Assembly: GCA_964392625.1 (NCBI GenBank)
Contig: CAYMQG010000080.1
Coordinates: forward strand, 13,335-77,334
Source: an uncultured Gammaproteobacteria bacterium
GTDB taxonomy: Bacteria; Pseudomonadota; Gammaproteobacteria; Steroidobacterales; Foliamicaceae
Length of the DNA stretch: 64,000 nt
Direction: 5' to 3'
Shown: positions 1 through 64,000 of the stretch, one piece after another
Layout of the letters: the number at the start of each line of letters is the position of its first letter
How positions within the stretch are numbered: position 1 is the first letter of the stretch
Program-made: the position numbers and the translations under genes
Notes under the pieces: generated by a model
Told to the model about the DNA's origin: nothing
The model's database searches: none
What the model saw: the letters and a program-made list of their open reading frames with translations, nothing else

Positions 1-138
1 ATTGACGATTACCGGGCCCGCGTTATTGACGGCGGCGCCACTGACGTAACTGACGTATGCGGAAACGAATACGGCGCCCCAAGCATTTCGTTCGTTGCTC
101 CGGACGGAAACTCCTGGAACCTGGTCGGAAATCTGTGA
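1..138 (+). CDS. 3' end of a CDS truncated by the window edge; C-terminus resembles VOC/glyoxalase-fold proteins
   Basis: Frame 1 is open from base 1 to TGA at 136-138. The translation ends ...ISFVAPDGNSWNLVGNL*, which resembles the F-x-DPDGN-x-W-x-L C-terminal strand common in glyoxalase/bleomycin-resistance folds. Only 45 codons are visible. Confidence 0.35.
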   Translation: MDDYRARVIDGGATDVTDVCGNEYGAPSISFVAPDGNSWNLVGNL

Positions 139-153
139 TCAGATAAATTGCGG

Positions 154-241
154 CGGAGGGAGTGGGATTCGAACCCACGTGGGGCGGATCGCCCCCATCT
201 GATTTCGAATCAGCGCCGTTAGGCCTCTCCGGCATCCCTCC
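154..241 (-). tRNA. tRNA-Ser (anticodon CGA)
   Basis: The reverse complement reads GGAGGGATGCCGGAGAGGCCTAACGGCGCTGATTCGAAATCAGATGGGGGCGATCCGCCCCACGTGGGTTCGAATCCCACTCCCTCCG. The acceptor stem is GGAGGGA/TCCCTCC, the anticodon loop is TTCGAAA (CGA), there is a long variable arm, and the T-loop is GGTTCGAATCC. CCA is not encoded. Confidence 0.9.
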
Positions 242-288
242 GGGGGCGGATTATATTGCGCCGCCCCTTGATTCGCTGCCGCGTCCCT

Positions 289-1479
289 CTAATCCAGGCG
301 CTTGGTGAATCGCAGCACCGGAATCGCGATCGACACCAGGAACAGGCCCGAGATGGCGTACATCTGTGGCGCCATGTCCGCCAGGGTCGCGCCGCGGAGG
401 ATGATGCCCCGTACCAATTCCACGAAGTGCGTGATGGGGAACAGCAGCCCCACCCACTGGGCCACCCTGGGCATACCGTCGAACGGGAACATGAAGCCGG
501 ACAGCAGCAGCATCGGCAGCATGAAGAAGATCGCTCCCTGGATTGCCTGGAACTGCGATTTGGCGAACGTGGATATGGACAGGCCGATGCCCAGCGTGGC
601 CGCCACGAACACAAGGCTGGCCAGGTAGAGATCAAGCAAGGACCCCACGGTCGGTACGCGGAACAGCCAGGTTCCGGCGAAATAGACGATCGACACCTGG
701 ATCAACCCGATCAGGATGTAGGGGGCGATCTTCCCCAGCATCAGCTCGTAGTTGCGCACCGGCGTGGTGATCAGGAACTCCAGGTTGCCGCGCTCGCGCT
801 CGCGCACGACTGCGACCGCCGTAAACACGATCATCGTGAAGTTGAGAATCAGGCCGACCAGGGCGGGCACGATCTGCACGGCCGACCGTCGTTCGGGGTT
901 GAAGTAGAAGCGAAGGGCCAGGGGCATGTCCGGCTGTCCGGTTTGGGCGCGCGGCGACGGAAGAAACTGCACCAGCCGCTCTATCGCGCTGATGATGGTC
1001 GGATCGCCGGCATCGACCATCAGTTGCGCGAGCGGCCGGTCGCCGTCGCTCAGGCGGCGCTCGAAATCCGCCGGGATGTAGAGCACGGTGCGCAGGTCGC
1101 CGCGGCGCATCTGGTCCAGCAATTCGGTCACGTCGCCTGATCGGCTGACGAAATCCAGCACCTGGCTTGCTTCCAGGGCGCCCGCGAGCTGCCGCGACAT
1201 CGAAGTGTCCGCGTGGTCCACAAGCCCGGCGTGCATGTGACGGACGTCGGTATTGATCGCGTAGCCGAACAGGACGATCTGGATGAGCGGCAGTCCCACG
1301 ATCATTCCCAGCGTCAGGCGCTCGCGAAACAACTGGCGCATTTCCTTGTCGACGATGGCCGAGGTCCGCCGGAACCAGAACCGCACCAGGGCCAGCAATG
1401 GCGGTATCCAGGAAAGGCTGAACACGAAGGCCCGCCAAAGGCCCACCACGATGAATGTGAACGCCCGCCAGAGGTTCAC
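289..1479 (-). CDS. ABC-2 type transporter permease
   Basis: 396-aa ORF with an N-terminal TM, a large extracytoplasmic loop and a C-terminal cluster of 5 TM segments (YbhS/YhhJ-like layout). It has a 4-nt overlap with the upstream ATPase gene. Confidence 0.8.
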   Translation of the reverse strand: MNLWRAFTFIVVGLWRAFVFSLSWIPPLLALVRFWFRRTSAIVDKEMRQLFRERLTLGMIVGLPLIQIVLFGYAINTDVRHMHAGLVDHADTSMSRQLAGALEASQVLDFVSRSGDVTELLDQMRRGDLRTVLYIPADFERRLSDGDRPLAQLMVDAGDPTIISAIERLVQFLPSPRAQTGQPDMPLALRFYFNPERRSAVQIVPALVGLILNFTMIVFTAVAVVRERERGNLEFLITTPVRNYELMLGKIAPYILIGLIQVSIVYFAGTWLFRVPTVGSLLDLYLASLVFVAATLGIGLSISTFAKSQFQAIQGAIFFMLPMLLLSGFMFPFDGMPRVAQWVGLLFPITHFVELVRGIILRGATLADMAPQMYAISGLFLVSIAIPVLRFTKRLD

Positions 1480-2417
1480 CCGGATGGCCTTTGAAAGTTC
1501 GTGGCGGCGACGAATACGTCTTCCAGCGTGGCGCCCGTTCGCCGCACCGCGCCCTGCAGCGACGCTTTCCTGAGCAGGGCGTCGATACGTTCCACCGGGG
1601 ACTCCGTATCCGGATCAAGCATGACGCGCAAACGATTGCCGAGCTGGGTCACGGCCAGGACCCAGTCGTGCGGCTCGAGCAATGCACGGGTGCGCCTGGG
1701 CATTTGGGTTGCGACTTCGACCGTGACCGCCTCGAGCCGGTCCATCAGTTCCTGCGGAGGGCCTTCCCGCACCATCGCGCCCCGGTCGAGAAAAGTGAGG
1801 CGGTGACATCGTTCCGCTTCGTCCATGAAGTGGGTGGAGACCAGGATCGTCGTGCCCTGGTCGGCCAGTTCGAACAGGCGGTCCCAGAAATCCCGCCGAC
1901 TCTGCGGGTCCACCGCGCTGGTGGGTTCGTCCAGCAACAGCAACCGGGGTTCGTGCAGCGTGACGGCGGCCAGGGCCAGCCTCTGTTTCTGGCCGCCGCT
2001 CAGCGTTCCGGCCAGGCGTGAATGCAGGTCGTGCAGTTCATACAGGGCGCTGTTGACCTCGATCCGCTCCCGCATGCGCCGCAATCCCAGGTCGAATACG
2101 CGGGCGACGAAGCGCAGGTTCTCAAGTACGGTCAGGTCCTCGTACAGCGAGAACTTCTGGGTCATGTAGCCCATCTGCAGGCGCAGTTTCTCGGCTTCCT
2201 CGGGGACGCGGCAGCCGAGAACGGTGGCCTCTCCCGCGGACGGCACCAGCAATCCGCACAAAAGCCGCATCGTGGTGGACTTGCCGGAGCCGTTGGGGCC
2301 CAGGAAACCGAAAATCCGCCCGCGCGGTACGTCGAGATCGAGATTGCTTACCGCGGTTACGGGGCCGAAGCGGCGCGTCAGGCCGCGACAGGAAATGGCA
2401 AAGTCGTTTTCGTTCAC
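1476..2417 (-). CDS. ABC transporter ATP-binding protein
   Basis: Walker A GPNGSGKST, signature LSGGQKQRL, Walker B LLLLDEPT and H-loop STHFMDE. 4-nt overlaps on both sides. Confidence 0.92.
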   Translation of the reverse strand: MNENDFAISCRGLTRRFGPVTAVSNLDLDVPRGRIFGFLGPNGSGKSTTMRLLCGLLVPSAGEATVLGCRVPEEAEKLRLQMGYMTQKFSLYEDLTVLENLRFVARVFDLGLRRMRERIEVNSALYELHDLHSRLAGTLSGGQKQRLALAAVTLHEPRLLLLDEPTSAVDPQSRRDFWDRLFELADQGTTILVSTHFMDEAERCHRLTFLDRGAMVREGPPQELMDRLEAVTVEVATQMPRRTRALLEPHDWVLAVTQLGNRLRVMLDPDTESPVERIDALLRKASLQGAVRRTGATLEDVFVAATNFQRPSG

Positions 2418-3406
2418 CTGAGCGACGGAAAGTCGACTTCCACCGGCTGCCCCACCGGCAGATCGCCATAAGCGTCTTCCGTGATCGATACCTTCGCCAG
2501 GTAGGCAAGCCGGCTGCGGTCGCGCTGGGTCAGCGAGAAGTACGGCGTAAAAGCCGCTTCCGAGGATACGAAGGCCACCGTGCCTTCGATTTCGTTTGCA
2601 AGGCCGTCCACCCTTATCCGCGCGGCCAGTCCCGGCTGCACCCGCGCCCGCAACGGCTCGGGCACGTAGATCCGCGCATGCAGGGTGTCTCCGGCCAGCA
2701 TGACGGCCAGCGTCGCACCCGGTGGAGGCCGTTCTCCCAGCTCGTACGGCAGCGCCTCGATCCGGCCGTTTCTGGGCGCCACGACTTCCAGGCGTTCGGC
2801 GCTGATCCGCATGCGCTCCAGCCGGGCCTGCGCTTCGTCTACGGCGGCCTCGGCCTGTCCCAGCTCTTCCACCGTGGCCCCGTCCAGCAGGTCTTCCAGA
2901 ACGGCGCCCAGCGCCTCCACGTCGGTCCGGGCGATTTCCACGGCCCGCAACGCGCGATCCACGTCGGTCTGGCTGGCAATGTTCTGTTCCGCCAGGTCCC
3001 GGACGCGCAGGTGTTCGCGGGTGCTGACGTCGAGAATCTCCCTGGCGCCGTCAAGGCGCGCGCGGGCGGCGCGAATCGCCTCCTCCCGCGGGCCGCGAAC
3101 GAGTTCCGCCAGGCGCTGGCTTGTCCGGGTAACGGCCGCCTCCGCCGCCTTGAGGTCCTGATCGACCCGGGCGCCGTCCTGTCGCATCAACAGCTGCCCG
3201 GCCTGCACCCTCTCCCCTTCCGTTACGTTCAGTTCCACGATGGTTTCGTGGAACTCCGCCACCAGCTCCATGCGCTCGCGCTCCAGCGTGCCGACCAGGG
3301 GAAGCGGCGATGAGTCACCCGCGCAGCCCGCGGCGAGCAGCGTGTACGCGATCACCCCGGCGGACGCTGCCTTTTGCAGCGCAGTGTGGGGCGTTTCAGA
3401 ACTCAC
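2414..3406 (-). CDS. HlyD-family membrane-fusion (periplasmic adaptor) protein
   Basis: N-terminal anchor/lipobox-like LLAAGC, a long coiled-coil hairpin region, and barrel-sandwich motifs (NVTEGERVQAGQLLMRQD ... APRNGRIEALPYELGE). First gene of a 3-gene exporter operon. Confidence 0.8.
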   Translation of the reverse strand: MSSETPHTALQKAASAGVIAYTLLAAGCAGDSSPLPLVGTLERERMELVAEFHETIVELNVTEGERVQAGQLLMRQDGARVDQDLKAAEAAVTRTSQRLAELVRGPREEAIRAARARLDGAREILDVSTREHLRVRDLAEQNIASQTDVDRALRAVEIARTDVEALGAVLEDLLDGATVEELGQAEAAVDEAQARLERMRISAERLEVVAPRNGRIEALPYELGERPPPGATLAVMLAGDTLHARIYVPEPLRARVQPGLAARIRVDGLANEIEGTVAFVSSEAAFTPYFSLTQRDRSRLAYLAKVSITEDAYGDLPVGQPVEVDFPSLR

Positions 3407-3451
3407 TCTTGTTACCGATGGTTTTCGAAACCAATGATAACGAAAGCTCTC

Positions 3452-3918
3452 CTAGCGGCGGGACCGGAAGAAGGAGCGCATCAGTTCGGCCGACTGCTGC
3501 TCCAGCAGCCCCGCTTGCACTTCGCATCGATGATTGAGGGCCGCATTGTCCAGCACGTTGAAAACGCTGCCGCCGGCGCCCGACCTGGGATCGCGCGCCG
3601 AAAAAACCACGCGGGAAATGCGCGCCAGAACAATAGCGCCCGCGCACATCGCGCAGGGTTCCAGCGTGACGAACAGTTCGGCGCCCGGGAGGCGGTAGTT
3701 GCCGGCCGTCCCGCAGGCTGTGCGAATAGCTTCCATCTCCGCGTGGGCGGTGGGGTCCGCGCCGCCGATCATTCGGTTCCTTCCCTGGCCCGCGATGCGC
3801 CCGTCATGGACCAGCACGGCGCCCACCGGCACCTCTCCTTCTTCGCCCGCCTGCTCCGCCAGCTCCAGCGCGCGCCGCATGTAACGCTCGTCGTCGCCCG
3901 CAAGCGGTGGCCCCGCGT

Positions 3919-3928
<10 letters not shown>
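3452..3928 (-). CDS. tadA: tRNA-specific adenosine deaminase
   Basis: Deaminase zinc motifs HAEMEAI and PCAMCAGA. Size about 158 aa. Located downstream of guaA, with its start overlapping the guaA 3' end. Confidence 0.9.
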
Positions 3929-6950
<3,022 letters not shown>

Positions 6951-6964
6951 CTATCATTTTACAA

Positions 6965-8344
6965 ATGCGTGGCGAAGTGGTAAATCTCGGCGCCGGCGAG
7001 CGGACCGAAGACGCGCCATTGCTGCAAGTCGGCCAGTTGGTCCAGCGCATCGCCGCCAGCCTCAGGGACGAGTTTGCGGCAGTGAGGGTGGAGGGCGAGA
7101 TCGCCGATTTCAACCACTACCGCGGGCGCCACATGTACTTCAAGCTGAAGGACGAAGATGCGCTGATTCAATGCGCGATGTTCTCCACCGCCAACAGGCG
7201 ACTCAGTTTCAGACCGGCCGACGGCCAGCGCGTCATAGCCACCGGCCAGGTACAGGCCTATACGCCGCGCAGCAGCTATCAGCTCATCGTCTCGGACATG
7301 CGCGAGACCGGCGTCGGCAAGCTGCTGCAACAGTTCGAGGCGCTGAAGCGCAAACTCAAGGACGAGGGCCTGTTCGACGAAGAGCGCAAGCGTGCTCTTC
7401 CGCCGCTGCCCCGCTGCGTCGGGCTTGTGAGTTCCCGCGAGAGCGCGGCGGCGCGCGACGTGGTGACCGTATTGCGAAGCCGCTTTCCGGCGCTGCCCGT
7501 GGTGCTGTACCACACCCAGGTACAAGGTGCGGGATCCGCCGAACAGGTGGTCGCGGCGCTGCGCGCAGTGGCGGAGCAAAAGGCCTGCGACCTGGTGATC
7601 CTGGCGCGCGGGGGCGGCGACCTGGAAGACCTGGCCACGTTCAACGACGAACACCTGGCCCGTTTCATCGCGGCCTTTCCCGTACCGCTGATCAGCGGCG
7701 TCGGACACGAAACGGATTACACGATCGCGGATTTTGTTGCCGACCGGAGGGCGGCGACACCCTCGCAGGCGGCCGAGATCGCCACTCCGGATGCGGCCGA
7801 CTGGCTGCGGCGCGTCGAGCGCGCCCGGAGCAGCATCGAGCAGGCAGCCGTCTCGGTGCTGACGGGCCGGGGCGGATCGCTGAATCAACTGTCGGGCAGA
7901 CTGAGCCGCGCCGGCCCGCCCGCGCGGTTGATGCAATGCGGTCAGCGCCTCGACGAGCTGCATGACCGGCTGCGCGGCGCGGCAGCCCGGCTGGCGGGTC
8001 CGGGCGCGCAATCGCTGGCGACGCTGCTGGCCCGGCTTTCCGCCGTTTCGCCTCTGACCGTGGCTCGCCGCCACCGAACGCGGCTTGAGTGGCTGGTCCC
8101 GCGTCTGGGAGCGGCAACACAAAATCTGCTTGCCGCATCGCACCGGCGGGTGGACGTGGCCCGCTCGGCGCTGCGCGGGCTGGGTCCCCAGAACACGCTC
8201 AACCGGGGCTACGCCATCGTGACCGGCCCTGAAGGCCAGGTGCTCACCGACGCCTCTCAGGCGGCCGCGGGGAGCGACATCGAGGCGCGGCTGGCCCGCG
8301 GCACGCTGCGCGCACGGGTGCGCGCCAGGAAAGTCTCAGACTGA
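6965..8344 (+). CDS. xseA: Exodeoxyribonuclease VII large subunit
   Basis: OB-fold N-terminus (EGEISNF-like EGEIADFNHYRGRHMYFKLKD) and core motifs GRGGGSxEDL-like (ARGGGDLEDL) and GHETDYTIADFVADRRAATPS. Diverges from guaB. Confidence 0.93.
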   Translation: MRGEVVNLGAGERTEDAPLLQVGQLVQRIAASLRDEFAAVRVEGEIADFNHYRGRHMYFKLKDEDALIQCAMFSTANRRLSFRPADGQRVIATGQVQAYTPRSSYQLIVSDMRETGVGKLLQQFEALKRKLKDEGLFDEERKRALPPLPRCVGLVSSRESAAARDVVTVLRSRFPALPVVLYHTQVQGAGSAEQVVAALRAVAEQKACDLVILARGGGDLEDLATFNDEHLARFIAAFPVPLISGVGHETDYTIADFVADRRAATPSQAAEIATPDAADWLRRVERARSSIEQAAVSVLTGRGGSLNQLSGRLSRAGPPARLMQCGQRLDELHDRLRGAAARLAGPGAQSLATLLARLSAVSPLTVARRHRTRLEWLVPRLGAATQNLLAASHRRVDVARSALRGLGPQNTLNRGYAIVTGPEGQVLTDASQAAAGSDIEARLARGTLRARVRARKVSD

Positions 8345-9661
8345 GGATTCGGTGTAGGGATTGGAACTGGTGCGCAGCTCGATGCGCACGGGCGTGCCCC
8401 GCAATCCGAATTTCGTTCGAACCCGGCGCGCCAGGTAGCGGCGGAAACTGGCGGGCAGGTGTTCCGTCTGCCGGCCGTGAATCACGATCAGCGGCGGCCG
8501 TTTGCCGCCCTGGTGCGCATAGTTGAGCCGAATCCTGCGTCCGCCGCGCCTGGGCGTCGCATGCTCTTCCACGGCCCTGCGCAGAACCGCGTTGAGTTGG
8601 CCGGTAGGCAGGTCCCGGCTTGCCGATTCCACGCCGGCCAGCGCGCTGTCCAGCAGCTTTGTCACGCCCCATCCACGCAGGGCCGATACGCGGTGCAGAT
8701 CGACGAAGTCCAGGAAGTTCAATTGCCGCGCCAGCCCGTCGTTCACTCGGGCCCGCCCGGTAGCCGGGACGCGGTCCCATTGATTGGCGCCGATGACCAG
8801 CGCCCTGCCCCGGTCCAGCGCCAGCGAGATAAGCCTCAGGTCCTGCTCCGTTGCTCCTTCCCGGGCATCGAGAAGAACGATGACGGCGTCCGCCTGCTCT
8901 ATCGCCTGCAATGCCTGCGTTACCGACAGCCGCTCGGGACCGGCATCGACGCGAGCGCGCCGCCGGATGCCCGCCGTATCCACCAGCGTGCAGGGTTCCC
9001 CGCCGTACTCGAAGTCCAGCGGCACGCTGTCGCGCGTAGTGCCGGCCTGGTCCCGCACCAGCATGCGCTCCTCGCCCAGGTAACGGTTCACCAGCGTCGA
9101 TTTGCCCACGTTCGGGCGGCCGATGATCGCGATACGGGTGCGGCCGGCGTCTGCCTCCAAGGTTGCCGGCCCCTCCGGCAGAGCGCTCGCCACCGCGTCG
9201 GCAAGCGCCGGGACCCCGTCGCCGCGAAGCGCCGATATGGCATGAGGGTCGGGGATGCCCAGGGAGTGGAATTCCGCCACGCTGATTTCCCGCGGCTGCC
9301 CTTCGCTCTTGTTGACCGCGAGAATTACGGCACAGCCTGCCTCGCGCATCCATCCCGCCGCCGCTTCGTCGGCCGGGCAAAGCCCCTGGCGGGCGTCGGT
9401 CAGCAGGACGGCGAGATCGCTCTCCGCCAGCGCCCGCTCGAACTGTACGCGAACCGCCTCTTCCCAATCGCCGCCCTCGCCGATGCCCGGCGTATCGACC
9501 AGGATCACGCGCCGTCCGGCCAGCCTGGCCAGGCAGTGGCGGCGGTCGCGCGTCAGCCCGGGATAATCGGCGACTAACGCTTCACGTTTTCCGGCGAGCC
9601 GGTTGAAGAGCGTGGATTTGCCTACGTTGGGCCGCCCGGTAAGGGCCACGACCGGTAACAT
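8336..9661 (-). CDS. der: Ribosome-biogenesis GTPase Der (EngA)
   Basis: Two tandem GTPase domains (GRPNVGKSTL twice; DTPG/DTAG) and a KH-like C-terminus. The 3' end overlaps the convergent xseA 3' end by 9 nt. Confidence 0.96.
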   Translation of the reverse strand: MLPVVALTGRPNVGKSTLFNRLAGKREALVADYPGLTRDRRHCLARLAGRRVILVDTPGIGEGGDWEEAVRVQFERALAESDLAVLLTDARQGLCPADEAAAGWMREAGCAVILAVNKSEGQPREISVAEFHSLGIPDPHAISALRGDGVPALADAVASALPEGPATLEADAGRTRIAIIGRPNVGKSTLVNRYLGEERMLVRDQAGTTRDSVPLDFEYGGEPCTLVDTAGIRRRARVDAGPERLSVTQALQAIEQADAVIVLLDAREGATEQDLRLISLALDRGRALVIGANQWDRVPATGRARVNDGLARQLNFLDFVDLHRVSALRGWGVTKLLDSALAGVESASRDLPTGQLNAVLRRAVEEHATPRRGGRRIRLNYAHQGGKRPPLIVIHGRQTEHLPASFRRYLARRVRTKFGLRGTPVRIELRTSSNPYTESSV

Positions 9662-9685
9662 GGCGCCGATCCTCCATGTCCGCCG

Positions 9686-10945
9686 TCAGGAGCCGGCCGC
9701 CGTCGCGGAGCGCCAGGCGGTCAGTTCGCCGGATACGGTAAGCGCGAACAGTTTGTCGCCCATCACAAGCGGTTGCGAACCGATGCGGCTGTTCCCCGCC
9801 CGGGCCCGCGCCTCCAGCCTTCCGGTGAAGACGTTGAAACCGTGCAGATATCCGTCCAGGTCGCCGACCATCACGTGGGCGGCGTACAGCGCCGGACGCG
9901 AAAGGTCCCGATAGCCGAGCGAATCGGAGTTCCACAGGGGGGTGCCGCCGGTGCGGGCATGGGCGCTTATCTGCCCGTCTTCGCTGACCGAATAGACATT
10001 GTTCGCATCCACGACCAGGCCGTTGTAACCGGAGAATTCCCGCGACCACAGCAACTCGCCCGACTCCGCCGCCACCGACGTCAGCAGTCCGTTGTAGCCT
10101 GCGACGTAAACGTCGTTACCCACCACCTGCACGTCGCCGTTCAGGTCCACCAAGCGTTCCAGTTCGTTGCGGCCCGCCGGTGCGGCGAGCGGTACGTCCC
10201 ATGCCTTGGCGCCGTCGGACTGCTGATAGGCGGTCAGCCGCCCATTGTCGAACCCGCAGATAACCATCTGTGCCTGCACCACCGGCGCGGAGGTGCCTCG
10301 CAGGCTGAGCCGGGGCATGCTCTGGGACACCGACCAGAGCTCCTGGCCGGTGGCCAGGCTGAACGCGTACAGATAGCCGTGCACCGTGCGCACGAACAAG
10401 CGTCCGCCGCCGATCGCCGGCGCCGCCAGCACTTCGCCGTTGACATAGGCGCGCCACTCCTCGATACCGCTGTCCGCGTCGAGCACGACGACCCAGCCTC
10501 CCGAAGAACCGACGGCGACTAAGCCGTCTCCGACGACGGGGCCGGCGGAAAGACTGAGATCGGTGTCGCGCCGCCAGCGCTGCCTGCCGTTCCCGGCCTC
10601 GAAAGCATGGACCACGCCGTCGACGTTGGCCGCGTAGATCCTGGCGCCGTCGCCGTCCAGGCGCAACGCGAGGCGCAACTCGTCCCCGCCGTCTCCGACC
10701 CTCGCGGACCAGACACGCCGAATCCGGAACTGTTCGCTGAACTCCGTGAGTTCGCGCGGCTGGCGCGCCTCGCTCTCGTCGTCACCGCCGAAAATTCCGC
10801 AACCTCCCGCCGCCAGGGAACTCGCGGTCAACGCCAGCGCCATCAGGCCCCGCAAGAGTCCGGTTGGGAAGGCGTCCCGCTCTCCGGGAAGGCGGGACTG
10901 CCGTGAGGGCAATGCCCTCACTCCCAGGGCGAGAGTCTTCATCAC
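9686..10945 (-). CDS. bamB: Outer membrane protein assembly factor BamB (PQQ-like beta-propeller lipoprotein)
   Basis: Lipobox LAAGGC, repeated PQQ/WD-like blades, and the conserved position between yfgM and der. Confidence 0.88.
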   Translation of the reverse strand: MMKTLALGVRALPSRQSRLPGERDAFPTGLLRGLMALALTASSLAAGGCGIFGGDDESEARQPRELTEFSEQFRIRRVWSARVGDGGDELRLALRLDGDGARIYAANVDGVVHAFEAGNGRQRWRRDTDLSLSAGPVVGDGLVAVGSSGGWVVVLDADSGIEEWRAYVNGEVLAAPAIGGGRLFVRTVHGYLYAFSLATGQELWSVSQSMPRLSLRGTSAPVVQAQMVICGFDNGRLTAYQQSDGAKAWDVPLAAPAGRNELERLVDLNGDVQVVGNDVYVAGYNGLLTSVAAESGELLWSREFSGYNGLVVDANNVYSVSEDGQISAHARTGGTPLWNSDSLGYRDLSRPALYAAHVMVGDLDGYLHGFNVFTGRLEARARAGNSRIGSQPLVMGDKLFALTVSGELTAWRSATAAGS

Positions 10946-11634
10946 TGCTCGTCCCCTGCTGGTGTGATGTCGTCCGCCGGCTGCGGCGTCTCCGCTTCGG
11001 CGTCGCCCGCCGCCGCCAGGTGATCCAGCTTCAGGCGAATCCAGGCGGCGTCGATCTGGCCGCTGTGCTCCAGCGCCGCCTGGTAAGAGGCACGCGCCGC
11101 CTCCGTCTGTCCCAGCGCCTGGTGCAGGTCGCCGCGCATGTCCTCCGTCAACTGCCGCCAGGCGGGAGAATGTACGTCCGAGTCAAGCGTTTCCAGGCCG
11201 GCTTCAGGCCGATCCATGTAAAGGTAGACGCGCGCCAGGCGCAGGCGCGCCAGTTGCCGCAGGTCCCCGTTCGAAGTCGTCGCGATAACGCCCCGCAACT
11301 CCTGCTCGGCCAGCGACGGCTGCGTCGTATCGACATACTCCTTGGCCATGAGCAGCCTGGCGTGATCGGCATAGCCGCTCCCCTCGTAGTCCGCGACCAG
11401 GCTTTCCAGCAGGGTGCTGGCGGAATCCTGGTCGTCGGATTCGATCGCGGCCCGGAAATCCTCGTAGAGTTCGGATGCTTCGGCGGCCTGGCGGTCCTGC
11501 CGCAGCTGCCATTGGTTATAGCCGAAGTAGCCGCCGATCCCTATCGCGACGGCCACGATCGCGGTAGGCGCGTACTCGCGTACCCAGCCCCGCACACGGG
11601 CCGCCTGCTGCTGATCGGTAAGAAAATCATCCAT
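10942..11634 (-). CDS. YfgM-family membrane-anchored TPR-like protein
   Basis: MDDFLTDQQQAARVRGW, then one TM, then a TPR-like ectodomain. ATG at 11634. Sits in the hisS-yfgM-bamB-der synteny, with 4-nt and 8-nt overlaps to its neighbours. Confidence 0.8.
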   Translation of the reverse strand: MDDFLTDQQQAARVRGWVREYAPTAIVAVAIGIGGYFGYNQWQLRQDRQAAEASELYEDFRAAIESDDQDSASTLLESLVADYEGSGYADHARLLMAKEYVDTTQPSLAEQELRGVIATTSNGDLRQLARLRLARVYLYMDRPEAGLETLDSDVHSPAWRQLTEDMRGDLHQALGQTEAARASYQAALEHSGQIDAAWIRLKLDHLAAAGDAEAETPQPADDITPAGDEQ

Positions 11635-12913
11635 GGTCCCGAATTGTACGGTCGGCGCGCCCGCGCAGCACGCGCGAAAGTTCCCCGATCGGGACATCCG
11701 TCTGTTCGCTTTCTTCGCGCAAGTCCTTCAGGCCGACGGTTCCCGCGTCCAGTTCCCTCTCTCCCATAACAAGCGCGTAGCGCGCTCCGGAACGGCTTGC
11801 GTGGCGCATCTGGGCGCGGGCCCCGCCCCCGCCGCAATGCATCTGCACGGGCAGCCCGGGGCATTCGTTCCTCAGCTTCTCGGCCAGCTTGAGCCCGGCC
11901 TGCAGCACCTCGCCGCCGCCCAGCAGGACCAGGTATGCACCTTCTTCCTCGGTCGATTCAGGCAGCCGCGCGAGTTCCAGCAGACGCTCAACTCCCATTG
12001 CCCATCCGATTGCGGGGGTGGGCGGTCCCCCAAGCTGCTCGACCAGCCCGTCATAGCGCCCCCCGGCGCACACTGCGTTCTGCGCTCCCAGCCTGTCGGT
12101 CAGAAACTCGAACACGGTCCTGCTGTAGTAATCCAGCCCCCGCACCAGGCGGGGATTGACGCGGAAATCCAGTCCGATTGCGGCCAGCAGGGTTTGCAGT
12201 TCAGCGAAGTGATCGGCGGATTCCGGCTCGAGAAAATCGGATAGGTCCGGGGCCCCGCCGATCAGAGCCGCCATCTCCGGGTTGCGGCTGTCGAGTATGC
12301 GAAGCGGATTCCTGTCCAGACGGCCGCGGCTGTCCTCGTCCAGCGACTGGATGTGATCCCGGAAGTATTCCCTGAGGCGGTCCCTGTAGGCCGACCGGCA
12401 CCGGCGGCCGCCAAGGCTGTTGAGTTCCAGCGTGATGCCGTCCACTCCCAGCCTGGCGAAGATGCGCGCGGCCAGCGCGATCAGTTCCGCGTCGATGTCC
12501 GGCCCCGCGAACCCGATGGCTTCCACGTCGAACTGGTGGAACTGCCTGAGACGCCCCCGTTGCGGCCGCTCCCGGCGGAACATCGGTCCCGCGCACCAGA
12601 CGCGATGGCGGCCGCGGTGCAGGCCATGTTCCAGCGCCGCACGGACGATGCCGGCGGTCGCTTCCGGACGCAGGCTGATGGTCCGGCCCTTGCTCCCCTC
12701 GGTCGTATACATTTCCTTCTGCACGATGTCGGTGTCCTCACCCACCGAGCGAAGGTATAGTTCGGCGTGCTCCAGGATCGGAACCCGGAATTCTCGGTAA
12801 CCATGCTCCTCAAGCGTTCCGACGACGATTCCCTCGGCGCTGCGCCAAAGGGCGGCGTCCTCCGGAAGAAGATCGCGAACGCCTCGAACCGATTGAACGG
12901 ATTTTCCCGGCAC
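11627..12913 (-). CDS. hisS: Histidine--tRNA ligase
   Basis: The class II motifs are present: RGVRDLLP, LRPEATAG, MFRRERPQRGRLRQFHQ and GGRYDGL. I chose the GTG at 12913 because GGGAGG lies 6 nt upstream and the N-terminal length then matches HisRS. The longer track ORF (to 13033) would overlap rodZ. Confidence 0.93.
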   Translation of the reverse strand: MPGKSVQSVRGVRDLLPEDAALWRSAEGIVVGTLEEHGYREFRVPILEHAELYLRSVGEDTDIVQKEMYTTEGSKGRTISLRPEATAGIVRAALEHGLHRGRHRVWCAGPMFRRERPQRGRLRQFHQFDVEAIGFAGPDIDAELIALAARIFARLGVDGITLELNSLGGRRCRSAYRDRLREYFRDHIQSLDEDSRGRLDRNPLRILDSRNPEMAALIGGAPDLSDFLEPESADHFAELQTLLAAIGLDFRVNPRLVRGLDYYSRTVFEFLTDRLGAQNAVCAGGRYDGLVEQLGGPPTPAIGWAMGVERLLELARLPESTEEEGAYLVLLGGGEVLQAGLKLAEKLRNECPGLPVQMHCGGGGARAQMRHASRSGARYALVMGERELDAGTVGLKDLREESEQTDVPIGELSRVLRGRADRTIRDHG

Positions 12914-12951
12914 GCGCTGCCTCCCGGCTGGGTTCGGGCCCCGGTTCGGAC

Positions 12952-13365
12952 TCAGTCGGAGAACCAGCCAAGCACCATGTCGCCCCAGAACTGATAGGCG
13001 ATCAGGCACAGCGCCGTAGCGACCAGGATCCACGTGACCAGCTTCAGGCGTCCCCAGCGCTGGACCCGGGACGGCACCAGGCCGACTTTCGCGGGAAGGC
13101 GGTCCCAGTCCGGATACTTGCGCCGGTAGTCGGCTATCAGCTCTTCGGCGTTGATCTTGAGAAGCTTGCAGTAACAGCGCAAATGACCTACGACGTGGGC
13201 ATGGGCGCCGAACATCTCGATCTTGCCCGCCTCAAGCGCGCTGACGGCATCGGTCGACAGCCGAAGCTCCTGGGCAACATCCTCAACCGTGATCATCTGC
13301 GCCCGGCGGGCGGATTGCAGCCGCTCGCCATAGGAACCGGCGGGATTCTGGGTCGTTTCTGCCAT
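12952..13365 (-). CDS. rodZ: Short RodZ-like HTH/XRE membrane protein
   Basis: HTH (GERLQSARRAQMITVEDVAQELRLSTDAVSALEAG), then a basic linker, then a single TM near the C-terminus. Conserved position after pilW/rlmN. Start is the ATG at 13365 (AGGAG upstream) or the TTG at 13386. Confidence 0.7.
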   Translation of the reverse strand: MAETTQNPAGSYGERLQSARRAQMITVEDVAQELRLSTDAVSALEAGKIEMFGAHAHVVGHLRCYCKLLKINAEELIADYRRKYPDWDRLPAKVGLVPSRVQRWGRLKLVTWILVATALCLIAYQFWGDMVLGWFSD

Positions 13366-13382
13366 CTCAACAAGTCTCCTGG

Positions 13383-13919
13383 TCAATTCTGCGTTACAAG
13401 TCGCTCCAGCAACAATTGTGCCTCGACATTAAGGGGGTCGAGCGCCAGTGCGCGCCGAAACCACTCCGCCGCGCTGTTGCTGTCCAGCGGCAGTTCGCAC
13501 ACGCCGCAGTTGGCGTAGACGGCCGCCCGGCGTATGCCCACGGCCTCCCGTGCGGCCCGTTCAAGCATCCTGAGGCCCTCGCGCGGCTTTCCGGCCCGGC
13601 GGCACTGGAAAACACCCAGGCTGTTGAGCGCCTCGACATCGCGTGGCGCCAAACGGACCGCGCGCCTGTAATGCCGCTCGGCCCGCTCCTGGTCCTCGAG
13701 GTGCTCGTAGGCCATGCCCAGGACGCGGTGGGCCTCCGATGAATCGGGATCCTGCTGAGTGGCCCGCACCAGCTTGTCGCGAGCCAGCTCCGGACGGCCC
13801 TGTGCCAGGTACGCCGCGCCCAGTTCCAGGTTCAATGCCGACGCGTCCGGACCGGCATTCAGGCCCGCCTGGCAGCCGACCGTCAGCAAGGCGGCGGCCA
13901 TGAACCACGGCAACCTCAT
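13383..13919 (-). CDS. pilW: Type IV pilus biogenesis/stability TPR lipoprotein PilW-like
   Basis: MRLPWFMAAALLTVGCQ lipobox followed by TPR repeats. ATGA overlap with the rlmN stop. The track ORF extends upstream, but that part overlaps rlmN. Confidence 0.7.
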   Translation of the reverse strand: MRLPWFMAAALLTVGCQAGLNAGPDASALNLELGAAYLAQGRPELARDKLVRATQQDPDSSEAHRVLGMAYEHLEDQERAERHYRRAVRLAPRDVEALNSLGVFQCRRAGKPREGLRMLERAAREAVGIRRAAVYANCGVCELPLDSNSAAEWFRRALALDPLNVEAQLLLERLVTQN

Positions 13920-15001
13920 GCCCGCGCGCTCATCCCGGCCGGAACGCTCATGCCGTTCAGCACCGTTCCCCGCAACTGGCCGCAGGCCGCGTCTATGTCG
14001 TCGCCACGGGTCTTGCGCGTTATGGTCATGATGCCGGCGTCCAGCAGGACCTGGCGGAAGCGGTCGATCACGTCGCGCGGCGAGCACTTGAAAGGGGCGC
14101 CTTCCACCCGGTTGTAGGGTATGAGATTGAGCTTGGCCGGCCGGTCCCGGAGCAGCCTCGCCAGGGCCCTTGCCTGGTGCGGCTGGTCATTGACGCCGTC
14201 CAGCATCACGTACTCGAACGTGATTTCGCGGCTCTCCGTCTCCCGTGCATAGTCCCAGCAGGCGTCGAGCAGCGGCCCCAGGGGATAGCGCTTGTTCAGC
14301 GGAACCAGGTGGTTGCGCAGTCCATCGTCCGGCGCATGCAGCGACAGGGCCAGGGCGACGCGGGATACCGCCGCGAGCTTGCGGATACGCGGCGTAATGC
14401 CGCTGGTGCTCAAGGTCACCCGCCGCCGCGACAGCCCCAGGCCCAGGTGATCGACGAATACGGACGCGGCGCGGACCACCTCGCGGAAATTCGCCAGCGG
14501 TTCCCCCATCCCCATGAACACGATATTGGTGATTGCCCTCTCGCCGGCCCCGATTTCCCGGCGCGCGACCAGGACCTGGGCAACGATTTCCGCGGCGCTC
14601 AAATTTCGGTTGAAGCCCATCTGGCCGGTTGCGCAGAACGGGCAGTTGACCGCGCAGCCGACCTGCGAGGACACGCACAGGGAGCCGCGGCGGCGCTCGG
14701 GAATGAAGACCGTTTCTACGACCTGTCCGCCGCCGGCGTCCAGCAGCCACTTGCGCGTGCCGTCCGCCGAGCGCTCATGCCGCAGCACGTCCGGCAGGAC
14801 CAGGCCGGCCGTCTGCGCCAGCGATTCGCGCAGCGACAGGGTCATGTCCGTCATCCTGCGCGGCTCGAGCTCGCCGCGGTGGTACAGCCACCGCATGAGC
14901 TGGCGGGCGCGGAACGCCGCTTCGCCCCGCGAAACGAACCACTCTTCCAGCTCGCCGCGCGGCAAACCCAGCAGTGAAACGGCGCCCGCTCCCCTGTTCA
15001 C
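13916..15001 (-). CDS. rlmN: 23S rRNA/tRNA (adenine-C2)-methyltransferase, radical SAM
   Basis: Radical-SAM motif CVSSQVGCAVNCPFCATG and catalytic Cys region DIDAACGQL. I picked the GTG at 15001 by N-terminal alignment (VNRGAGAVSLLGLPRGELEEWF resembles other RlmN proteins). The track ORF's upstream 93 codons overlap ndk. Confidence 0.9.
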   Translation of the reverse strand: MNRGAGAVSLLGLPRGELEEWFVSRGEAAFRARQLMRWLYHRGELEPRRMTDMTLSLRESLAQTAGLVLPDVLRHERSADGTRKWLLDAGGGQVVETVFIPERRRGSLCVSSQVGCAVNCPFCATGQMGFNRNLSAAEIVAQVLVARREIGAGERAITNIVFMGMGEPLANFREVVRAASVFVDHLGLGLSRRRVTLSTSGITPRIRKLAAVSRVALALSLHAPDDGLRNHLVPLNKRYPLGPLLDACWDYARETESREITFEYVMLDGVNDQPHQARALARLLRDRPAKLNLIPYNRVEGAPFKCSPRDVIDRFRQVLLDAGIMTITRKTRGDDIDAACGQLRGTVLNGMSVPAGMSARA

Positions 15002-15015
15002 CAGGTAGCCCGGCG

Positions 15016-15438
15016 TCAGTGGGAATGCAGTTCGGCGCGCCGGAAGAAAAAGTCGATTTCTTCGCTGGCCGTCCCGGGGCCGTCCGACCCGTGAACGACA
15101 TTGCGCTCCACGCTCTCGCCGAAGGCCGCGCGCACCGTGCCCTCGGCGGCATCCGCCGGATTGGTGGCGCCCATCAAATCGCGGTTGCGGTCGATCGCGT
15201 CTTCGCCTTCCAGGACCTGGACCATGATCGGCCCGGAGGTCATGTAGGCCACCAGGTCGTCGTAGAACGGACGTTCGCAATGCACCCGGTAGAAATCCCG
15301 GGCCTGCTGGTCGTCAAGGTGCAGCATGCGGGCGGCTATGATCGTGAGGCCCGCATCCGCGAAGCGCTTGTATATCTCGCCGATCAGGCCGCGCGCAACA
15401 CCGTCCGGCTTGATGATCGACAGGGTTCGCTGGCTCAT
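15016..15438 (-). CDS. ndk: Nucleoside diphosphate kinase
   Basis: [14 protein letters not shown] ... NVVHGSD (active-site His). 141 aa from the ATG at 15438. ATGA overlap with the iscA stop. Confidence 0.96.
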
Positions 15439-15758
15439 ACGGTAAAGCTCTCGCCACAGCCGCATTCGCCGGTCGCGTTCGGGTTGGTAAAAATAAATTG
15501 CTCGTTCAGGTCCTTCTGCACGAAGTCCACCTCGGTCCCTTCCAGCAGCGGCAGGTTGGCGCGCGCCACGACGATGTTCAGGTCGTTCTGGCGCATAACC
15601 ACGTCGTCCCGTCCCACCTCGTCCGCATAATCCAGGACATACGAGTACCCGGAGCAGCCTGTCTCCGTAACGCCCACCCGCAGGCCAACACCGCTGCCGC
15701 GGCGTTGCAGGTACTCCAGTACTCTCGCTTCGGCGCGGGGCGTAAGGCGCAAACTCAT
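15435..15758 (-). CDS. iscA: A-type iron-sulfur carrier (IscA/ErpA/HesB family)
   Basis: 107 aa, with Cys in TGCSGYSY and the C-terminal CGCGESF motif. Confidence 0.9.
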
Positions 15759-15786
15759 CGGTCTACCTCAAGGTCAATCCAGGCTA

Positions 15787-17265
15787 TCAATTATCCCCGC
15801 CCCGCAGGCAGGCTTGCAAGGCGTCGCGGGCACACAGGAGCAGCGAGCGCGCCTCCGGCGGCGGTCTGAGTTCGTCGTTCAGCCGCAAGCTCCATTCGTC
15901 AACCGCCAATTCCCGGCCGTACGATTTCAGCGCCGTGGCGCCGTTACGGGCGGCGGCGGCCAGTATCGGCGGGCCCAGCACGCGAAATGCCGTCTCGACC
16001 ACCTGGTCCCGGTCCCAGCGCGCTTCCAGGCGTATCCAGTCGCCGGCGTTGCGGCGTCCGGCTTCACCCCGCGTGATGCGTCCGGGGCCGGTCGCCAAGG
16101 CCGGTCGTTCGTCTGACAGAGCACGCAAGGAGGCAACCGCTCTCCCGAATATCGCGCCGGCCCGGTCGATTTCCTGCTCCGTGCTGAAGCGCCCCAGGCT
16201 GAACCGGATCGTGCTCCCGGCCAGAAGCGGCGAACGCCCGAGGCAGCGCAGGACGGCGGACGGCTCGTCCTGCGCCCTGGAACACGCCGAACCCAGCGAG
16301 AAAACAACACCTTCCAGCGCATCCACCAGGCTGCCGCCCTCCACGTCCTCGACGCTGACGCTGAGGATCCCGGGCGCCAACTCCGCCCCGTCACCGTTCA
16401 GCACGACACCTCCGGCCGTCCTGAGACACTGCCATAACCGCTCACGCAGGGCGTGGACCCGCCGGCCCTCGTCCTCCATGTCCTTGCCGGCGATGGCGCA
16501 GGCCGCGCCCAGCCCCGCGGCCTGGTGGGTCGGGAGCGTGCCGGGGCGCAGCGAGCGTTGCTGCCCCCCGCCGAATAGCAGCGGCTCGATCCGCGGGATC
16601 CGCTCGCGGTTGATGCACAAAGCCCCGGCGCCCTTCGGACCGTACATCTTGTGCGCGGTAAGCGACAGCAGGTCGATTCGCTGCCGGCGCATGTCCAGCG
16701 GAAGCTTGCCCGCGCTCTGCGCTGCGTCGACGTGCAGCCAGGCGCCATGTTCCGCACAGATCCCGCCGAATTCCTCAACGTCCTGAACGACGCCGATTTC
16801 GTTGTTCACGTGCATCAGCGACACGAGCACGGTGTCGGGGCGCAGCACGGACCGCAGCGCCTCCGCCGTCACCACGCCCCGCGAATCGGGCTCGAGGCAG
16901 GTCACTTCAAAACCTTCATTCCGCAACGCCAGGCAGGACTTGAGCCCGGCCGGATGCTCGCTCAGGCCGGTTATCACGTGGCGCCCGTGCCGCGATCGAT
17001 AGCGGGCCGCGCCGATCACCCCCAGCCCGATCGATTCGGTCGCGCCGGAGGTGAAGATGACCTCCTCGCCCGACAGGCCCACCAGCGCCCCCACCTGCGC
17101 CGCCGATTCGGCGATCAGTTTCCCGGCCTCTATCCCCCCCGCGTGTTGAGCGGAAGGGTTGGCGTGGGGCCCGGCGAGGAGCAGCTTGCTCATGCGCGCG
17201 GCCACGCGCCTGTCCACCGGCGTGGAGGCGGCGTAGTCCATGTAGATCGGCGCGGCCGGAGGCAT
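15787..17265 (-). CDS. Class I cysteine desulfurase (IscS/NifS-like) fused to a C-terminal cysteine-less IscU-like domain
   Basis: PLP lysine in SLTAHKMYGPKGAGAL and catalytic Cys loop LGSACSRAQDEPSAVL. The extra roughly 100 C-terminal residues align ungapped with IscU, but the ligand positions read RNAGD, GPPILAA and SLLLCARDAL (see findings). Confidence 0.85.
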   Translation of the reverse strand: MPPAAPIYMDYAASTPVDRRVAARMSKLLLAGPHANPSAQHAGGIEAGKLIAESAAQVGALVGLSGEEVIFTSGATESIGLGVIGAARYRSRHGRHVITGLSEHPAGLKSCLALRNEGFEVTCLEPDSRGVVTAEALRSVLRPDTVLVSLMHVNNEIGVVQDVEEFGGICAEHGAWLHVDAAQSAGKLPLDMRRQRIDLLSLTAHKMYGPKGAGALCINRERIPRIEPLLFGGGQQRSLRPGTLPTHQAAGLGAACAIAGKDMEDEGRRVHALRERLWQCLRTAGGVVLNGDGAELAPGILSVSVEDVEGGSLVDALEGVVFSLGSACSRAQDEPSAVLRCLGRSPLLAGSTIRFSLGRFSTEQEIDRAGAIFGRAVASLRALSDERPALATGPGRITRGEAGRRNAGDWIRLEARWDRDQVVETAFRVLGPPILAAAARNGATALKSYGRELAVDEWSLRLNDELRPPPEARSLLLCARDALQACLRGGDN

Positions 17266-17365
17266 CAGTCAATCACGTCGCAAAAGCGGCAACCGAGGCA
17301 GTAGCATACCAACAGGATCGCATTAGAATAGAGTCCCGGGACAGGACAACAAGCGGAGAATCAGC

Positions 17366-17959
17366 TTGCAGGTTTTCGATCTCGTAGAGCGGGGAGCCAG
17401 GGCCGCGAACGAACCAAATCCCGGCGCCGCCATGCACGGCATGCTGAGCGGATTGCGCGACCGGCTCGACGATGTTCACGAGGCGCTGGATTTCTGCGGT
17501 TGCGGTGAGGAAACGGACACCCCCGACCGCCAGATCTTCTACCGGTCCCCCAACCTCCTGATGATGCGCGTTTGTTTCTGCCCCGGCCTTCGCACCCCGC
17601 CGCACGATCATTCGACCTGGGCGGCGATACTGATGCTCAGCGGCAGCGAGCGCAACATCCTGTACCGCCGATGCGGCCGACATGGACTGGACAGGACCGG
17701 CGAAGTCATGCTCAAGCCCGGTTCGATCTTCCGGATGAACGAAGACACGATCCACGTGGCGGAATGCGCGACCGACGAACCGGCCATCGCGCTGCACGTC
17801 TATGGCGGTGATCTGGACTACCTTCCGCGGCGCATGTGGCACCCGCATACGCTCGAGGAATTTCCCATGAAGATTGGCCACTACCAGGAATTGTCGGTTA
17901 TTGCCTCAAACGATCTGCACGCTCCCCTGGCCGGCGCGCCGCTTGCCGCCTCCGCCTGA
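17366..17959 (+). CDS. Cupin-fold protein of the cysteine-dioxygenase-like family (COG5553-like)
   Basis: Metal-binding strand GLRTPPHDHSTWAAILMLSGSERN and a later IHVAE, as in bacterial CDO/3-mercaptopropionate dioxygenase homologues. TTG start with GGAGAA 5 nt upstream. Diverges from the desulfurase gene. The antisense ORF 17273..17881 is rejected. Confidence 0.55.
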   Translation: MQVFDLVERGARAANEPNPGAAMHGMLSGLRDRLDDVHEALDFCGCGEETDTPDRQIFYRSPNLLMMRVCFCPGLRTPPHDHSTWAAILMLSGSERNILYRRCGRHGLDRTGEVMLKPGSIFRMNEDTIHVAECATDEPAIALHVYGGDLDYLPRRMWHPHTLEEFPMKIGHYQELSVIASNDLHAPLAGAPLAASA

Positions 17960-18059
17960 TACCCCGAGAGCGCCGTATCACCCCCCATGCCGGCTCCGGC
18001 CGGCATGCGCCCTTATCACATAGCGACGATCCCGCCCTGGAAACTCCCGGTCCCGCGCG

Positions 18060-18845
18060 ATGATGCCCCTGCTGAATACCGCTACCGCCGCCGCCCGGCG
18101 GGCCGGCGACATGGCCCTGCGCTATGCCGACCGGATCGAGCAACTGACTGTGCGCAGCAAGAGCCCGAACGAGCTCGTGACGGAGGTCGACGAGGCCGCC
18201 GAACGGATCATCGTTGAGCACATTCGCACCGGCTACCCCGACCACGCCTTTCTGGGCGAAGAAGGTGGCGCCAGCGGCTCCAGCGAATACGAGTGGATTA
18301 TCGACCCGCTCGACGGCACGACCAACTACATCCACCGCTTCCCGGTATTCTGCGTGTCGCTCGCGTTGCGCCGAAAGGGCGAACTGCAGCTCGGCGTGAT
18401 TTACGACCCGATGCGGCAGGAAATGTTTACGTGCACGCGCGGGGGAGGAGCGCGGATGAACGAGCGCCGCATTCGTGCCAGCCGCCAGGAGACCCTTGCC
18501 GGAAGCCTGATAGGAACCGGATTCCCCTATCGACGCAACCTTCAGTGGGTGGACGTCTACATGCGCATGCTGCGCCAGGTGATGCGCCACACCTCCGGAG
18601 TGCGGCGGCCGGGCGCGGCGGCGCTGGACCTGGCCTACGTCGCGGCGGGACGCCTGGACGGATTCTGGGAATTCGGGCTCAAGCCCTGGGACATCGCGGC
18701 CGGCGCCCTTCTGATCGAGGAAGCGGGAGGCTGGATCTCCGGACTGGAACCGGACACCGACTGCATGGAGACGGGCCATGTGCTGGCAGGCACGCCAAAG
18801 GTGTATGCCGAACTCAGAAAGTTATTTGATAAGACCCTAAGATAG
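18060..18845 (+). CDS. suhB: Inositol monophosphatase family protein SuhB
   Basis: Motifs FLGEE, WIIDPLDGTTNY and WDIAAGALLIEEAGG. 261 aa. The last 12 or so codons are unusually AT-rich (see findings). Confidence 0.93.
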   Translation: MMPLLNTATAAARRAGDMALRYADRIEQLTVRSKSPNELVTEVDEAAERIIVEHIRTGYPDHAFLGEEGGASGSSEYEWIIDPLDGTTNYIHRFPVFCVSLALRRKGELQLGVIYDPMRQEMFTCTRGGGARMNERRIRASRQETLAGSLIGTGFPYRRNLQWVDVYMRMLRQVMRHTSGVRRPGAAALDLAYVAAGRLDGFWEFGLKPWDIAAGALLIEEAGGWISGLEPDTDCMETGHVLAGTPKVYAELRKLFDKTLR

Positions 18846-18880
18846 TATTTATAAGTTACTGTAAATATTATTTTTAGTAT

Positions 18881-19822
18881 TCAGGTTACGGCCCCGTCGT
18901 TGGCCGTTTCCTTCTTCGGCGGCAACAGGTCCGCCGTGCTCACATTGAGCGCCAGCGCCGTATTTCCCGCGACGTAAATGGAGGAATAGGTTCCCACCAC
19001 GACACCGATGATCAGCGCCGAGGAGAAACCTTTCAGGGCTTCCCCTCCGAACAGGAACAAGGCAATGAGGACCAGCAGCGTGGTCAGGCTGGTGATGACG
19101 GTGCGGCCAAGCATCTGGTTGACGGAAGTGTTCATCACGGCCTGCGCATTGCTGGTGCGGATCCTCCGGAAATTCTCCCTTATACGGTCGAACACCACGA
19201 TCGTATCGTTGAGGGAATAGCCGATCACGGCCAGAGCCGCCGCCAGGATGGTGAGATCGAACGGCAGCTGGAAAACGGAGAAGACGCCGAGGATGATGAT
19301 CACGTCATGCGCCAGCGCCGCCACCGAACCTACGGCGAATTTCCACTGGAAGCGGAACATGACGTAAAGCAGGATCATCAGCAGGGCGAAAAGAACCGCC
19401 AGCCCGCCGCGCTCGGTCAGCTCCTGACCCACCTGAGGCCCGACGAACTCGACCCGGCGCAGTTCGACCTGCTCGCCGCCCGCGCGCAGCACGCCAAGCA
19501 ACTCCTCGCCCACTCCCTCCGCGTCGATGTTCTCGCGCGGGGGAATCCGAATCAGCACGTCGCGAGCCGCGCCGAAGTTCTGCACCTGTGCGTCGGCATA
19601 GCCGGCCGCCCCAAGGTCCGATCGAATGGCTCCCAGGTTGGCGTCCGCCGGGTATCCGACTTCCAGCAGGACGCCGCCGGTGAAATCGATGCCCAGGTTG
19701 AGTTGCCGCGTAGCCAGGGAGCCCAGTGAAACGAGCACCAGGACCACCGACAGGATGGTGGCGACCCGGCGTTGACCGAAGAAGTCGATTTCGCGGCGCA
19801 GGCGCAGCAATTCCATGATCAC
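18881..19822 (-). CDS. secF: Protein translocase subunit SecF
   Basis: 313 aa, with the SecD/F 6-TM core (DFTGG, YSLNDTIVVFDRIRE). 4-nt overlap with secD. Confidence 0.95.
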   Translation of the reverse strand: MIMELLRLRREIDFFGQRRVATILSVVLVLVSLGSLATRQLNLGIDFTGGVLLEVGYPADANLGAIRSDLGAAGYADAQVQNFGAARDVLIRIPPRENIDAEGVGEELLGVLRAGGEQVELRRVEFVGPQVGQELTERGGLAVLFALLMILLYVMFRFQWKFAVGSVAALAHDVIIILGVFSVFQLPFDLTILAAALAVIGYSLNDTIVVFDRIRENFRRIRTSNAQAVMNTSVNQMLGRTVITSLTTLLVLIALFLFGGEALKGFSSALIIGVVVGTYSSIYVAGNTALALNVSTADLLPPKKETANDGAVT

Positions 19823-21657
19823 ACCGCCAGCCGGCTCAGGCGCCGCCGGCCATATACGAGATTGACCACCGCCCGGGTCCCGACGATGGCGGTGAACATG
19901 GACATCAGGATGCCCAGCGACAGCGTGATCGCGAATCCCTTGATCGGACCGGTACCGAAGGTAAACAGCACGATCGCCGCGATGAGCGTCGTGATGTTGG
20001 CGTCGGCAATCGTGACCAGGGCCTTCTCGTAGCCGGCCCGGATGCTGGCCTGCGGCGAATTGCCGTTGCGCAATTCCTCGCGGATGCGCTCGAAGATCAG
20101 CACGTTGGCGTCCACCGCCATACCCACCGTCAGCACGATGCCGGCGATTCCGGGAAGCGTCAGCGATGCCTGCAGCAGCGACAGCAGCGCCACGATCAGC
20201 ACCATGTTGGCGGCCAGCGCCATCGTCGCGATCATGCCGAAGACGCGGTAATAGATGCTGATGAACAGCACCACGAGAAAGAGGCCGACCAGAATGGCGC
20301 GCATGCCCTGATCGATGTTGTCCTGGCCGAGCGACGGCCCCACGGTCCGCTCCTCGACCTTGAAGATCGGCGCCTCCAGTGCACCGGCCCGCAACAGCAG
20401 CGCCAGGTCGCGCGCCTCCACGACGTTGAGCCCGGTGATCTGGAAGCGACTGGAGAAGACACCGCGGATCGTGGCGTCGCTGATTACCGTCTTCTCCTCA
20501 CGGGCGACGGGTTCGCCCCGTTCGTCCATTTCGCGCTTGGTCTCGATGAAAAGCACGCCCATCGGCCGGTTCAGGTTTTCCTGGGTGGCCTCCAGCATCG
20601 CGTCCGCTCCGCGCGCAGCCAGGTTGACGTGCACGGCCGGCTGGCCGTTCTCGTCGAACCCCTGCCTGGCATCGACGAGCTGACCGCCGTCGGCGATGAC
20701 GGCGCGGCGCAGGAGGATCGGACGGCCGTCAGTGTGATACTGCAACTCGCAGCCCAGCGGCGCCCGTCCCAGGCGGTCGGCCTCCAGGGCATTTTCTTCG
20801 TAGCAGGTGATCCGAAATTCCACCGTGGCGGTCGAACCAAGGATCCGCGACGCCTGTGCCGGGTCCTGCACTCCGGGCAACTGCACGACGATCCGGCCCT
20901 GCCCCTGGCGCTGCACGAGGGGTTCCGCCACCCCCAGTTCGTTCACGCGGTTGCGCAATATCGTGATGTTCTTGCTCACGGCGTTGTCGCGCAATTCCCT
21001 CAGTCGGGCCTCGCCCAGCGTCGCGGTGATCCAGCCGGCTTCCCCGTCAAACCCCGAATCGTATTCAAGATCGGGCTCGATCTCCGTGAGCAGATCTTCC
21101 GCCTGCTCCAGGTCCTCGCGACGGCGCAGTTCCACCCGCACGGCGCCATCCAGCGGCTGCACCGTGCGCCGGATCCCCTCTTCGCGCAGCCGCCGGCTGA
21201 AGTCGTCGGCGTAGCCCTCCACGCGCTTGGTCACGACTGAATCGGTGTCCACCTCGAACAGAAAATGGACGCCACCCTGCAGGTCCAGCCCGAGGCTCAT
21301 CGGCCTCAACCCCAACGCCGCAATCCAGTCCGGCGTTCGGGGCACCAGGTCCAGCGCCAGGATGTAACCGGGTCCCAGTTGCTCCACCAGCAGGTCCCGT
21401 GCGCTCAACTGGGCTTCCACCGAATCGAACCGGATCAGCAGGGAGTCTCCACGCTGCCTTGCGCCCAGGATTTCAAATCCGGCCACGGCAAGCGCCCGGC
21501 GGGCGGAGTCGGCCTCCATCTCGCTGATCCCGCCCTGGTCTTCACGCGATATCAGCACCGCGGGGTCGTCGCCGTAAAGGTTCGGAAGCGCAATCAGCCC
21601 GCCGCCAACCAGGGCGATCAGCACCAGCAGGTTCTTCCAGAGAGGATAGCGATTCAT
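19819..21657 (-). CDS. secD: Protein translocase subunit SecD
   Basis: 612 aa. Large periplasmic P1 domain (LGLDLQGG) and C-terminal TM bundle (VDANVLIFERIREE). Confidence 0.95.
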   Translation of the reverse strand: MNRYPLWKNLLVLIALVGGGLIALPNLYGDDPAVLISREDQGGISEMEADSARRALAVAGFEILGARQRGDSLLIRFDSVEAQLSARDLLVEQLGPGYILALDLVPRTPDWIAALGLRPMSLGLDLQGGVHFLFEVDTDSVVTKRVEGYADDFSRRLREEGIRRTVQPLDGAVRVELRRREDLEQAEDLLTEIEPDLEYDSGFDGEAGWITATLGEARLRELRDNAVSKNITILRNRVNELGVAEPLVQRQGQGRIVVQLPGVQDPAQASRILGSTATVEFRITCYEENALEADRLGRAPLGCELQYHTDGRPILLRRAVIADGGQLVDARQGFDENGQPAVHVNLAARGADAMLEATQENLNRPMGVLFIETKREMDERGEPVAREEKTVISDATIRGVFSSRFQITGLNVVEARDLALLLRAGALEAPIFKVEERTVGPSLGQDNIDQGMRAILVGLFLVVLFISIYYRVFGMIATMALAANMVLIVALLSLLQASLTLPGIAGIVLTVGMAVDANVLIFERIREELRNGNSPQASIRAGYEKALVTIADANITTLIAAIVLFTFGTGPIKGFAITLSLGILMSMFTAIVGTRAVVNLVYGRRRLSRLAV

Positions 21658-21693
21658 GCGCGCAACGGCGGCGCCGCGCCGTCCGGTTTCTTG

Positions 21694-22026
21694 TCAGATG
21701 CCCTTGATCGTGCCCCTGGGCAATACCGCGCTCACGCTTTGCCGTTGCACCTTGACCTGCACGTCCCTGGCTACTTCCAGCGTCACGAACTGCTCGGCGA
21801 GGCCGGTAATGCGGCCCACCATGCCGCCCGAGGCCAGCACCTCGTCGCCTTCCGACAGCCCGGCCACCAGCGCACGGTGCGCCTTGTTGCGCTTGCTCTG
21901 CGGGCGAATCACCATGAAATACATGACCGCGAAGATCAGCACCATCGTGAAAATCATCGGCAGCATGCTGGGGCCTTCGCCGCCCTGCTGGTCCCAGGCG
22001 GGAGAAATCAGTATGTCGAGAAGCAT
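21694..22026 (-). CDS. yajC: Preprotein translocase accessory subunit YajC
   Basis: 110 aa with a single TM and the motifs RPQSKR and GDEVLASGGMVGRI. Conserved tgt-yajC-secD-secF order. Confidence 0.93.
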   Translation of the reverse strand: MLLDILISPAWDQQGGEGPSMLPMIFTMVLIFAVMYFMVIRPQSKRNKAHRALVAGLSEGDEVLASGGMVGRITGLAEQFVTLEVARDVQVKVQRQSVSAVLPRGTIKGI

Positions 22027-22088
22027 GACGGGTGGGTCCGTTTGTGGCTCATTCCTGATCCGAAATTATCGCACACCGCACCCTTCGA

Positions 22089-24199
<2,111 letters not shown>

Positions 24200-24288
24200 G
24201 CGCGCATTGTAGGGAAAGGCCCCGCGGGTGTCGTGCCCCTCTTGCCGGAGGCTCCCCGGAGGCGCCGCGAACTTGCGCCGTATGCGGG

Positions 24289-25284
24289 CTAGGTTGAACC
24301 GCGCTCGCGCATGGGAGGAGCTTCGGGGACGGCGGGCGCGGGCGGGCTGATCAAATTGCCGCGCGTGATCCGTCCGGAACGCTCCGGCAGCTCGAAACGC
24401 ACCGTGCGGCTTCGCTTGTGCCGCATCACTTCAAGCTCCACTTCCTCGCCCGGCTCATAAGAGCGCAGTATGCGCGTGGCCTGGCGGGCATCCCTGAAAG
24501 TCCGTCCGCCGATCTTGCGGATCACGTCGCCGTCTTCCAGCCCGATGTCCTCGTTCTCGGGCGCGCGCACCACCAGCAGGCCCTCGTCAACCCCGAAATA
24601 CTCGCCCAGGGCGGGGGTCAATTCCGCGACCTGCAAACCGCCCAGCCGCCAGGCCATGTCCGAGAAAGACAAGGCGTCGGCGGGAGCGCGCCGCACGCGC
24701 ACTACCCTGCGCGCCCTCCCGCCGTCGTCATCCACGTCAACCTCGACGTCCACGTTGCCGCCGCTGAAACTGTTTGCCAGCCTCCGGGCCCAACCCTCGG
24801 CCCGCTCGCCGAAACGGCGAGGCGCCACAAGGCCCCCACTAGCAACGATCTGCGTCCACGCATCGGTCTTGACCTGAACTTCCAGGTCGTCGCCGTCACG
24901 CCGGTATCCGACGGAGACTTCACTGCCCGGCTCCGTTTCGGCCAGCATGTCGCGAAGATGCTCATACGACTGCTCGCCGCTTGGACCGGCCAGCGATTCC
25001 CCGTTGATCGAGGTCAGCAGGTCTTCCGCCCGCAATCCCGCCTGCTCGGCCGGGCCGCCCGGCGATACCGACAACACGTTCAGTCCCTCAACGGGACCGT
25101 CGGCCCAGTTGCCCAGGCTTATGCCCAGGCGCGCGCCCTTCACGCGTTCCTGCAAAGCCAGGACTTCCTGGCGCAGCATGTCGGCGAACTGCTCTTCGGG
25201 CAAGCCGCCCTCATGCGGGTGCGCATTGAGCCCGATGGGGGCAAGCATCAGCGTCAGCAATGGCGTCAGTGCAAGAATTCTCAT
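24289..25284 (-). CDS. Secreted protein with two PDZ domains
   Basis: Signal peptide MRILALTPLLTLMLAPIGLNA. Two PDZ-like segments (VLSVSPGGPAEQAGLRAEDLLTSING; VVRAPENEDIGLEDGDVIRKIGG). Last gene of the ECF sigma operon. Confidence 0.65.
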   Translation of the reverse strand: MRILALTPLLTLMLAPIGLNAHPHEGGLPEEQFADMLRQEVLALQERVKGARLGISLGNWADGPVEGLNVLSVSPGGPAEQAGLRAEDLLTSINGESLAGPSGEQSYEHLRDMLAETEPGSEVSVGYRRDGDDLEVQVKTDAWTQIVASGGLVAPRRFGERAEGWARRLANSFSGGNVDVEVDVDDDGGRARRVVRVRRAPADALSFSDMAWRLGGLQVAELTPALGEYFGVDEGLLVVRAPENEDIGLEDGDVIRKIGGRTFRDARQATRILRSYEPGEEVELEVMRHKRSRTVRFELPERSGRITRGNLISPPAPAVPEAPPMRERGST

Positions 25285-25317
25285 GATTGGCTACTCCTGT
25301 CTTCTGTATCGGATACG

Positions 25318-25950
25318 CTAGAAATCGGCGTAAATGAAGCCGGCCTCCGCCGCCTCCGCGCGGCGCAAGTCAAAAAGGTCTTCCATCAGCAGGGCCCGCT
25401 CCTGAAGCAGCCGGCGGGGAACCGCCCGATCGCCGGCATTGAGCGTGGCCGGTATCAATCCCTCATCCAGCAGCGCAATCTGGTCCTCAAGTTCGGTCGT
25501 GAGTCCGAACGAACCCACTTCCACGACCTGGCCCGGCCCCGCCGGTTCGAACAGCGGCAGCGACCTCAAGCGCTGCTCCTGGAACTGCGAGAAGGCAACC
25601 AGTGCGTCCATGTCCATCCGCTCCAGTTGCTGCCCGAATTCCGGTGTGATTCCGCCGGCCGGCCCGAATGCGGCTGCCTCCGGACCGGCGTTTACGCCAT
25701 CGGCGTCCGGTCCGGCAAGAAAGTCTGCGCCCAGCCTGAAGCCGACCACGGCAACCGCGATGCTCGCCGCGACCGCCATTCCTCCGCCCCGATAGCGCCG
25801 GCGGCGGGACTCGAGCTGCCGTTGGGCTTCGTACCGGTCAAGCACGCGTTGCCAGCCGCCCTCGGGAGCCCTCTTCGGAGGCATTGCTCTCAAGGCCTCG
25901 GCGATGCCGCCGCCATCGGCGGGACTGTTCTCGGTTTGACTGCGTGTCAT
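25318..25950 (-). CDS. Putative anti-sigma factor (single-pass membrane protein)
   Basis: ATG at 25950 with GGAG upstream, 11 nt after the sigma-factor stop. One TM (MAVAASIAVAVVGF). The assignment rests on position only: no zinc-finger anti-sigma motif is seen. The longer track ORF (to 26592) is a run-on through the sigma gene in another frame. Confidence 0.45.
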   Translation of the reverse strand: MTRSQTENSPADGGGIAEALRAMPPKRAPEGGWQRVLDRYEAQRQLESRRRRYRGGGMAVAASIAVAVVGFRLGADFLAGPDADGVNAGPEAAAFGPAGGITPEFGQQLERMDMDALVAFSQFQEQRLRSLPLFEPAGPGQVVEVGSFGLTTELEDQIALLDEGLIPATLNAGDRAVPRRLLQERALLMEDLFDLRRAEAAEAGFIYADF

Positions 25951-25961
25951 TCGGGTCTCCT

Positions 25962-26555
25962 TCAGGCGATCATCGCCTGCCGCACGGGCGCCGCGGACGC
26001 CTTGGCCGCGGGAGCCAGGCGCTCCCGCAAGCGCTTGTGGGCGCGCGCCAGTTGCGATTTGGAAAAACTGCTGGTGCGATTCATCATTTCGGCAATTTCC
26101 TTGTGCGTGTATCCCTCCACGTCGTGCAGCCATACGACCGCGCGGGCCGTAGGCGACAGGCTGTCCAGGGCCGCCTCCAGGTCCATGGCCAGTTCCGGGG
26201 TTTCCTCGTTGGCCTGGATTTCGAACGTTCCCTCCTCCCCGACGATCTCGGTGAAAAGCAGGCGTCGGCGGTTCCATGCGGCGCGCATGTGCATCAGGCA
26301 GCGCGAGACGGCGATACGCCGGATCCAGGTGGCCAGCGAGGCTTCTCCCCGGAATTTTGCAATGCCCCGCAAGACTTCCACGAAACTCTCCTGAAGTATG
26401 TCGTCCGCCACCGTCGGCGACCCCGTCATCCGCAGCGCGAGCGTATAGACCGGGTCCGCGAACTGGCGGTAAATGATCTCGTGCGCCTTCATGTCGCCGC
26501 GCTGGGCGGCGCGCACGAATGCCGGATCGATGGTCCTGTTGGCAAACCCCGACAT
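25962..26555 (-). CDS. ECF-type RNA polymerase sigma-70 family factor
   Basis: Region 2 (DILQESFVEVLRGIAKFRGEASLATWIRRIAVSRCL) and region 4 HTH (GYTHKEIAEMMNRTSSFSKSQLARAHKRLRE). ATG at 26555. The upstream part of the track ORF is the antisense translation of tRNA-Leu. Confidence 0.88.
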   Translation of the reverse strand: MSGFANRTIDPAFVRAAQRGDMKAHEIIYRQFADPVYTLALRMTGSPTVADDILQESFVEVLRGIAKFRGEASLATWIRRIAVSRCLMHMRAAWNRRRLLFTEIVGEEGTFEIQANEETPELAMDLEAALDSLSPTARAVVWLHDVEGYTHKEIAEMMNRTSSFSKSQLARAHKRLRERLAPAAKASAAPVRQAMIA

Positions 26556-26634
26556 GCTCGGATAGATGCGATTCCCTGACAGATGGTTGCAAGGCAACGT
26601 ATTGCAGCGCACTAGTGTATCCTTCCGTTCCGGC

Positions 26635-26718
26635 GCCGGGATGGCGGAATTGGTAGACGCACCGGACTCAAAATCCGGCGGGGTGAAACCCGTGCGAGTT
26701 CGAGTCTCGCTCCCGGCA
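26635..26718 (+). tRNA. tRNA-Leu (anticodon CAA)
   Basis: GCCGGGATGGCGGAATTGGTAGACGCACCGGACTCAAAATCCGGCGGGGTGAAACCCGTGCGAGTTCGAGTCTCGCTCCCGGCA. Acceptor stem GCCGGGA/TCCCGGC, anticodon loop CTCAAAA, long variable arm, T-loop GTTCGAGTC. Confidence 0.92.
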
Positions 26719-26769
26719 CCGTCCGAAATCAGATTCTTCACCTCCATTCAACGCTTATCGGAAAATCCC

Positions 26770-27318
26770 GTGCCTGCGCCCCCCAACAAGTTCTGCAGCC
26801 AGTGCGGCGCCCCGGTGACCAGCCGTATTCCGGAAGGCGAGGACCGGGAACGGGAGGTGTGCCCGGCCTGCAATTTCATCCATTACCGCAATCCCATTCC
26901 GGTAGTGGGCTGCGTTCCGGAGTACAAGGGGCGCATTCTGCTGTGCCGGCGGGCCATCGATCCACGCCTGGGCTACTGGACCGTACCGGCCGGATTCATG
27001 GAACTCGACGAGACCCTGGAAGAAGCCGCATTGCGCGAAACCCGGGAGGAGGCCTGCGCCGAAGTCCGCCTGGGCGAACTCTTTTCGATCGTGGACGTGC
27101 CGCGCGCGGGCCAGGTCCACTTCTTCTTCAGGGCGGAGGTCATCAACGGCCAATTCGAGCCCGGCGTCGAGTCGCTCGATGTCCGCCTCTTCGCGCCTGA
27201 CGAGATTCCCTTCGAGAGCATTGCCTTTCGAAGCGGCATCATCGCGCTGCGCCGCTACCTGGAAGGCCCGGAGAAGGGGCTGGTCCTGGATGCGGTTCGT
27301 CCCGGCGCTCCAGATTGA
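26770..27318 (+). CDS. NUDIX hydrolase with N-terminal zinc ribbon
   Basis: CSQCG...CPACN zinc ribbon and Nudix box GFMELDETLEEAALRETREEACAEV. The start is set at the in-frame GTG at 26770, the first start codon after the tRNA. The track ORF from 26566 would run through the tRNA gene. Confidence 0.8.
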   Translation: MPAPPNKFCSQCGAPVTSRIPEGEDREREVCPACNFIHYRNPIPVVGCVPEYKGRILLCRRAIDPRLGYWTVPAGFMELDETLEEAALRETREEACAEVRLGELFSIVDVPRAGQVHFFFRAEVINGQFEPGVESLDVRLFAPDEIPFESIAFRSGIIALRRYLEGPEKGLVLDAVRPGAPD

Positions 27319-27363
27319 ATATCATTACGGATTGGCGCCGGAAACCCTCGGAATACCTGATCA

Positions 27364-27687
27364 ATGACCTTCCTGGTACTGGAAAGCTGCATCAAATGCA
27401 AACTGATGGACTGCGTGGAAGTCTGTCCCGTGGATTGCTTCCACGAGGGCCCGAACATGCTCGTGATCGATCCGGAGGAATGCATCGATTGCACGCTTTG
27501 CGAGCCGGAATGCCCGGTGGACGCAATCGTCTCCGAAGACGAGATCCCGGCCGGCCAGGAGCAGTTCCTGGAATTGAACGCCGAACTTTCACAGGAATGG
27601 CCGGTGATCACCGAGGCCGGCGAACCCCCGCCCGACGCCGACGACTGGCGCGAGACTCCCGACAAACTCCAATACCTCGAACGCTGA
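27364..27687 (+). CDS. fdxA: 7Fe ferredoxin (Azotobacter FdI type)
   Basis: [26 protein letters not shown] ... [16 protein letters not shown]. The cysteine pattern fits a 3Fe-4S plus 4Fe-4S ferredoxin. 107 aa. Confidence 0.93.
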
Positions 27688-27706
27688 CGCGTTCGCAGCT
27701 GTCGAT

Positions 27707-27949
27707 TCAGGCGACCTGCTTTCCGGCGATCGCCTCCCGCAGGCCTTCAAGAAGGCCTTCCATATGCGCCATCCGCTCGCGTAGCCGTCCTACTTCCTGC
27801 GCCAGCATCGATATCTCATCCCGCAGGGACCGTCCCAGCTCCGCATTCTCGGCGCGCAGTTCCTTGCGCATCGCCGTGCTGTCGGCGCGCAGCCACGCGA
27901 ACAGGCCGATCATCAGCGCGGCCAAAGCGATTGCGGGCGTCCAGTCCAT
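27707..27949 (-). CDS. Small membrane-anchored coiled-coil protein (hypothetical)
   Basis: 80 aa, with an N-terminal TM (AIALAALMIGLFAWL) followed by a heptad-like charged helix. No family recognised. Coding status not proven. Confidence 0.4.
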   Translation of the reverse strand: MDWTPAIALAALMIGLFAWLRADSTAMRKELRAENAELGRSLRDEISMLAQEVGRLRERMAHMEGLLEGLREAIAGKQVA

Positions 27950-28029
27950 GCCGCCAGTTTATGCCAGGACGACGTCAAGGCAAGAACAAAATGCGGGCCG
28001 TTTCGCCGGCATTTCAATCGGGATCTGCC

Positions 28030-29670
28030 TCACGGATCATCCGGCGCCTGCCTCACCAGCAAGGCCTGGCGCTTCGAATCGCCCGAGTCGTCGGAAGAAA
28101 TTACATAATGCGCCTGGGAGTTTGCGCTGGCAAATACGAAGTCCGCGAACCAGCGCCGCTCGCCGGCCGCATCGACCAGCGGCAGATTGAAGCGTTCGGC
28201 CGGCTGGCCGAATTCGATATCGTACGTTTGAATGTGATCGGGGTACTCACCGTCGCGGTTCTCCACCGCGTACCAGAGTCTGTCGGAGGCGTTCGACGCC
28301 GCGTGGCGAATACGATCTGCGGCGTCCAGGCCGCCGAGCCGCATGGCGAAAAGCATGTCCGTTTCGCGATCGTCGCTTGCGCGCACGACCACGCCGCAGG
28401 GCGAGAGAATAACGTCGCCGTCCGGGCCGAACCAGACATTGCCGCAGAACGGATAGTCCCCGTGATAGGGCGAGTCGTAGTAATCGTCGATTGCGCCCGC
28501 GACGATCGAATAGCGTTTGATGTCGCTCGGCGAGAGGTCGGTGTCGGCGCCGTAGATCTTGGCGCCGGACGGATGCAGCCTTGCCCGCATCTGATGGCGC
28601 ACCTGGTCTTGTCCACCCTGACTGACTGCGCCGGACACCAGGTCCACGCTGTAAATCGAGACCCACTGGCCCGTGTCGGGGAAGCCGTAGGCATATCCGT
28701 TTCCATCGATAACGACGTCGCCCAGACTCGCCGGCACGCCGTGGGTTTCCAACAGGCTCATGGCGTTCAGATCGACATGCGATACCCACCCATCGTGGCC
28801 CACTGCGGCATACGCTCCATCCAGTGAGACCGAAACCGCTTTGCCGGGCGTCGGCAATTCCACCGCAGCCCGGTCTCCATCGGGACGGATCGTCAGGAGC
28901 CTTTCTTCAGCAAGCGCGACGATCCGCTCTCCGACCGGATCGAACTCCGCGTCGATAATCGATTCATCGAGTGCAATCACGGTGTAGACCGTGACATCGA
29001 AGGATTCGAGCGTCACGGACGCGGGCTCGTAGCCATCGTCGACTTCCAGTTCGAATACGTAGGTGCCTTGCCTGTCGAAACGAATCGTCTGCACCGGTCC
29101 GTCGTAGACGGTGTCTATGCCGGAATCCGTCGGCAGCTCGACGACCCGCCAGGTAAAACTCAATTCGTGGCCATCCGGGTCGCTGGATCCTTGCGCATCG
29201 AGAGACACGTCGGAGCCTGTTACGGCAATTCGGTCCACGCCGGCGACCTCCACGACGGGTGGTTCGTTGGTAAGGGTTACCGTAACGGTGTCCGTGCTTG
29301 CGAGTCCCTCCGGGTCGCTCACCTCAAGTTCGAAAACGTATTCCCCGGTTTGCGCAGCGACGAAGGAGGGTTGCGCGCCTGCAGGATCGTCCAGCTCGAC
29401 ATCGGCAGATGCCGGCTGCGAGCTTACCTGCCACTGATACGTCAGTGTGTCGGCATCCGGATCGCTGCTGCCGGTGGCGTCCAGGGCAACGGGGGAAGAC
29501 TGGATAGCTTGCGTGATGTCGTTGCCCGCGTCGGCCACCGGCGCACGGTTGGCCGGCGCGACGGATTGCGGGGACGAGGAAGAACCACCGCCGCAACCGG
29601 ACAACGGCAGCATGCTGGCTGATGCGGCGATCCAGGCGACCGAAATGAATACCGCTCTTGTAGTCGGCAT
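28030..29670 (-). CDS. Lipoprotein with two PKD-like Ig domains and a large uncharacterised C-terminal domain
   Basis: Lipobox LPLSGCGGGSSSS. Two repeats of the type ...LDATGSSDPDADTLTYQWQV.../...LDAQGSSDPDGHELSFTWRV..., which are typical PKD signatures. The remaining roughly 330 aa are Asp/Gly/Tyr-rich and may form a beta-propeller (unverified). Confidence 0.7.
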   Translation of the reverse strand: MPTTRAVFISVAWIAASASMLPLSGCGGGSSSSPQSVAPANRAPVADAGNDITQAIQSSPVALDATGSSDPDADTLTYQWQVSSQPASADVELDDPAGAQPSFVAAQTGEYVFELEVSDPEGLASTDTVTVTLTNEPPVVEVAGVDRIAVTGSDVSLDAQGSSDPDGHELSFTWRVVELPTDSGIDTVYDGPVQTIRFDRQGTYVFELEVDDGYEPASVTLESFDVTVYTVIALDESIIDAEFDPVGERIVALAEERLLTIRPDGDRAAVELPTPGKAVSVSLDGAYAAVGHDGWVSHVDLNAMSLLETHGVPASLGDVVIDGNGYAYGFPDTGQWVSIYSVDLVSGAVSQGGQDQVRHQMRARLHPSGAKIYGADTDLSPSDIKRYSIVAGAIDDYYDSPYHGDYPFCGNVWFGPDGDVILSPCGVVVRASDDRETDMLFAMRLGGLDAADRIRHAASNASDRLWYAVENRDGEYPDHIQTYDIEFGQPAERFNLPLVDAAGERRWFADFVFASANSQAHYVISSDDSGDSKRQALLVRQAPDDP

Positions 29671-29682
29671 GTCGCCGATGTT

Positions 29683-30417
29683 TCAGTCGTCGGTTTCGTT
29701 GAGGATCGCGGCCAGGCGAACGGGCGGCACGTAACCGGGAATCAGGTCGCCGGCGGGGGTCAGGAGGGCCGGCGTGCCGCTCAATCCGATTTGCCGGCCC
29801 AGTTCGAAGTGCCGCTCCACGGACACGGAATCGCATTTCCGTTCGGGCACGAATCCACCGGCCTTCGCCACGGTGAGGGCCGCGGGGCGATCGTCCGAGC
29901 ACCAGATCGACTGCATCGTGGCCCAGCTGTCGGTGTCCGGTCCGGAGCGGGGAAAGGCCACGTAGCGGACTCCGATGCCCAGTTCGTGATACTCGGCCAT
30001 CTGCTGGTGCAGCCTGCGGCAGTATCCGCAGTCCACGTCGGTGAAGACGAGCAATTCGTGCTCGGTCCTGTCCGGCAAAAAGTCGAGCGTGTCCCACTCG
30101 TCCAGGCTTGCCAGCAGTTCCCGGCGCACTTCGGCGCGGCGCGATTCGGTCAGGTTCTCGCCGTTGGACACGTTCTGGAGATCGCCCGAGCCCAGGAACC
30201 CGAACTGTCCGCTGGCGTCGACGTAGGCAAGTCGATAACCGAACCGCAATTCGTACAGCCCCGGCACCGGGGTGGGACGCACTTCGTCCACGTTCGCGTA
30301 TTTCTCCCTGAGTTGCGCGATATCGGCCTGGATGTCGGCGGAGTCGCTGGAGTACAGAACGATGGGTGCGAGCAGCAGCGTCAGCGGGGCAATGCGCCTG
30401 AGGAAGTTCGTCTTCAT
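29683..30417 (-). CDS. dsbC: Thiol:disulfide interchange protein DsbC
   Basis: Signal peptide from the ATG at 30417 (MKTNFLRRIAPLTLLLAPIVLYS), an N-terminal dimerisation domain, and the thioredoxin active site FTDVDCGYCRRLH. Confidence 0.85.
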   Translation of the reverse strand: MKTNFLRRIAPLTLLLAPIVLYSSDSADIQADIAQLREKYANVDEVRPTPVPGLYELRFGYRLAYVDASGQFGFLGSGDLQNVSNGENLTESRRAEVRRELLASLDEWDTLDFLPDRTEHELLVFTDVDCGYCRRLHQQMAEYHELGIGVRYVAFPRSGPDTDSWATMQSIWCSDDRPAALTVAKAGGFVPERKCDSVSVERHFELGRQIGLSGTPALLTPAGDLIPGYVPPVRLAAILNETDD

Positions 30418-30475
30418 GCTTTTCGCTCTATCGTCGTAAGCCGAAATTATAGTTTCGCCTCCGGCCCGGAAAGAC

Positions 30476-32512
30476 TCAGGAAGCCTGGGCCCGGTCGGAA
30501 TCCGGCAGGCCGAGTCCGTCGCGCCGCAGCAGCAGGATTTCGTCGCGCAGCGCGGCGGCCTCCTCGAACTCGAGGTCCTGCGCATGCCGGTACATGCGTT
30601 TTTCCAGTTGCTTGATCTTCTTCATCACCTGCTCCGGCGTCAGCGCCCGGTACTCGGATACCCGTTCCGCCACCCTTCGCGCGGTCCGGCGGCGGCCCCG
30701 CCCCCGGACCACCGCTCCTTCCATGATGTCGGGAACGTCCTTCTGAATGCCGCGCGGCTCGATCCCCCGCTCCCGGTTGAATTCAATCTGCTTGCCGCGC
30801 CGGCGGTTGGTTTCCTCCAGCGCCCCGCGGATGGCCCCGGTGCGCTTGTCGGCATACAGGATGGCCATGCCGTTCAGATTGCGGGCCGCTCTTCCGATAG
30901 TCTGGATCAGCGAGCGTTCGGAGCGCAGAAAACCCTCCTTGTCCGCGTCGAAGATCGCGACCAGCGAGACTTCCGGCATGTCCAGGCCCTCCCGCAGCAG
31001 GTTGATGCCCACCAGCACGTCGAAGGCGCCCAGGCGCAGGTCGCGGATGATCTCCACCCGTTCCACCGTGTCGATGTCGGAATGCAGGTAGCGGACGCGT
31101 ACGCCGTGCTCCTCGAGGAACTCCGTCAGGTCTTCGGCCATGCGCTTGGTCAGCGTCGTGATCAGGACCCGCTCGTTCTGCTCCACGCGCAGTGCGATCT
31201 CGGACAGCACGTCATCGACCTGGCGTGACGCGGGGCGCACTTCCACCCGCGGGTCGATCAGCCCGGTGGGCCGCACGACCTGCTCCACCAGCGCGTCGGA
31301 ATGTTCGTGTTCGAAAGGTCCGGGCGTCGCCGAGACGTAGATGGTCTGCGGCGAAATCCGCTCGAATTCCCTGAACCGCAAGGGACGGTTATCGAGCGCC
31401 GACGGCAGCCGGAAACCGTACTGCACGAGCGTCTCCTTGCGCGAACGGTCGCCGCGGAACATGCCGCCCAGTTGCGGCAGCGTCACGTGGCTCTCGTCAA
31501 CGAACAGCAGCGCATTGGCCGGCACGTAGTCGAACAGGCACGGCGGCGGCTCGCCGGGATTCCGGCCCGAAAGGTAGCGGCTGTAGTTCTCGATGCCGGT
31601 GCAGTAGCCGACCTCCCGCATCATCTCGATATCGAAAAGGGTCCGCTGCTCGAGCCGCTGCGCCTCGACCAGACGCTGCTCCGCGCGCAGGAGCGTCAGG
31701 CGCTCCCTGAGTTCCCTCCTGATCTTGTCCACCGCGCCCTCCAGGGTCTCGCGCGGCGTCACGTAGTGCGTCTTCGGATAGATGGTGACGCGCGGCACGC
31801 GGCGGCCCATTTCGCCCGTCAGCGGATCGAAGTAGCGGATGTCCTCCACCTCGTCGTCGAAGAGTTGGACCCGGACCGCCTCGCGCTCGGACTCGGCGGG
31901 AAACACGTCGAGAACGTCGCCGCGGACCCGGAAGGTGCCCTGCCTCAGTTCCGCCTCGTTGCGGGTGTACTGAAGGTCCGCCAGGCGTCTCAGCAGGTCG
32001 CGCTGATCGACCCGGTCGCCGCGCACCAGGTGCAGGATCATCTGAAAGTAGGTGTCCGGATCGCCCAGGCCGTAGATCGCCGAAACGGTGGCCACGACGA
32101 TGGTGTCCTTGCGCTCCATGAGCGCCTTGGTCGCCGACAGCCGCATCTGCTCGATGTGCTGGTTGATCGATGCGTCCTTCTCGATATAGGTATCGGTGGA
32201 CGGCACGTACGCTTCGGGCTGGTAATAGTCGTAATACGAAACGAAATACTCGACCCGGTTTCGCGGGAAGAAATCCCGGAACTCGCCGTAAAGCTGGGCG
32301 GCCAGCGTCTTGTTGGGCGCGAGCACCAGCGCCGGCCGCTGCTGCCGGGCCACGACGCTGGCCAGTGTGTAGGTCTTTCCCGAACCGGTCACGCCCAGCA
32401 GTGTCTGGCGCGCAAGACCGGCTTCCAGCCCCTCGCACAGGCCGTCCACGGCCTGCGGCTGGTCGCCCGCCAGTTCGAAATCGGCCTGCAGTTCGAAGCG
32501 GTCCGCCTTCAT
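30476..32512 (-). CDS. uvrB: Excinuclease ABC subunit B
   Basis: [17 protein letters not shown], Walker [13 protein letters not shown] box ([10 protein letters not shown]), and C-terminal UVR domain ([19 protein letters not shown]). ATG at 32512. Confidence 0.97.
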
Positions 32513-32582
32513 GCCGGCACTGTAGCATTTCCGGCGGGCCGCGCCGATAAAATACGGACCGCAGAAACAAGCGAGCCTGATC

Positions 32583-33767
32583 ATGACTACCGTCCAGCTT
32601 TCCGAACGTGTTCAACGCGTCAAGCCATCAGCCACCATTGCCGTATCGACCCTTGCCCGCGAAATGCGCGCGGCGGGGCGTGACGTGCTCAGCCTGAGCG
32701 CGGGCGAGCCCGATTTCGATACGCCGGAGCACGTTTGCGCCGCAGCGGTTCAAGCCATGGAATCCGGCGACACGCGCTACACGGCCGCCGACGGCACTCC
32801 GGCCCTGAAGCAGGCCATCTGCAACAAGTTCGAGCGCGATAACAGTCTTGGCTTCGAACCCGGCCAGATCAGCGTGGGGGCCGGGGCCAAGCAGGTGCTG
32901 TACAACGTGTGCGCGGCAGTGCTGAACCCCGGCGACGAGGCCATCGTGCTGGCGCCCTACTGGGTGTCCTACCCCGACATCGTCAAGCTGTGCGACGGCG
33001 AGCCGGTGGTCGTGTCGGCCGGGTTGGAGGCCGGCTACAAGGTGACGCCCGAGCAGATCGAGCAGGCGATCACCGAGCGCACCCGGCTGATCTTCTTCAA
33101 TACGCCGAACAACCCCACCGGAGTCAGCTTCACCCGCGCCGAACTCAAGGCGCTGGGCGAGGTGCTGGCGCGGCACGAGCAGGTGCTGGTCGTTTCCGAC
33201 GACATCTACGAGCACATCTACTGGGGCGATGAGCCGTGGCTGACGCCGGCCCAGGTCTGGACCGGCATGCAGGACCGTATCGTCACGATCAACGGCGTAT
33301 CCAAGGCCTTCGCCATGACGGGCTGGCGCATCGGCTACGCGGCGGCCCACGTGGACCTGGTCAACGCGATGCGCAAACTGTGCAGCCAGAGCACCTCCAA
33401 TCCCTGCAGCATCTCGCAAGCGGCCGCGGCCGCGGCGCTGGAAGGCGACCAGTCGATCCTCACCACCATGCGCGACGCCTTCAGGGAGCGCTACGACTAC
33501 ATGTACGAGGCCGTCAACACGCTTCCGGGAATGCGTTGCGCTCCGGCGCAGGGCGCCTTTTACGTGTTTGCCGACGCGCGGGAGGCGATTCGGGCCAAGG
33601 GCCTGGATAACGACACGCAGATGGCCGAGCTGATCCTTTCCGAGGCCGAAGTCGCGCTGGTGCCCGGCGCGGCTTTCGGCGCCGAAGGCCACCTGCGGTT
33701 CTCCTTTGCCTGCGGCATGGACGACCTCAAGGAAGCCGTAAGCCGGATCGGGCGATTGCTCGCCTGA
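32583..33767 (+). CDS. Aspartate/aromatic aminotransferase, class I PLP enzyme
   Basis: 394 aa. [19 protein letters not shown] lysine in [13 protein letters not shown]. Diverges from uvrB. Confidence 0.88.
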
Positions 33768-33799
33768 AGCCCCCGATCCGGCTAAAATCGCGCCACGCT

Positions 33800-33875
33800 T
33801 CCCCGGTAGCTCAGTAGGTAGAGCGGTTGGCTGTTAACCAATTGGTCGCTGGTTCGAGTCCGGCCCGGGGAGCCA
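33800..33875 (+). tRNA. tRNA-Asn (anticodon GTT)
   Basis: TCCCCGGTAGCTCAGTAGGTAGAGCGGTTGGCTGTTAACCAATTGGTCGCTGGTTCGAGTCCGGCCCGGGGAGCCA. Acceptor stem TCCCCGG/CCGGGGA, anticodon loop CTGTTAA, CCA encoded. Confidence 0.93.
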
Positions 33876-33923
33876 GATTCGCGCTAGGATAGCGGGCAGT
33901 CGCACCCGTAGGCGCTCGATTCC

Positions 33924-35207
33924 ATGGAAGAACTCAAGGGATTCCTGCAAACCGCCCTGGATACCGTGTTGTCGGTGGTCCCGGTCGGCGCAACGCTGCA
34001 GGAAAGCCTGCTGCAACTTGCGCTTGCGGGCTTGCTGTGCCTGGGCGCGTGGCTGATCAGCCGGCGCATGCACCCGGCGATCGTCGATTGGTGCGAGCCC
34101 CGTCCGCGCTGGGAGAGAGCCCGGAGCATACTGGAGCCGCTGATCTGGCCGCTGACCTGGCTCGTGTTTCTGAGCCTGCTGCTGGGCCTGTACGTCGCGA
34201 TACAGCAGGATTCCTGGCTGCTGGAAGTCGGCACCAGCCTGCTGGTGGCATGGGTCGTGGTGCGGCTGGTGTCGAGGGCGATCCGCAACCCCATGCTGTC
34301 GCGCATCACGGCCGTCATCGCCTATGGAATGGCCGTGCTCAGCATCTGGGACCTGCTCGGACCCACGATAGAGATCCTGAACGGGCCGAGATTCACGCTC
34401 ACGCTGGGCGAGTTCAGCCTCAGCGTCTACCAGGTGCTGGCCACCGCCCTGCTGCTGGCGGTGCTGCTGAGCCTTGCGGGATTTACCTCCCGGGTCACGG
34501 AGCGCCGGTTGCGCGAAGCCGACTGGCTGACTCCGGCGGGCCGCGTACTGCTCAACAAGTCGCTGCGCATAGCGCTGTTCGTGCTTGCCATCCTGATCAC
34601 CATCGGGTCGGTGGGCATCGACCTTACGGCGCTGGCGGTGATCGGCGGCGCGGTGGGCTTCGGAATTGGTTTCGGGTTGCAGAAGGTTTTCTCGAACCTG
34701 ATCAGCGGAGTGATCCTGCTGACGGACAAGTCGATCAAGCCGGGTGACGTGATTACGGTGGAGAACACCTACGGATGGGTCAACAAGCTGGGCGCGAGAT
34801 ATGTCTCGATCATTACGCGCGACGGCATCGAGCACCTGATCCCTAACGAGACGATGATTACCGAACCCGTATCCAACTGGACGCATTCCGATGCCAATAC
34901 GCGCCTGCGGATACCGATCGGCGTGCACTACGACACCGACCTCGAACTTGCCACGCGGCTGGGCGTCGAAGCGGCGCAGAGCCAATCGCGGGTGCTCAAG
35001 GACCCGACGCCGCGCTGCCTGGTGAAGGGCTTCGGAGAGTCGGCGATCGATCTGGAGATCCGGTTCTGGATCCAGGATGCCGACAGCGGTGTTTCGAACA
35101 TCAAGAGCGCCGTCATTCTGGAGGTCTGGCGGCTGTTCCGGGAGCACGAAATACAGATTCCGTATCCGCAGCGCGATCTGCACATCAAGAGCGGGGAGAT
35201 CCCGTAA
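33924..35207 (+). CDS. Mechanosensitive ion channel, MscS family (extended N-terminal TM domain)
   Basis: Multiple N-terminal TMs, then the MscS pore/beta-domain signature (GFGLQKVFSNLISGVILLTDKSIKPGDVITVENTYGWV...ITRDGIEHLIPNE). Confidence 0.88.
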   Translation: MEELKGFLQTALDTVLSVVPVGATLQESLLQLALAGLLCLGAWLISRRMHPAIVDWCEPRPRWERARSILEPLIWPLTWLVFLSLLLGLYVAIQQDSWLLEVGTSLLVAWVVVRLVSRAIRNPMLSRITAVIAYGMAVLSIWDLLGPTIEILNGPRFTLTLGEFSLSVYQVLATALLLAVLLSLAGFTSRVTERRLREADWLTPAGRVLLNKSLRIALFVLAILITIGSVGIDLTALAVIGGAVGFGIGFGLQKVFSNLISGVILLTDKSIKPGDVITVENTYGWVNKLGARYVSIITRDGIEHLIPNETMITEPVSNWTHSDANTRLRIPIGVHYDTDLELATRLGVEAAQSQSRVLKDPTPRCLVKGFGESAIDLEIRFWIQDADSGVSNIKSAVILEVWRLFREHEIQIPYPQRDLHIKSGEIP

Positions 35208-35245
35208 AAAAAGCGGCAGGATCAACCTGCCGCAAGCCCTTTTCC
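35205..35245. terminator. Bidirectional rho-independent terminator between convergent mscS-family and comEA-like genes
   Basis: AAAAAAA-GCGGCAGG-ATCAA-CCTGCCGC-AAGCCCTTTTCC. This is a perfect 8-bp GC-rich stem (35213-35220 / 35226-35233) with a 5-nt loop, an A-run on one side and a T-rich tract on the other. Confidence 0.7.
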
Positions 35246-35270
35246 AGGGAGGGGGGATACAGTCGGGCAA

Positions 35271-35558
35271 TCAGGAAGAACTACCGGAGTCGGGTTTCTT
35301 CTCGTCCTCCAGGAGAATATCTTTCCCGTTATCCTCCAATACTTTAGGACCGATACCTTGAACCTTTAACAGGTCTTCGACAGTCTCGAAGGGGCCGTTT
35401 TCCTCACGGTAGGTAACGATGGCCCTAGCCTTGGCGGGGCCGATGCCCCGCAGTTCGCGGGCTATCGTGTCGGCATCGGCCTCGTTGACGTTAACCGGTC
35501 CGCCGAATACCCAGATCGGCGCCAGGGCCGCAACGACCATAACGATCCATCTGTTCAT
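35271..35558 (-). CDS. ComEA-like helix-hairpin-helix DNA-binding protein (periplasmic)
   Basis: Signal peptide from the ATG at 35558, then VNVNEADADTIARELRGIGPAKARAIVTYREENGPFETVEDLLKVQGIGPKVLE (a tandem HhH motif). Confidence 0.8.
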   Translation of the reverse strand: MNRWIVMVVAALAPIWVFGGPVNVNEADADTIARELRGIGPAKARAIVTYREENGPFETVEDLLKVQGIGPKVLEDNGKDILLEDEKKPDSGSSS

Positions 35559-35688
35559 GCTTGCGTCTCCTCTTAAGCCAAGCTCGCTCCAATAGGGAAC
35601 GTAGACGGCGCAGGAGTTTGTTTTGCGCAAGGCAGCAAGGAAAGCGGGTAATGGGCCGCGTTTATCGAATTAGGCCGTACTCCGGCGA

Positions 35689-36807
35689 TCAGGGTGCAAG
35701 TACCGAGATTAGGCGTGACGATTCCCACGCGCCGCACTCGTTGCATCGCCAGGCATGCGTTTCATCCAGATGTCCGCAGATGGTGCAGCGCCAGCGTGGC
35801 GGACCGCCGCTCGCCGCGCCCAGTTCGTCGATCAGCGCATGGAGCGACTCCTTCGAGAACTCCGCGGGATCGCCGGCGCCATACGTCCCCGCGAATGCGG
35901 GCAGTCTTTCCTTGAGCGAAGCGAACAGACACCGGGCTGAGGCCGGACACAGCAGATCGGGCTCCGTCAGAAGGGCGCAGGCGACGGCCGGTCCCAGAGC
36001 CGGATTCTCCGCCACAAGTCCATCGAGCAGTTCGCCGATTTGCTTGCCGGCAAATCCATGCCGTTCCGCCAGACCCAGAAGGATCAGTACGGCGGCTTCC
36101 GGAACGGAAGCCGCAAGGGCCAGGCTTCGGGCCGGATCACGCGGGTCCAGAACGGCCGGGTCAACCAGCAGTCTCGCGCTTTCACCCGTCCCTCGCGCCG
36201 CCTTGCGCCAGTAGCCGCGCGCCCGCCGCAGGTCGTCTGCGTCCGCGGCCCGCGCCGCCAGTTCGCACAGGTAATGGCAACGCAATCTCGACCCCAGCGA
36301 GGCGTCCTCGCTGCGGACCTGTTCAGCCACCCCGACGGCCCGCTCCCAGTCCGCCAGTTGCTCGCAAACACCCAGCTGCCGCTCCAGGGCGTTCAGTCGC
36401 AAGGGCAGGTATTCCGCGGTGCGCACGTAGGCTTCCTCCGCCCTGTCCAGCATCCCGGCTGCCCGGTAGTCGTCGCCGATTTCCAATCCGGCATGGGCCC
36501 GCGTAGCGGCGTCAAGATCCTCCCGTGCCGCCAGCGATTCGTGAATCTGCAGGGCCCTCCGCCAGTCGCCGCCGGACCGGAAATAGGCGGCCAGTTCAAA
36601 TGCCGCGCCGGGTTCGCTGCTCTCCTCTTCCGCCTGTGCCAGGTAGGCGCTTACGGCCTTTTCCGAACGCCGGGGAAGTTGCTGCGCATATTCCCTGAAC
36701 CGCCGGTGCAGGCCCCGCCCGGAATCGCCGGAGCGCGCATACCAGTAGCCCAGGGCGGCTGCAAGAATCAGACCACCCGCCATCGACACAAGGAAATCGG
36801 GAGGCAT
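35689..36807 (-). CDS. lapB: Lipopolysaccharide assembly protein B (TPR plus rubredoxin-like zinc finger)
   Basis: N-terminal TM, TPR repeats, and the C-terminal RCTICGHLDETHAWRCNECGAWES motif. Follows lapA and ihfB as in enterobacteria. Confidence 0.88.
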   Translation of the reverse strand: MPPDFLVSMAGGLILAAALGYWYARSGDSGRGLHRRFREYAQQLPRRSEKAVSAYLAQAEEESSEPGAAFELAAYFRSGGDWRRALQIHESLAAREDLDAATRAHAGLEIGDDYRAAGMLDRAEEAYVRTAEYLPLRLNALERQLGVCEQLADWERAVGVAEQVRSEDASLGSRLRCHYLCELAARAADADDLRRARGYWRKAARGTGESARLLVDPAVLDPRDPARSLALAASVPEAAVLILLGLAERHGFAGKQIGELLDGLVAENPALGPAVACALLTEPDLLCPASARCLFASLKERLPAFAGTYGAGDPAEFSKESLHALIDELGAASGGPPRWRCTICGHLDETHAWRCNECGAWESSRLISVLAP

Positions 36808-36824
36808 GGCGGACTAGTGCACTG

Positions 36825-37103
36825 CTAGGTTTCGGCCGGGGCGGTTCCTTTGGCGTCCTGGCGCGACTTCCTTCGGGCGGCGCGCCGCTTGAGCACGGCG
36901 CCGCCGGCGCACAGCAAACCGAAAAGCCAACCCAGGCCGAAGGCGACGGTAAACGCAAGCGGTTTGGACAAGCTTACGTCGGCGAACGCGAGGTCCAGTT
37001 CCACCGTCCCCCGGTTAAGCAGTGCGAGGATGCCGGCCAGGGAGACGACTGCGGCCAGCAGAAGAATATATGCGCCGCGTTTCAGCAAGCGTCCGGCTTT
37101 CAT
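36825..37103 (-). CDS. lapA: Lipopolysaccharide assembly protein A (YciS-like)
   Basis: 92 aa with two TM helices, located between ihfB and lapB. Confidence 0.7.
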   Translation of the reverse strand: MKAGRLLKRGAYILLLAAVVSLAGILALLNRGTVELDLAFADVSLSKPLAFTVAFGLGWLFGLLCAGGAVLKRRAARRKSRQDAKGTAPAET

Positions 37104-37112
37104 GGTTCGGCC

Positions 37113-37445
37113 TTAACGGCGCGCGGCATTGACTCGTTCGCGGAGCCGCTTCCCCGGACGAAACTTGGGGACGTACTTGCTCGGCAGCGCCACCGCTTCC
37201 CCGGTACGGGGGTTGCGCCCGATTCGCGCGCGGCGATAGCTGAGGCCGAAACTGCCGAATCCCCGGATCTCGATGCCCCCTCCGGAAGCCAGCGTCTGGC
37301 CCATCAGGTCTATGACGTGTTTGACGGACGCTTCCAGGTCGGAGGAAGAGAAATAGCTGAAGCGTTCGTCTTCAAGCAACCTGCGCGTGACGATCCGCAC
37401 CAGTTCCGAGCGCGTTATTGCCTTGCTGGCGACCGAAGCGCTCAT
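37113..37445 (-). CDS. ihfB: Integration host factor subunit beta
   Basis: ITRSELV...[49 protein letters not shown] overlap with the rpsA stop. Confidence 0.95.
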
Positions 37446-39130
37446 GTATCTTCGGCGTCCTCTTGCTGCTGGCTGCGCAGCAGTTCTCCGAGCGTGGCTC
37501 CCTTGATCCGGTCTCCCACCTCGGCTTCGTAGTCCCGCAAGGCCTGCGCCTCGGCCTGTTCCTCCATCGCCCGCACGGACATCGAGACCGTTCTGGACTT
37601 GCGGTCAACACCCACTATGCGTGCCTCGATCGACTGTCCGGGCTTGACCACCATGCGCGCGTCATCGACATGCTCGCGCGACAGTTCAGCGACCCGCATG
37701 CGTCCCTTCACGCCTTCACCGACCTCCAGTTCGACCATGCGCTGCTCGACGCCGGTAATGACGGCGGTCGCGACGCTGCCCTTGGGATGGTCCTTGAGGA
37801 AACTGGCCAGGGGATCGCCCTGCAACTGCTTGATGCCCAGCGAAATACGTTCCCGGTCCGCGTCCACCGAGAGCACGACGGCTTCGACATCCTGCCCCTT
37901 GCGGTAATTCCGTACCGCCTCCTCCCCGGGCAGGTCCCAGGAGAGGTCCGACAGATGCACCAGCCCGTCGATATTGCCCTCAAGCCCGATGAATATTCCG
38001 AAATCCGTCATCGAACGGACCTTGCCGGTCACGCGGTCGTCCCTCTTGTAATTGTTGGCGAAGTCCTGCCACGGATTCTCCAGGCATTGCTTCAGCCCCA
38101 GCGAAACCCGGCGGCGCTCTTCATTGATGTCGAGCACCATCACTTCGACCTCCTGTCCGACGTGAACGATCTTGCCCGGATTCACGTTCTTGCTGGTCCA
38201 GTCCATCTCCGATACGTGAACCAGCCCCTCAACGCCTTCCTCGATCTGCACGAAGCAGCCATAGTCCGCCACGTTGGTGACCTTGCCGAACAGTCGCGTG
38301 TGCGGCGGATAGCGCCGCCCGATGTCCACCCAGGGATCGTCGCCCAGTTGTTTGAGCCCAAGCGACACGCGGTTGCGTTCGCTGTCAAAGCGCAGGATCT
38401 TGACTTCCAGTTCCTCTCCCACGCGAACCACTTCCGACGGATGTTTGACGCGCCGCCAGGCCATGTCGGTGACGTGCAGCAATCCGTCGATGCCTCCCAG
38501 ATCCACGAAAGCGCCGTATTCGGTGAGGTTCTTGACCACGCCCTTGACCACCTGGCCTTCCTCCAGGCTGGCCAGCAGTGCCGCGCGTTCGGCACTGTGC
38601 AATTCCTCGATCACCGCTCGCCGGGACACCACCACGTTGTTGCGCCGGCGGTCCAGCTTGATGACCTTGAAGTCCAGCTTGCGGCCTTCCAGGTAGGTGG
38701 TATCGCGGATCGGATGCATGTCCACCAGGGAACCGGGCAGGAACGCCCGAACACTGGAGACATCGACCGTGAATCCGCCCTTGACGCGCCCGCTTATGGC
38801 GCCCTGCACGATCTCTTCCTGTTCGAACGCCGACTCCAGGCGCTCCCAGACACGCGTGCGCTTGGCGCGCTCCCGGGACAGGCGGGTCTCGCCAAACCCG
38901 TCTTCCATCGAATCCAGGGCGACTTCGACCTCATCTCCTATGTCCACTTCCAGTTCGCCGGTCTCGTCGGTGAACTGGCTGGCGGGTATCAGCGCCTCGG
39001 ACTTGAGTCCGGCGCTTACGGTTACGACCTCCGGTGATATATCGATCACCTGCGCCGAAAGTATTTCTCCCGGCCGGAAATTCTTGTCAGCGAGATTGGC
39101 TTCCACCAACTCTGCAAAACTTTCTGCCAT
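37442..39130 (-). CDS. rpsA: 30S ribosomal protein S1
   Basis: [11 protein letters not shown]-terminus from the ATG at 39130, followed by six S1 repeats (e.g. [27 protein letters not shown]). Confidence 0.97.
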
Positions 39131-39220
39131 TAAGGGCCTCAACGTAGTGCGGGCGTGCAATCCAGCTACGCTCGCGGTTGCCATTCCACGCGCCCGCCAT
39201 CCTGGCCGGCGCCAATTCCG

Positions 39221-39943
39221 CTATCGGGCCGCCTTATCCGGCCAGACTTCCGTTACAAGACGCCACGCCTCTGTCCTGGTTTTCCGGATATCCAGTTTCG
39301 TGGTGTCCAGCACCACCGCATGAGGCACTACCTTAAGCGGCGCCAGCGTACGGGCCGAATCGCGATGATCACGATCGGTCAGATCGCGGATCAGGTCGCG
39401 CATATTAGCATTGATTCCCTTTTGCTTCAATTGGTTATGGCGACGCCGGGCACGTTCTTCCGGGCTCGCGGTGAGGTAGATCTGCAGCTCTGCATCCGGA
39501 AAAACCACCGACGCCATATCGCGACCCTCGGCCACCAGTCCGGGCGCCCTTCGAAAGGCGCGTTGTTGCCTGAGAAGAAAGTTCCGCACCGTCGCGAGTG
39601 GGGCAACGACCGACGCCGCCACGCCCGTTTCCTCTTCACGGATCGCGCTGCTGACATCTTCGCCGTTCAGGTAGATGACCTCGCCGTCGGGGGTGGCTTC
39701 CAGCTCGGGAGGCGAATCCGACAGGTGCGCGGCGATTCTGGCTTCCCCCGCATGGACCAGATCGGCGCGCAGCAACGACAGCGACACGGCCCGGTACAGC
39801 GCGCCGCTGTCCAGTCTCCGCCAACCCAGTCTCTCCGCGAGATATCGTGCGATTACTCCCTTTCCCGCCGCGGCAGGCCCGTCAATTGCGACGACCGGCG
39901 CCAACCGGGACCGAGGGCGTCCCGGGTTACTCGATTGACTCAA
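39221..39943 (-). CDS. cmk: (d)CMP kinase
   Basis: P-loop VVAIDGPAAAGKG, then ALYRAV and GRDM. The start at 39943 overlaps the aroA 3' end by 17 nt. Confidence 0.9.
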   Translation of the reverse strand: MSQSSNPGRPRSRLAPVVAIDGPAAAGKGVIARYLAERLGWRRLDSGALYRAVSLSLLRADLVHAGEARIAAHLSDSPPELEATPDGEVIYLNGEDVSSAIREEETGVAASVVAPLATVRNFLLRQQRAFRRAPGLVAEGRDMASVVFPDAELQIYLTASPEERARRRHNQLKQKGINANMRDLIRDLTDRDHRDSARTLAPLKVVPHAVVLDTTKLDIRKTRTEAWRLVTEVWPDKAAR

Positions 39944-41231
39944 GACTCAAGCCCAGGTTGAGTGCGGTTTCGGCGAATCCCGGAAACGAAGTGTCAACGC
40001 AGTCCACGTCGCGGACGACGATCGGGTCCTGCGCCACCAGTGCGAGGATCGCGAAGGCCATCGCGACGCGATGGTCGCCCCGGCAGTCAATTTCCCCGCC
40101 GCGCACCGGGCCACCGCATATCCGCGCGCCGTCGGGAGTCTCTTCGCAGGCCACGCCGAGGGTCCTCAGTCCCGCGGTCATGGCCGAAATCCGGTCGCTC
40201 TCCTTGACCCGCAACTCCCCGGCGCCCTCGATTACGGTTTCCCCCATCGCGCAGGCCGCCGCCGCAAATACGGCCGGCATCTCGTCGATCGCCGCGGGAA
40301 CGACCGAAGCGGGAAGCGTCGCGCCCTGGAGCATTCCGGGCTTCGCCATGACGTCCGCCACCGGCTCGGACCCCGAGGTGCGCCGCGCGGTGATCTGCAA
40401 GGTGCCTCCCATGGCGTCCATCAACCGAAGAAAGCCTGTGCGGGTCGAGTTCACGCCCACAGTGCCGACCTGTATCTCCCGCGGACCGATCAGTCCCGCC
40501 AGCAGCAGGAACGCCGCCGAGGAAAAATCGCCCGGAACGTCAATCCGCGCCGCCCGTAGCGGCTGCCTTCCCGTCAGGCAGGCTCGGCCGTTGGTCCGCT
40601 CGATCGAGACCCCGAAGCTGGGAAGCATCCGTTCCGTGTGGTCGCGCGTCGGCACAGGCTCGCCCACACAGGTTTCACCCCGGGCTCCCAGGCCCGCCAG
40701 CAATATCGCGGATTTCACCTGCGCGCTTGCCACCGGGAGCTTGTAGGAAACGCCCTTGATCCCGGCATTCTCCGCAATGCGCAACGGTGGCCGTCCGTCC
40801 TTGCCCAGGGCGTCGATGCGCGCGCCCATCCGGGCCAGAGGTTCGATGATCCGGCGCATGGGCCGGCGGCTGAGCGAGGCGTCGCCGTGCAGTTCGGCGG
40901 CCACGCCCTGACCGGCCAGCAAGCCGGCGAGCAACCGCATCGATGTACCCGAGTTGCCGCAATCCAGCAAGCGTCGAGGCGCTTTCAGGCTCGCTCCACC
41001 GCGCACGAGCAAGCGATCCGGGGCCAGCCGGGAAATCCGCACGCCCAACGCTTCCAGCGCCTTCGCCGTGGCGACGCAATCGTGCCCCGGAAGGAAATTC
41101 ACGATCTCGCTCTCGCCCTCCGCCACCGCCGCGAGCATCACGGCGCGGTGGGAGATCGACTTGTCTCCCGGTACCGTTAACGGTTCGGGCGACGGCGTGG
41201 CGGGAATGCGGCTGGCGCGCCAGGACCTCAG
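39927..41231 (-). CDS. aroA: 3-phosphoshikimate 1-carboxyvinyltransferase (EPSP synthase), probable CTG start
   Basis: The EPSPS motifs are present: LTVPGDKSISHRAVML, CGNSGTSMRLL and RVKESDRI. The track ORF (GTG at 41141) cuts the conserved PGDKSISHRA motif. No ATG, GTG or TTG exists upstream before the in-frame TGA at 41253-41255. The CTG at 41231 lies 6 nt after AAGGAGG. Confidence 0.85.
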   Translation of the reverse strand: MRSWRASRIPATPSPEPLTVPGDKSISHRAVMLAAVAEGESEIVNFLPGHDCVATAKALEALGVRISRLAPDRLLVRGGASLKAPRRLLDCGNSGTSMRLLAGLLAGQGVAAELHGDASLSRRPMRRIIEPLARMGARIDALGKDGRPPLRIAENAGIKGVSYKLPVASAQVKSAILLAGLGARGETCVGEPVPTRDHTERMLPSFGVSIERTNGRACLTGRQPLRAARIDVPGDFSSAAFLLLAGLIGPREIQVGTVGVNSTRTGFLRLMDAMGGTLQITARRTSGSEPVADVMAKPGMLQGATLPASVVPAAIDEMPAVFAAAACAMGETVIEGAGELRVKESDRISAMTAGLRTLGVACEETPDGARICGGPVRGGEIDCRGDHRVAMAFAILALVAQDPIVVRDVDCVDTSFPGFAETALNLGLSLESIE

Positions 41232-41244
41232 AAGCGTCCTCCTT

Positions 41245-42438
41245 TCACGATTTCACCCCCAGGTCCCGTACCCGCCCCAGATCCCGCACACGCAAGATCC
41301 CCTCCATGCCGCGCAGACGCTTGAGCGCCGAGTCGGGGGCGTGGTCGTTGAGGTCCAGCATGGTGTAGGCAAGCCTGCCGCGCGACATGTTCATCATGGA
41401 CTCGATGTTGAGATTCTCTTGCGCCAGCACGGCGGAAACCCTTGCCACGATCCACGGCACGTTTTCATTGGCGATCGTCAGCCGGAAACCAGCGCCGCGC
41501 GGCTGATCGATCACGGGGAAATTCACCGATCCGCGCACGTTGCCGTCTTCAAGGTAGGCCCGCAGGTTTTCCGCGGCAATGACGGCGCAGTTCACCTCCG
41601 CTTCGGAAGTGGAAGCGCCCAGGTGCGGGAGCAGGATCGCGCCCGGATGCCCCATCAGTTCGGGCTCGGGAAAATCGCAGACGTAGGACGACAGCCATCC
41701 CGACTTCAGGGCTTCAAGCACGGCGTCGCTCTTCACGATGCCGCCGCGGGCGAAGTTGAGCAGCACTCCCCCCTTGCGCATAGTGCTGATCAATTTCCGT
41801 CCCACCAGCCCGCGGGTTTCGTCCACCAGCGGGATGTGGACGCTGACGAAATCGGCGCCGGCGAACACATGCTCCAGGCTCTGCCCCTTGCCCACCTGCG
41901 AGGACAACTCCCAGGCCCGGTCAAGGGCCAGGGCGGGGTCATAGCCGAACACTTCCATCCCCATCCCTATCGCGGCGTTGGACACTTTCACGCCTACCGC
42001 GCCCAGGCCCACCACGCCCATGACCCGGCCGGCCAGTTCGCGGCCCGCGAACCGCTTCTTGTGCGCTTCCACGGTCTTGTGCAAATCGTCGGCAGGCACG
42101 TCCATTGCCCGCAGGTGGTCCCACGCCGGCAACAGGTTGCGGGCCGCCATCAGCATGCCGGCGACGACCAGTTCCTTGACGGCGTTGGCGTTGGCGCCGG
42201 GTGCGTTCAGCACCGGGATCCCCCGCTTTGCCAGGGCATCCACCGGGATATTGTTGACGCCGGCGCCGGCGCGCGCAACGACCTCCACGCTGTCGGGAAT
42301 CGTTTCCGAGTGCAGGTCATGCGAACGCAGCAGGATCCCGTCGGGCGAATCGTCGTCGGACGGCGCCTTGTAGCTCTCCGCAGGCAGGCGTGCGAGTCCC
42401 TCGTTGGCGATATTGTTGTAAATCCGGATATTGAACAT
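41245..42438 (-). CDS. serA: D-3-phosphoglycerate dehydrogenase-like 2-hydroxyacid dehydrogenase with C-terminal ACT domain
   Basis: 397 aa. NAD-binding GVVGLGAVG, catalytic region NFARGGIV...LPHLGAST, and an ACT-like C-terminus. Adjacent to serC. Confidence 0.8.
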   Translation of the reverse strand: MFNIRIYNNIANEGLARLPAESYKAPSDDDSPDGILLRSHDLHSETIPDSVEVVARAGAGVNNIPVDALAKRGIPVLNAPGANANAVKELVVAGMLMAARNLLPAWDHLRAMDVPADDLHKTVEAHKKRFAGRELAGRVMGVVGLGAVGVKVSNAAIGMGMEVFGYDPALALDRAWELSSQVGKGQSLEHVFAGADFVSVHIPLVDETRGLVGRKLISTMRKGGVLLNFARGGIVKSDAVLEALKSGWLSSYVCDFPEPELMGHPGAILLPHLGASTSEAEVNCAVIAAENLRAYLEDGNVRGSVNFPVIDQPRGAGFRLTIANENVPWIVARVSAVLAQENLNIESMMNMSRGRLAYTMLDLNDHAPDSALKRLRGMEGILRVRDLGRVRDLGVKS

Positions 42439-42490
42439 TGCTTGTTTCCAGTATGGCGGACGCCCGTGGGCGTCCGCCCGGGCGACGGCT

Positions 42491-43570
42491 TCAGGCCTTG
42501 CGTTCGAATTCCTCCATGAAGCCGACCAGCGCCTCGACGCCTTCTTCCGGCATGGCGTTGTAGATCGATGCGCGCATGCCTCCCACGGCTCGGTGGCCCT
42601 TCAGGCCATACAGGCCCTCGGCCTCGGAAGCTTCGAGGAAGGCCCCGTTCAACTCCCCGTCGGCGAGCGTAAACGGCACGTTCATCCACGAGCGCCAGTC
42701 CGGGTCCACGTGATTGGCGTAGAAACCGGAACCGTCGATGTAGTCGTACAGGCGCTGCGCCTTGCGCCGGTTGCGTTCCGCCATCCCGGCCACTCCACCC
42801 TGCCCGGCAACCCAGCGAAACACCAGCGAGGCCACGTACCAGGGAAATGTCGCCGGCGTGTTGAGCATGGACCCGGCGGCGGCGATTTTCCGGTAATTGA
42901 AGGCCAGCGGCGTATCTTCGGGCACGCGCTCCAGGAGGTCGCGGTGAATGATGACCACGGTCACCCCGGCCGGACCGAGGTTCTTTTGCGCACAGGCATA
43001 GATCAGCCCGAAGCGACCCACCGGAATCGGCCGCGAAAGCAGGGTGGAAGACATGTCGCAAACCAGCGGGGCGTAGCCCACGTCCGGCGGCGGGTCGATC
43101 TCCAGTCCGTGAAGCGTTTCATTCGCGGTGTAGTGGAAATAGGCAGCGTTTTCCCCCGACGCCCAGTCGTCGCGCGCCGGCACCGACCGGTACTGCAACG
43201 CTTCGCCGTCGGCAACGACCCGCAGCGGACGAAGCCTGGCCGCCTCGGACGACGCCTTGCGGCCCCAGTGCCCGGTTATCAGGTAGTCGACGCCCTGCCC
43301 TTCGCGGGCCAGTGTCATCGGGATCGTTGCGAACTGCAGCGTGGCGCCGCCCTGCATGAACAGGACCGCGTATTCGTCGGGAATCCCGAGCAGTTCGCGC
43401 AGGTCCCGCTCCGATTGCTCGGCGAGCTCGATGAACTGACGGCCCCGGTGGCTGTCCTCCATCACCGACAGGCCGCGCCCCTGCCAGCTCAGCAATTCCT
43501 CGCGGGCCTGCTCCAGCACGGCAAGCGGAAGGTTCGCCGGCCCGGCGCTGAAATTGAAAATCCGGTCCAT
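42491..43570 (-). CDS. serC: Phosphoserine aminotransferase
   Basis: IFNFSAGPANLP N-terminus, PLP lysine region YACAQKNLGPAG, and C-terminal GGMRASIYNAMP. 359 aa. Confidence 0.95.
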   Translation of the reverse strand: MDRIFNFSAGPANLPLAVLEQAREELLSWQGRGLSVMEDSHRGRQFIELAEQSERDLRELLGIPDEYAVLFMQGGATLQFATIPMTLAREGQGVDYLITGHWGRKASSEAARLRPLRVVADGEALQYRSVPARDDWASGENAAYFHYTANETLHGLEIDPPPDVGYAPLVCDMSSTLLSRPIPVGRFGLIYACAQKNLGPAGVTVVIIHRDLLERVPEDTPLAFNYRKIAAAGSMLNTPATFPWYVASLVFRWVAGQGGVAGMAERNRRKAQRLYDYIDGSGFYANHVDPDWRSWMNVPFTLADGELNGAFLEASEAEGLYGLKGHRAVGGMRASIYNAMPEEGVEALVGFMEEFERKA

Positions 43571-43572
43571 GC

Positions 43573-46119
43573 CTATTGCGTGGAAGTGGGTTCTTCCTCG
43601 TCCCCCGCCAGAGTGCAGAACCCTGCGACGCGATCGCCCTTGTCGGGCCGCATCAGCCGCACGCCGTGCGAATAGCGTCCCTGTATGGAAACGTCGTCGA
43701 CCGCCGTGCGCAGCAATGTCCCGCCGGCGGTCATCAGCATGGCCTCGTCGCCTTCCCGAACCAGCGCGGCGCCGATCAGCTTGCCGTTGCGCCCTTCCGT
43801 TCGAATCGAAATCACGCCCTGCGCCGCCCTGCCCTTGCGCGGGAACTCGCTCACGACCGTCCGCTTGCCGAAACCCTTGGTGGTGGCCTGCAATACCCAG
43901 GCATCGTCGGCTTCGCCGTTCACGATCAGCGCCGCCACGACCCGGTGCTTCTTCTTGAGCCGCTGGCCGATCACGCCGGCCGCGATACGCCCCATCGGCC
44001 GCACGGTGGACTCGGAGAAGCGTGCGGCCCGCCCATTGCTGGCCAGCAGGATGACGTCGCTGTCGCCATCGGTGATCGCCGCCTCCACCAGGCGGTCCTT
44101 CTTCTTCAGGCTAAGCGCATAAATGCCGGTGCGGCGGATCTTCGCAAACGCGTCCAGTCGGGTCTTCTTCACCCGCCCCTTGCGCGTGGCCATGAACACG
44201 AAACGCCCATGGTCGAAGGAATCCACCGGCAGGACCGAATTGACCTGCTCGCCCTCCTCGAGTCCCGGCAGCAGGTTGGCGATCGGCAGCCCCCGCGTTG
44301 CACGGCTCTGCGTGGGTATCTCGAAGGGCCGGAGTTGGTACACCCGCGCCCGGTCGGTAAAGCACAGCAGCGTCGAGTGCGAATTCGTCACGAACAACTG
44401 GTCGATGAAGTCCTCCTGACCGACCGAGGCGCCGCGCTTGCCCCGCCCTCCCCGTCCCTGGGTCCGGAAGGTCTCCAGTTCCTGCGTCTTCACATAGCCG
44501 CGCCAGGACAGGGTGACGAGCACGTCGCGCCGCGGAATCAGGTCCTCGTCGGCAGTGCGCGTGTAGTCGGCGATGATTTCGGTGCGGCGTTCGTCGCCGT
44601 ACTCGCCGCGCAACTCGACCAGTTCATTGCGCACCACTTCAAGCAGCCGGTCCGGATCGCGCAGAATTGCCGTCAGCTCTTCCATCGTCTTCAACAGTTC
44701 GGCGTATTCCTCGAGGATCGCCTCCTGCTCAAGTCCTGTCAGGCGCTGCAGGCGCAACTCCAGTATCGCCCGCGCCTGGCGCTCGCTGAGGCGGTACCCC
44801 CTGTCGCTCAGGTTGGGAAGCTCCGTCAGCGCCGCCTGCGCCCTCTCGAGCATCCCGCGCACCGCGCCGGGCGCCCAGATTCTCGCAGTGAGCGCTTCGC
44901 GCGCCTCCTGTGCGTTGCGCGAAGCCCTGATCAGCGCCACGACCTCGTCGATGTTGGCCAGCGCCACCGTCAGGCCCTCCAGGACATGCGCCCGGGCCTT
45001 GGCCCGGCGCAGATCGTGGACGCTGCGCCGCGTGACCACGTCGCGCCGGTGGTCGAGAAAATGCTCCAGCATCTGCTTGAGGTTCAGCAACTGCGGGCGG
45101 CCTCCGCACAGCGCGACCATGTTGATGCCGAAGCTCGATTCCAGCGGCGTGCGGCGATACAGGTTGTTGAGGACGATCTCGGCGCTGACGTCGCGGCGCA
45201 ACTCCACCACCACGCGGGTGCCGTCCTTGTCGGACTCGTCCCGGACTTCCTGGATGCCGGCGATCTCCTTCTTGCGGGCCAGCAACGCGATCTTTTCAAC
45301 GCAGCGGGCCTTGTTCACGCGGTACGGAAGTTCCGTGATAACGATGGAATCCCGCGCCTGCCCCTCCTCGATCTCCGCCCGGGCCCTGAGCCGGATAGTC
45401 CCGCGGCCCGTACGGTAGGCCTCGGCCATGCCGGTTTCGCCCACGATCTGGGCCGCGGTCGGAAAGTCCGGTCCGGGCACGTGCTCCATCAGCCCGGCAA
45501 TGCCGATATCGGGCTCGCGGCTCAGGGCCAGCGCCGCATCGATGACTTCGCGCAGGTTGTGCGGGGGGATATTGGTGGCCATTCCCACGGCGATCCCGGA
45601 AGCGCCGTTGACCAGCAGGTTGGGAAGCCGGGCCGGCAGCACCGTCGGCTCCTGTTCCGCCCCGTCGTAGTTGTCGGCGAAGTCCACCGTATCGCGGTCG
45701 ATATCGACGAGCATCAGCGCGGCGATGGGCGCCATGCGAATCTCGGTATAGCGCATCGCCGCCGGCGCGTCGCCGTCCATGGAACCGAAGTTGCCCTGGC
45801 CGTCCACCAGCGGGTAGCGCAGCGAGAAATCCTGCGCCATGCGAACGATCGCGTCGTAAACGGCCGTATCGCCGTGCGGATGGAACCGGCCTATGACGTC
45901 GCCGACGATCCGGGCCGACTTCTTGTAGGGCCTGTCATGCAGGTTTCCCAGCTCCCGCATGGCGTGCAGGATGCGCCGATGAACGGGTTTCAGGCCGTCG
46001 CGAACATCGGGGAGGGCCCGGCCCACGATGACGGACATCGCATAGTCCAGATAGGACCGGCGCATCTCCTCTTCGAGCTTTACCGGTACGATTTCAGGGG
46101 CTGGCCCGGCCATGCACAA
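43573..46119 (-). CDS. gyrA: DNA gyrase subunit A
   Basis: [34 protein letters not shown], the QRDR segment [10 protein letters not shown], the active-site region AAMRYTE, and a C-terminal beta-pinwheel. The start may be 2 codons downstream. Confidence 0.97.
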
Positions 46120-46187
46120 AACGCGCCGCGACAGACGCGGCGCAGTACGGCTTCTACAGCGTCAATTCTACCATCAGGGGCATGCCC

Positions 46188-47336
46188 CTAATACGAGCGC
46201 GGCATGCCGAGGACGTGCTGTCCGATGTAGCTCAGGATCATGTTGGTGGACACGGGCGCGACCTGGTAGAGGCGCGTCTCGCGGAACTTGCGTTCCACGT
46301 CGTATTCCTCCGCGAATCCGAATCCGCCGAAGGTCTGCACGCAGGCCTCCGCCGCCTCCCAGGCGGCCTCGGAAGCCAGCAGCTTGGCCATGTTGGCCTC
46401 CTTGCCGGTGGACAGCCCCTGGTCGAATTTCTCCGCCGCGTCAGCGACCATGAGAGCGGCAGCTTCGACCGACGCATAGGCACGGGCAATCGGGAACTGC
46501 ACGCCCTGGTTGCGGCCGATCGGCCGGCCGAACACTTCCCGCTCGCCGGCATAGGCCGCGGCCCTGTCGATGAACCAGCGTCCGTCGCCGATGCATTCGC
46601 CGGCGATCAGCGTGCGCTCGGCATTCATACCGTCCAGAATGTAGCGGAAGCCCTGCCCCGCCTTGCCGATCAGGTTCTCGGCCGGCACCCGCACGTCGTC
46701 CATGAAAACCTGCGTCGTGGCGTGATTCATCATGGTGCGGATCGGGGTGATGCTCAGGCCCGGCGCCTCGCGCATGTCAACTATCAGGACGGACAGGCCT
46801 TCGGTCCGCCGCTCGACCTCCTCGCGCGGGGTGGTCCGGGCCAGCAGGATCATCAGGTCGGAGTGCTCCGCCCGCGATGTCCAGATCTTCTGGCCGTTGA
46901 CCACGTACTCGCCATTCTCCAGCCGGGCGGTCGTGCGCAATGCCAGCGTGTCGGTGCCGCTGCCCGGTTCGGTGACGCCGAAAGCCTGCAGGCGCAGATC
47001 GCCCGAGGCGATGCCCGGGAGCCAGCGCTGCTTCTGTTCGCTGCTGCCGTGACGAAGCACCGTGCCCATCGTATACATCTGCGCGTGGCAGGCGCCGGCG
47101 TTGCAGCCGGACCGGTGAATCTCCTCCAGTATCGCGGTGGCCGCCACCAGGCCCAGGCCGCTGCCGCCGTACTCCTCCGGGATCAGAGCGCCCAGAAAGC
47201 CGCTGTCCGTCATGGCCCGCGTGAATTCCGTGGGATAGGCCCGCTCGCGGTCCAGTTCGCGCCAGTATTCCCCCGGAAAATCGGCGCACACCGCCTGCAC
47301 CGCCTCCCGAATTTCCGTGAGTTGTTCCTTATCCAT
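46188..47336 (-). CDS. Acyl-CoA dehydrogenase family protein
   Basis: 382 aa with the ACAD fold (N-terminal helical, middle beta GSGTD, C-terminal helical). The C-terminus ...RLYQVAPVSTNMILSYIGQHVLGMPRSY has Gln where MCAD-type enzymes have the YEG catalytic Glu. Confidence 0.85.
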   Translation of the reverse strand: MDKEQLTEIREAVQAVCADFPGEYWRELDRERAYPTEFTRAMTDSGFLGALIPEEYGGSGLGLVAATAILEEIHRSGCNAGACHAQMYTMGTVLRHGSSEQKQRWLPGIASGDLRLQAFGVTEPGSGTDTLALRTTARLENGEYVVNGQKIWTSRAEHSDLMILLARTTPREEVERRTEGLSVLIVDMREAPGLSITPIRTMMNHATTQVFMDDVRVPAENLIGKAGQGFRYILDGMNAERTLIAGECIGDGRWFIDRAAAYAGEREVFGRPIGRNQGVQFPIARAYASVEAAALMVADAAEKFDQGLSTGKEANMAKLLASEAAWEAAEACVQTFGGFGFAEEYDVERKFRETRLYQVAPVSTNMILSYIGQHVLGMPRSY

Positions 47337-47357
47337 GAGCTTCGATACCGGTGGAGT

Positions 47358-48161
47358 TCAAAGAATTGCGCGGGAAGCCCCGCCGTCGGCCGTAATCGAA
47401 CGCCCGGTGACATGCGGGGCGGCATCGCTCGCCAGAAACGCAACCAACCGGGCGATTTCGCCGGTTGTTCCCAACCTCTGCTGGGGAATCGCATTGAGAA
47501 AACTCTGTTCCTCCTCCTCGGGCGTCTTGCCGCTGCGCGCCGCAAACGACTCCATCATGCCTTCCCAGCGGCCCGTCCTCGTGGGACCGGGATTGACGGC
47601 GTTGATGACTACGCCGTGTTCGGCCACTTCGCGCGCCAGTCCGGCGGTGACCGCGAGCAAGCCGGCATTCGCCGCGGCGCCCGGCAACATCCGCGGGTCC
47701 GGTTCGCGCCCCGAATTGCCCACCAGCGTCACGATCCGCCCATAGCGCCGCTCGACCATGCCGGGCAGGACCGCCCGGATCATCCGGATGGTGGCCATGA
47801 ACTTGAGCGCCATGCTTTGTTCCCAGACCGAATCCGGTATTTCCCAGAACAGGCCGCCGGCCGACGCTCCGGCGCAATTGACCAGAACGTCCACCCTGCC
47901 GAAGGCCTTTTCGGCGGAAGCCGCGACCGTACCGGCCGCCTCGGGGGAAGTCAGGTCCGCCGCCAGCCAGCGTGCGCTGTCGCAACCGGCCTTCCCCAGT
48001 TCCGTCGCCAGTTCCTCAAGATCGCTTTCCGTGCGGGCACAGAGAAACAGCGTCGCGCCCTCGCGAGCCAACTCAAGCGCGCAGGCCGCGCCAAGACCGC
48101 CGGTGGCCCCGGTAATCAGCGCAACCTTTTCGTTCAACTGCAAGTCCATACCGCCGCGCAT
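47358..48161 (-). CDS. Short-chain dehydrogenase/reductase-fold protein lacking the canonical Tyr/Lys
   Basis: Rossmann motif TGATGGLG and NCAG are present. An ungapped comparison with FabG places G-AAA-N where Y-xxx-K is expected (see findings). Confidence 0.8.
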   Translation of the reverse strand: MRGGMDLQLNEKVALITGATGGLGAACALELAREGATLFLCARTESDLEELATELGKAGCDSARWLAADLTSPEAAGTVAASAEKAFGRVDVLVNCAGASAGGLFWEIPDSVWEQSMALKFMATIRMIRAVLPGMVERRYGRIVTLVGNSGREPDPRMLPGAAANAGLLAVTAGLAREVAEHGVVINAVNPGPTRTGRWEGMMESFAARSGKTPEEEEQSFLNAIPQQRLGTTGEIARLVAFLASDAAPHVTGRSITADGGASRAIL

Positions 48162-48225
48162 TATCCCGCAGTTTTCGCTACTGCGGTCCAGCGTGGAACA
48201 GCTTGCGATGTTCGCTGGCGAGGAT

Positions 48226-49323
48226 TCAGGGCCAGTCGCGCGAAACGCTGACGAAGGACCCCCTGGACTGCGAGGCCATCAGCCAGTAGTAGCCGGTGGC
48301 GGCCGGATCCCCGTCCATCGGGTAGAACAGCACATTGACCGGAATCCCCGAGGGCAGATCGCGCACCGCGCGGGTAAAGAACCGTTCGCGCGCCCGCGTA
48401 TCCACCCATCCGACGCGCGAGGGAGGGCTGGCGCCCTGCGTCGGCAGTCCGTCGGTCAGCAGGTACACGTTGTCCGGCAACGGCTGCATCGCGCGTATCG
48501 CGCGCATCGCCGCATGCAGGCTGGTACCGCCCCTCGGCGCGAACTCGCGCAAGGCCTCGATCGCTTCGGTCACCCGCGCACCGTCGGCGACGCTGAGCCA
48601 CTCCCCGTCCGTGCCCTCAAGAATGCTCCTGTGTTCCACCCCGAAGATATAGACCTGAAAACGCTGCTGCGGCTCCAGGCGCGTGGTGATCCAGTCGACC
48701 GAATTCACGACCTGGACCCACTTCGGGGCGCGGGGTTTGAGTTCCTCTTCCATCAGGCGAAAGCGCAACACGTCGATATAGGTGCGCCCCAGCATGCTTG
48801 CGGACGCATCCACGAGGATCATTACCCGGTCGCCGCCCATCTGCATGCCGGTCAGGTATTGCCGCGCGCCCTCGCCCTCGAAACCGCGCACGCGCTGCCC
48901 CGCTCCTTCCTCCGCCTCGGCGACCCGCGCCTCAAGTTCCTGCTGCATTTCCCTGAGCCGGTCCACGTCGGCCCGCAGCTTCTCTACCGACTCCTGGCTC
49001 TGCGTCCCCAGGCGCTCGTATTCCGCCAGTTCGGCCAGCAACGCGGCAAGCCGTTCGCGCAGCTTTCTCAGCTCCTCGATGGCCGTTGCGCGGCGCTCGT
49101 CGAGCGTATCGCGCTCACCCCGCAACTGCAGCAGGTCCTTTCGCCCCTCCAGGACCTCCTCTTCGAGGCGCGTGGACTCGCTGAGCAGATCGATACGCTC
49201 GGCGTCCGCCCGCAAGCGCACCTGGGCGTTGATGATCACGAAGAACAGCACGACCGCGCCGAAGCCGCAGGAAATGATGTCCAGAAACGACATGCTGAAT
49301 ACGTGAAAGCGCCTACGAGCCAT
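48226..49323 (-). CDS. ExbD/TolR/MotB-like TM(Asp) - coiled coil - von Willebrand factor A (vWA) protein
   Basis: The N-terminus MARRRFHVFSMSFLDIISCGFGAVVLFFVI has a basic cytoplasmic tip and an Asp at the start of the single TM, as in ExbD, TolR and MotB. About 110-120 aa of heptad-rich charged helix follow. The vWA domain has an intact MIDAS (VMILVDASAS ... GGTSL ... VYLLTDG). The start overlaps the upstream gene by 11 nt. Confidence 0.75.
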   Translation of the reverse strand: MARRRFHVFSMSFLDIISCGFGAVVLFFVIINAQVRLRADAERIDLLSESTRLEEEVLEGRKDLLQLRGERDTLDERRATAIEELRKLRERLAALLAELAEYERLGTQSQESVEKLRADVDRLREMQQELEARVAEAEEGAGQRVRGFEGEGARQYLTGMQMGGDRVMILVDASASMLGRTYIDVLRFRLMEEELKPRAPKWVQVVNSVDWITTRLEPQQRFQVYIFGVEHRSILEGTDGEWLSVADGARVTEAIEALREFAPRGGTSLHAAMRAIRAMQPLPDNVYLLTDGLPTQGASPPSRVGWVDTRARERFFTRAVRDLPSGIPVNVLFYPMDGDPAATGYYWLMASQSRGSFVSVSRDWP

Positions 49324-50725
49324 CGCCGCCCACCTCGCGCGTGATCAGGAACTCCAGCGGCCCCACGCCCACCACGTCCCCCCCGCGCAATGGCGCCGAA
49401 TCCGCCACCGGCGCGCCATTCAGGTTGGTTCCGTAACGGCTGTGGTCATGCAAAACCGCCTGTCCATTCTCCAGCACCACGGTGCAGTGGTGTCGTGAAA
49501 TTCCACCTTCCGGCGAGAGCACGATCGACAGGCCCCCGGACTGCGGAGACGAGCCGAGATGCAGGCCTTCAGCGCCTATCCGCCAGGCCCGGCCGCCGAA
49601 CACGACGTGCGTCGGCGTCCGTTCTCCCCCTTCCCCGTCGCCGCCGGCAGGCGGCGCAACTCCATCCGGCCGGGAAATTCGCCCCGTGTCCGGCCCGCCG
49701 GGCAAGTCGAGGGCCGGCAAGGACGTAAGCAGCACATAGCGATCCCTCGCTCCCGACGCAGGACCGAAACGCTCCAGCGCGCCCAGCGCCGCGGCGCCCG
49801 CCGGCAGGACCTGGACCTCGGCGGCGAGCAGGCGAGCGAACACGTCGGCGCAGCCGGGAACCTCGGCGAGGACCCCCGACAGGTATATGTCCGCTGCCTC
49901 GGGGCCCGTGCACCACGATCGCATGCGATTCCCCGCCCCCCCCAACAGCCGCTCGACCGAGACAAGAAAGTCATCGCGGCTCAGGATCGCAGTGGCGGTT
50001 ACGGGCGCCGCTTCAAGTTGGGCCCTGAGCTCGCCGCCGGTCAGGACAGCCTGAAGCCATGAGTCCAATCGGTCGGCCAGTTCCTGTTCGGTGGCGGGCA
50101 GATCCAATGGATCAAAACGGGAACCCGCCACGAACCGGCCGGCAACGTAGCCGGTCATGGCCGCTCGGAGGTGACGCAGTCCCGGGCGGCCGTCGTACAG
50201 AATCTCCTCGCGCCGGATTCGGCCGTCGCGCGGCATGAGCCGGGAAACCGCCAAACGCTCGGGGGTAGCTTCAATGTGCAGGCAGGCGCGGCCCGCCGCC
50301 GCGCCCCGCACCGCGGCCACCCCGCTTTCGACCAGCCCGGCCACCGGCAGCCCGGCTTCCTCGGCGATGCCCAGCAGCAGTGCAAGGCGGTCTTCCGCAA
50401 CGCCCGGCGGAATGACCAGCACCACACCGCTTATGTCTCCCACGGATTGCCGAAAGCGCTCCCACAGCCCCTGCATTTGCCCGTGGGCCAGGTCGGCATA
50501 GCTGCGATATCCCCGCGCCGGCCTGGGCAGGGGCTCATCCGACAGCATTTCCCAGTAATTGCGGTAACTGCGCGCGGGGTCGCGCCGCGCCTCTTCGGCC
50601 GCTTCCCGTCCGAACGCCACCCGGCGCTTTTGCACCAGCGCCACGCCCGGCTCGTTGAACAGCACTCCGGCGGCGGTAGCGCCTACCAGCGCCGCTCCAT
50701 TGACTTCCAGCGCGACCAGCGCCAT
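49313..50725 (-). CDS. Hsp70/actin-fold (degenerate ATPase motifs) protein with C-terminal FHA domain
   Basis: The N-terminal roughly 340 aa align by eye to the DnaK NBD (VVLVIPPGVAEDRLALLLGIAEEAGLPVAGLVESGVAAV vs [37 protein letters not shown]), but the phosphate-1/2 motifs are lost. The C-terminal FHA reads GGISRHHCTVVLENGQAVLHDHSRYGTNLNGAPV...GDVVGVG. No signal peptide. Confidence 0.7.
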   Translation of the reverse strand: MALVALEVNGAALVGATAAGVLFNEPGVALVQKRRVAFGREAAEEARRDPARSYRNYWEMLSDEPLPRPARGYRSYADLAHGQMQGLWERFRQSVGDISGVVLVIPPGVAEDRLALLLGIAEEAGLPVAGLVESGVAAVRGAAAGRACLHIEATPERLAVSRLMPRDGRIRREEILYDGRPGLRHLRAAMTGYVAGRFVAGSRFDPLDLPATEQELADRLDSWLQAVLTGGELRAQLEAAPVTATAILSRDDFLVSVERLLGGAGNRMRSWCTGPEAADIYLSGVLAEVPGCADVFARLLAAEVQVLPAGAAALGALERFGPASGARDRYVLLTSLPALDLPGGPDTGRISRPDGVAPPAGGDGEGGERTPTHVVFGGRAWRIGAEGLHLGSSPQSGGLSIVLSPEGGISRHHCTVVLENGQAVLHDHSRYGTNLNGAPVADSAPLRGGDVVGVGPLEFLITREVGGDGS

Positions 50726-50741
50726 GCCGGCTCGCCGCGGC

Positions 50742-51539
50742 TCAGTCGCCCTGCAGGCGGCGGATCAGCCGTTCGTCGCAGTAATCCGAGGTCTCGAAGA
50801 CCAGTCGCTCCTGCAACAACTGAAGCTGGTGGACCAGGAACATGATGAAAATGCTGACCAGCAGGGCAAAGAAGGTGGAATTGAAGGCCACGCCGAGGCT
50901 CTCGGTAACGCCGCTGATGTCGCCTTCCACGGCCCGATAGGCAAGCGTCAGCGCCTGGCCGATCCCGCGCACGGTGCCGATAAAGCCGATCGAGGGGATC
51001 GCCCAGGCGATGTATCGGATCATCGACAGTTCGGATTCCAGTCGCTCGGCTTCGGCGTTGACCAGCGTCTGTGTAGCCGAAGAGACGTCCTGCACATTGC
51101 CCGTGGCGCCGAAGCGCTGCAGCGCGCTGAGCAATACGCGCGGCAACAGCAGGCGTTGCTGCGATTCGGGCAGCGCACGCAATTGGCGCGCGTGCTCGCG
51201 CGTGTCCTCGGGCAGTATGCGCACGCCTTCCGCCAACGGCAGCAGATCGCGCTGCAGCAGCGAGCGCTCGCGCAGCGCCCCACGCGCCTTGTAGCCCATG
51301 ATCGCCAGCGCCCAGAGCGCCAGGATCAGGCAGGCCTCCTGCTCGAAGTCGCGCACGATCACGTACAGCGAGCGTTCGGGCACGTACTCGGCGTCCTGTT
51401 CCAGCAGTATCCGCTGCTCTTCCATGACCGCGTTGGCCTGCGGTCGGATCCAGGCCACGTACATCGCATGCACCAGGATCACCGACAGGAACAGCGAAAA
51501 AAGCTGAAAAACGAATTCGACCGGTAACTGTCTTCTCAT
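50742..51539 (-). CDS. MotA/TolQ/ExbB proton-channel family protein
   Basis: 265 aa. Two N-terminal TMs, a cytoplasmic insert, then the family core IRYIAWAIPSIGFIGTVRGIGQAL ... GVAFNSTFFALLVSIFIMFLVHQL (conserved Pro-x-x-G-x-x-GT and the last TM). Confidence 0.8.
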   Translation of the reverse strand: MRRQLPVEFVFQLFSLFLSVILVHAMYVAWIRPQANAVMEEQRILLEQDAEYVPERSLYVIVRDFEQEACLILALWALAIMGYKARGALRERSLLQRDLLPLAEGVRILPEDTREHARQLRALPESQQRLLLPRVLLSALQRFGATGNVQDVSSATQTLVNAEAERLESELSMIRYIAWAIPSIGFIGTVRGIGQALTLAYRAVEGDISGVTESLGVAFNSTFFALLVSIFIMFLVHQLQLLQERLVFETSDYCDERLIRRLQGD

Positions 51540-51546
51540 CGATTGC

Positions 51547-52065
51547 TCACTGGTGTCGCGGGGGGCGGGGCGTCAGGACACGCCGAAGATATGCGCTGCC
51601 CTCGTCCCAGCCCTTCGTGTGCGGCGACTCGGGAAACTCCAGCTCGGCCACCGCGCAGGTAGGGAACTTTCCGTAGAGCACCGCGAAAGCCTCCTCTTCG
51701 CCTTGGCCGGCCAGGTACAGCGCCAGTTCCTGCAGGGCGGGATTATGGCCCACCACCATGATGTCGCCGGTGCCCTCCGGCAGTGCGTGCAGGCACTGCA
51801 GCACGGTTCCCGGACTGAAGGTGTACAGCCGTCGCATGACCTCGATGCTGAGGTCGGCGGGAAGGCTGGGCAGGACACCGCACAGCGTCTCCACCGCCCT
51901 GCGTCCGGCGGAACACAGGATTCTCTCGGGGGCGCATCCCACGGCCGCCAGTTTCTCTCCCATCGCGGGCGCATTCTTCCGGCCCCTGGGGGCCAGCGCC
52001 CGGTCGAAATCGTCGGCGGAATACGGCCCCGCCTTGGCATGACGCAACAGCCACAGGCGCTTCAT
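51547..52065 (-). CDS. sixA: SixA-type histidine-phosphatase-superfamily protein
   Basis: MKRLWLLRHAKA (RHG/RHA catalytic motif) ... MVVGHNPAL. 172 aa from the ATG at 52065. The stop lies only 7 nt before the MotA-like start. The 1026-aa track ORF containing it is otherwise antisense to ppk. Confidence 0.8.
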   Translation of the reverse strand: MKRLWLLRHAKAGPYSADDFDRALAPRGRKNAPAMGEKLAAVGCAPERILCSAGRRAVETLCGVLPSLPADLSIEVMRRLYTFSPGTVLQCLHALPEGTGDIMVVGHNPALQELALYLAGQGEEEAFAVLYGKFPTCAVAELEFPESPHTKGWDEGSAYLRRVLTPRPPRHQ

Positions 52066-52167
52066 GACGGAACGAGGGGGGCGCGCCCTCCTCTCCAGGA
52101 ATTGCTCATAACTCCTGTATGCTACTCCGATCATGGGGCACATTCCACGCCATCCCGGAACACGCAA

Positions 52168-54375
52168 ATGACGCCCGCGTCCGCCAAGCCGCGAGCGTTG
52201 AGCGAGGTGGAACGCGTCGCCGGCCGCCTGATCAACCGCGAGCTGTCCTGGCTGGAATTCAACACGCGGGTGCTGGAGGAAGCCGGCAACGAAAACCACC
52301 CGCTGCTGGAGCGCGTGCGGTTTCTGTCCATCTCCGCCAGCAACCTCGACGAGTTCTACATGGTGCGCGCGGCCGGGCTCATGGCCCAGGTGGCGGCAGG
52401 CGTCACAAAGACCAGTGCCGACGGGCTGACCCCCGGCGAACAGCTCGAAGCCATACGCGAACAGGTAAAGAGGCTTCTCAAGGCCCAGTCCGGGCGCAGC
52501 GCGCAGTTGCTGGCCGAATGCCGCGAGGCCGGGGTGGCGGTGGTAAAGCCCGAGGAACTGGGCAAGCAGGCCCGTGAGTGGCTGTCGCGATGGTTCGAGA
52601 ACCAGTTGTTTCCGGTGCTGACTCCCCAGGCGGTCGATACGGCGCACCCCTTCCCCTTCATTCAGACCGGCTGCCTGGTGTACGTGCTGCGGCTGATGCG
52701 GCCCGCGGACAAGCACGAGATCAACGGCCTGGTCCTTGTCCCCCCGCAGATCGAGCGGTTCGTGCGTGTTCCCGGCAAGGCCCTGCGCTTCGTCGCCGTC
52801 GAGGAAATCATCGCCCGCAACTTCAGGCTGCTGTTCCCCGGAATGAAGATCCTGGGCCACGGCATCTTCCGCATCAGCCGCGACAGCGACCTTGAAATCG
52901 ACGAAGAAGCCGAGGACCTGGTACGGACCTTCGAGACCGCCCTGCTGCGGCGCCGCAGAGGCAACGTCATACGGGTGGAAGTGGCGGCCGGCATGCCGAA
53001 GAACTTCCGCCGGTTCGTTCTCAAGGCGTTCAACGCCTCGCACGCGCATGTCTTCAACATCGACGGCATGCTGGGGCTGGCGGACATCAAGCAGATCATC
53101 ACGGACCAGCGCCGCGACCTGCAGCACGAGCCGCTCAACGTGCGCTTCCCCGAACGGGTACGCGAGTATGGAGGCGACATTCTCGCCGCCATACGCGCCA
53201 AGGACTTCGTCGTGCAGCATCCGTACGAGAGCTTCGACGTGGTCGTGCAGTTCCTGCGCCGCGCCACCGACGACCCGGCGGTCGTGGCCATCAAGCAGAC
53301 CCTTTACCGCACTTCCGAGGACTCGCCGATCGTCGAGGCGCTGATCGCCGCCGCCGAGGCCGGCAAGCTGGTCACCGCCATGGTCGAGCTTCGGGCGCGT
53401 TTCGACGAAGCGGCGAACATCCGCTGGGCGCAGGAGATGGAGCGCGCCGGCGTGCAGGTCGTCTACGGCTTCATGGAACTCAAGACCCACGCCAAGGTAT
53501 CGCTGGTGGTGCGCAGGGAAGCGGGCGAATTGCGGACCTATACGCACTTCGGCACCGGCAACTACCATCCGGTCAACGCGCGCGTCTATTCGGACCTGAG
53601 CTTCTTTACCTGCGACGCGGCCCTGGGGCGCGACACCGCGCGCCTGTTCAATTACATGACAGGCTACGCGACGCCCGAGGACATGGAAAAGCTGGTTTAC
53701 GCGCCGGCTCAGATGAAAAGCAGCCTGGTCGAGTTGATCGAGGAGGAAGTCGTCCATGCCCGCGCCGGGCGTCCGGCGGAGATCTGGGCCAAGCTCAACT
53801 CGCTCGTGGACCCCGAGATCATCGACTGTCTCTACCGGGCGAGCCAGGCCGGGGTGCGGATCGAACTCTACGTCCGGGGGATTTGCTGCCTGCGCCCGGG
53901 CGTACCCGGCATGTCTGAGAACATCCAGGTGCGCAGCATGGTCGGCAGGTTCCTGGAGCACTCGCGCGTCATGTGTTTCGGCGCCGGCCACCAGCTTCCT
54001 TCCACAGAGAGCAAGGTTTACGTATCGTCCGCCGACTGGATGCCCCGCAACCTGCATCATCGCGTGGAGACACTGGTGCCGATCGAGAACGAGACGGTCA
54101 AGCGGCAGCTCGTGGAGCAGGTCCTGATGGCGAACCGCTTCGACGTGATGCAGAGCTGGCAACTCGGACCCGACGGCGCTTACCGCCGCCTTGACCATCA
54201 ATCGGGCGATTTCAGCGCCCACACCTGGTTCATGACCAATCCGAGCCTTTCCGGCCGCGGCAGCGCCCTGCGGGAGTCGCGTCCGGCCATGCCCGGCGAA
54301 CTGTTTCCCGAGACCGGGGGGCCCACCGCCGCGGAAGACGAACCCCGCCCGACACTGGTCAAAGCCGCCGTCTGA
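52168..54375 (+). CDS. ppk: Polyphosphate kinase 1
   Basis: INRELSWLEFNTRVLEEA...PLLERVRFLSISASNLDEFYMVR, the autophosphorylated-His region ELKTHAKVSLVVRRE, and two PLD-like HKD-type C-terminal domains. ATG at 52168. The upstream 205 codons of the track ORF are rejected. Confidence 0.95.
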   Translation: MTPASAKPRALSEVERVAGRLINRELSWLEFNTRVLEEAGNENHPLLERVRFLSISASNLDEFYMVRAAGLMAQVAAGVTKTSADGLTPGEQLEAIREQVKRLLKAQSGRSAQLLAECREAGVAVVKPEELGKQAREWLSRWFENQLFPVLTPQAVDTAHPFPFIQTGCLVYVLRLMRPADKHEINGLVLVPPQIERFVRVPGKALRFVAVEEIIARNFRLLFPGMKILGHGIFRISRDSDLEIDEEAEDLVRTFETALLRRRRGNVIRVEVAAGMPKNFRRFVLKAFNASHAHVFNIDGMLGLADIKQIITDQRRDLQHEPLNVRFPERVREYGGDILAAIRAKDFVVQHPYESFDVVVQFLRRATDDPAVVAIKQTLYRTSEDSPIVEALIAAAEAGKLVTAMVELRARFDEAANIRWAQEMERAGVQVVYGFMELKTHAKVSLVVRREAGELRTYTHFGTGNYHPVNARVYSDLSFFTCDAALGRDTARLFNYMTGYATPEDMEKLVYAPAQMKSSLVELIEEEVVHARAGRPAEIWAKLNSLVDPEIIDCLYRASQAGVRIELYVRGICCLRPGVPGMSENIQVRSMVGRFLEHSRVMCFGAGHQLPSTESKVYVSSADWMPRNLHHRVETLVPIENETVKRQLVEQVLMANRFDVMQSWQLGPDGAYRRLDHQSGDFSAHTWFMTNPSLSGRGSALRESRPAMPGELFPETGGPTAAEDEPRPTLVKAAV

Positions 54376-54381
54376 CAGCCA

Positions 54382-55875
54382 GTGCCGGGCGTATTGCGAA
54401 CCAGCCCCGCGACCCCAAGCGAGGCGCCGGTAGCCGTGATCGACATAGGCTCGAACTCCGTTCGCCTGGTCGTCTACGAAAACGGCGGGCGGGCGCCCCT
54501 GCCGATATTCAACGAAAAGGTCCTGTGCGGGCTCGGCCGCGGGCTGGACCGGACCGGCAGAATGCCCGGGGACGGTATCCGCCTGGCCCTGGAGAGCCTC
54601 CACCGGTTCGCCCGCCTGTGCCCGCAAATGGGCGTTCTTGAAGTGCAGGCGGTCGCGACCGCGGCGGTCCGGGAGGCGAGTAACGGGCCGGAGTTCCTCG
54701 ATACCGTGCGCTCCGAATGCGGCCTGGATGTCCGCTTGTTGACGGGCAACCGGGAAGCCGAGGTGTCTGCCGGCGGAGTCCTGAGCGCAATTCCCCGGGC
54801 GAGCGGCGTTGCGGCCGACCTGGGCGGCGCCAGCCTGGAACTGACGCTCCTGGACAACGGGAGTGTGGCGGAGCGCGTTTCACTGCCGCTGGGCACGGTG
54901 CGCGGAAACGGCGAGGTGTCCATCGGGGAAAGCCGGGAGACCATTCGGGGCCAGCTTGACGGGTTGGACTGGCTGCCGCGGGCGCGCGGACAGTCCCTGT
55001 ACCTGGTAGGAGGCTCCTGGCGGGCATTGGCCCGAATCCACATGGACGAATCCGGCTACCCGCTGCATGTCATACATCACTACGCGCTGGAGGCCGCCGA
55101 CGCTTCGGAATTCTGCGGGATGCTGGCCGACTGGCCCCGCACGCGCCTGGAATCGGCCAAGGGACTGCGGGCCGACCGGCTGGAGTCCCTGCCCTTTGCG
55201 GCGGTCGCCCTGCAATCCGTGCTGGAGCGCAGCGGCGCCGAGCGGGTCGTGTTTTCCGCCAACGGCCTGCGCGAAGGCTGCCTGTACGAAGCCCTGACGC
55301 CGCTTGAACAGCAGATAGATCCCCTGCTGTGGCTGTGCGAGAGCGCTGCCCGGCGCATGGGCCGCGGGGGCTCGGGCGGCGACCTTCTGGCCGGGTGGAT
55401 CGCGCCGGCGCTGGAAGGACTGGTGCCTGACAAGCTCAGGCTGGCTGCCTGCCACCTGTCCGACATCGGCTGGTCCGAACATCCCGACTACCGGGCCGAG
55501 CAGGTATTCCTGCGCATATTGCGCATGCCGCTGACCGGCGCCGATCACCGCGAACGAATCATGCTCGGCCTGGCCGTCGCATCGCGCCACGCCGCCATCA
55601 CCCCGACACTGAAGCGCCTGGGCCTCGGCACGCTCGTCGACAAGAAAGAGAAGCGCCAGGCAGTCTGTATCGGCCTGGCCATGAGGCTTGCCTACACGAT
55701 TTCCGGCGGGGCCGTCAGCGTCCTTGAGCAATTCCGCCTGCAGCGGAAACCGGAAGAACTCGTGCTGACGGCGCCGGAAGGCGCCCACATCCTGGTCGGG
55801 AACACGGTCCAGCGCCGCTTGCGCGTCCTGGCGGAAAGGCTCGACCTCGACTATCGGATCCGTCTGCGCGCCTGA
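54382..55875 (+). CDS. ppx: Exopolyphosphatase (Ppx/GppA family)
   Basis: VAVIDIGSNSVRLVVYE, DLGGASLELT and LVGGSWRALAR motifs of the ASKHA-fold Ppx/GppA. GTG start 6 nt after the ppk stop. Confidence 0.92.
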   Translation: MPGVLRTSPATPSEAPVAVIDIGSNSVRLVVYENGGRAPLPIFNEKVLCGLGRGLDRTGRMPGDGIRLALESLHRFARLCPQMGVLEVQAVATAAVREASNGPEFLDTVRSECGLDVRLLTGNREAEVSAGGVLSAIPRASGVAADLGGASLELTLLDNGSVAERVSLPLGTVRGNGEVSIGESRETIRGQLDGLDWLPRARGQSLYLVGGSWRALARIHMDESGYPLHVIHHYALEAADASEFCGMLADWPRTRLESAKGLRADRLESLPFAAVALQSVLERSGAERVVFSANGLREGCLYEALTPLEQQIDPLLWLCESAARRMGRGGSGGDLLAGWIAPALEGLVPDKLRLAACHLSDIGWSEHPDYRAEQVFLRILRMPLTGADHRERIMLGLAVASRHAAITPTLKRLGLGTLVDKKEKRQAVCIGLAMRLAYTISGGAVSVLEQFRLQRKPEELVLTAPEGAHILVGNTVQRRLRVLAERLDLDYRIRLRA

Positions 55876-55887
55876 CGGTACGGCGCG

Positions 55888-56259
55888 CTAAATATCGGTT
55901 GGCCACACTACCGGGTTGTCGGCCGACAGGGGCTCCGAAGGCGTGAACTCCTCCAGCACCTCATCGCTGCCCAGCGCCTCCTCGATGCGGGCCAGGTCTT
56001 CCTCGATCGAGGTCACCTCCGTGGACAGCTCTTCCTCCACGGGAGATCCGTCTTCTCCCCGGGCCGGCGCATCGGCCGGAGTTGCATTGGAGGGCGGGAT
56101 GCTCTCCCGCCCAGCGGGCACGCCCTCGTTGTCGGGCGCCGCGTCCTCTGCGGTCCTGTCCTGCTGCGCGAGCCCCAGCCATCCGCCCACACGTTCGGCG
56201 GCCCAGGTCAGGCCAACGGCCAGGCCGATAACGGCGACAACTGCGACGACCTTCTTCAT
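55888..56259 (-). CDS. Small N-terminally anchored/secreted acidic protein (hypothetical)
   Basis: MKKVVAVVAVIGLAVGLTWAA followed by a Pro/Asp/Glu-rich tail (…EEELSTEVTSIEEDLARIEEALGSDEVLEEF…). The ATG at 56259 forms an ATGA overlap with the stop of the FGE-domain gene. Confidence 0.6.
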   Translation of the reverse strand: MKKVVAVVAVIGLAVGLTWAAERVGGWLGLAQQDRTAEDAAPDNEGVPAGRESIPPSNATPADAPARGEDGSPVEEELSTEVTSIEEDLARIEEALGSDEVLEEFTPSEPLSADNPVVWPTDI

Positions 56260-58676
56260 TCGGGTTCCTGCAACTCGGCGTAGCGCGCCAGGCGAAATCC
56301 TACATCGAGCCTCTCCTCCTCGCCAAAATCGCGGAACGCCCAGCGCAGTTCGCGCAGCGTCCCGTGCAGCCAGCCCGAACCGCGGATCACGTAAAAACGC
56401 CCCTCCTGCGGACCGCGCGGGTCCACCTCGAAGCCGGGATAAAGCGTATCGGTGCCGTAGTAATCGCCCGTCCACTCGGCCACGTTGCCGCCAAGATCGT
56501 AGAAGCCCAGCGGGTTGGCCGGAAACGAACCGACCGGGGCCGTGAAGGGAAAGAAGTCGTTGTAGGCGCTCAGCACGTTGGTGACGAGGCTGCCGGCCGA
56601 CTGGTCCGCGTAGTTGCCGGAGCGTGCCGGAGGAGGCATGCGCTCACCCCAGGGATAGCGCGAATTCCCCGCGCCGCCCCGGTAGCGGGCCGCCCAGACC
56701 CACTCCGCCTCGGTCGGCAGGCGATAGCCGGTCCCCGGCTCGGTCACCGGAATCAGCCGGCCGGAACGGCTCTGATACTGAAGCGGCAGGTTTTCCTGCG
56801 AACTCAGCCAGTTGCAGAAGGCCGCGGCGGCCTGCCAATCGACGTTCACCGCGGGGCTGCTGTCGGCCGCCAACGAACGGAAGCGCTCGGCCCCGGAGGT
56901 GTGGTTGGGAATGAAAGCGCGAAATTCCCGGTTGGTGACTTCCTTGACGCCCAGGTAGTAGCGTTTCGTGAGCCTCACCCTGCGGCGCACCTCGTTGTTG
57001 CGCCATCCCTGCGAACCGCGCTGCGATCCCATCTCGAACTCGCCGGGGAACAGCATGACCATTGACGCTCCCTGCGACGTTTCGATTTCCGTGGGCTGGG
57101 CGGCCAGCATCTGCTGCCGCGGCGTCAGGAGTTCCACTTCCACCTCCTGCGGATAGGCGGGCTGCGGAACGACCTCGCGCGACTGCGCCACGTAGCCTTC
57201 CAGGCTGAATTCGAGCTGTTGCTCGGTTGAAGGCAATTGAAGGTCCAGCGGGGTCCGACCGGCTGGCTGTCCGTTGACGCTGACCTGCGCTCCGGACGGA
57301 CGGCTCAACAGGCGAATGGTACCCAGACGCGGCTCGAGACGAATGGTCAGGGACTGCTCGGCGCCCCGACCCAGCGTCACCGTGCGTTCCTGCGACTCGT
57401 AGCCCGCCCGGGCCACCACCACGCGGTGCGCCCGGTCCGGGCTCACCTCCACGGTCGCAGGCGATCCTCCGCGAAAGTCCCCGTCCACGGTAATGCTGGC
57501 GCCCGGCGGGTCCGTCCGCACGCGAAGCACGCCTGCGGCAGGTTGCAGGCGGATGACGGGCAGGACCTGCGGCGAGCCGGCAACCACGGTCAGCCGTTCG
57601 CGATGCGTGGCGAATCCCGGCCTGGAGAACGACAGCATGCGTTCGCCGGACAGCAATTCCACGGTTGCCGGAGTTGTTCCCAGGACCTGTCCTTCCGATC
57701 GCAATTCAGCCCCCGGCGGATCGCTGCTGGCGAGGACCTCCGCCCAGTCCGGCTCCAGTTCGGCTCTGAACGGCTCCAGGTCGCCGCCGCCCTCCACGGC
57801 CAGCGCAATGCTCAGGTCCTTGTAGCGGAGCGCGCTTACGCTCAGGGCGTAAGTGCCCGGGCTCAGCGAGATTTCCTCGCCGGGGGAAAACACCTGGTCC
57901 ACGCCCTCGATACGAATCTCCGCGCCGGCCACGGCATCCACGACCACCCGTCCGGGCAAAAGCCGCATCGCGAAGCGAAATTCCTGACTGCCTTCGCCCC
58001 CCACCTCGATCTCTTCGTCCAGCGGGTAATAACGTTCCCGTTCAGCCCTGACCCGGTACCGGCCTTTCCAGAGAAGATAGCGGGACCCCACGTGCGGAGT
58101 GGGCAGCAGCGCGTCAACCTCAACGGCAACGTCGGCGGGCTCCACTTCAATCAGCACGCCTTCCGCGGTAAACACGAAGACGGCGCTGACGCCCAGCAGC
58201 GCCAGCAGCACGCCTGCCGCCAGGCGCAACCACAGGCGGCCCTTGTGCGCCGGCACGGAGCGCGAATCTCCGGCAGGCCGGCGAACCGCTATTTCGGCCG
58301 TGGCGTCTTCGTCGTCGGCCAGTTCGGGCGGCCTCGTGTCCCAGGCCTGCGCCAGGTAGCTCACATTCAGGCGCATAGCTTCGGGCGAAAGCGAGTCCAC
58401 CGTTACCTCCGCTCCGGCAATGGCGAGCCGATCGCCTTCCTCCAGCCACTGTGCGCCGCTGATCGGCTCGCCGTTCAGCAGAAGGCCGGAAATGCCCGGA
58501 TAGCACTGCACCAGGGCCCGGTCGTCGAGGAGATTGATGCTGGCCGCCGGAGGCGCGCCGGCCGGGCCGGGGAGGCGAATATGCGCGCCCGCGCCGCTGC
58601 CCAGCAGCACGGGCAGCTTGTCCGCCGCGAGCGTGCGCTCGCCCTCGGGCAGCACGAGAACCACATCACGCGCCAT
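56256..58676 (-). CDS. FHA-like N-terminal domain - TM - multiple PEGA domains - C-terminal FGE/SUMF1 (formylglycine-generating-enzyme-like) domain protein
   Basis: 806 aa. The N-terminal roughly 100 aa are beta-rich and FHA-like (LLNGEPISGAQWLEEGDRLAIAGAEVTV), but the canonical SRxH is not evident. TM is LWLRLAAGVLLALLGVSAVFVF. Repeated PEGA-type units are present (e.g. LRVRTDPPGASITVDGDFRGGSPATVEV). The C-terminus carries FGE-sulfatase motifs (YRLPTEAEWVWAAR, GNVAEWTGDYY, RGSGW). Confidence 0.8.
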   Translation of the reverse strand: MARDVVLVLPEGERTLAADKLPVLLGSGAGAHIRLPGPAGAPPAASINLLDDRALVQCYPGISGLLLNGEPISGAQWLEEGDRLAIAGAEVTVDSLSPEAMRLNVSYLAQAWDTRPPELADDEDATAEIAVRRPAGDSRSVPAHKGRLWLRLAAGVLLALLGVSAVFVFTAEGVLIEVEPADVAVEVDALLPTPHVGSRYLLWKGRYRVRAERERYYPLDEEIEVGGEGSQEFRFAMRLLPGRVVVDAVAGAEIRIEGVDQVFSPGEEISLSPGTYALSVSALRYKDLSIALAVEGGGDLEPFRAELEPDWAEVLASSDPPGAELRSEGQVLGTTPATVELLSGERMLSFSRPGFATHRERLTVVAGSPQVLPVIRLQPAAGVLRVRTDPPGASITVDGDFRGGSPATVEVSPDRAHRVVVARAGYESQERTVTLGRGAEQSLTIRLEPRLGTIRLLSRPSGAQVSVNGQPAGRTPLDLQLPSTEQQLEFSLEGYVAQSREVVPQPAYPQEVEVELLTPRQQMLAAQPTEIETSQGASMVMLFPGEFEMGSQRGSQGWRNNEVRRRVRLTKRYYLGVKEVTNREFRAFIPNHTSGAERFRSLAADSSPAVNVDWQAAAAFCNWLSSQENLPLQYQSRSGRLIPVTEPGTGYRLPTEAEWVWAARYRGGAGNSRYPWGERMPPPARSGNYADQSAGSLVTNVLSAYNDFFPFTAPVGSFPANPLGFYDLGGNVAEWTGDYYGTDTLYPGFEVDPRGPQEGRFYVIRGSGWLHGTLRELRWAFRDFGEEERLDVGFRLARYAELQEPE

Positions 58677-58693
58677 GTTTCACGCCCCCCGCG

Positions 58694-61006
58694 TCAGATG
58701 GGATCCGTGCAGACCAGAACCAACGGCTCCGGCAGTCCTTCCGGCTCCACGACGAACTCGCGGCGCACGTCACGAAAGCCGTCACGGGTCCCGACGGCGG
58801 TGTAGGCGCCGGGGCGTAGCTCAAGCATGCGACTGTCGAAACTTCCCAGGCGGCCAACGTGAAAAATGGTCACTTCGGTGAGACCGTCGGAACGCAGCCA
58901 CACCGGCGCCGGCGTGGCTGCCACCGCCAGGGCCTGCTCGAGGCGGCCGATCTGCCCGTTAAGGCGCGCGCCCGGACCGGGAATGGCCGCGGCTTCGTCC
59001 AGCAGCCGTTTGCCGCGCTGCCAGGCATCGTCCCGGTTCAACGTCCGGGCGTTCGCGATGGTGGTTTCCAATGCATCGTCCAGCCGCGCACGCCCCTCGG
59101 CCTCCGCCAGCCCGCGTTGCGCTGCGACGATGTTCGAGTCGATCTCAAGCATGCCGCGGTAATTGGCGGCCGCCCTGGGCCAGTCTTCCGCGAACCTGCC
59201 CGCCATCGCGGCCGCCTGGAACTGCGCCAGCCGCTGCCCGCGTTCCTCCAGTTCCAGCGCGGCAAGCGCTTCGACCGGCCCGGGATCGTTCGGACGCTGT
59301 TTCCGTGCGGCCTCGAACGCAGTCCGGGCCGCTTCGACATCGCCCTCTCCCAGCGCCGCATGACCGCGCGACATTCGCGAGTTGAACAGTTGCTGATCGA
59401 TCCGGGCATTGACCGTCGACAACTCCCTGCGGGCGGACTGCCGTTCCGGGTCGACCTTGAGCACCGCCTGCCAGGCGGCCCGCTGCTCCTCCAGGCTGCC
59501 TTCCCGCGCGCTGGCCCGCGCTTCGGCCACGGCCTGCATGGTTTCCGGCAGCCGGGCGGCCCGGCGGGACGCGGACTGCACCTCCGGATCGCTCGCTCCG
59601 AGAAGAATGCCGGCCTTTTCGAGTTCCGCCAGAGCACCGGCCTGATCGCCCGATTCGATAGCCTGCAGGGCTTCTTCCAGGGCCCCGCGGCCAATATCGG
59701 GAGCCTCTTCCCGCAGTTGGCGCAGCATCTCCGCCGCCTTTCCGTATGCGCCCTGCGCGTCCGGATATTCGCGCCTGCGATAGAAATCGTCCCCTTTCCG
59801 CTCCTCGGCCATGGCCTGCTCCCAGGCCCCGCCCGACCACATGGAGGGCTGCAGGGCCGCCAGGTAATTTCGGTCCTGCAGCATATCGCCCATGGCCTCA
59901 TCGGCCGCCTCGCGCTGCATTCTCAGCAGCTGCATGTCCTGGCGGGGCGCCTCGGCCTCCTGGATGATGCGTTCGGGCGGAGGACGCCTGCTTGCGCGTT
60001 CTTCCGCGAAGCGCGGCGCCGCGAAAAACAGGACCGCGGCCGCCGCCAGCAGGAGTCCGCCCAATGCATAAGCCACCCACAGCGGCACGCCGGAACTGCG
60101 TTGCAACGCCGGCGGCGCACCGCCGGGGTCGCCGGCGCCGGCTCGAGCTCGCGCGACAATGGCGGCGGCCTGTGACGGGCCTTCGGCGGTGGCGGATTCT
60201 GCCAGTATCTCTTCCAGGGCTGCACGCACGGCCGCCATGGTCACCGGCCTCAGGGCTTCGTCCCGCGCGAGCATCGCGGTAACCAGTTCGGCCAGCTCAT
60301 CGGGAAGCTGCGGCCGCCCTTCGGGGGCGGCGGGAGCTGCCAGCTCCGTGCTGCGAATGGCCTCTTCGCTGATGTCCGGCGCGAATGGCGGATAGCCGCA
60401 CAACAACTCGTAGATGACGCAACCCAGCCCATACACGTCGTCGCTGGTCCGGGCGGAGCGGCCCTCAAGCCGTTGCGGGCTCATATAGGCCAGCGAGCCT
60501 CCGGGACGCCGGACACGCCCGTCGTCGGCATCCGGCAGCACTGCGGCGCCGAAGTCCGTCAGGCAGGCGGCGCCCGACTCGTCCAGCAAAATGTTCTGCG
60601 GCTTGATGTCGCCATGCACCACGCCTTTGCGGTGCGCGTACGCCAGGGCGTCGCAAACCGGCAGCAGGCGCCTCGCGGCGTCGTTCCAGGGTTCGCCGGA
60701 CCGCTCTCCTACATGACCGCCCGGCAGGACGGGCATGGTGAAGAAATGGCTGTTGCCGTCGGAAACGAACTCCTCCGGGCGCACGACGGCCGGATGGACC
60801 AGCGACTGGGCAACGGAGAACTCGCGCCGGAAGCGGTCGATACGCGCCGGATGCCGGGCATATTCATCCGCCAGCAACTTCAGGGCCACTTCACGGCCTT
60901 CCCGCATATCTTCCGCAAGCCACACCTCGCCCAGCCCGCCGGAGCCCAGCGGGCGGACCAGGCGGAACCGATCCGCCAGCATCTCGCCTTGCCTTTTTTG
61001 GGTCAT
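58694..61006 (-). CDS. Transmembrane Hanks-type Ser/Thr protein kinase with periplasmic TPR-like region and C-terminal PEGA-like domain
   Basis: Gly-loop LGSGGLGEVW, VALK lysine, catalytic HGDIKPQNILL, DFG, and activation segment ...YMSPQRL. TM is LWVAYALGGLLLAAAAVLFFAAP. A long helical-repeat ectodomain follows. The C-terminus is EVTIFHVGRLGSFDSRMLELRPGAYTAVGTRDGFRDV. Confidence 0.88.
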   Translation of the reverse strand: MTQKRQGEMLADRFRLVRPLGSGGLGEVWLAEDMREGREVALKLLADEYARHPARIDRFRREFSVAQSLVHPAVVRPEEFVSDGNSHFFTMPVLPGGHVGERSGEPWNDAARRLLPVCDALAYAHRKGVVHGDIKPQNILLDESGAACLTDFGAAVLPDADDGRVRRPGGSLAYMSPQRLEGRSARTSDDVYGLGCVIYELLCGYPPFAPDISEEAIRSTELAAPAAPEGRPQLPDELAELVTAMLARDEALRPVTMAAVRAALEEILAESATAEGPSQAAAIVARARAGAGDPGGAPPALQRSSGVPLWVAYALGGLLLAAAAVLFFAAPRFAEERASRRPPPERIIQEAEAPRQDMQLLRMQREAADEAMGDMLQDRNYLAALQPSMWSGGAWEQAMAEERKGDDFYRRREYPDAQGAYGKAAEMLRQLREEAPDIGRGALEEALQAIESGDQAGALAELEKAGILLGASDPEVQSASRRAARLPETMQAVAEARASAREGSLEEQRAAWQAVLKVDPERQSARRELSTVNARIDQQLFNSRMSRGHAALGEGDVEAARTAFEAARKQRPNDPGPVEALAALELEERGQRLAQFQAAAMAGRFAEDWPRAAANYRGMLEIDSNIVAAQRGLAEAEGRARLDDALETTIANARTLNRDDAWQRGKRLLDEAAAIPGPGARLNGQIGRLEQALAVAATPAPVWLRSDGLTEVTIFHVGRLGSFDSRMLELRPGAYTAVGTRDGFRDVRREFVVEPEGLPEPLVLVCTDPI

Positions 61007-61084
61007 TCAGTCGCCTGGCACGGGCGTGCTTGCCGTGCTTCCGGCTTCAAATGATACGGGCGGGACGCTGCTCCCGCTTCCGTT

Positions 61085-62314
61085 TCAGGGGCGCGACAGG
61101 GACGTGCCCTCAGGCTCTTGCGCACCCGGCGTTTCAAGGTCGCCGGTCTCGCGGGCGTAGATGTCCCGCAACAGGCGGCGCCATTCACGAAACCTCTCCT
61201 CGGCGGATCCGGTCAAACGGCGGGTCTGACCTTCGAGCTCCACCACCATGGGCTCGGCCTCGGCATCGAAGGATTCGCCCACTTCGCGCAGCGCCTCGGC
61301 GTGCATCCTGGCTTCCTCGCGCCGCCCCAGGCTTCCCTGAATTCCCATGAAGCCCCCCTGGATCATGGTGCCTGTCACGCCCATGTTGTCGCCGCCGCTG
61401 GCTTCGTACGCGACAGCGCCCAGAATCCCGAGGACTCCGAGCAGCATGCGCGTATTCGCCGACCTGCGCATTTCCTCGTAACTCAGGCGGCCTTCCCGGG
61501 CCATCCGCCGCCAGTCGGTGTAGGGCCGGTCCAGCCCGTAGTAGAGGTTGGCGTAATGCTCGTTGACGGCGTCTATCAACGCGTATTCCCGCTCCCGCAC
61601 CTCGCGCATGCGGGCGACCATGGGATCGTCGGCAGCCGGCAGGCGCCTGACCTCGTACTGCCCGTCGCCGGTCTCTTCCAGATAGCCGCTGAAAGCCTGC
61701 GGCACGAGGCTCTGCCCGTAGCGCAGGTCGCTGATCTCGCGCACGCGCTGCAAATCGCCGGGACTGAACTGCGCGCGCGCCTGCAGCAGGTCGTTGGCGA
61801 TCTGGTTATAGATGTTCTGGTAGGGATCCTGACCGGGGCCGGTGTTGCGAATGTATGCCTGCTCCGCAACCAGCATTTCATAGTTCTTTTCGAACCACTG
61901 GCGGCCGGACGAGTCCCAGGCGCCGACACGCAGCTGCGCGCTATAGCCGTCCGATTGGTTGATCCTGCCCGAAATCACGACATCCGCAACCGGACTGTAT
62001 TCGGGAAGGACGCTTACCGCTCCCCAATAGCCGGTAGTCTCAAGCGTGCTCTTGAGGTGGTACGGCATGTAGCGCGCTTCGGCGCGGCGAATCTCGGGAA
62101 AGATGAAGCGGTCGTTGAGTTCCTGATCGCTCGCCTCTTCGGGCAGCCCCGCATCAAACACCAGGATGCCGACGTTCAGCAGCGATTCCGATGCAATTTC
62201 GGTCTCCGCGCGCTGCAGCCCCACCTGGGTGTACTGGACCTCGCGCGCGGACGTGCAGGCGCCCAGCACAATGATGCAGGCGGCCAGACCGAGAGTCGTG
62301 ATCGACCGGTTCAT
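61085..62314 (-). CDS. Lipoprotein of unknown function with a C-proximal glycine-zipper segment
   Basis: The ATG at 62314 gives MNRSITTLGLAACIIVLGACTS (lipobox). The later segment LLGVLGILGAVAYEASGGDNMGVTGTMIQGGFMGIQG resembles glycine-zipper membrane hairpins. ATGA overlap with the upstream gene's stop. Confidence 0.65.
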   Translation of the reverse strand: MNRSITTLGLAACIIVLGACTSAREVQYTQVGLQRAETEIASESLLNVGILVFDAGLPEEASDQELNDRFIFPEIRRAEARYMPYHLKSTLETTGYWGAVSVLPEYSPVADVVISGRINQSDGYSAQLRVGAWDSSGRQWFEKNYEMLVAEQAYIRNTGPGQDPYQNIYNQIANDLLQARAQFSPGDLQRVREISDLRYGQSLVPQAFSGYLEETGDGQYEVRRLPAADDPMVARMREVREREYALIDAVNEHYANLYYGLDRPYTDWRRMAREGRLSYEEMRRSANTRMLLGVLGILGAVAYEASGGDNMGVTGTMIQGGFMGIQGSLGRREEARMHAEALREVGESFDAEAEPMVVELEGQTRRLTGSAEERFREWRRLLRDIYARETGDLETPGAQEPEGTSLSRP

Positions 62315-63453
62315 TTTGTTTTCAACCCCATGTGCTTGCGATATTCGTCCCACAATGCCTCGCGTATGCGGGGGTCTTCTTCCTGCTCCGCCGCTTCGCG
62401 AATCTGCCGCGCCACCTGGTCCTCCTTGCCGGTAACCTCCGCAATATCTTCCGGAATCTCGATCTTCGTCTCCGGCTGCTCGCCGGGCGAGCCGTCTTCC
62501 GTCGGCCCGCCTTCTCCTTCGCCTCCGCCGGAGCCGCCACCGCTTCCGGAACTGCTTCCGCCTGCGCTGCTGCCGTCCGATTCGCTGCCCGGGCTTTGGC
62601 CGTCACCGCCAAGACCCCCGCCGCTCGCGTTGGGGATAGTCACCATAGCCCCGCCGGAGCCGCCGGACTCGCCGATCATTCCGCCCGTGCCTCCGGAACC
62701 GGCGGCGGACCCCTGTCCGGCCGATGCCATGGCGCCACGCTCACGGGCAATTTCGCGGTCGTAACCCTCCATGGATTCACGCAGGATTCCCTCGAGGTCG
62801 CCACTGCCTTGTGTGCCGCCTGCACCTCCTCTGCCGCCGGGCTCGCTACCCTGCCCGCCTCCGAAGCCACCGCCGACTCCCGTGGAACCGGCCTGCTGAC
62901 CTCCGGAACCGCCCGGCCGGCCCGAAGGCCCGCCCGCCGAACCGCTGGCGCCTCCCATGGAACCCATGGAACCCTGGGCGCCGCCCTGCGATCCCATCGA
63001 GCCCATCGAACCTCGCGAACCGCCTGGTGTTCCCATGGAGCCACCCATGGAGCCCATCGAACCGCCGGCTGAACCCATCGAACCCCGCGATCCACCGGTT
63101 GAACCCATCGAGCCCATGGAACCGCCGGACGAGCCCATTGAGCCCCCCATCGAACCGCGAGAACCGCCGGAAGAGCCCATCGAACCGCCCATGGAGCCAC
63201 GCGAGCCCCCGGAGGAACCCATGGACCCTTGCGAACCGCCCATGGAACCCTGAGAACCGCCCATGGAGCCCTGCGAACCGCCCATGGAGCCCTGCGAGCC
63301 CCCGGAGGACCCCGAACTGCCGCTGGGCGAAGGCATCGAAACCGGGGGGCCGCCGGACGGCGAGGAAACGCCTCCGGTGGTCTGGCAATTCGCCAGAACC
63401 AGCACTGCGGAGAGCGCCATACAAAAGCCTGAAATACGCACTGTTGCTTTCAT
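62311..63453 (-). CDS. Lipoprotein with extreme Gly/Ser/Met-rich tandem repeats and a conserved-looking charged C-terminus
   Basis: The ATG at 63453 gives MKATVRISGFCMALSAVLVLANCQ (lipobox). Roughly 125 aa of (G-S-M-G / GGSQ / GGSR) repeats follow, then a second Gly/Ser/Asp-rich tract. The C-terminus is EDIAEVTGKEDQVARQIREAAEQEEDPRIREALWDEYRKHMG. Confidence 0.65.
   Translation of the reverse strand: MKATVRISGFCMALSAVLVLANCQTTGGVSSPSGGPPVSMPSPSGSSGSSGGSQGSMGGSQGSMGGSQGSMGGSQGSMGSSGGSRGSMGGSMGSSGGSRGSMGGSMGSSGGSMGSMGSTGGSRGSMGSAGGSMGSMGGSMGTPGGSRGSMGSMGSQGGAQGSMGSMGGASGSAGGPSGRPGGSGGQQAGSTGVGGGFGGGQGSEPGGRGGAGGTQGSGDLEGILRESMEGYDREIARERGAMASAGQGSAAGSGGTGGMIGESGGSGGAMVTIPNASGGGLGGDGQSPGSESDGSSAGGSSSGSGGGSGGGEGEGGPTEDGSPGEQPETKIEIPEDIAEVTGKEDQVARQIREAAEQEEDPRIREALWDEYRKHMGLKTK
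62947..63327. repeat. Imperfect in-frame tandem repeat (9-nt periodicity, higher-order 18-33 nt units) encoding the GSM-rich tract
   Basis: The plus strand shows reiterated cat(g/c)ga(a/g)cc(n) units, e.g. catggaacccatggaaccctgggcgccgccctgcgatcccatcgagcccatcgaacctcgcgaaccgcc... This generates spurious ORFs in several frames on both strands (62724..63485, 62846..63424, 62957..63253). Confidence 0.85.
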
Positions 63454-63532
63454 TAAGGTTGGTCGACCCTCACATTTCAAACTAGCATACCACCGGCGCG
63501 GCCGCGGGCCCTTTGGGTATTTGATGCGCCAA

Positions 63533-63727
63533 TCAGCCGTCGCGTCGCTTACTGTACTCGTCGTAATTCAGCCGGCCCGACCGCACAGCCGGCGGATAGT
63601 GCCCGTACCGTTCCTGTTGGCGCTTCTGCCGGACGCGCCTCATCACCCAGGCAGCCAGATTGAACAGCACGAAGGCGAGCGCGAACAGCGCACCCACGTT
63701 GTCGAAGAAAAAGCTGAACAGATCCAC
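63533..63727 (-). CDS. Small membrane protein (hypothetical)
   Basis: 64 aa. N-terminal hydrophobic helix (FFFDNVGALFALAFVLFNLAAWV) followed by a basic tail (RRVRQKRQQERYGHY). No family recognised. Confidence 0.35.
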   Translation of the reverse strand: MDLFSFFFDNVGALFALAFVLFNLAAWVMRRVRQKRQQERYGHYPPAVRSGRLNYDEYSKRRDG

Positions 63728-63836
63728 GTGTCGCTCGCCTCACATGCAGGATAGCGTATCCACAACAGACTTTATTTTACGCAGATCGCGGTAGTACTAT
63801 CGAAGCCATGTCGCTTGCTGCCCTACGCGGGAACTG

Positions 63837-64000
63837 ATGCGCCCACGCTACCGAAACCTGCTGGCAGTCGTTTTCCTGGCGGGCGTGCTGGTCCTTGTCT
63901 GGCAACTTCAGGGCAGCGAGGCCACTACCACCGTGCTGCTGCTGACGTCCGCCGAGCGTCAGGACGGCGACTCCGCTTCGCTCAGCGATGCCGGCCGGGC
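63837..64000 (+). CDS. 5' end of a CDS running off the window (hypothetical, N-terminal TM/signal anchor)
   Basis: The ATG at 63837 gives MRPRYRNLLAVVFLAGVLVLVWQLQGSEATTTVLLLTSAERQDGD..., open to the window end with GC-rich third positions. It is not in the ORF track because no stop is reached. Confidence 0.4.
   Translation, partial: MRPRYRNLLAVVFLAGVLVLVWQLQGSEATTTVLLLTSAERQDGDSASLSDAGR

Follow-up and report, generated by a model that had tools for sequence, protein, structure and literature searches.

A conserved gene cluster combining a TolQ/ExbB-type membrane subunit with FHA and vWA proteins in a lineage of uncultured Gammaproteobacteria

Main finding

Three adjacent genes in the window, i.e., the whole 64,000-nucleotide stretch of DNA analyzed here, encode a MotA-like protein, a cytoplasmic Hsp70NBD-FHA protein, and a transmembrane (TM)-coiled-coil-vWA protein, and this trio is conserved. 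We consider it rather likely that the three proteins serve as a motor module in the inner membrane, within a conserved chromosomal trans-envelope machine, a view that draws on direct observations of domain identities, the folds of two modeled proteins, conserved residues, and synteny. The ancestral cluster to which the trio belongs comprises nine genes, for lipoprotein A, lipoprotein B, a receptor Ser/Thr kinase, an FHA-TM-PEGA-FGE-sulfatase protein (hereafter the FGE protein), a small FPxDI protein, the MotA-like protein, the Hsp70NBD-FHA protein, the vWA protein, and a second vWA paralogue (Z). This cluster appears to specify a larger and widely conserved envelope machine, in which a proton-driven TolQ/ExbB-type motor would be paired with coiled-coil/vWA “axle” proteins.

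The motor core of the system is already known in silico. A paper from 2025 in MBE described, by computation only, TolQ-like genes paired with “trans-pore-helix vWA” (TPH-vWA) proteins and published an AF3 model of the TolQ-like and TPH-vWA architecture, which lends the motor reading independent support (PMC12204202). That paper mentions no kinase, FHA, Hsp70, or FGE partners, and the extras of the window lineage are a Ser/Thr kinase and two FHA readers. The question raised by an earlier note on this DNA, whether the family had been described before, can thus be answered positively for the motor-plus-vWA core.

Gene content and conservation of the cluster

All four minus-strand open reading frames that the earlier note had grouped into one compact operon are present where it placed them (Table 1). 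Their coordinates give the spacing that it claimed (a gap of 7 nt, a gap of 16 nt, and an overlap of 11 nt), and the peptides that it quoted (AIPSIGFIGTVRGI, GVAFNSTFFALLVSIFIMFL, and SFLDIISCGFGAVVLFFVI) were found in the translations. Every domain call that it made also held, with Pfam scores above the cutoff for MotA_ExbB (PF01618, 54.8 bits vs. 22.9), FHA (38.1 bits vs. 20.7), and His_Phos_1 (29.0 bits vs. 21.7). The vWA assignment was made through the family, in which 42/45 members match VWA_2 at E <= 1e-3; the window protein itself scores slightly below the cutoff for VWA_2 and VWA_3 (25 bits vs. 27). The compact four-gene operon as a unit was rejected, as the four genes consist of the trio, which is half of the nine-gene cluster, and a SixA gene that is not conserved. 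The upstream five genes of the cluster lie at 55888-63453, 4.3 kb upstream of the other half, and Z, which was lost in the window lineage, is missing.

Table 1 Genes of the cluster and of the intervening segment, with positions in the window
Product	Position	Strand	Length	Basis
TM-coiled-coil-vWA, B-subunit candidate	48226-49323	-	365 aa	
Hsp70NBD-FHA, cytoplasmic	49313-50725	-	470 aa	
MotA/TolQ/ExbB-type A subunit	50742-51539	-	265 aa	
SixA-like histidine phosphatase	51547-52065	-	172 aa	
ppk + ppx	52168-55875	+		ORF list
Small secreted acidic protein	55888-56259	-	123 aa	tblastn
FHA-TM-PEGA-FGE-sulfatase, bitopic	56256-58676	-	806 aa	Pfam + PDB profile search
Receptor Ser/Thr kinase	58694-61006	-	770 aa	Pfam Pkinase
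Lipoprotein B	61085-62353	-	~415 aa	tblastn
Lipoprotein A	62311-63453	-		Lipobox; C-terminal similarity to L002 A

Synteny was counted only at loci with enough flank (n = 64 downstream and n = 56 upstream of the MotA-like gene). Conservation of the neighborhood, on which the earlier note had let its reading depend, was evident in other species, where a vWA gene is located downstream of the MotA-like gene in 64/64 loci and an Hsp70-like gene is found in 60/64. Z, which is encoded downstream, was found in 63/64 loci. On the upstream side, the gene for the FGE protein is present in 55/56 loci, the C-terminal part of the kinase homologue is likewise kept in 55/56, and lipoprotein B was found in 52/56. 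In a separate count, the FPxDI motif was found in 61/74 loci, encoded in the interval that separates the FGE gene from the MotA gene. Two subfamily peptide patterns gave at least 600 matching stretches in the species collection, and 598/600 among the matches listed encode a relative. This gene arrangement is far beyond chance. No tolR, exbD, or motB-like gene occurs in any cluster examined, and one related cluster (L089) is without the MotA-like gene.

A lineage-specific insertion of sixA, ppk, and ppx

The SixA-like gene is restricted to four loci of the Foliamicus clade (L005, L006, L007, and L088), and the insertion of ppk and ppx, which was also detected in L088 through Pfam matches to PP_kinase and Ppx-GppA, is absent from all non-Foliamicus loci. 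The sixA gene is divergent from ppk and closely spaced with the MotA-like gene, with a gap of 7 nt in the window and an overlap of 4 nt in L088. We conclude that sixA, ppk, and ppx arrived together as an insertion that split the cluster in the Foliamicus clade, that ppk and ppx are outside the system, and that the SixA-like gene, although co-transcribed with the trio in the window, is a lineage-specific addition.

In a rival reading, the four-gene unit of the earlier note would be autonomous, with SixA recruited in this lineage as a dedicated phosphatase that resets the phosphorylation read by the FHA domain. Several observations speak for such a role: His_Phos_1 enzymes can act on proteins, the catalytic motifs of the SixA-like protein are intact (RHA, residue 8; GHN, residue 106), the ancestral cluster has no phosphatase gene, sixA and the MotA-like gene are tightly spaced, and the two have remained adjacent throughout a clade whose FHA protein has diverged to 61% identity. 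We nevertheless regard this reading as improbable, given the absence of SixA from all other loci and its arrival with ppk and ppx; the protein also scores under the equivalog cutoff of the NCBIfam sixA model (51.7 vs. 74.5), and a role on phosphothreonine is putative. Furthermore, the window still has intact upstream genes for the kinase, the FGE protein, and the lipoproteins, which speaks against autonomy of the trio. SixA was not retained as a part of the stator unit.

The predicted motor module

The MotA-like protein has four hydrophobic helices, one of which is an extra N-terminal helix. Its AF2 model (pLDDT 90) found its best PDB matches in ExbB and TolQ, with a TM-score of up to 0.71. 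In TolQ, T145 and T178 are essential pore threonines, and hhalign placed T189 and T222 of the MotA-like protein, both invariant among 50 sequences, on these two residues, respectively. Judging from the Pfam match, the modeled fold, and the aligned threonines, the protein encoded at 50742-51539 is an A subunit of the TolQ/ExbB type, as had been proposed.

The partner B subunit was predicted to be the vWA protein, and its basic N-terminus and its one transmembrane helix with Asp15, nearly invariant across 55 N-termini of both paralogues, agree with this. In the best local hhalign alignments this aspartate falls over TolR D23 and ExbD D25 (E ~0.06, not significant alone); the helix gave no Pfam ExbD match and no PDB match. 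In place of the usual ExbD/TolR or OmpA-like domain, the protein continues, as the earlier note had described, with a coiled coil of ~110-120 residues (~33-150) and a vWA domain. The MIDAS, which had been called intact, has D172, S174, S176, and D291 as invariant or nearly invariant residues, and T267 of the GGTSL motif is the majority residue. Both vWA paralogues have an intact MIDAS and a TolR/ExbD-like transmembrane aspartate, and the window vWA and Z families are full-length paralogues (hhalign E 7.5e-30). The usual B component thus appears to be a pair of paralogues, vWA and Z, of which the window lineage lost the latter. A lineage without Z would plausibly need a vWA homodimer.

The gene between these two encodes a protein with an Hsp70-type NBD fold from residue 1 to ~335. 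A disordered linker (342-367) joins this part to the FHA domain at the C-terminus (~370-465), which was also recovered in a PDB profile search (E 2e-7). A Foldseek search of the protein's AF2 model (pLDDT 86) against the PDB gave the nucleotide-binding domains of DnaK/Hsc70 as best matches (E ~2e-14). The phosphate-2 loop has lost its glycines, with DLGGGT of DnaK aligned to IEATPE, and the protein is without a substrate-binding domain. The fold match, the FHA profiles, and the lost glycine loop bear out the description of a cytoplasmic Hsp70 fold with a degenerate ATP motif and a C-terminal FHA domain.

These features also bear on a reading without any motor, in which the TolQ-like protein would act as a passive scaffold or an ion channel and the vWA proteins as membrane-anchored adhesion or chaperone-client modules of the Bat/MoxR-vWA type, organized by the Hsp70-like protein. 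Membrane-anchored bacterial vWA proteins do exist outside motors, such as the Bat aerotolerance proteins. Chaperone-linked (MoxR) vWA systems have been described as well (Kaur et al. 2020). An Hsp70-like fold would suggest a chaperone-type partner, and the transmembrane similarity of the vWA protein to TolR/ExbD is statistically weak. However, the clusters contain no MoxR or other AAA+ gene, and the Hsp70-like domain has neither the glycine-rich phosphate loop nor a substrate-binding domain. It is difficult to account for the invariant T189 and T222 and the near-invariant Asp15 unless protons are translocated, and we consider a non-motor role very improbable.

The kinase and FHA layer

The receptor kinase (Pfam Pkinase, E 6.6e-40) keeps the VALK40-43, HGD131-133, and DFG151-153 motifs, and its transmembrane helix (314-330) is followed by a periplasmic TPR-like region. 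The kinase domain was detected in 40/56 loci by a tblastn criterion and in 44/59 by a stricter HMM re-scan. It co-varies with the FHA domain of the Hsp70-like protein (2x2 counts 43, 1, 7, and 8; Fisher p = 2e-5, uncorrected for phylogeny), in that loss of the one tracks with loss of the other across loci; in seven loci, the FHA domain is kept and the cluster encodes no kinase domain. Gating by Ser/Thr phosphorylation, as suggested in the earlier note, is plausible as a means of control of the system because a receptor Ser/Thr kinase is encoded in the same conserved cluster.

The same layer could mean that the machine is a sensor that signals inward rather than a device that delivers force, with the vWA heads and the FGE ectodomain monitoring damage, phage, or ligands and the motor relaying a mechanical signal, ZorAB-like, into the cytoplasm, where the Hsp70-NBD protein would convert it into a phospho-signal together with the kinase and the FHA domains. 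The combination of Ser/Thr kinase, FHA, vWA, FGE-sulfatase, and lipoprotein is typical of signaling modules, and the PpkA/Fha1/TagQR threonine-phosphorylation pathway of Pseudomonas type VI secretion reportedly uses the same domains. ZorA was the only family match in a PADLOC search, and a ZorAB structure was among the fold matches of the MotA-like protein, albeit at rank 48. The ZorA match is very weak (E 0.017), however, so that PADLOC gave no significant match, and no cluster contains effector genes, be it a nuclease, a ZorC/ZorD-like gene as in Zorya, or type VI secretion genes. The cluster is moreover chromosomal with a stable position across families, and no homologue of the vWA protein was found in the plasmid and phage collections. 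In loci L085-L087, the kinase domain, the N-terminal FHA region of the FGE protein, and the Hsp70-FHA gene are all absent together, while the FGE protein, the MotA-like gene, vWA, and Z are retained; lipoprotein B is visible in L085 and L086, and the upstream flank of L087 is short. These minimal variants argue that the signaling layer is accessory to the motor, and we think a purely sensory function unlikely.

Candidate periplasmic and lipoprotein partners

The FGE protein consists of a cytoplasmic FHA domain (PDB profile search, E 6e-6), a transmembrane helix (152-169), PEGA repeats (Pfam, E 2e-39), and a periplasmic FGE-sulfatase domain (Pfam, E 5e-43) that is without the catalytic cysteine pair and has a single cysteine. 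The small secreted protein has a signal peptide, a homologue in L002 according to tblastn, no Pfam match, and the C-terminal motif F-x-P-[ST]-E-x-[IV]-x-x-D-x-x-[VI]-x-F-P-x-D-I-COOH. Lipoprotein B has a lipobox cysteine and, close to its C-terminus, a hydrophobic segment rich in glycine; it is 54% identical to its L002 homologue (tblastn) and belongs to no known family by Pfam and PDB sequence searches. In lipoprotein A, the lipobox reads LANC, and long low-complexity repeats are rich in G/S/M. Its C-terminal segment of ~50 aa is conserved, and the last 51 aa show 65% identity to the L002 protein; lipoprotein A also gave no Pfam match.

Proposed machine and its role

For the motor reading that we favor, we infer a 5:2 assembly, rotation, ligands, phosphorylation targets, and a role as follows. 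Five TolQ/ExbB-like copies would assemble into a proton channel that encloses a dimer of vWA transmembrane helices, an axle that would be a heterodimer of vWA and Z in most other genomes. Protonation and deprotonation of Asp15 against the ring of T189 and T222 would convert the proton-motive force to rotation or force, a conversion proposed to be like that in TolQR, ExbBD, and MotAB. A periplasmic coiled-coil stalk of ~110-120 residues, ~15 nm in length, would end in a MIDAS vWA head. Because the B subunit continues into this stalk and head, without a TolR/ExbD or OmpA-like domain, the force-transducing or anchoring arm would be part of the axle itself, in contrast to the separate TolA or TonB arm of the Tol/TonB systems.

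Likely partners in the periplasm are the co-conserved FGE protein, the ectodomain of the kinase, the two lipoproteins, and the small FPxDI protein, whose acidic C-terminus is a candidate MIDAS ligand. In the cytoplasm, the kinase and the two FHA domains, of the FGE protein and of the Hsp70-NBD protein, may form a phosphothreonine-dependent control or docking layer that probably gates motor assembly or activity. A precedent comes from the Myxococcus Agl-Glt machinery, where GltG is predicted to use an FHA domain for docking to the AglR pentamer from the cytoplasmic side, and where a vWA protein serves as the distal adhesin (PMC11761067). The role of such a machine would most likely be envelope tethering, adhesion, or envelope surveillance.

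Gene layout of the cluster

The MotA-like gene of the window belongs to a nine-gene cluster that is conserved between genomes and is present in the window in a rearranged form. An earlier note, made by a model from the sequence, had proposed an atypical MotA/ExbB-type stator operon of four genes, SixA-like, MotA-like, Hsp70-like-FHA and vWA, at 48226-52065. The four minus-strand open reading frames (ORFs) are all there as described, with gaps of 7 and 16 nt followed by an overlap of 11 nt between them, and the peptides quoted in that note are found in the translations. A longer co-directional cluster was seen on contigs that carry relatives at ~72% identity, and the cluster proteins from these contigs were mapped by tblastn onto 84 loci. 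The ancestral order consists of nine genes: lipoprotein A, lipoprotein B, a receptor Ser/Thr kinase (STK), an FHA-TM-PEGA-FGE-sulfatase protein (FGE protein), a small secreted protein with an FPxDI C-terminus, the MotA-like protein, the Hsp70-like-FHA protein, the TM-coiled-coil-vWA protein (vWA protein) and its second paralogue, Z. Among the loci with enough flank, the MotA-like gene is followed by the vWA gene in 64/64 cases, Z is present in 63/64 and the Hsp70-like gene in 60/64, and the FGE protein and the C-terminal part of the STK homologue are each encoded in 55/56 and lipoprotein B in 52/56. The neighbourhood conservation on which the earlier note had made its reading depend is therefore present, and chance juxtaposition of the genes is excluded by the synteny.

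Coordinates of the cluster genes and of the intervening genes in the window
Feature	Position	Strand	Remarks
Lipoprotein A	62311-63453	-	
Lipoprotein B	61085-62353	-	
STK	58694-61006	-	
FGE protein	56256-58676	-	
Small protein	55888-56259	-	
ppx	54382-55875	+	between small-protein and MotA-like genes
ppk	52168-54375	+	between small-protein and MotA-like genes
SixA-like gene	51547-52065	-	true start is the MKRLW… methionine; mechanical ORF list stretches to 54627
MotA-like gene	50742-51539	-	
Hsp70-like-FHA gene	49313-50725	-	470 aa
vWA gene	48226-49323	-	365 aa

In the window, the five upstream genes (lipoproteins A and B, STK, FGE protein and small protein) lie on the same strand as the MotA-like gene and are cut off from it by ppx and ppk on the opposite strand and by the SixA-like gene. 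Z is missing, and a short-chain dehydrogenase (SDR) gene is located 64 nt after the vWA gene. This arrangement of one vWA gene followed by SDR is shared by the window and the Foliamicus clade, compared with a heterologous vWA pair in 63/64 of the loci with enough downstream flank. The derived layout of the window also occurs in L005, L007 and L088, the last of which comes from a Ca. Foliamicus sp. and has a 4-nt overlap between its SixA-like and MotA-like genes. In a further locus, L006, the SixA-MotA-FHA-vWA-SDR part is the same as in the window and the flank is too short to reach the kinase. The ppk-ppx pair with the divergent SixA-like gene splits the otherwise contiguous cluster in the window, L005, L007 and L088 and in no other locus, with the partly covered L006 being consistent. 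Since the derived SixA layout is confined to these Foliamicus-clade loci, the SixA-like gene is a lineage-specific neighbour that is co-transcribed here and not a conserved component. Its product falls below the TIGR00249 equivalog cutoff (51.7 versus 74.5 bits) and shows a His_Phos_1 superfamily match, confirmed by Pfam (29.0 versus 21.7 bits), together with the RHA and GHN motifs. Of the four-gene unit, the trio of MotA-like, Hsp70-like-FHA and vWA genes thus stands by synteny; the SixA-like gene has to be dropped from it, and the unit proves to be one half of a split nine-gene cluster.

Identities between the window and L088 (8679-12509) show that evolutionary rates differ strongly within one operon, with 96% for the MotA-like protein, 81% for the vWA protein, 71% for SixA and only 61% for the Hsp70-FHA protein. 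At another locus, on a 1.26 Mb contig (L089:2844-14192), lipoproteins A and B, STK, the FGE protein, the small protein, the Hsp70-FHA protein, vWA and Z are encoded together with an extra lipoprotein in a cluster without a MotA-like gene. Two long ORFs of the window were rejected as artefacts of its 66% G+C content: a 1026-aa ORF (51547-54627, minus strand) antisense to ppk and an 871-aa ORF (43576-46191, plus strand) antisense to a GyrA/ParC-like gene. Promoter and terminator scans were uninformative in DNA of this G+C content.

The MotA-like subunit of the proposed motor

The assignment of the MotA-like protein to the MotA/TolQ/ExbB family was confirmed by Pfam, with PF01618 (MotA_ExbB) matching residues 133-247 at 54.8 bits against a curated cutoff of 22.9. 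An AF2 model built from 50 homologues (pLDDT 90) retrieved almost exclusively ExbB and TolQ among its top 50 fold matches in the PDB, followed by PomA, MotA and ZorA, with the best target-normalised TM-score of 0.71 for TolQ of Acinetobacter baumannii. In the hhalign alignment with E. coli TolQ, T189 falls on T145 and T222 on T178, and both threonines are invariant in the 50-sequence alignment. Threonines of the T145 and T178 type are essential in TolQ and ExbB. The modelled TolQ-like core is preceded by an extra N-terminal hydrophobic helix, H7-48, and the basic N-terminus suggests an N-in topology with four helices. NCBIfam contains no specific model for any of the four products proposed as an operon; weak TolQ/ExbB, TagH-FHA and sub-threshold SixA matches were the only ones obtained.

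The vWA protein and its paralogue Z as candidate B subunits

No tolR, exbD or motB gene is present in any cluster, and the candidates for the B subunit are the vWA protein and Z, which are full-length paralogues (hhalign probability 99.8%, E 7.5e-30). Both have a basic tail at the N-terminus and then [FL]S[LM]SFLDxxxCGFGAxxL, in which C19, G20 and A23 are invariant in 55 sequences from both paralogues and D15 is kept in at least 90% of them. In the best local profile alignments with the E. coli proteins, D15 falls on D23 of TolR and D25 of ExbD, over only 7-10 residues and without significance (E ~0.06). A Pfam scan of the 50-residue N-termini of vWA and Z for ExbD/TolR gave no match, and the profile of the 55 N-termini gave only a chance match to NDUFB4 among PDB sequences. 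Because of these short, non-significant alignments and the missing Pfam and PDB matches, we infer an 'ExbD-like helix' from position and context, a likeness for which homology is not demonstrated. In L036, the vWA copy (12197-12346) has Ala in place of the transmembrane Asp and its partner Z (13294-13443) keeps the Asp, which hints that the two helices of a heterodimer may not be equivalent.

The helix is followed, at about residues 33-150, by a coiled coil that matches the Crescentin rod, SMC and GCN4/sigma-1 coiled-coil profiles. As the earlier note had claimed, neither an ExbD/TolR periplasmic domain nor an OmpA-like peptidoglycan-binding domain was detected with Pfam and NCBIfam, and the coiled coil and vWA domain take that place. 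The vWA domain itself, also named in that note, scores just below threshold in the window protein (25.3 and 25.1 bits for VWA_2 and VWA_3, cutoff 27) and holds at the level of the family, with VWA_2 matched by 42/45 vWA-family members at E <= 1e-3 (best 1.8e-8) and by 25/47 Z-family members at E <= 0.01. For the family, the assignment was settled by these Pfam scans of its members, since the search of PDB sequences with the full-length vWA-family profile was dominated by coiled-coil matches and returned a sole vWA match at E 0.38. The metal-ion-dependent adhesion site (MIDAS) of the window protein comprises D172, S174, S176, T267 and D291, of which S174, S176 and D291 show no variation, D172 is kept in 90% or more of the sequences and T267 is the majority residue only. 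Z carries D-T-S-G-S at the equivalent position.

The Hsp70-like-FHA protein, the kinase and the envelope components

The product encoded between the MotA-like and vWA genes had been read as an Hsp70 fold with degenerate ATP motifs and an FHA domain, and each part of this description was borne out. In an AF2 model from 48 sequences (pLDDT 86, pTM 0.81), residues 1 to ~335 match the nucleotide-binding domains (NBDs) of DnaK, Hsc70, Ssz1 and Sse1 (Foldseek against the PDB, E ~2e-14, TM-score to target 0.64-0.71). Opposite the phosphate-2 loop D194-L-G-G-G-T of E. coli DnaK, the window protein has IEATPE and the family consensus 'D..LH', so that the glycine loop is gone. Residues 342-367 are disordered, and in place of a substrate-binding domain the protein ends in an FHA domain (PF00498, 38.1 bits versus a cutoff of 20.7; PDB FHA profile search, E 2e-7), whose conserved Ser/His pair is S410 and H413 in the window.

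The upstream half of the cluster supplies a kinase and a second FHA domain. The catalytic core of the kinase is intact (VALK 40-43, HGD 131-133, DFG 151-153) and is followed by one TM helix at 314-330 and a TPR-like ectodomain. The FGE protein begins with an FHA domain (E 6e-6 by profile search, with Ki-67, FhaA, EmbR and GarA) and continues with one TM helix, PEGA repeats and an FGE-sulfatase domain. True formylglycine-generating enzymes require a copper-binding cysteine pair, which the window domain cannot have as it holds a single cysteine; its probable role is that of a binding module.

No Pfam or PDB relative was found for lipoprotein B. Lipoprotein A consists mostly of low-complexity repeats of the GGSxGSM type, and only its last ~50 residues are conserved between genomes. 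In the small protein, which matches no Pfam family, a signal peptide and an acidic central region of low complexity are combined with a C-terminus of striking conservation, F-x-P-[ST]-E-x-[IV]-x-x-D-x-x-[VI]-x-F-P-x-D-I-COOH; its last 20 residues in the window end …FTPSEPLSADNPVVWPTDI. A crude regular-expression search detected this motif in 61/74 loci, one minimal variant included, and the C-terminus is a candidate ligand for the vWA MIDAS or the FGE-sulfatase domain.

Modularity and co-variation of kinase and FHA domains

The cluster also occurs in reduced forms. Three loci from relatives of Porticoccaceae and Oceanicoccus type (L085-L087) encode lipoprotein B, a kinase-less STK homologue, a PEGA-FGE protein without FHA, the MotA-like protein, vWA and Z, and have no Hsp70-FHA gene. 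Several loci from Azotimanducaceae and Desulfobacteraceae combine an STK homologue without kinase domain with an Hsp70-like protein without FHA. When 59 loci were re-scanned with HMMs for the kinase domain and for FHA on the Hsp70-like protein, FHA was present in 43 loci and absent from 1 where the kinase domain occurred, and present in 7 and absent from 8 where it did not (Fisher's exact p = 2e-5, a statistic that ignores phylogeny). From the reduced variants and this co-variation, the core of the system is the motor, the two vWA proteins, the FGE protein and lipoprotein B, joined in most loci by the small FPxDI protein. The kinase and the FHA domains form an accessory layer of regulation around this core, and the window carries that layer.

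The kinase-less STK homologues of L054, L060, L065, L073, L074 and L084 (~5950-7640), loci in which the Hsp70-like protein also lacks FHA, keep the TM helix and ectodomain. On the cytoplasmic side they carry a motif, I-x-A-P-x-x-A-P-L-[ST]-H-L, that is clear in L054, L060, L065 and L084, varied in L074 and reduced to I-I-A-P in L073.

Distribution of the family

Many MAGs of uncultured Gammaproteobacteria encode proteins that share 95-100% identity with the window MotA-like protein, and the closest species-level loci among the matches listed belong to 'Candidatus Foliamicus' and relatives (97-98% identity). A search with this protein against 1.84 billion cluster representatives yielded 159 clusters at E <= 1e-30. 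Complete matches among the best 150 of these 159 clusters extend over the full query length at ~35-60% identity, which indicates a distinct subfamily within the MotA/TolQ/ExbB family. Two subfamily-specific peptide patterns, scanned over a collection of species-representative genomes, matched at least 600 stretches, and at least 598 stretches encode a relative among the 600 pattern matches listed. Sources among the matches listed include Woeseiaceae, Pseudomonadales (Azotimanducaceae), Acidobacteriota, Desulfobacteraceae and others. From the pattern matches, 80 loci were kept, all from MAGs.

Comparison with known systems

The closest precedent is an in silico study from 2025 (Mol Biol Evol, PMC12204202), in which TolQ-like genes without tolR or exbD were found tightly linked to pairs of TM-tethered vWA proteins that carry a TolR/ExbD-like 'trans-pore helix' (TPH) with a conserved Asp; an AF3 5:2 model was given for Idiomarina loihiensis only and no function was assigned. 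These systems, found in Proteobacteria, resemble ours in having a TolQ-like gene without adjacent tolR or exbD, followed by Asp-bearing TM-tethered vWA proteins that are usually encoded as a heterologous pair. By described architecture, as opposed to exemplar sequence, they match the minimal variants L085-L087. However, no kinase, FHA, Hsp70-like, PEGA/FGE-sulfatase, lipoprotein or small-protein partners are mentioned for them (in the text of PMC12204202, 'kinase' is absent and 'FHA' occurs only as FhaC), and the window differs in its single vWA gene and in the Hsp70NBD-FHA gene between the motor and vWA genes. The earlier note had left it to be decided whether the family had already been described. 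Its core idea of a motor plus vWA is right but was anticipated in silico in 2025 (PMC12204202). The conserved gene set as a whole appears to be new relative to the searchable literature, and so do the FHA of the FGE protein, the identity of the Hsp70-NBD, the co-variation of kinase and FHA, the FPxDI small protein and the Foliamicus single-paralogue layout split by ppk and ppx. A full-text literature search retrieved no paper joining MotA or ExbB with vWA, FHA and Hsp70, a search for TagR, PpkA and formylglycine found nothing, and a system of the window type is not described in Kaur et al. 2020 or in the bacterial Ser/Thr kinase atlas. The MoxR-vWA ternary conflict systems of Kaur et al. 2020 were rejected as a match, with no MoxR gene present here and no MotA or ExbB in that paper.

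The TolQ-TolR and ExbB-ExbD motors share with the window the A-subunit fold (TM-score up to 0.71) and both essential TM threonines; a likeness in the N-terminal TM helix of the B subunit, with an Asp at the equivalent position, is suggested by short and non-significant alignments. Unlike TolQ-TolR-TolA and ExbB-ExbD-TonB, the candidate B subunit of the window lacks the TolR/ExbD periplasmic domain and has the putative force arm, coiled coil plus vWA, fused onto it, and the A subunit of the window differs from TolQ and ExbB in the extra N-terminal hydrophobic helix. No TolA/TonB-like third subunit, TolB, Pal or TonB-dependent receptor was found among the cluster genes of the window or related loci, and the exclusion of Tol-Pal, TonB and Zorya in the earlier note holds, with none of their partner genes in the cluster.

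The Agl-Glt machinery of Myxococcus xanthus (PMC11761067, PMC9946355) is similar in its TolQ-like pentamer (AglR5), heterodimeric TolR-like axle (AglQ-AglS) and TPR and lipoprotein partners. It also includes the bitopic GltG, whose cytoplasmic FHA is predicted to dock on the motor, and has a vWA domain where its distal end adheres (PMC11761067, PMC9946355). In contrast to the system described here, that vWA domain resides on a separate outer-membrane lipoprotein, CglB, instead of on the axle, and there is no Ser/Thr kinase, Hsp70-like or FGE-sulfatase component. A TonB C-terminal-type domain is absent from the Pfam families of the window cluster proteins and related-locus homologues, the comparison with Agl-Glt being by Pfam only.

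Zorya ZorA-ZorB, a motor of anti-phage defence, is of the 5:2 MotAB type and in non-flagellar use, as is proposed for the window system. The likeness is distant: the fold match ranks 48th and the only PADLOC match is ZorA2 at E 0.017, which is no real match. The window lacks the long cytoplasmic tail of ZorA, ZorC/ZorD/ZorE and the peptidoglycan-binding domain of ZorB, the neighbouring genes are unrelated and the surroundings of the cluster are not those of a defence island. Against a defence system, moreover, no effector gene was found in the cluster, the chromosomal synteny is stable, variants without kinase or FHA exist, and no homologue was found in plasmid and phage collections, from both of which the cluster is absent. 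Anti-phage defence was rejected on the PADLOC result and the absence from mobile elements.

Discussion

In ion-driven 5:2 motors, five A subunits surround two B-subunit helices. Such motors drive flagella, uptake that depends on TonB, maintenance of the envelope by Tol-Pal, type 9 secretion with gliding, and defence by Zorya. Each member that came to be understood has brought to light another way in which the proton gradient across the inner membrane is coupled to work in other parts of the cell. The best-supported reading of the cluster is a 5:2-type proton-driven motor whose B subunit would bear its own periplasmic output. This output would be a coiled-coil stalk of roughly 15 nm with a MIDAS head at its tip, which would act within a dedicated set of envelope proteins, and in the window lineage the motor would be placed under phosphothreonine control. 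The domains, the two modelled folds, the conserved residues and the synteny are direct results, and the stoichiometry, the rotation, the ligands, the targets of phosphorylation and the cellular role are inferred from them. It is attractive to suppose that the small protein may provide the MIDAS ligand with its acidic FPxDI C-terminus. The FHA domains may dock on the cytoplasmic face of the pentamer, similar to what is predicted for GltG on AglR (PMC11761067). The interpretation in the earlier note is partly supported: its core idea holds, SixA has to be removed and the unit has to be enlarged to the split cluster of nine genes.

The main rival keeps the same components and reverses the direction of signalling, such that the machine would report the state of the envelope inward, like Zorya or the threonine-phosphorylation pathway of type VI secretion systems (T6SS), instead of transmitting force outward. 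The observations listed above against a defence system are compatible with such a sensing role, which the machine may still have. The T6SS pathway is a parallel to the kinase and FHA layer. Returning to the outward-acting motor, we tentatively propose, with more doubt than confidence, that the nine-gene cluster encodes an uncharacterised class of regulated trans-envelope rotary machine, in which a proton-driven TolQ-like pentamer would turn or pull a heterodimeric coiled-coil MIDAS/vWA shaft, the heads would engage the PEGA/FGE-sulfatase protein, the two lipoproteins and the FPxDI protein, and STK, a kinase of eukaryote-like type, would switch the machine by way of both FHA domains and a clamp formed by the Hsp70-NBD.

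The full gene set gives handles on function, i.e., mutants of Asp15, of the threonines and of the MIDAS, a kinase-dead allele and the FPxDI peptide. The vWA-motor family would put its output domain, a coiled coil with a metal-dependent vWA head, straight on the axle. It is widespread among the matches listed, occurring in Gammaproteobacteria, Acidobacteriota and Desulfobacterota, including the Woeseiaceae that are dominant in marine sediments, and is linked to a Ser/Thr kinase and FHA readers in most loci examined. If the proposal is true, the cluster would encode the first 5:2 motor to be controlled by phosphothreonine, with a cellular role apart from those of the Tol, Ton, flagellar, gliding and Zorya systems.

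Follow-up and report, generated by a model that had tools for sequence, protein, structure and literature searches.

The locus described here raises the question of which protein occupies the centre of a proton-driven motor when none of the usual central subunits is encoded beside the channel. In the known 5:2 motors, the B subunit is either anchored to peptidoglycan (MotB, ZorB) or hands its force to a separate tether (TonB, TolA, GltG/J). In the window, a 64-kb stretch of 64,000 nucleotides from an uncultured gammaproteobacterium, a gene at 48226..49323 (like all features given below, on the minus strand) encodes a 365-aa protein that the initial annotation read as a stator B subunit with a different build: a transmembrane (TM) helix carrying an aspartate, followed by a long coiled coil and a vWA (von Willebrand factor A) domain with a metal ion-dependent adhesion site (MIDAS). 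The reading frame, hydropathy, heptad analysis, AlphaFold2 (AF2) and Foldseek confirm this layout, and every peptide quoted in the annotation is found in the protein. The data further indicate that the protein most likely replaces MotB, ExbD or TolR as the central subunit, a reading that comes from sequence and gene context.

The target gene is confirmed as genuine and conserved, and its product is an inner-membrane protein. Its ATG lies 6 nt downstream of a Shine-Dalgarno-like GAGGTGG motif, and its start overlaps the stop of the upstream gene by 11 nt. Between codons 1-40 and those of the orthologues at loci L002 and L003 there are 11-14 synonymous differences but just 1 non-synonymous one; because these changes are almost all synonymous, the TM segment is evidently translated and under selection, and the TM-containing start holds against a start further downstream. 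Whole-gene dN/dS values of 0.04-0.10 point to strong purifying selection. Two homologue searches, in each of which 8,000 candidates were scored, returned at least 3,689 and at least 5,800 database proteins (clustered at 90% identity, E <= 0.001). Nearly all of the more than 3,600 homologues are about 365 aa long, and the family comprises 226 clusters at 50% identity and E <= 1e-30. The family occurs commonly in the marine Halieaceae and Woeseiaceae, and its cultured carriers include Pseudohaliea rubra, Pseudohalioglobus lutimaris and Seongchinamella spp. A scan for promoters and terminators yielded sites no more numerous than expected by chance.

The sole hydrophobic segment of the protein, the proposed trans-pore helix, spans residues 8-37 (49213..49302) and reaches a Kyte-Doolittle 19-residue maximum of 2.56. 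Near its cytoplasmic end it carries a protonatable residue, Asp15 (codon 49279-49281), within the motif SFLD-x3-CGxGA; this aspartate is invariant in 80/80 orthologous loci and recurs in a paralogue found at most of them, and both paralogue types share F13, L14, D15, C19, G20, G22 and A23 without exception. The helix contains no histidine. Sequence and comparison together indicate a single N-terminal TM segment with its N-terminus in the cytoplasm: the Arg-rich N-flank, which opens with an invariant MARR, has 3 K/R and 0 D/E (net +3) and the C-flank 3 K/R and 3 D/E (net 0), so that the K+R count is the same on both flanks and the N-in orientation is favoured by net charge only. With regard to sequence similarity, the helix shows none of statistical significance to ExbD, TolR or MotB. 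Specifically, the protein has no ExbD or MotB match in Pfam, a 38-column profile of the TM segment found nothing relevant in the PDB (only NDUFB4, by chance), and hhalign placed D15 opposite TolR D23 and ExbD D25 of the E. coli N-termini at E ~0.1 and a probability <1%.

Straight from the TM helix, a heptad-repeat helix continues through residues 38-139 (48907..49212). Its hydrophobic periodicity at 3.5 residues has a power of 1.91 against a 99.9th percentile of 1.21 and exceeds all 2,000 shuffles, a single heptad register runs from about residue 38 to 135, and the segment contains 0 proline and 46% charged residues. AF2, run on the monomer, predicts helices at residues 12-105 and 110-139. The strong coiled-coil propensity that the initial annotation called for is thereby present, in the form of a long uninterrupted heptad repeat of the kind expected for a dimeric coiled coil, as judged from sequence and a monomer model; about 100 residues would measure about 15 nm if continuous. 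A search of the PDB with the full-length profile matched only unrelated coiled coils. The stalk ends in a conserved linker of about 25 residues (140-165, 48829..48906) that is disordered in the monomer AF2 model (pLDDT ~30-35) and carries a near-invariant motif, F.G.G.RQYLTG..GG.R.

The linker leads into the vWA domain (residues 166-365, 48229..48828), and the annotated claim of a complete fold with an intact MIDAS is borne out by structure prediction and residue invariance. Pfam VWA_2 and VWA_3 match just under the gathering score (25 vs 27 bits; E = 2e-5), AF2 models residues 166-360 with a pLDDT of ~80-93, and Foldseek retrieves solved vWA domains of ITIH1, BatB (3ibs), CMG2 (1shu) and TEM8 at E = 1e-7 to 1e-6 and a TM-score on the target of 0.57-0.66, in keeping with the Rossmann-like vWA fold. 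The predicted metal site follows the DxSxS...T...D pattern, with D172-x-S174-x-S176, T267 and D291. In 80/80 loci D172, S174, S176 and D291 are invariant, position 267 holds T in 77 of them and S in the other 3, and the C-terminus is an invariant DWP. The side of the membrane on which this domain lies is indicated by natural fusions. In one protein (P0218) a signal peptide is followed by a domain of the vWA2 type and one of the vWA1 type, two others (P0219 and P0263) belong to the BlaR1/M56 proteins and carry this vWA type C-terminal to their last TM segment, and the linker motif is kept in P0218 and in the M56 fusions. Because these fusions place the vWA type behind a signal peptide or a last TM segment, an extracytoplasmic location of the target's own domain is supported; the Arg-rich N-terminus agrees with it, as do partner genes of the cassette, whose products have periplasmic domains of the OmpA-like and PEGA/FGE kinds.

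The gene context provides the basis for the motor reading. The target is the last gene of a tight trio, in which a MotA/TolQ-like channel gene is followed, after a 16-nt gap, by a gene for an Hsp70-NBD-like/FHA protein and then, with the 11-nt overlap, by the target. The channel subunit (265 aa, 50742..51539; MotA/TolQ/ExbB family, PF01618, E = 1e-14) is thus encoded 1.4 kb upstream of the target in the same operon; it has about four hydrophobic helices by inspection, two segments of which reach a hydropathy threshold of 1.6. Its T189 and T222 align with the pore-lining T145 and T178 of TolQ and are invariant in 72/72 loci, and a conserved T145 lies in the cytoplasmic loop of the MotA-like protein. 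The trio contains no MotB, ExbD or TolR gene and no other B-subunit candidate, the target being its sole Asp-bearing single-TM protein, and the 64-kb window holds no further MotA or vWA paralogue. The stator-B interpretation of the initial annotation is supported because the MotA-like gene is linked to the target, no rival B candidate is encoded there and the pore threonines are invariant. The middle gene (49313..50725) encodes a cytoplasmic protein of 470 aa with no TM segment by hydropathy and a C-terminal FHA domain (PF00498, E = 2e-9; a weak match to TIGR03354, TagH). In its AF2 model (pLDDT 85), residues 1-340 form an Hsp70-NBD-like fold that Foldseek matches to DnaK/Hsc70 NBDs at E ~1e-14 and a TM-score of ~0.7; the ATP motifs of this part are degenerate, and its alignment lacks the DxGTT and GGGT phosphate motifs.

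Further genes of the cassette lie at a distance in the window, where ppk, ppx and sixA stand between the trio and the genes for a kinase and an FGE protein. The Ser/Thr protein kinase (770 aa, 58694..61006; Pkinase E = 7e-40) has one TM segment (305-334) and a TPR-containing extracytoplasmic part, and its C-terminal part is encoded directly upstream of the FGE gene in at least 58/80 loci, within the 6-kb flank examined. The first conserved cassette gene after it encodes a bitopic PEGA/FGE protein (806 aa, 56256..58676; PEGA E = 2e-39, FGE-sulfatase E = 5e-43) that consists of a cytoplasmic N-domain, a TM segment (147-178), three PEGA repeats and an FGE-sulfatase domain, with an orthologue directly upstream of motA in most of the loci L005-L080. 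The N-domain has no match to FHA in the window copy and a weak one in L022 (E = 0.02-0.03); it may possibly be an FHA domain. A smaller share of loci have a further gene separating motA from the FGE gene; here it encodes a 123-aa protein (55888..56259) with an N-terminal TM segment or signal anchor, a very acidic C-terminal half and no Pfam match. A homologue stands at the same position in 7 other loci, and its membership in the system is uncertain.

The motA-fha-vwa linkage is kept in ~70/80 loci from several phyla, with trios in Gammaproteobacteria, Acidobacteriota, Myxococcota and Alphaproteobacteria-labelled MAGs and a related cluster in Verrucomicrobia; a 499-aa protein of a verrucomicrobial locus matched the Hsp70-like/FHA profile at E = 0.039, which is not significant. 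The usual cassette comprises the Ser/Thr kinase, the TM-PEGA-FGE protein, the trio, a second Asp-TM-coiled-coil-vWA protein and often an OmpA-like protein. The second protein is the paralogue, which follows the orthologue in 76/80 loci and has the same SFLD-x3-CGFGA helix together with a DxSGS MIDAS. With the L022 paralogue as tblastn query, neither the 64-kb window nor L001-L004 yielded a copy, and at L002 a 1.1-kb gap after the target gene holds a HicA/HicB-like pair and no remnant of a paralogue. The OmpA-like gene, a separate gene in many other loci, was not found at the window locus. In the window lineage, the complex would accordingly be either a homodimer or one formed with a partner encoded elsewhere.

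The available data are compatible with a model in which the bitopic Asp15-TM/coiled-coil/vWA protein sits as a dimer in a MotA-like pentamer and transmits force from the proton motive force (PMF) to its vWA heads, and we hold this model to be probable. The short Arg-rich N-terminus would lie in the cytoplasm and the TM helix would run unbroken into a putative parallel dimeric coiled coil, at whose far end, ~15 nm away, stands the vWA domain with its intact MIDAS. Two copies would fill the central pore of the pentamer at the position that MotB, ExbD or TolR takes in the 5:2 motors known so far; in the majority of other lineages, one copy would pair with the paralogue. Proton flow via Asp15 and the Thr189/Thr222 ring would then turn pentamer and dimer relative to each other. 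The place after the TM segment where a B subunit has its plug, peptidoglycan-binding or dimerisation domain is here taken by the coiled coil and the vWA domain, and since no plug or peptidoglycan-binding domain is present and the stalk directly extends the pore helices, the coiled coil would serve as a shaft or tether. Torque or a pulling force could thereby reach two vWA heads at or beyond the peptidoglycan layer, which may grip, via the MIDAS cation, an acidic residue of a partner that is periplasmic, peptidoglycan-bound or in the outer membrane. Gating or localisation of the motor might fall to the Ser/Thr kinase and the Hsp70-NBD-like/FHA protein, which would act on its cytoplasmic side by phospho-threonine binding. 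A more tentative proposal, which we regard as possible rather than expected, extends this model to the whole cassette as an uncharacterised machine spanning inner membrane and periplasm: a phospho-threonine-switched 5:2 motor with a rigid 15-nm shaft and metal-dependent adhesion heads, homodimeric in the window lineage.

Other readings of the same genes differ in where they place the protein. The target could be a membrane-anchored periplasmic vWA adaptor that sits outside the pentamer, like TonB or TolA, or is just co-regulated with it, the true pore subunit being encoded elsewhere or absent. The lack of significant homology between its helix and those of ExbD, TolR and MotB is consistent with such a role, and a separate vWA class with TonB/TolA-like side-binding helices has been described (PMC12204202). 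Proteins of that class, however, have an SHLS/His motif and adjacent tolR-like genes (PMC12204202), neither of which is seen here; an aspartate within a TM helix is moreover costly unless functional, and its invariance, including in the paralogue, together with the lack of another MotA or vWA paralogue in the window, renders the adaptor unlikely. An inverted topology would instead put the vWA domain in the cytoplasm as the MIDAS scaffold of a kinase/FHA signalling module, as in cytoplasmic vWA/kinase/phosphatase triads, with an unrelated role for the MotA-like protein. Two cytoplasmic phospho-signalling neighbours (the FHA domain and the Ser/Thr kinase) and the equal K+R counts on the two TM flanks would fit it. 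The net charges, the finding of this vWA type both downstream of a signal peptide and, in BlaR1/M56 proteins, after the last TM segment, and the periplasmic OmpA, PEGA and FGE domains of cassette partners speak against it; to our knowledge, all known 5:2 B subunits are N-in. Overall, we consider an inverted protein quite improbable.

A further possibility is anti-phage defence with a MotAB-like sensor, given that Zorya itself relies on a 5:2 complex of the MotAB type that has a long coiled coil and that the MotA-like protein has a faint ZorA2 match (E = 0.017). Yet PADLOC families match none of the three trio proteins beyond coiled-coil noise, there is no ZorB match, and the cassette contains no nuclease, helicase or other effector gene, so that the combination of ZorA/ZorB models with ZorC/D or ZorE effectors is lacking. 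The cassette is also of near-constant length and syntenic across phyla, with housekeeping surroundings such as gyrA, serC and ppk. With no effector genes and a PADLOC result that amounts to coiled-coil noise and the ZorA2 match, a defence function was rejected as very improbable. A mobile element was likewise considered and dropped, as tblastn against plasmids found no copies.

The central-subunit reading thus remains the preferred one, and its closest known counterpart is a class of "TPH-vWA" proteins adjoining tolQ-like genes, for which the same arrangement has been proposed from computation only (PMC12204202, 2025, section 8), with AlphaFold3 complex models of TM-tethered vWA proteins bearing an Asp on a trans-pore helix. 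The stator-B idea for vWA proteins is therefore already published and not new here, and this short computational section is the only description of the class. Like TPH-vWA proteins, the target has its vWA domain tethered to the membrane by an Asp-bearing TM segment, a proposed trans-pore helix of the ExbD/TolR kind, and its gene has a tolQ-like neighbour but no tolR or exbD beside it; both occur in Proteobacteria and Verrucomicrobia and mostly as heterologous pairs (here in 76/80 orthologous loci). The window copy, in contrast, is single, with no paralogue within 64 kb, and the target family has the Hsp70-NBD-like/FHA gene between the tolQ-like and vWA genes. Orthology with TPH-vWA, whose seed sequence is from Idiomarina loihiensis, is inferred from the published description only; no Idiomarina protein is among the homologue and cluster matches listed, including those of a third search from a Halioglobus member. 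The word "coiled" does not occur in the text of PMC12204202, and FHA domains go unmentioned there (the one hit for "FHA" is to the name of the protein FhaC); nor does the section on TPH-vWA proteins mention a kinase or a partner of the Hsp70-like or PEGA/FGE kind. Neither the single-copy variant nor the association with kinase, FHA and Hsp70-like elements seems to have been described.

Several better-studied systems share individual elements with this locus. In the Myxococcus AglRQS-Glt machinery, a two-protein B dimer of AglQ and AglS sits in a TolQ-like pentamer, with an FHA domain at the cytoplasmic motor face (GltG) and a vWA adhesin at the far end (CglB; PMC11761067). The target and its paralogue resemble the AglQ/AglS pair, and FHA and vWA domains are also present; in Agl-Glt, however, the B subunits are short and it is a separate outer-membrane lipoprotein that carries the vWA domain, whereas the locus here has no Glt genes and its FHA domain is fused to an Hsp70-like fold rather than to a TonB-like protein. 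In common with the threonine-phosphorylation pathway of type VI secretion systems (T6SS; PpkA, Fha1, PppA), the cassette combines a membrane Ser/Thr kinase with an FHA protein that may control an envelope machine. PpkA carries a periplasmic vWA domain. Here, the vWA domain is on the motor subunit and not on the kinase, and neither T6SS structural genes nor a PP2C phosphatase is seen in the cassette. In Zorya, too, a very long coiled coil serves as a mechanical element in a MotAB-like 5:2 complex (ZorAB), but there it forms a cytoplasmic tail on the A subunit, and a peptidoglycan-binding domain is retained in ZorB; the coiled coil here belongs to the B subunit and would be periplasmic, and PADLOC gives no match. 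The BatA/BatB aerotolerance proteins are also membrane-anchored bacterial vWA proteins, and BatB is among the best structural matches. They differ in that the locus here lacks a MoxR or DUF58 context, and the target has an Asp-bearing pore-type helix, a heptad stalk and a MotA-like partner, all three of which are absent from Bat proteins.

The comparison with ExbB-ExbD-TonB and TolQ-TolR-TolA shows most directly what would be particular to this design. As in those systems, a gene for a MotA/ExbB-family pentamer with conserved pore threonines is joined by a partner with one N-terminal TM segment and an Asp near its cytoplasmic end, for presumed delivery of PMF energy across the periplasm. Here, however, the Asp-helix protein itself would be the long-range transducer, uniting the roles of ExbD/TolR and TonB/TolA in one chain; its stalk would be an alpha-helical coiled coil, unlike the Pro-rich or helical single chain of TonB and TolA, and its head is a MIDAS vWA domain in place of a TonB-C or TolA-III domain. 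The conserved kinase and FHA partners additionally suggest that Ser/Thr phospho-control of a proton motor is possible. Any turning of the pore helix would necessarily be passed on by a coiled coil that continues it, and the protein would offer a simple system for the long-standing question of the mechanical role of the central dimer in 5:2 motors. Taken together, a B subunit serving as its own coiled-coil shaft and ending in a MIDAS head would represent a distinct coupling design and, if true, a third way of sending PMF energy across the periplasm, beside the MotB anchor and the TonB/TolA tether.

The gene at 48226-49323 (minus strand) is a real, translated gene encoding 365 aa from an ATG start, at exactly the position given by the initial annotation. 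The ATG has a GAGGTGG ribosome-binding motif 6 nt ahead of it. The gene begins before the upstream gene has ended, with an 11-nt overlap of start and stop, an arrangement suggestive of translational coupling between the two. A word-indexed search returned at least 3,689 homologues, of which the best 120 are nearly all 363-367 aa long and carry the sole annotation 'VWA domain-containing protein', and an exhaustive search against 50%-identity representatives yielded 226 clusters with E <= 1e-30. Against the orthologues of its own lineage (loci L001-L004), dN/dS is 0.04-0.10. A start codon downstream of the transmembrane (TM) segment, which would leave the TM untranslated, is contradicted by the substitution pattern of the TM-bearing codons 1-40, with 11-14 synonymous changes and a single non-synonymous one.

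The architecture first proposed, an Asp-containing TM helix, a long charged heptad segment and a complete vWA fold, is recovered throughout. The sole hydrophobic segment spans residues 8-37 and contains Asp15, invariant across 80 orthologous loci. Residues 38-135 then keep one heptad register without proline and with 46% charged residues, and their hydrophobicity has a 3.5-residue period whose power, 1.91, lies above the 99.9th percentile of shuffled sequences (1.21). An AlphaFold2 model built on an 18-sequence alignment places helices at 12-105 and 110-139, followed by a low-confidence linker at residues 140-165 (pLDDT ~30 in the monomer) and an alpha/beta domain at 166-360 (pLDDT mostly 80-93). 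Pfam VWA_2 and VWA_3 scores are slightly sub-threshold; Foldseek matches this head to the solved vWA domains of ITIH1, BatB (3ibs), CMG2 (1shu) and TEM8 (E = 1e-7 to 1e-6), and its metal site (MIDAS) is intact, with D172, S174, S176 and D291 invariant and T267 a threonine in 77 and a serine in 3 of the 80 loci. Outside the MIDAS, conservation is highest in the linker (48829-48906, minus strand), whose motif F.G.G.RQYLTG..GG.R probably contacts the other protomer or a partner.

A cytoplasmic vWA head would contradict the proposed role, and three independent lines of sequence evidence argue for an extracytoplasmic one. The N-terminal flank of the TM is Arg-rich (3 K/R, 0 D/E) and the C-terminal flank is net neutral. 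P0218 (6001-7422 in loci L081-L083), a stand-alone protein, carries what by eye is a Sec-type signal peptide, followed by two vWA domains: first one of vWA2 type (50% identity to the paralogue in locus L022), then one of vWA1 type, which is 44% identical to the target and includes the RQYLTG linker motif. It has no membrane helix, coiled coil or adjacent motor gene, sits on Mb-size contigs flanked by transposases, and offers a Rosetta-stone hint that vWA1 and vWA2 heads may function together. Finally, P0219 and P0263 carry the membrane module of a BlaR1/M56 peptidase (PF05569, E = 2e-15 and 3e-17), then a last TM and the target's vWA type, ending in DWP. Since the domain beyond the last TM of BlaR1 proteins is extracytoplasmic, these fusions place the head outside; they also suggest that it can serve as the extracytoplasmic sensor of a signalling protease.

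Two genes upstream of the target, a 265-aa MotA/ExbB-family protein is encoded (PF01618, E = 1e-14), whose alignment with E. coli TolQ over the final two helices puts T189 and T222, both invariant in 72/72 orthologues, on TolQ T145 and T178. The intervening gene encodes a soluble protein of 470 aa with a C-terminal FHA domain (E = 2e-9). Its first 340 residues are predicted to adopt an Hsp70 nucleotide-binding-domain-like fold (AlphaFold2 pLDDT 85; Foldseek matches to the corresponding domains of DnaK/Hsc70, E about 1e-14, TM-score about 0.7). Conservation does not extend to the canonical phosphate-binding motifs, which makes a pseudo-ATPase a possibility. This order of three genes is kept in ~70 of 80 loci, sampled from one genome per species and including Woeseiaceae, Chromatiales, Halieaceae (with cultured carriers), Acidobacteriota, Myxococcales and others.

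The usual cassette, derived from loci L005-L080, is larger: a Ser/Thr kinase with TM and TPR repeats, a TM, PEGA and FGE-sulfatase protein, the MotA-like protein, the Hsp70-like/FHA protein, the target orthologue, a ~334-aa paralogue (vwa2) that shares the SFLD-x3-CGFGA helix and also has a coiled coil and a vWA domain with a DxSGS motif, and often an OmpA-family protein. In L006-L035 (e.g. L022 7089-8093), vwa2 paralogues conserve K-I-Y/F-E-P after the helix, versus I-N-A-Q-V in the target type, so that in a heterodimer each chain would exit the membrane in its own way. A related cluster occurs in the verrucomicrobial isolate Puniceicoccaceae K14 (L084 958-11941), where a 499-aa protein without FHA domain replaces the Hsp70-like/FHA protein, 746-aa and 338-aa genes are added, and a CsgG-family gene comes next.

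In the window this cassette is split. The kinase (58694-61006) and the protein with three PEGA repeats and an FGE-sulfatase domain (56256-58676), both on the minus strand, immediately precede the MotA-like gene in most other genomes but are here parted from it by ~4.7 kb. Between the halves lie ppk (about 52171-54375) and ppx (54382-55875), on the plus strand, opposite to the trio, and a SixA-like histidine phosphatase (51547-52050, minus); this block (51547-55875) occurs in the window lineage only and resembles an insertion or rearrangement peculiar to that lineage. Neither the window nor the L001-L004 loci have the vwa2 paralogue or the OmpA-like gene. In L002, the vWA and SDR genes are separated by an inserted HicA/HicB-like toxin-antitoxin pair (7366-8168), at the position of vwa2 in other lineages. 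Also on the minus strand are a small protein (55888-56259) that has a TM at its N-terminus and is very acidic in its C-terminal half, found in 7 further loci between the FGE and motA genes, and two adjoining lipoprotein-like ORFs, one of 422 aa with no Pfam match (61085-62353) and one with long Gly/Ser/Met-rich repeats (GGSQGSM..., 62311-63480). In L030, the kinase has a relative of the 422-aa ORF (45% identity) upstream of it.

On the best-supported reading, the target stands in for MotB/ExbD/TolR and supplies the central dimer of a 5:2 proton motor. The presence of a MotA/ExbB-family gene, the lack of any MotB/ExbD/TolR-type gene in the same context and the invariant Asp15 support the original stator B-subunit proposal, as does the lack of a plug or peptidoglycan-binding domain its claim that coiled coil and vWA replace the periplasmic anchor. 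As the proposed pore helix passes directly into the heptad stalk, the stalk (~100 residues x 0.148 nm, roughly 15 nm) and its 25-residue linker would act as a shaft or tether. Two MIDAS heads could thus be held at the peptidoglycan layer or beyond, able to grip an acidic residue of a partner, for which the OmpA-like protein, the PEGA/FGE protein and, speculatively, the small acidic protein (55888-56259) are candidates. At the cytoplasmic face, the presence of a kinase and an FHA protein hints at control through phospho-threonine, and T145 in a loop of the MotA-like protein is, as a speculation, a conserved candidate phospho-site. For this motor, insertion into the pentamer, the stoichiometry, the coupling to protons, the ligand and the regulation are inferred.

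Such a class has been proposed in silico before, and the target is a further member of this recently described kind. One section of PMC12204202 (Mol Biol Evol, June 2025) deals with the coupling of vWA proteins to TolQ-like motors; the second of its classes, 'TPH-vWA', has an ExbD/TolR-like trans-pore helix with a conserved Asp, tight linkage to tolQ-like genes without tolR/exbD, mostly heterologous pairs, AF3 models and a distribution over Proteobacteria and Verrucomicrobia (PMC12204202). Compared by description rather than with that paper's Idiomarina seed sequence, the target family agrees on every checkable point. The word 'coiled' is absent from the text of PMC12204202, 'FHA' matches there once, in the protein name FhaC, and its TPH-vWA section names no kinase, Hsp70-like or PEGA/FGE partner; full-text literature searches returned no further paper on a TolQ-like/vWA arrangement, and a 2025 survey of MotAB diversity leaves vWA partners unmentioned. 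The conserved regulatory context of the family appears undescribed, and the single-copy, split-cassette variant is specific to the window lineage. The nearest functional parallel is the Agl-Glt machinery, whose B dimer consists of two proteins and which has an FHA domain at its motor as well as a vWA adhesin.

Follow-up and report, generated by a model that had tools for sequence, protein, structure and literature searches.

The two minus-strand gene groups that flank ppk1 and ppx in the window (the entire 64,000-nucleotide stretch of DNA analyzed here) form one conserved system, probably of the cell envelope. That they are one system is strongly supported by the contiguity of the groups in other genomes, by a reverse-direction scan and by their co-retention when separated, and it bears out the proposal of the preliminary description that the two operons constitute a single functional system. 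From the observed gene content, domain identities, conserved residues, synteny and co-variation, we propose, with confidence slightly better than even, that the products would work as one trans-envelope machine: a proton-driven motor of the 5:2 type, with a rotor tipped by a MIDAS vWA domain and gated by a kinase/FHA switch.

Results

Every element listed in the preliminary description was found where it had been placed (Table 1). The upstream group encodes, in gene order, two lipoproteins, a Hanks kinase, a PEGA/FGE protein and a small secreted protein; the downstream group encodes SixA, a MotA/TolQ-like protein, an Hsp70-fold protein with an FHA domain, and a protein combining an ExbD-like helix, a coiled coil and a vWA domain. 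The plus-strand genes ppk1 and ppx lie between them. Junctions are close-packed: one overlap is 11 bp long, another is an ATGA in which the ATG of the small secreted protein shares bases with the stop codon of the PEGA/FGE gene, and all gaps but one (78 bp) measure 0-17 bp, a pattern consistent with two operons within this window. The cluster is chromosomal with housekeeping neighbors, and the identical gene order was seen in more than 100 loci, a recurrence far beyond chance. A 155-aa ORF at 51573-52040 was rejected as a spurious high-GC frame, the true gene being sixA in a different frame. Beyond the upstream group, a divergent plus-strand gene begins at 63837.

Table 1. Features of the cluster, with positions in the window.
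Feature	Position	Strand	Evidence or character
Bitopic vWA protein, 365 aa	48226-49323	-	N-terminal ExbD/TolR-like helix, ~118-residue helix, periplasmic vWA
Cytosolic 470-aa Hsp70/actin-fold + FHA protein	49313-50725	-	FHA PF00498 2e-9
Divergent MotA/TolQ/ExbB-family protein, 265 aa	50742-51539	-	PF01618 1e-14
SixA-like histidine-phosphatase superfamily	51547-52065	-	TIGR00249 8e-14, 51.7 bits (below curated cut-off of 74.5); RHA...GHN motifs
ppk1	52168-54375	+	NCBIfam PPK1, 1121 bits
ppx	54382-55875	+	NCBIfam exopolyphosphatase, 287 bits
Small secreted acidic protein	55888-56259	-	Signal peptide ending TWA-AE
806-aa bitopic PEGA/FGE protein	56256-58676	-	PEGA 2.3e-39 (three stretches); FGE-sulfatase 5e-43
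T-x-P-P motif (T114-R-P-P), cytosolic linker between FHA-like domain and TM	58326-58337	-	Invariant
Degenerate FHA-like cytosolic domain, PEGA/FGE protein residues 12-94	58395-58643	-	Profile-profile comparison only
Hanks-type Ser/Thr membrane kinase	58694-61006	-	Pkinase 6.6e-40
409-aa lipoprotein	61085-62314	-	Lipobox LGAC
Gly/Ser-rich lipoprotein	62311-63453	-	Lipobox LANC; long GSMGG-type low-complexity region
64-aa membrane-protein ORF	63533-63727	-	Upstream of Gly/Ser-rich lipoprotein gene

Outside the window's clade the genes form one collinear operon, as scored at testable loci for the FGE protein upstream (60/60), the MotA-like gene (69/70) and the vWA gene (69/69). As to whether the halves lie adjacent where ppk and ppx do not separate them, the comparison was positive: they are directly contiguous and collinear. 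A scan in the reverse direction recovered the association in 34/36 cases versus 0/28 unrelated FGE-domain controls, and in two genomes of the window's clade both halves persist at distances of 31 kb and 290 kb from each other. We give almost no credence to the reading that two unrelated operons are neighbors by chance. It could appeal to the 3.8 kb of opposite-strand genes that separates them here and to presumed separate promoters, but it is already refuted by the synteny and reverse-scan results: over 100 other loci have the two operons contiguous and collinear, the link appears in the forward and the reverse scan alike, and domains of one half vary together with domains of the other. The cluster diverges approximately in step with its hosts (Woeseiaceae, Steroidobacteraceae and a Foliamicus-like clade), its flanks are stable in related genomes, and a search for phage or plasmid copies found none.

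The ppk-ppx-sixA genes are a lineage-specific insertion that split the system into two operons: no copy of ppk, ppx or sixA lies within 10 kb of the cluster at any of the 73 non-clade loci, and the operon there is single and collinear. The ppk-ppx pair lies between the halves only at loci L004-L013, in 8/10 clade genomes, while sixA is found at the cluster in 10/10 clade loci versus 0/73 others; only in this clade does it lead the motor operon, 7 bp ahead of the motA-like gene. The preliminary description had allowed that the polyphosphate genes might be meaningful here; an ancestral role for them is unsupported. It is highly improbable that ppk, ppx and sixA are working parts of a polyphosphate-linked stress machine, with SixA acting, for example, on the phospho-histidine of PPK1 or on the kinase pathway. 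The joining of sixA to the motor operon, the position of ppk-ppx and the lack of another phosphatase in the cluster would suit such a machine, but all three genes are missing around the non-clade loci, the kinase half lies far from ppk in the two genomes with separated halves, and the SixA score falls under the family cut-off.

The MotA-like protein is a putative pentameric proton-channel stator. TolQ and ExbB models match it far below their cut-offs; it is 46-75% identical across families, and T189 (GTVRGI) and T222 (NST) are invariant among 89 homologs. Searches of Pfam and NCBIfam found no ExbD, TolR or MotB gene in the cluster. The vWA protein has a trans-pore helix with Asp15 in FSMSFLD, a long helix spanning residues 21-138 and an intact MIDAS (D172-x-S174-x-S176, T290-D291). 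All 30 homologs compared keep D15 and the MIDAS residues, and motif matching recovered them in 74/79 and 78/79 sequences, respectively. The Pfam vWA match is sub-threshold; the AF2 model of the domain reaches a pLDDT of ~90 and matches vWA domains in Foldseek (E 3e-7). The trans-pore helix is modeled in the AF2 monomer at low confidence (pLDDT 32-42). The preliminary description had not recognized this MotA/ExbB-ExbD-like motor, for which a computational precedent exists: TolQ-like genes paired with vWA proteins carrying a TolR-like trans-pore helix, an architecture proposed as a force transducer (PMC12204202, 2025). Gene calls or ORFs show at least three clusters (L002, L106, L111) to be without an adjacent motA-like gene, and tblastn alone indicates the same for two more (L109, L125); thus the vWA protein may use another channel or act channel-free.

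The kinase protein comprises a cytosolic kinase domain (15-260) with VALK, HGD-K-N and DFG motifs all present, a TM segment (311-329), a periplasmic helical region that is weakly TPR-like, and a C-terminal beta-sandwich. In the PEGA/FGE protein the FHA-like domain is followed by a TM segment (152-170), PEGA/beta-sandwich repeats and an FGE fold of the C-type-lectin-like kind (537-798). Alignment to human FGE shows both catalytic cysteines to be missing, and this domain is predicted to be non-catalytic. Kinase-PEGA-FGE fusions occur elsewhere. The FHA-like domain escapes Pfam but aligns with the FHA of the 470-aa protein family (hhalign probability 96%, E 4.4e-9), and its GR and SxxH phosphothreonine-binding residues are missing in all homologs. 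The earlier suggestion of two phosphothreonine readers is for that reason unsupported; judged from its residues, a role as docking scaffold or as substrate is more likely for this domain than one as reader. The adjacent T-x-P-P motif, kept in 66/66 homologs of the genome set, stands as a candidate site for phosphorylation and FHA docking, and it could instead be a structural linker motif.

The 470-aa protein consists of an Hsp70/actin fold (1-335), a disordered linker and a C-terminal FHA domain (372-465). Its AF2 model (pLDDT 85) matches DnaK/Hsp70 nucleotide-binding domains in Foldseek (E 1e-14, TM about 0.7), and the Hsp70-fold domain is without the glycine-rich phosphate loops. All 83 members compared keep S410-R411-x-H413 and N436 in the FHA domain, and almost none has the canonical Arg that would follow G391. 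Seven variant clusters have lost the kinase domain while keeping the periplasmic part of the kinase protein. In these, T-x-P-P is lost in 7/7 and the FHA-like domain in 6/7; the FHA protein is absent in 3/7, and the other four have lost its S-R-x-H phosphothreonine signature. The link between the kinase and the FHA proteins that the preliminary description had drawn is thus supported indirectly, the kinase, FHA-like domain, T-x-P-P and FHA signature being gained and lost together. The pore threonines of the MotA-like protein and the helix Asp of the vWA protein are invariant in kinase-less variants as well, in which the membrane and periplasmic core functions without phosphorylation. Most clusters contain no phosphatase gene. 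A distant locus on a Rhizobium plasmid shares the MotA subfamily (34% identity, E 2e-28) and the helix motif, and there too a kinase and an FHA protein are encoded, along with two PP2C phosphatases.

The 409-aa lipoprotein lies collinear and 5' of the kinase in every locus extending that far, and found no match in Pfam, NCBIfam or PDB sequences, even with a 25-member profile. No family was found for the Gly/Ser-rich lipoprotein. It has a conserved C-terminal helix (ARQIREAA...WDEYRKH), and many loci have its C-terminal ~45 residues encoded just 5' of the following lipoprotein gene. The small secreted protein, counted as a lipoprotein in the preliminary description, is without a lipobox. Its extreme C-terminus is conserved as F-x-P-[ST]-E-...-[FW]-P-x-[DN]-I-COOH (EEFTPSEPLSADNPVVWPTDI in the window). 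Of 58 ORFs lying between the genes for the FGE protein and the MotA-like protein, 51 encode this motif and the other seven are ORF mis-calls. The 64-aa ORF, at the same position with 60-70% identity in L084 and L085 and missing from non-clade loci, is possibly a clade-specific first gene of the upstream operon.

Discussion

In the proposed machine, the MotA/TolQ/ExbB-type channel would encircle the Asp-bearing N-terminal helix of the vWA protein, with a 5:2 stoichiometry by analogy. Proton flow would turn or pull a vWA-protein dimer whose ~17-nm helical stalk is predicted to bear the metal-dependent adhesion domain across the periplasm, where its partners may be the outer-membrane lipoproteins or the small secreted protein, the latter through its conserved acidic C-terminus. 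The kinase, through its TPR-like region and beta-sandwich, would also span the periplasm from the inner membrane, as would the PEGA/FGE-fold protein with a lectin-like, non-catalytic head on its beta-sandwich stalk; both probably serve to sense or anchor the envelope layer. The kinase would phosphorylate the invariant Thr of T-x-P-P beside the FHA-like domain, the FHA domain of the Hsp70-fold protein would bind this phosphothreonine, and docking would recruit or release a cytosolic platform at the motor, thereby gating it. Family features point to the motor core and co-variation to the cytosolic switch; stoichiometry, rotation, phosphosite and binding partners are predictions of the model, and so is the physiological output, probably envelope maintenance or surface interaction.

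An unlikely alternative is envelope-stress signaling only, in which the kinase, FGE/PEGA protein and lipoproteins sense damage, like TagQ/TagR/PpkA in T6SS, the MotA-like/vWA pair is a proton-gated sensor or anchor, and the true output lies elsewhere in the genome. The T6SS pathway shares an outer-membrane lipoprotein, a COG1262/FGE-fold periplasmic protein, a membrane Hanks kinase and an FHA protein, and PpkA carries a periplasmic vWA domain; MotA-less variants occur, and the cluster encodes no substrate or effector gene. However, T6SS or other output genes were not found nearby, the invariance of the pore threonines and helix Asp argues for a working proton pathway, and the core persists without the kinase, and therefore signaling is not its sole purpose.

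Motor-based defense (Zorya) and kinase/FHA/vWA conflict systems are known, and a Zorya-like MotAB-type sensor joined to STK/FHA/vWA conflict modules would make the cluster an anti-phage system. The kinase domain matches defense-kinase models generically, and an Anabaena plasmid has a different MotA-like gene within a CRISPR/viperin island. We consider this reading quite improbable, since PADLOC matches no component save the generic kinase domain, nuclease, protease, TIR and other effectors are all missing, and the housekeeping neighbors, host-like divergence, stable flanks and lack of mobile copies all count against it.

It is distinctly unlikely that the cluster encodes a surface-motility, adhesion or secretion apparatus like Agl-Glt or the GldLM/GldK part of type IX, in which the vWA domain would serve as adhesin or coupler and the FGE-fold protein would form a ring element like GldK/PorK. 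GltG shares the FHA-TM-periplasmic-arm layout on a TolQ-like motor, and CglB is a vWA adhesin in that system. GldK/PorK are the best named relatives of the FGE-fold domain (NCBIfam 7e-30), and PorK is among its PDB matches, but the GldK score is far under the cut-off (104.6 versus 350), and the FGE-fold protein here is inner-membrane anchored, not a lipoprotein. Gliding has been suggested for vWA transducers (PMC12204202), yet no locus has an outer-membrane barrel, secretin, GldL/M/N, Glt proteins or cargo genes.

For the preferred reading of a gated motor, the pairing of TolQ-like and vWA proteins was already known from the 2025 computational work, and we found no published description of its coupling to a kinase/FHA/FGE module. 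Precedents are GltG, in which an FHA domain is followed by a TM segment and a periplasmic arm and which binds a TolQ-like pentamer, and the T6SS threonine-phosphorylation pathway.

Gene content of the locus

The window is a chromosome segment of 66% GC that is rich in housekeeping genes (guaBA, der, bamB, hisS, rlmN, iscS-like, suhB, secDF, tgt, rpsA, aroA, serA/serC and gyrA). Every element that the preliminary description had listed within 48226-63453 was confirmed, and the genes are compiled in the table. Within the groups, adjacent genes overlap or are separated by gaps of 0-17 bp, with a single exception of 78 bp. We refer to the genes from the lipoproteins to the small secreted protein as the kinase half, and to those from sixA to the vWA gene as the motor half.

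Genes of the cluster and of the ppk1-ppx pair that separates its two halves
Feature	Position (nt)	Strand
Gly/Ser-rich lipoprotein	62311-63453	-
409-aa lipoprotein, no known family	61085-62314	-
Membrane Hanks kinase	58694-61006	-
806-aa protein: one TM helix, PEGA repeats, FGE-sulfatase-fold domain (PEGA/FGE protein)	56256-58676	-
Small secreted acidic protein	55888-56259	-
ppx	54382-55875	+
ppk1	52168-54375	+
SixA-like phosphatase	51547-52065	-
MotA/TolQ/ExbB-family protein (MotA-like protein)	50742-51539	-
470-aa protein with C-terminal FHA domain	49313-50725	-
365-aa vWA protein	48226-49323	-

As is typical for high-GC DNA, very long spurious ORFs run across the real genes (51547-54627, minus strand; 51553-54375, plus strand). 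A 1026-aa minus-strand ORF lies antisense to ppk and its last 172 codons are sixA, and the plus-strand ppk ORF begins 205 codons before 52168, the likely start. A 155-aa ORF at 51573-52040 was rejected as a gene, being a wrong-frame artefact over sixA. A consensus scan of 51400-56400 returned no promoter-like sites, and a terminator scan of the same interval returned one terminator-like match, fewer than expected from shuffled sequence; both scans are uninformative at this GC content. Two further features have no bearing on the finding. An ABC-2 transporter, its ATPase and an HlyD-family protein are encoded at the far window end (289-3406, minus strand), and beside guaA lies a deaminase (3452-3928, minus strand) whose best Pfam match is MafB19-like and which is probably an ordinary tRNA or cytidine deaminase.

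Searches of Pfam, NCBIfam and a PDB-sequence profile gave no match for the 409-aa lipoprotein, the Gly/Ser lipoprotein, the small secreted protein or the extra genes found in relatives. The Gly/Ser lipoprotein gene carries long imperfect GSMGG / GGSQGSM / GGSRGSM repeats at 62700-63350 (minus strand). Its homologs vary from 189 to 708 aa (the numbered related loci L085 and L086), and only the lipobox and the last ~45 residues are constant. In 51 of 58 loci the small secreted protein ends in the conserved motif F-x-P-[ST]-E...[FW]-P-x-[DN]-I; the ORFs of the remaining seven are mis-calls. A 64-aa single-TM ORF (…YGHYPPAVRSGRLNYDEY…) at 63533-63727 on the minus strand, 79 bp upstream of the Gly/Ser lipoprotein gene, has counterparts of 60-70% identity in L084 (4704-4892) and L085 (4813-5001) and is absent from loci outside the window's clade. 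With it, the upstream operon may have an additional first gene that is specific to the clade. On the plus strand a divergent gene begins at 63837 and extends beyond the window end. At L086 the cluster closes with an OmpA-family, peptidoglycan-binding protein (17664-18521) where a lipoprotein usually comes last, which fits a role associated with the envelope.

The two halves as one ancestral operon

Homologs of the 470-aa protein were found in 306 of about 186,000 species genomes. The hosts are Foliamicus-like Gammaproteobacteria, Woeseiaceae, Steroidobacteraceae (cultured strains included), a Chromatiaceae MAG and one Polyangiaceae MAG. A profile search returned about 1,270 clusters at 50% identity (E <= 1e-30). 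Outside the window's clade the genes form one same-strand operon in the order [Gly/Ser lipoprotein]-lipoprotein-kinase-PEGA/FGE-small protein-MotA-like-FHA-vWA, usually followed by a second, paralogous vWA gene and another lipoprotein or OmpA-family gene.

The preliminary description had proposed that the two minus-strand operons flanking ppk-ppx form a single functional system, and the comparative data bear this out. In non-clade loci, where ppk and ppx do not intervene, the two halves are directly contiguous. Among loci whose contigs allowed the comparison, a collinear PEGA/FGE gene lies upstream in 60/60, and the adjacent genes include the MotA-like gene in 69/70 and the vWA gene in 69/69. 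The reverse scan gave the same picture: motor genes lie downstream of in-family PEGA/FGE metagenome matches in 34 of the 36 cases with enough downstream sequence, as against 0/28 for unrelated FGE-domain proteins used as a control.

The same description had entertained a polyphosphate link, for which we find no support, since ppk, ppx and sixA occur in none of 73 non-clade loci. In the window's own clade (L004-L013) sixA and ppk are inserted beside the motA-like gene in 10/10 loci, together with ppx in 9/10. In two clade genomes the kinase half lies farther off, at 31 kb and 290 kb, and both halves are retained. Because synteny holds in both directions and the clade keeps both halves, the window's two "operons" are one ancestral operon, and ppk-ppx-sixA is a lineage-specific insertion, through which the motor half acquired a different upstream region and sixA as first gene. 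The SixA-like protein scores 51.7 bits, under the equivalog cut-off of 74.5, and has the RHA and GHN motifs. Against 72,556 plasmids the vWA protein had no tblastn match, and the MotA-like query had four weak matches (Rhizobium, Anabaena, Bacteroides and Microcystis), of which the Rhizobium protein belongs to the same subfamily.

A predicted channel and its vWA partner

The MotA-like protein matches PF01618 at 54.8 bits (cut-off 22.9; E 1e-14) and falls far under the NCBIfam equivalog cut-offs for tolQ (27.2 against 221) and exbB2 (18.8 against 135). By these scores it is a divergent PF01618 subfamily, neither TolQ nor ExbB. Its two pore-type threonine positions, T189 (GTVRGI) and T222 (NST), are Ser or Thr in 100% of 82 + 7 homologs. 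From reading the motifs, we take these to correspond to ExbB T148 and T181. A few loci differ in this gene. At L002 (9691-11362) and L106 (9639-11409) the small-protein gene is followed by the Hsp70-fold/FHA gene with no motA-like gene between them, and at L111 (12336-14129) the gene after the PEGA/FGE gene directly precedes the Hsp70-fold/FHA gene, motA-like being absent there. Absence was judged from gene calls or ORF listing for these three loci, and by tblastn only for L109 and L125.

The 365-aa protein, encoded one gene downstream of the motA-like gene, begins with MARRRFHVFSMSFLDIISCGFGAVVLFF, a single ExbD/TolR-type TM helix (residues 13-31) with an Asp at position 15. In the AF2 model an unbroken helix spans residues 21-138 and leads into a confident vWA domain (pLDDT about 90), for which Foldseek matched vWA domains at E 3e-7; the trans-pore helix is at low confidence in this monomer model. 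The Pfam vWA score is 25 bits, below the threshold of 27. Asp15 and the MIDAS residues D172, S174, S176, T290 and D291 (D-x-S-x-S...T...D) are invariant in 30 homologs, and a motif search of locus-derived homologs recovered the FSMSFLD/Asp15 helix in 74/79 and the MIDAS in 78/79. Neither ExbD nor OmpA profiles (Pfam/NCBIfam) match this protein, the C-terminal domain of which is vWA, and the same databases place no tolR or exbD gene among the cluster genes. The 365-aa protein may work like a stator partner, yet it lies outside the ExbD/TolR/MotB families. There is one vWA gene copy within the 64 kb; the second, paralogous copy is present in L001, L058, L086, L091, L111 and L121, and such pairs occur in most relatives.

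The kinase, PEGA/FGE and FHA proteins

The kinase matches PF00069 at 137.6 bits with VALK, HGDIKPQN and DFG present, and its catalytic loop and DFG Asp are conserved. The FHA domain of the 470-aa protein scores 38.1 bits against PF00498 (cut-off 20.7). Residues S410, R411, H413 and N436 are invariant in 83/83 homologs, and at the position following G391 nearly every member has S/W/L/C in place of the canonical Arg. The N-terminal domain of this protein has the Hsp70/actin fold (pLDDT 85; Foldseek against DnaK NBDs, E 1e-14, TM about 0.7). On inspection, the DxGTT and DxGGGT positions read LEVNGAAL and HIEATPER. Because the glycine-rich phosphate loops are replaced, the domain is probably no normal ATPase, and ATP hydrolysis is doubtful.

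A second phosphothreonine reader had been suggested at the N-terminus of the PEGA/FGE protein, and this suggestion is not supported. Pfam FHA gave no match there (E 0.1). A profile of 63 homologs aligned by hhalign with the FHA profile of the 470-aa protein at 96% probability, and GR and SxxH are absent from the domain in 66/66 homologs. Since all of the phosphothreonine-binding residues are missing, the domain is FHA-like in fold and not a phosphothreonine reader.

The FGE-fold domain of the same protein is a strong fold match (148 bits), and the FGE fold is lectin-like. We rejected an active formylglycine-generating enzyme, since in the alignment the "MCH...SYC" cysteines of human FGE have no counterpart (GSGWL-HGTLRELRW). 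The closest named relatives are GldK/PorK, at 104.6 bits against a cut-off of 350. Identity with these was likewise rejected, given the low score, the N-terminal cytosolic domain with a TM helix, and the absence of a lipobox; gldL/M/N were found beside the PEGA/FGE gene in none of the loci examined. PEGA domains are regarded as peptidoglycan-associated in a 2020 paper on conflict systems. Fusions of kinase, PEGA and FGE domains into a single chain also exist elsewhere: L087 (3182-5824) encodes an 880-aa protein of Hanks kinase, PEGA and FGE-fold. Its gene adjoins one for an ECF-type sigma factor and has no motor genes in its vicinity. This fusion shows that the kinase and PEGA/FGE parts are able to act as one sensor.

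Co-variation of the kinase, a linker threonine and the FHA signature

About 15 residues past its FHA-like domain the PEGA/FGE protein carries a T-x-P-P motif (T114 in the window), conserved in 66/66 homologs within an otherwise variable linker. Seven metagenomic clusters lack the kinase domain (L091, L097, L102, L104, L107, L114 and L121), and their kinase homolog consists of the TM helix and periplasmic part only. In these clusters T-x-P-P is missing in 7/7 and the FHA-like domain in 6/7; the Hsp70-fold/FHA gene is absent from three of the seven, and the other four have lost the S-R-x-H signature. By comparison, S-R-x-H is kept in each of six kinase-containing metagenomic clusters. Five further loci (L019, L029, L046, L079 and L083) were rejected as kinase-less, as kinase segments are present in another frame, likely through assembly frameshifts. 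At least three of the seven kinase-less clusters come from lower-GC hosts (L091, 40%; L114, 48%; L121, 43%).

This domain-level co-variation links the kinase in one half to the FHA protein in the other. Because kinase, T-x-P-P and FHA signature vary together, we infer that T114 is the likeliest phosphosite, and we regard it as a candidate. In the MotA-like and vWA proteins, a search for further Ser/Thr positions whose conservation is confined to clusters with a kinase gave nothing convincing. The kinase-less variants also show that a membrane and periplasmic core is possible in the absence of phosphorylation.

A more distant locus, L088 (Rhizobium leguminosarum pRlBT01d, 155552-172052; unannotated, ORFs at 1465-14718), provides a further comparison. 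One strand encodes a PP2C, an FHA protein and a 1180-aa kinase (TM, coiled coil, PDZ). The other encodes a second PP2C, a MotA-like protein, a 245-aa helix protein, a 180-aa secreted protein and a 1610-aa Gly/Ser/Asp-rich protein. L088 shares with the window the MotA subfamily (34% identity, E 2e-28), a membrane Hanks kinase, an FHA protein (canonical in L088), a giant Gly/Ser/Asp-rich protein and, next to the MotA-like gene, a coiled-coil protein with the same helix motif (EIFSMSVLD). However, its helix protein ends in a beta domain that is not vWA, a PDZ domain is part of its kinase, there are two PP2C phosphatases, and the FGE/PEGA protein and Hsp70-fold domain are absent. L088 looks like a distant cousin of the window system and gives independent support for the kinase/FHA link.

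Proposed mechanism and significance

Flagella, TonB uptake, Tol-Pal envelope maintenance, gliding, type IX secretion and Zorya defence all run on proton-driven 5:2 motors, and every newly recognised partner of such a motor has revealed another energy route to the outer membrane. We tentatively propose, somewhat short of even confidence, that the cluster encodes an undescribed class of trans-envelope machine, in which a eukaryote-like Ser/Thr kinase/FHA switch, acting through T-x-P-P of a partner membrane protein, directly gates a proton-driven 5:2 motor whose rotor is a coiled-coil/vWA adhesion arm.

The mechanism that we consider most likely follows that of ExbBD, TolQR and MotAB by analogy: the MotA-like protein would form a proton channel around a dimer of Asp15 helices, and proton flow would turn or pull this dimer. 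A stalk of roughly 17 nm would bear the MIDAS vWA head, a metal-dependent adhesion domain, towards the outer periplasm, with the outer-membrane lipoproteins and the small secreted protein as candidate ligands. A sensing or anchoring role is probable for the kinase and the PEGA/FGE protein, each of which is bitopic and has a long periplasmic part. On the cytosolic side, T114 would be phosphorylated by the kinase and then bound by the FHA domain, which would bring the Hsp70-fold domain closer to the motor or take it away.

If this proposal is true, the system would be the first phospho-regulated member of the MotAB/ExbBD/TolQR motor family. Abundant sediment and soil Gammaproteobacteria (Woeseiaceae, Steroidobacteraceae and Foliamicus-like) have the cluster as a core gene set, with a distant kinase/FHA/PP2C-linked cousin in Rhizobium. 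Woeseiaceae are among the most abundant bacteria of marine sediments. The cluster is a conserved chromosomal set in Woeseiaceae, and its presence in cultured Steroidobacter strains makes it amenable to study. The comparative data single out Asp15, the MIDAS site, Thr114, the FHA S-R-x-H pocket and the C-terminal F-P-x-D-I of the small protein as test points, and the natural variants without kinase or without MotA serve as built-in controls. Thus a widespread and uncharacterised system now has specific, testable residues.

Comparison with known systems

The MotA-like gene raises the question of a defence system such as Zorya (ZorA/ZorB). PADLOC gave no matches for the MotA-like, FHA, FGE or lipoprotein genes. 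The vWA protein had weak coiled-coil-type matches only (E 8e-4 to 7e-3) and the kinase generic kinase-domain matches only. As nothing matched beyond generic domains, Zorya and the other known defence systems were rejected. We favour an envelope function over defence because of the housekeeping context, the vertical-looking divergence and the lack of effectors. In Anabaena cylindrica pANACY.03 (L089) a 466-aa MotA/TolQ/ExbB-family protein (8539-9939) is flanked by a type III-B CRISPR-Cas module on one side and a viperin gene on the other. Its channel core alone matches, and it represents another type of MotA-like protein, one of defence islands.

Similar to the established motors ExbB-ExbD-TonB, TolQ-TolR-TolA and MotA-MotB, the window encodes a PF01618 channel with the pore threonines kept and a partner whose single N-terminal helix bears an Asp of the essential type and whose C-terminal domain is periplasmic. 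In contrast, the partner here is a coiled coil with a MIDAS vWA domain in place of the ExbD/TolR fold or an OmpA-like peptidoglycan-binding domain, TonB/TolA are absent, and the TolQ and ExbB models score far under their cut-offs.

A bioinformatic study (PMC12204202, Mol Biol Evol 2025) described TolQ-like genes, with an example from Idiomarina, paired with vWA proteins that bear a TolR/ExbD-like trans-pore helix with a conserved Asp; the vWA proteins come mostly as paralogous pairs and their function is unknown. Judged by the defining features of that paper, the window pair is of this kind. In both cases a MotA/TolQ-family gene sits beside a membrane-tethered vWA protein with an Asp helix, tolR/exbD are absent nearby, the hosts are Proteobacteria, and paralogous vWA pairs are found, in our case in most relatives of the window. 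The two sets differ in that the vWA genes there are tandem pairs whereas the window has a single one, and that kinase, FHA, FGE/PEGA and lipoproteins are unmentioned there. A literature search for the whole combination found no description of FHA, FGE/PEGA and lipoprotein partners with such a motor, and the 2020 conflict-systems paper mentions neither MotA nor TolQ.

Regulation of a motility motor through kinase, FHA and vWA proteins is described for archaeal ArnA (FHA), ArnB (vWA) and ArnC, and the ArnAB structure is among the fold matches of our vWA protein. The Arn proteins control the archaellum by phosphorylation, are wholly cytosolic, act at the transcriptional or assembly level, and have vWA and FHA proteins that bind each other. 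In contrast, the vWA domain in the window is predicted to be periplasmic.

The threonine-phosphorylation pathway of type VI secretion (TagQRST-PpkA-Fha1-PppA) is a precedent for combining a lipoprotein, an FGE-fold protein, a membrane kinase and an FHA protein. It has a periplasm-activated membrane Hanks kinase, an outer-membrane lipoprotein and the COG1262 protein TagR, which by that label has the FGE fold. Several features set the window apart: its vWA domain is on the motor partner and not on the kinase, and the machine under control would be a MotA-type channel. PP2C, T6SS and TagST genes are absent from the window and from every related locus, most clusters lack a phosphatase, and the TagH FHA model reaches only 27.8 bits in the cluster (cut-off 120). 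The FHA protein of the T6SS pathway docks onto a membrane protein by way of a phosphothreonine; in Agrobacterium this membrane protein is TssL (PMC3953482).

The Agl-Glt system of Myxococcus (AglRQS and GltG) joins a TolQ/TolR-type motor to an inner-membrane protein that has one or more cytosolic FHA domains, one TM helix and a long periplasmic arm, and includes a vWA protein, CglB. With GltG, the attachment of an FHA-TM-periplasmic arm to a TolQ-like pentamer has a precedent. However, GltG ends TonB-like and not in PEGA/FGE, the Agl motor has separate TolR-like subunits, the Glt outer-membrane proteins are missing in the window, and no integral kinase is described for Agl-Glt. To our knowledge, no 5:2 motor has been reported with Hanks kinase/FHA control. 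Set against these systems, what we rate as new here is a predicted 5:2-type trans-envelope motor with an integral kinase/FHA control module.
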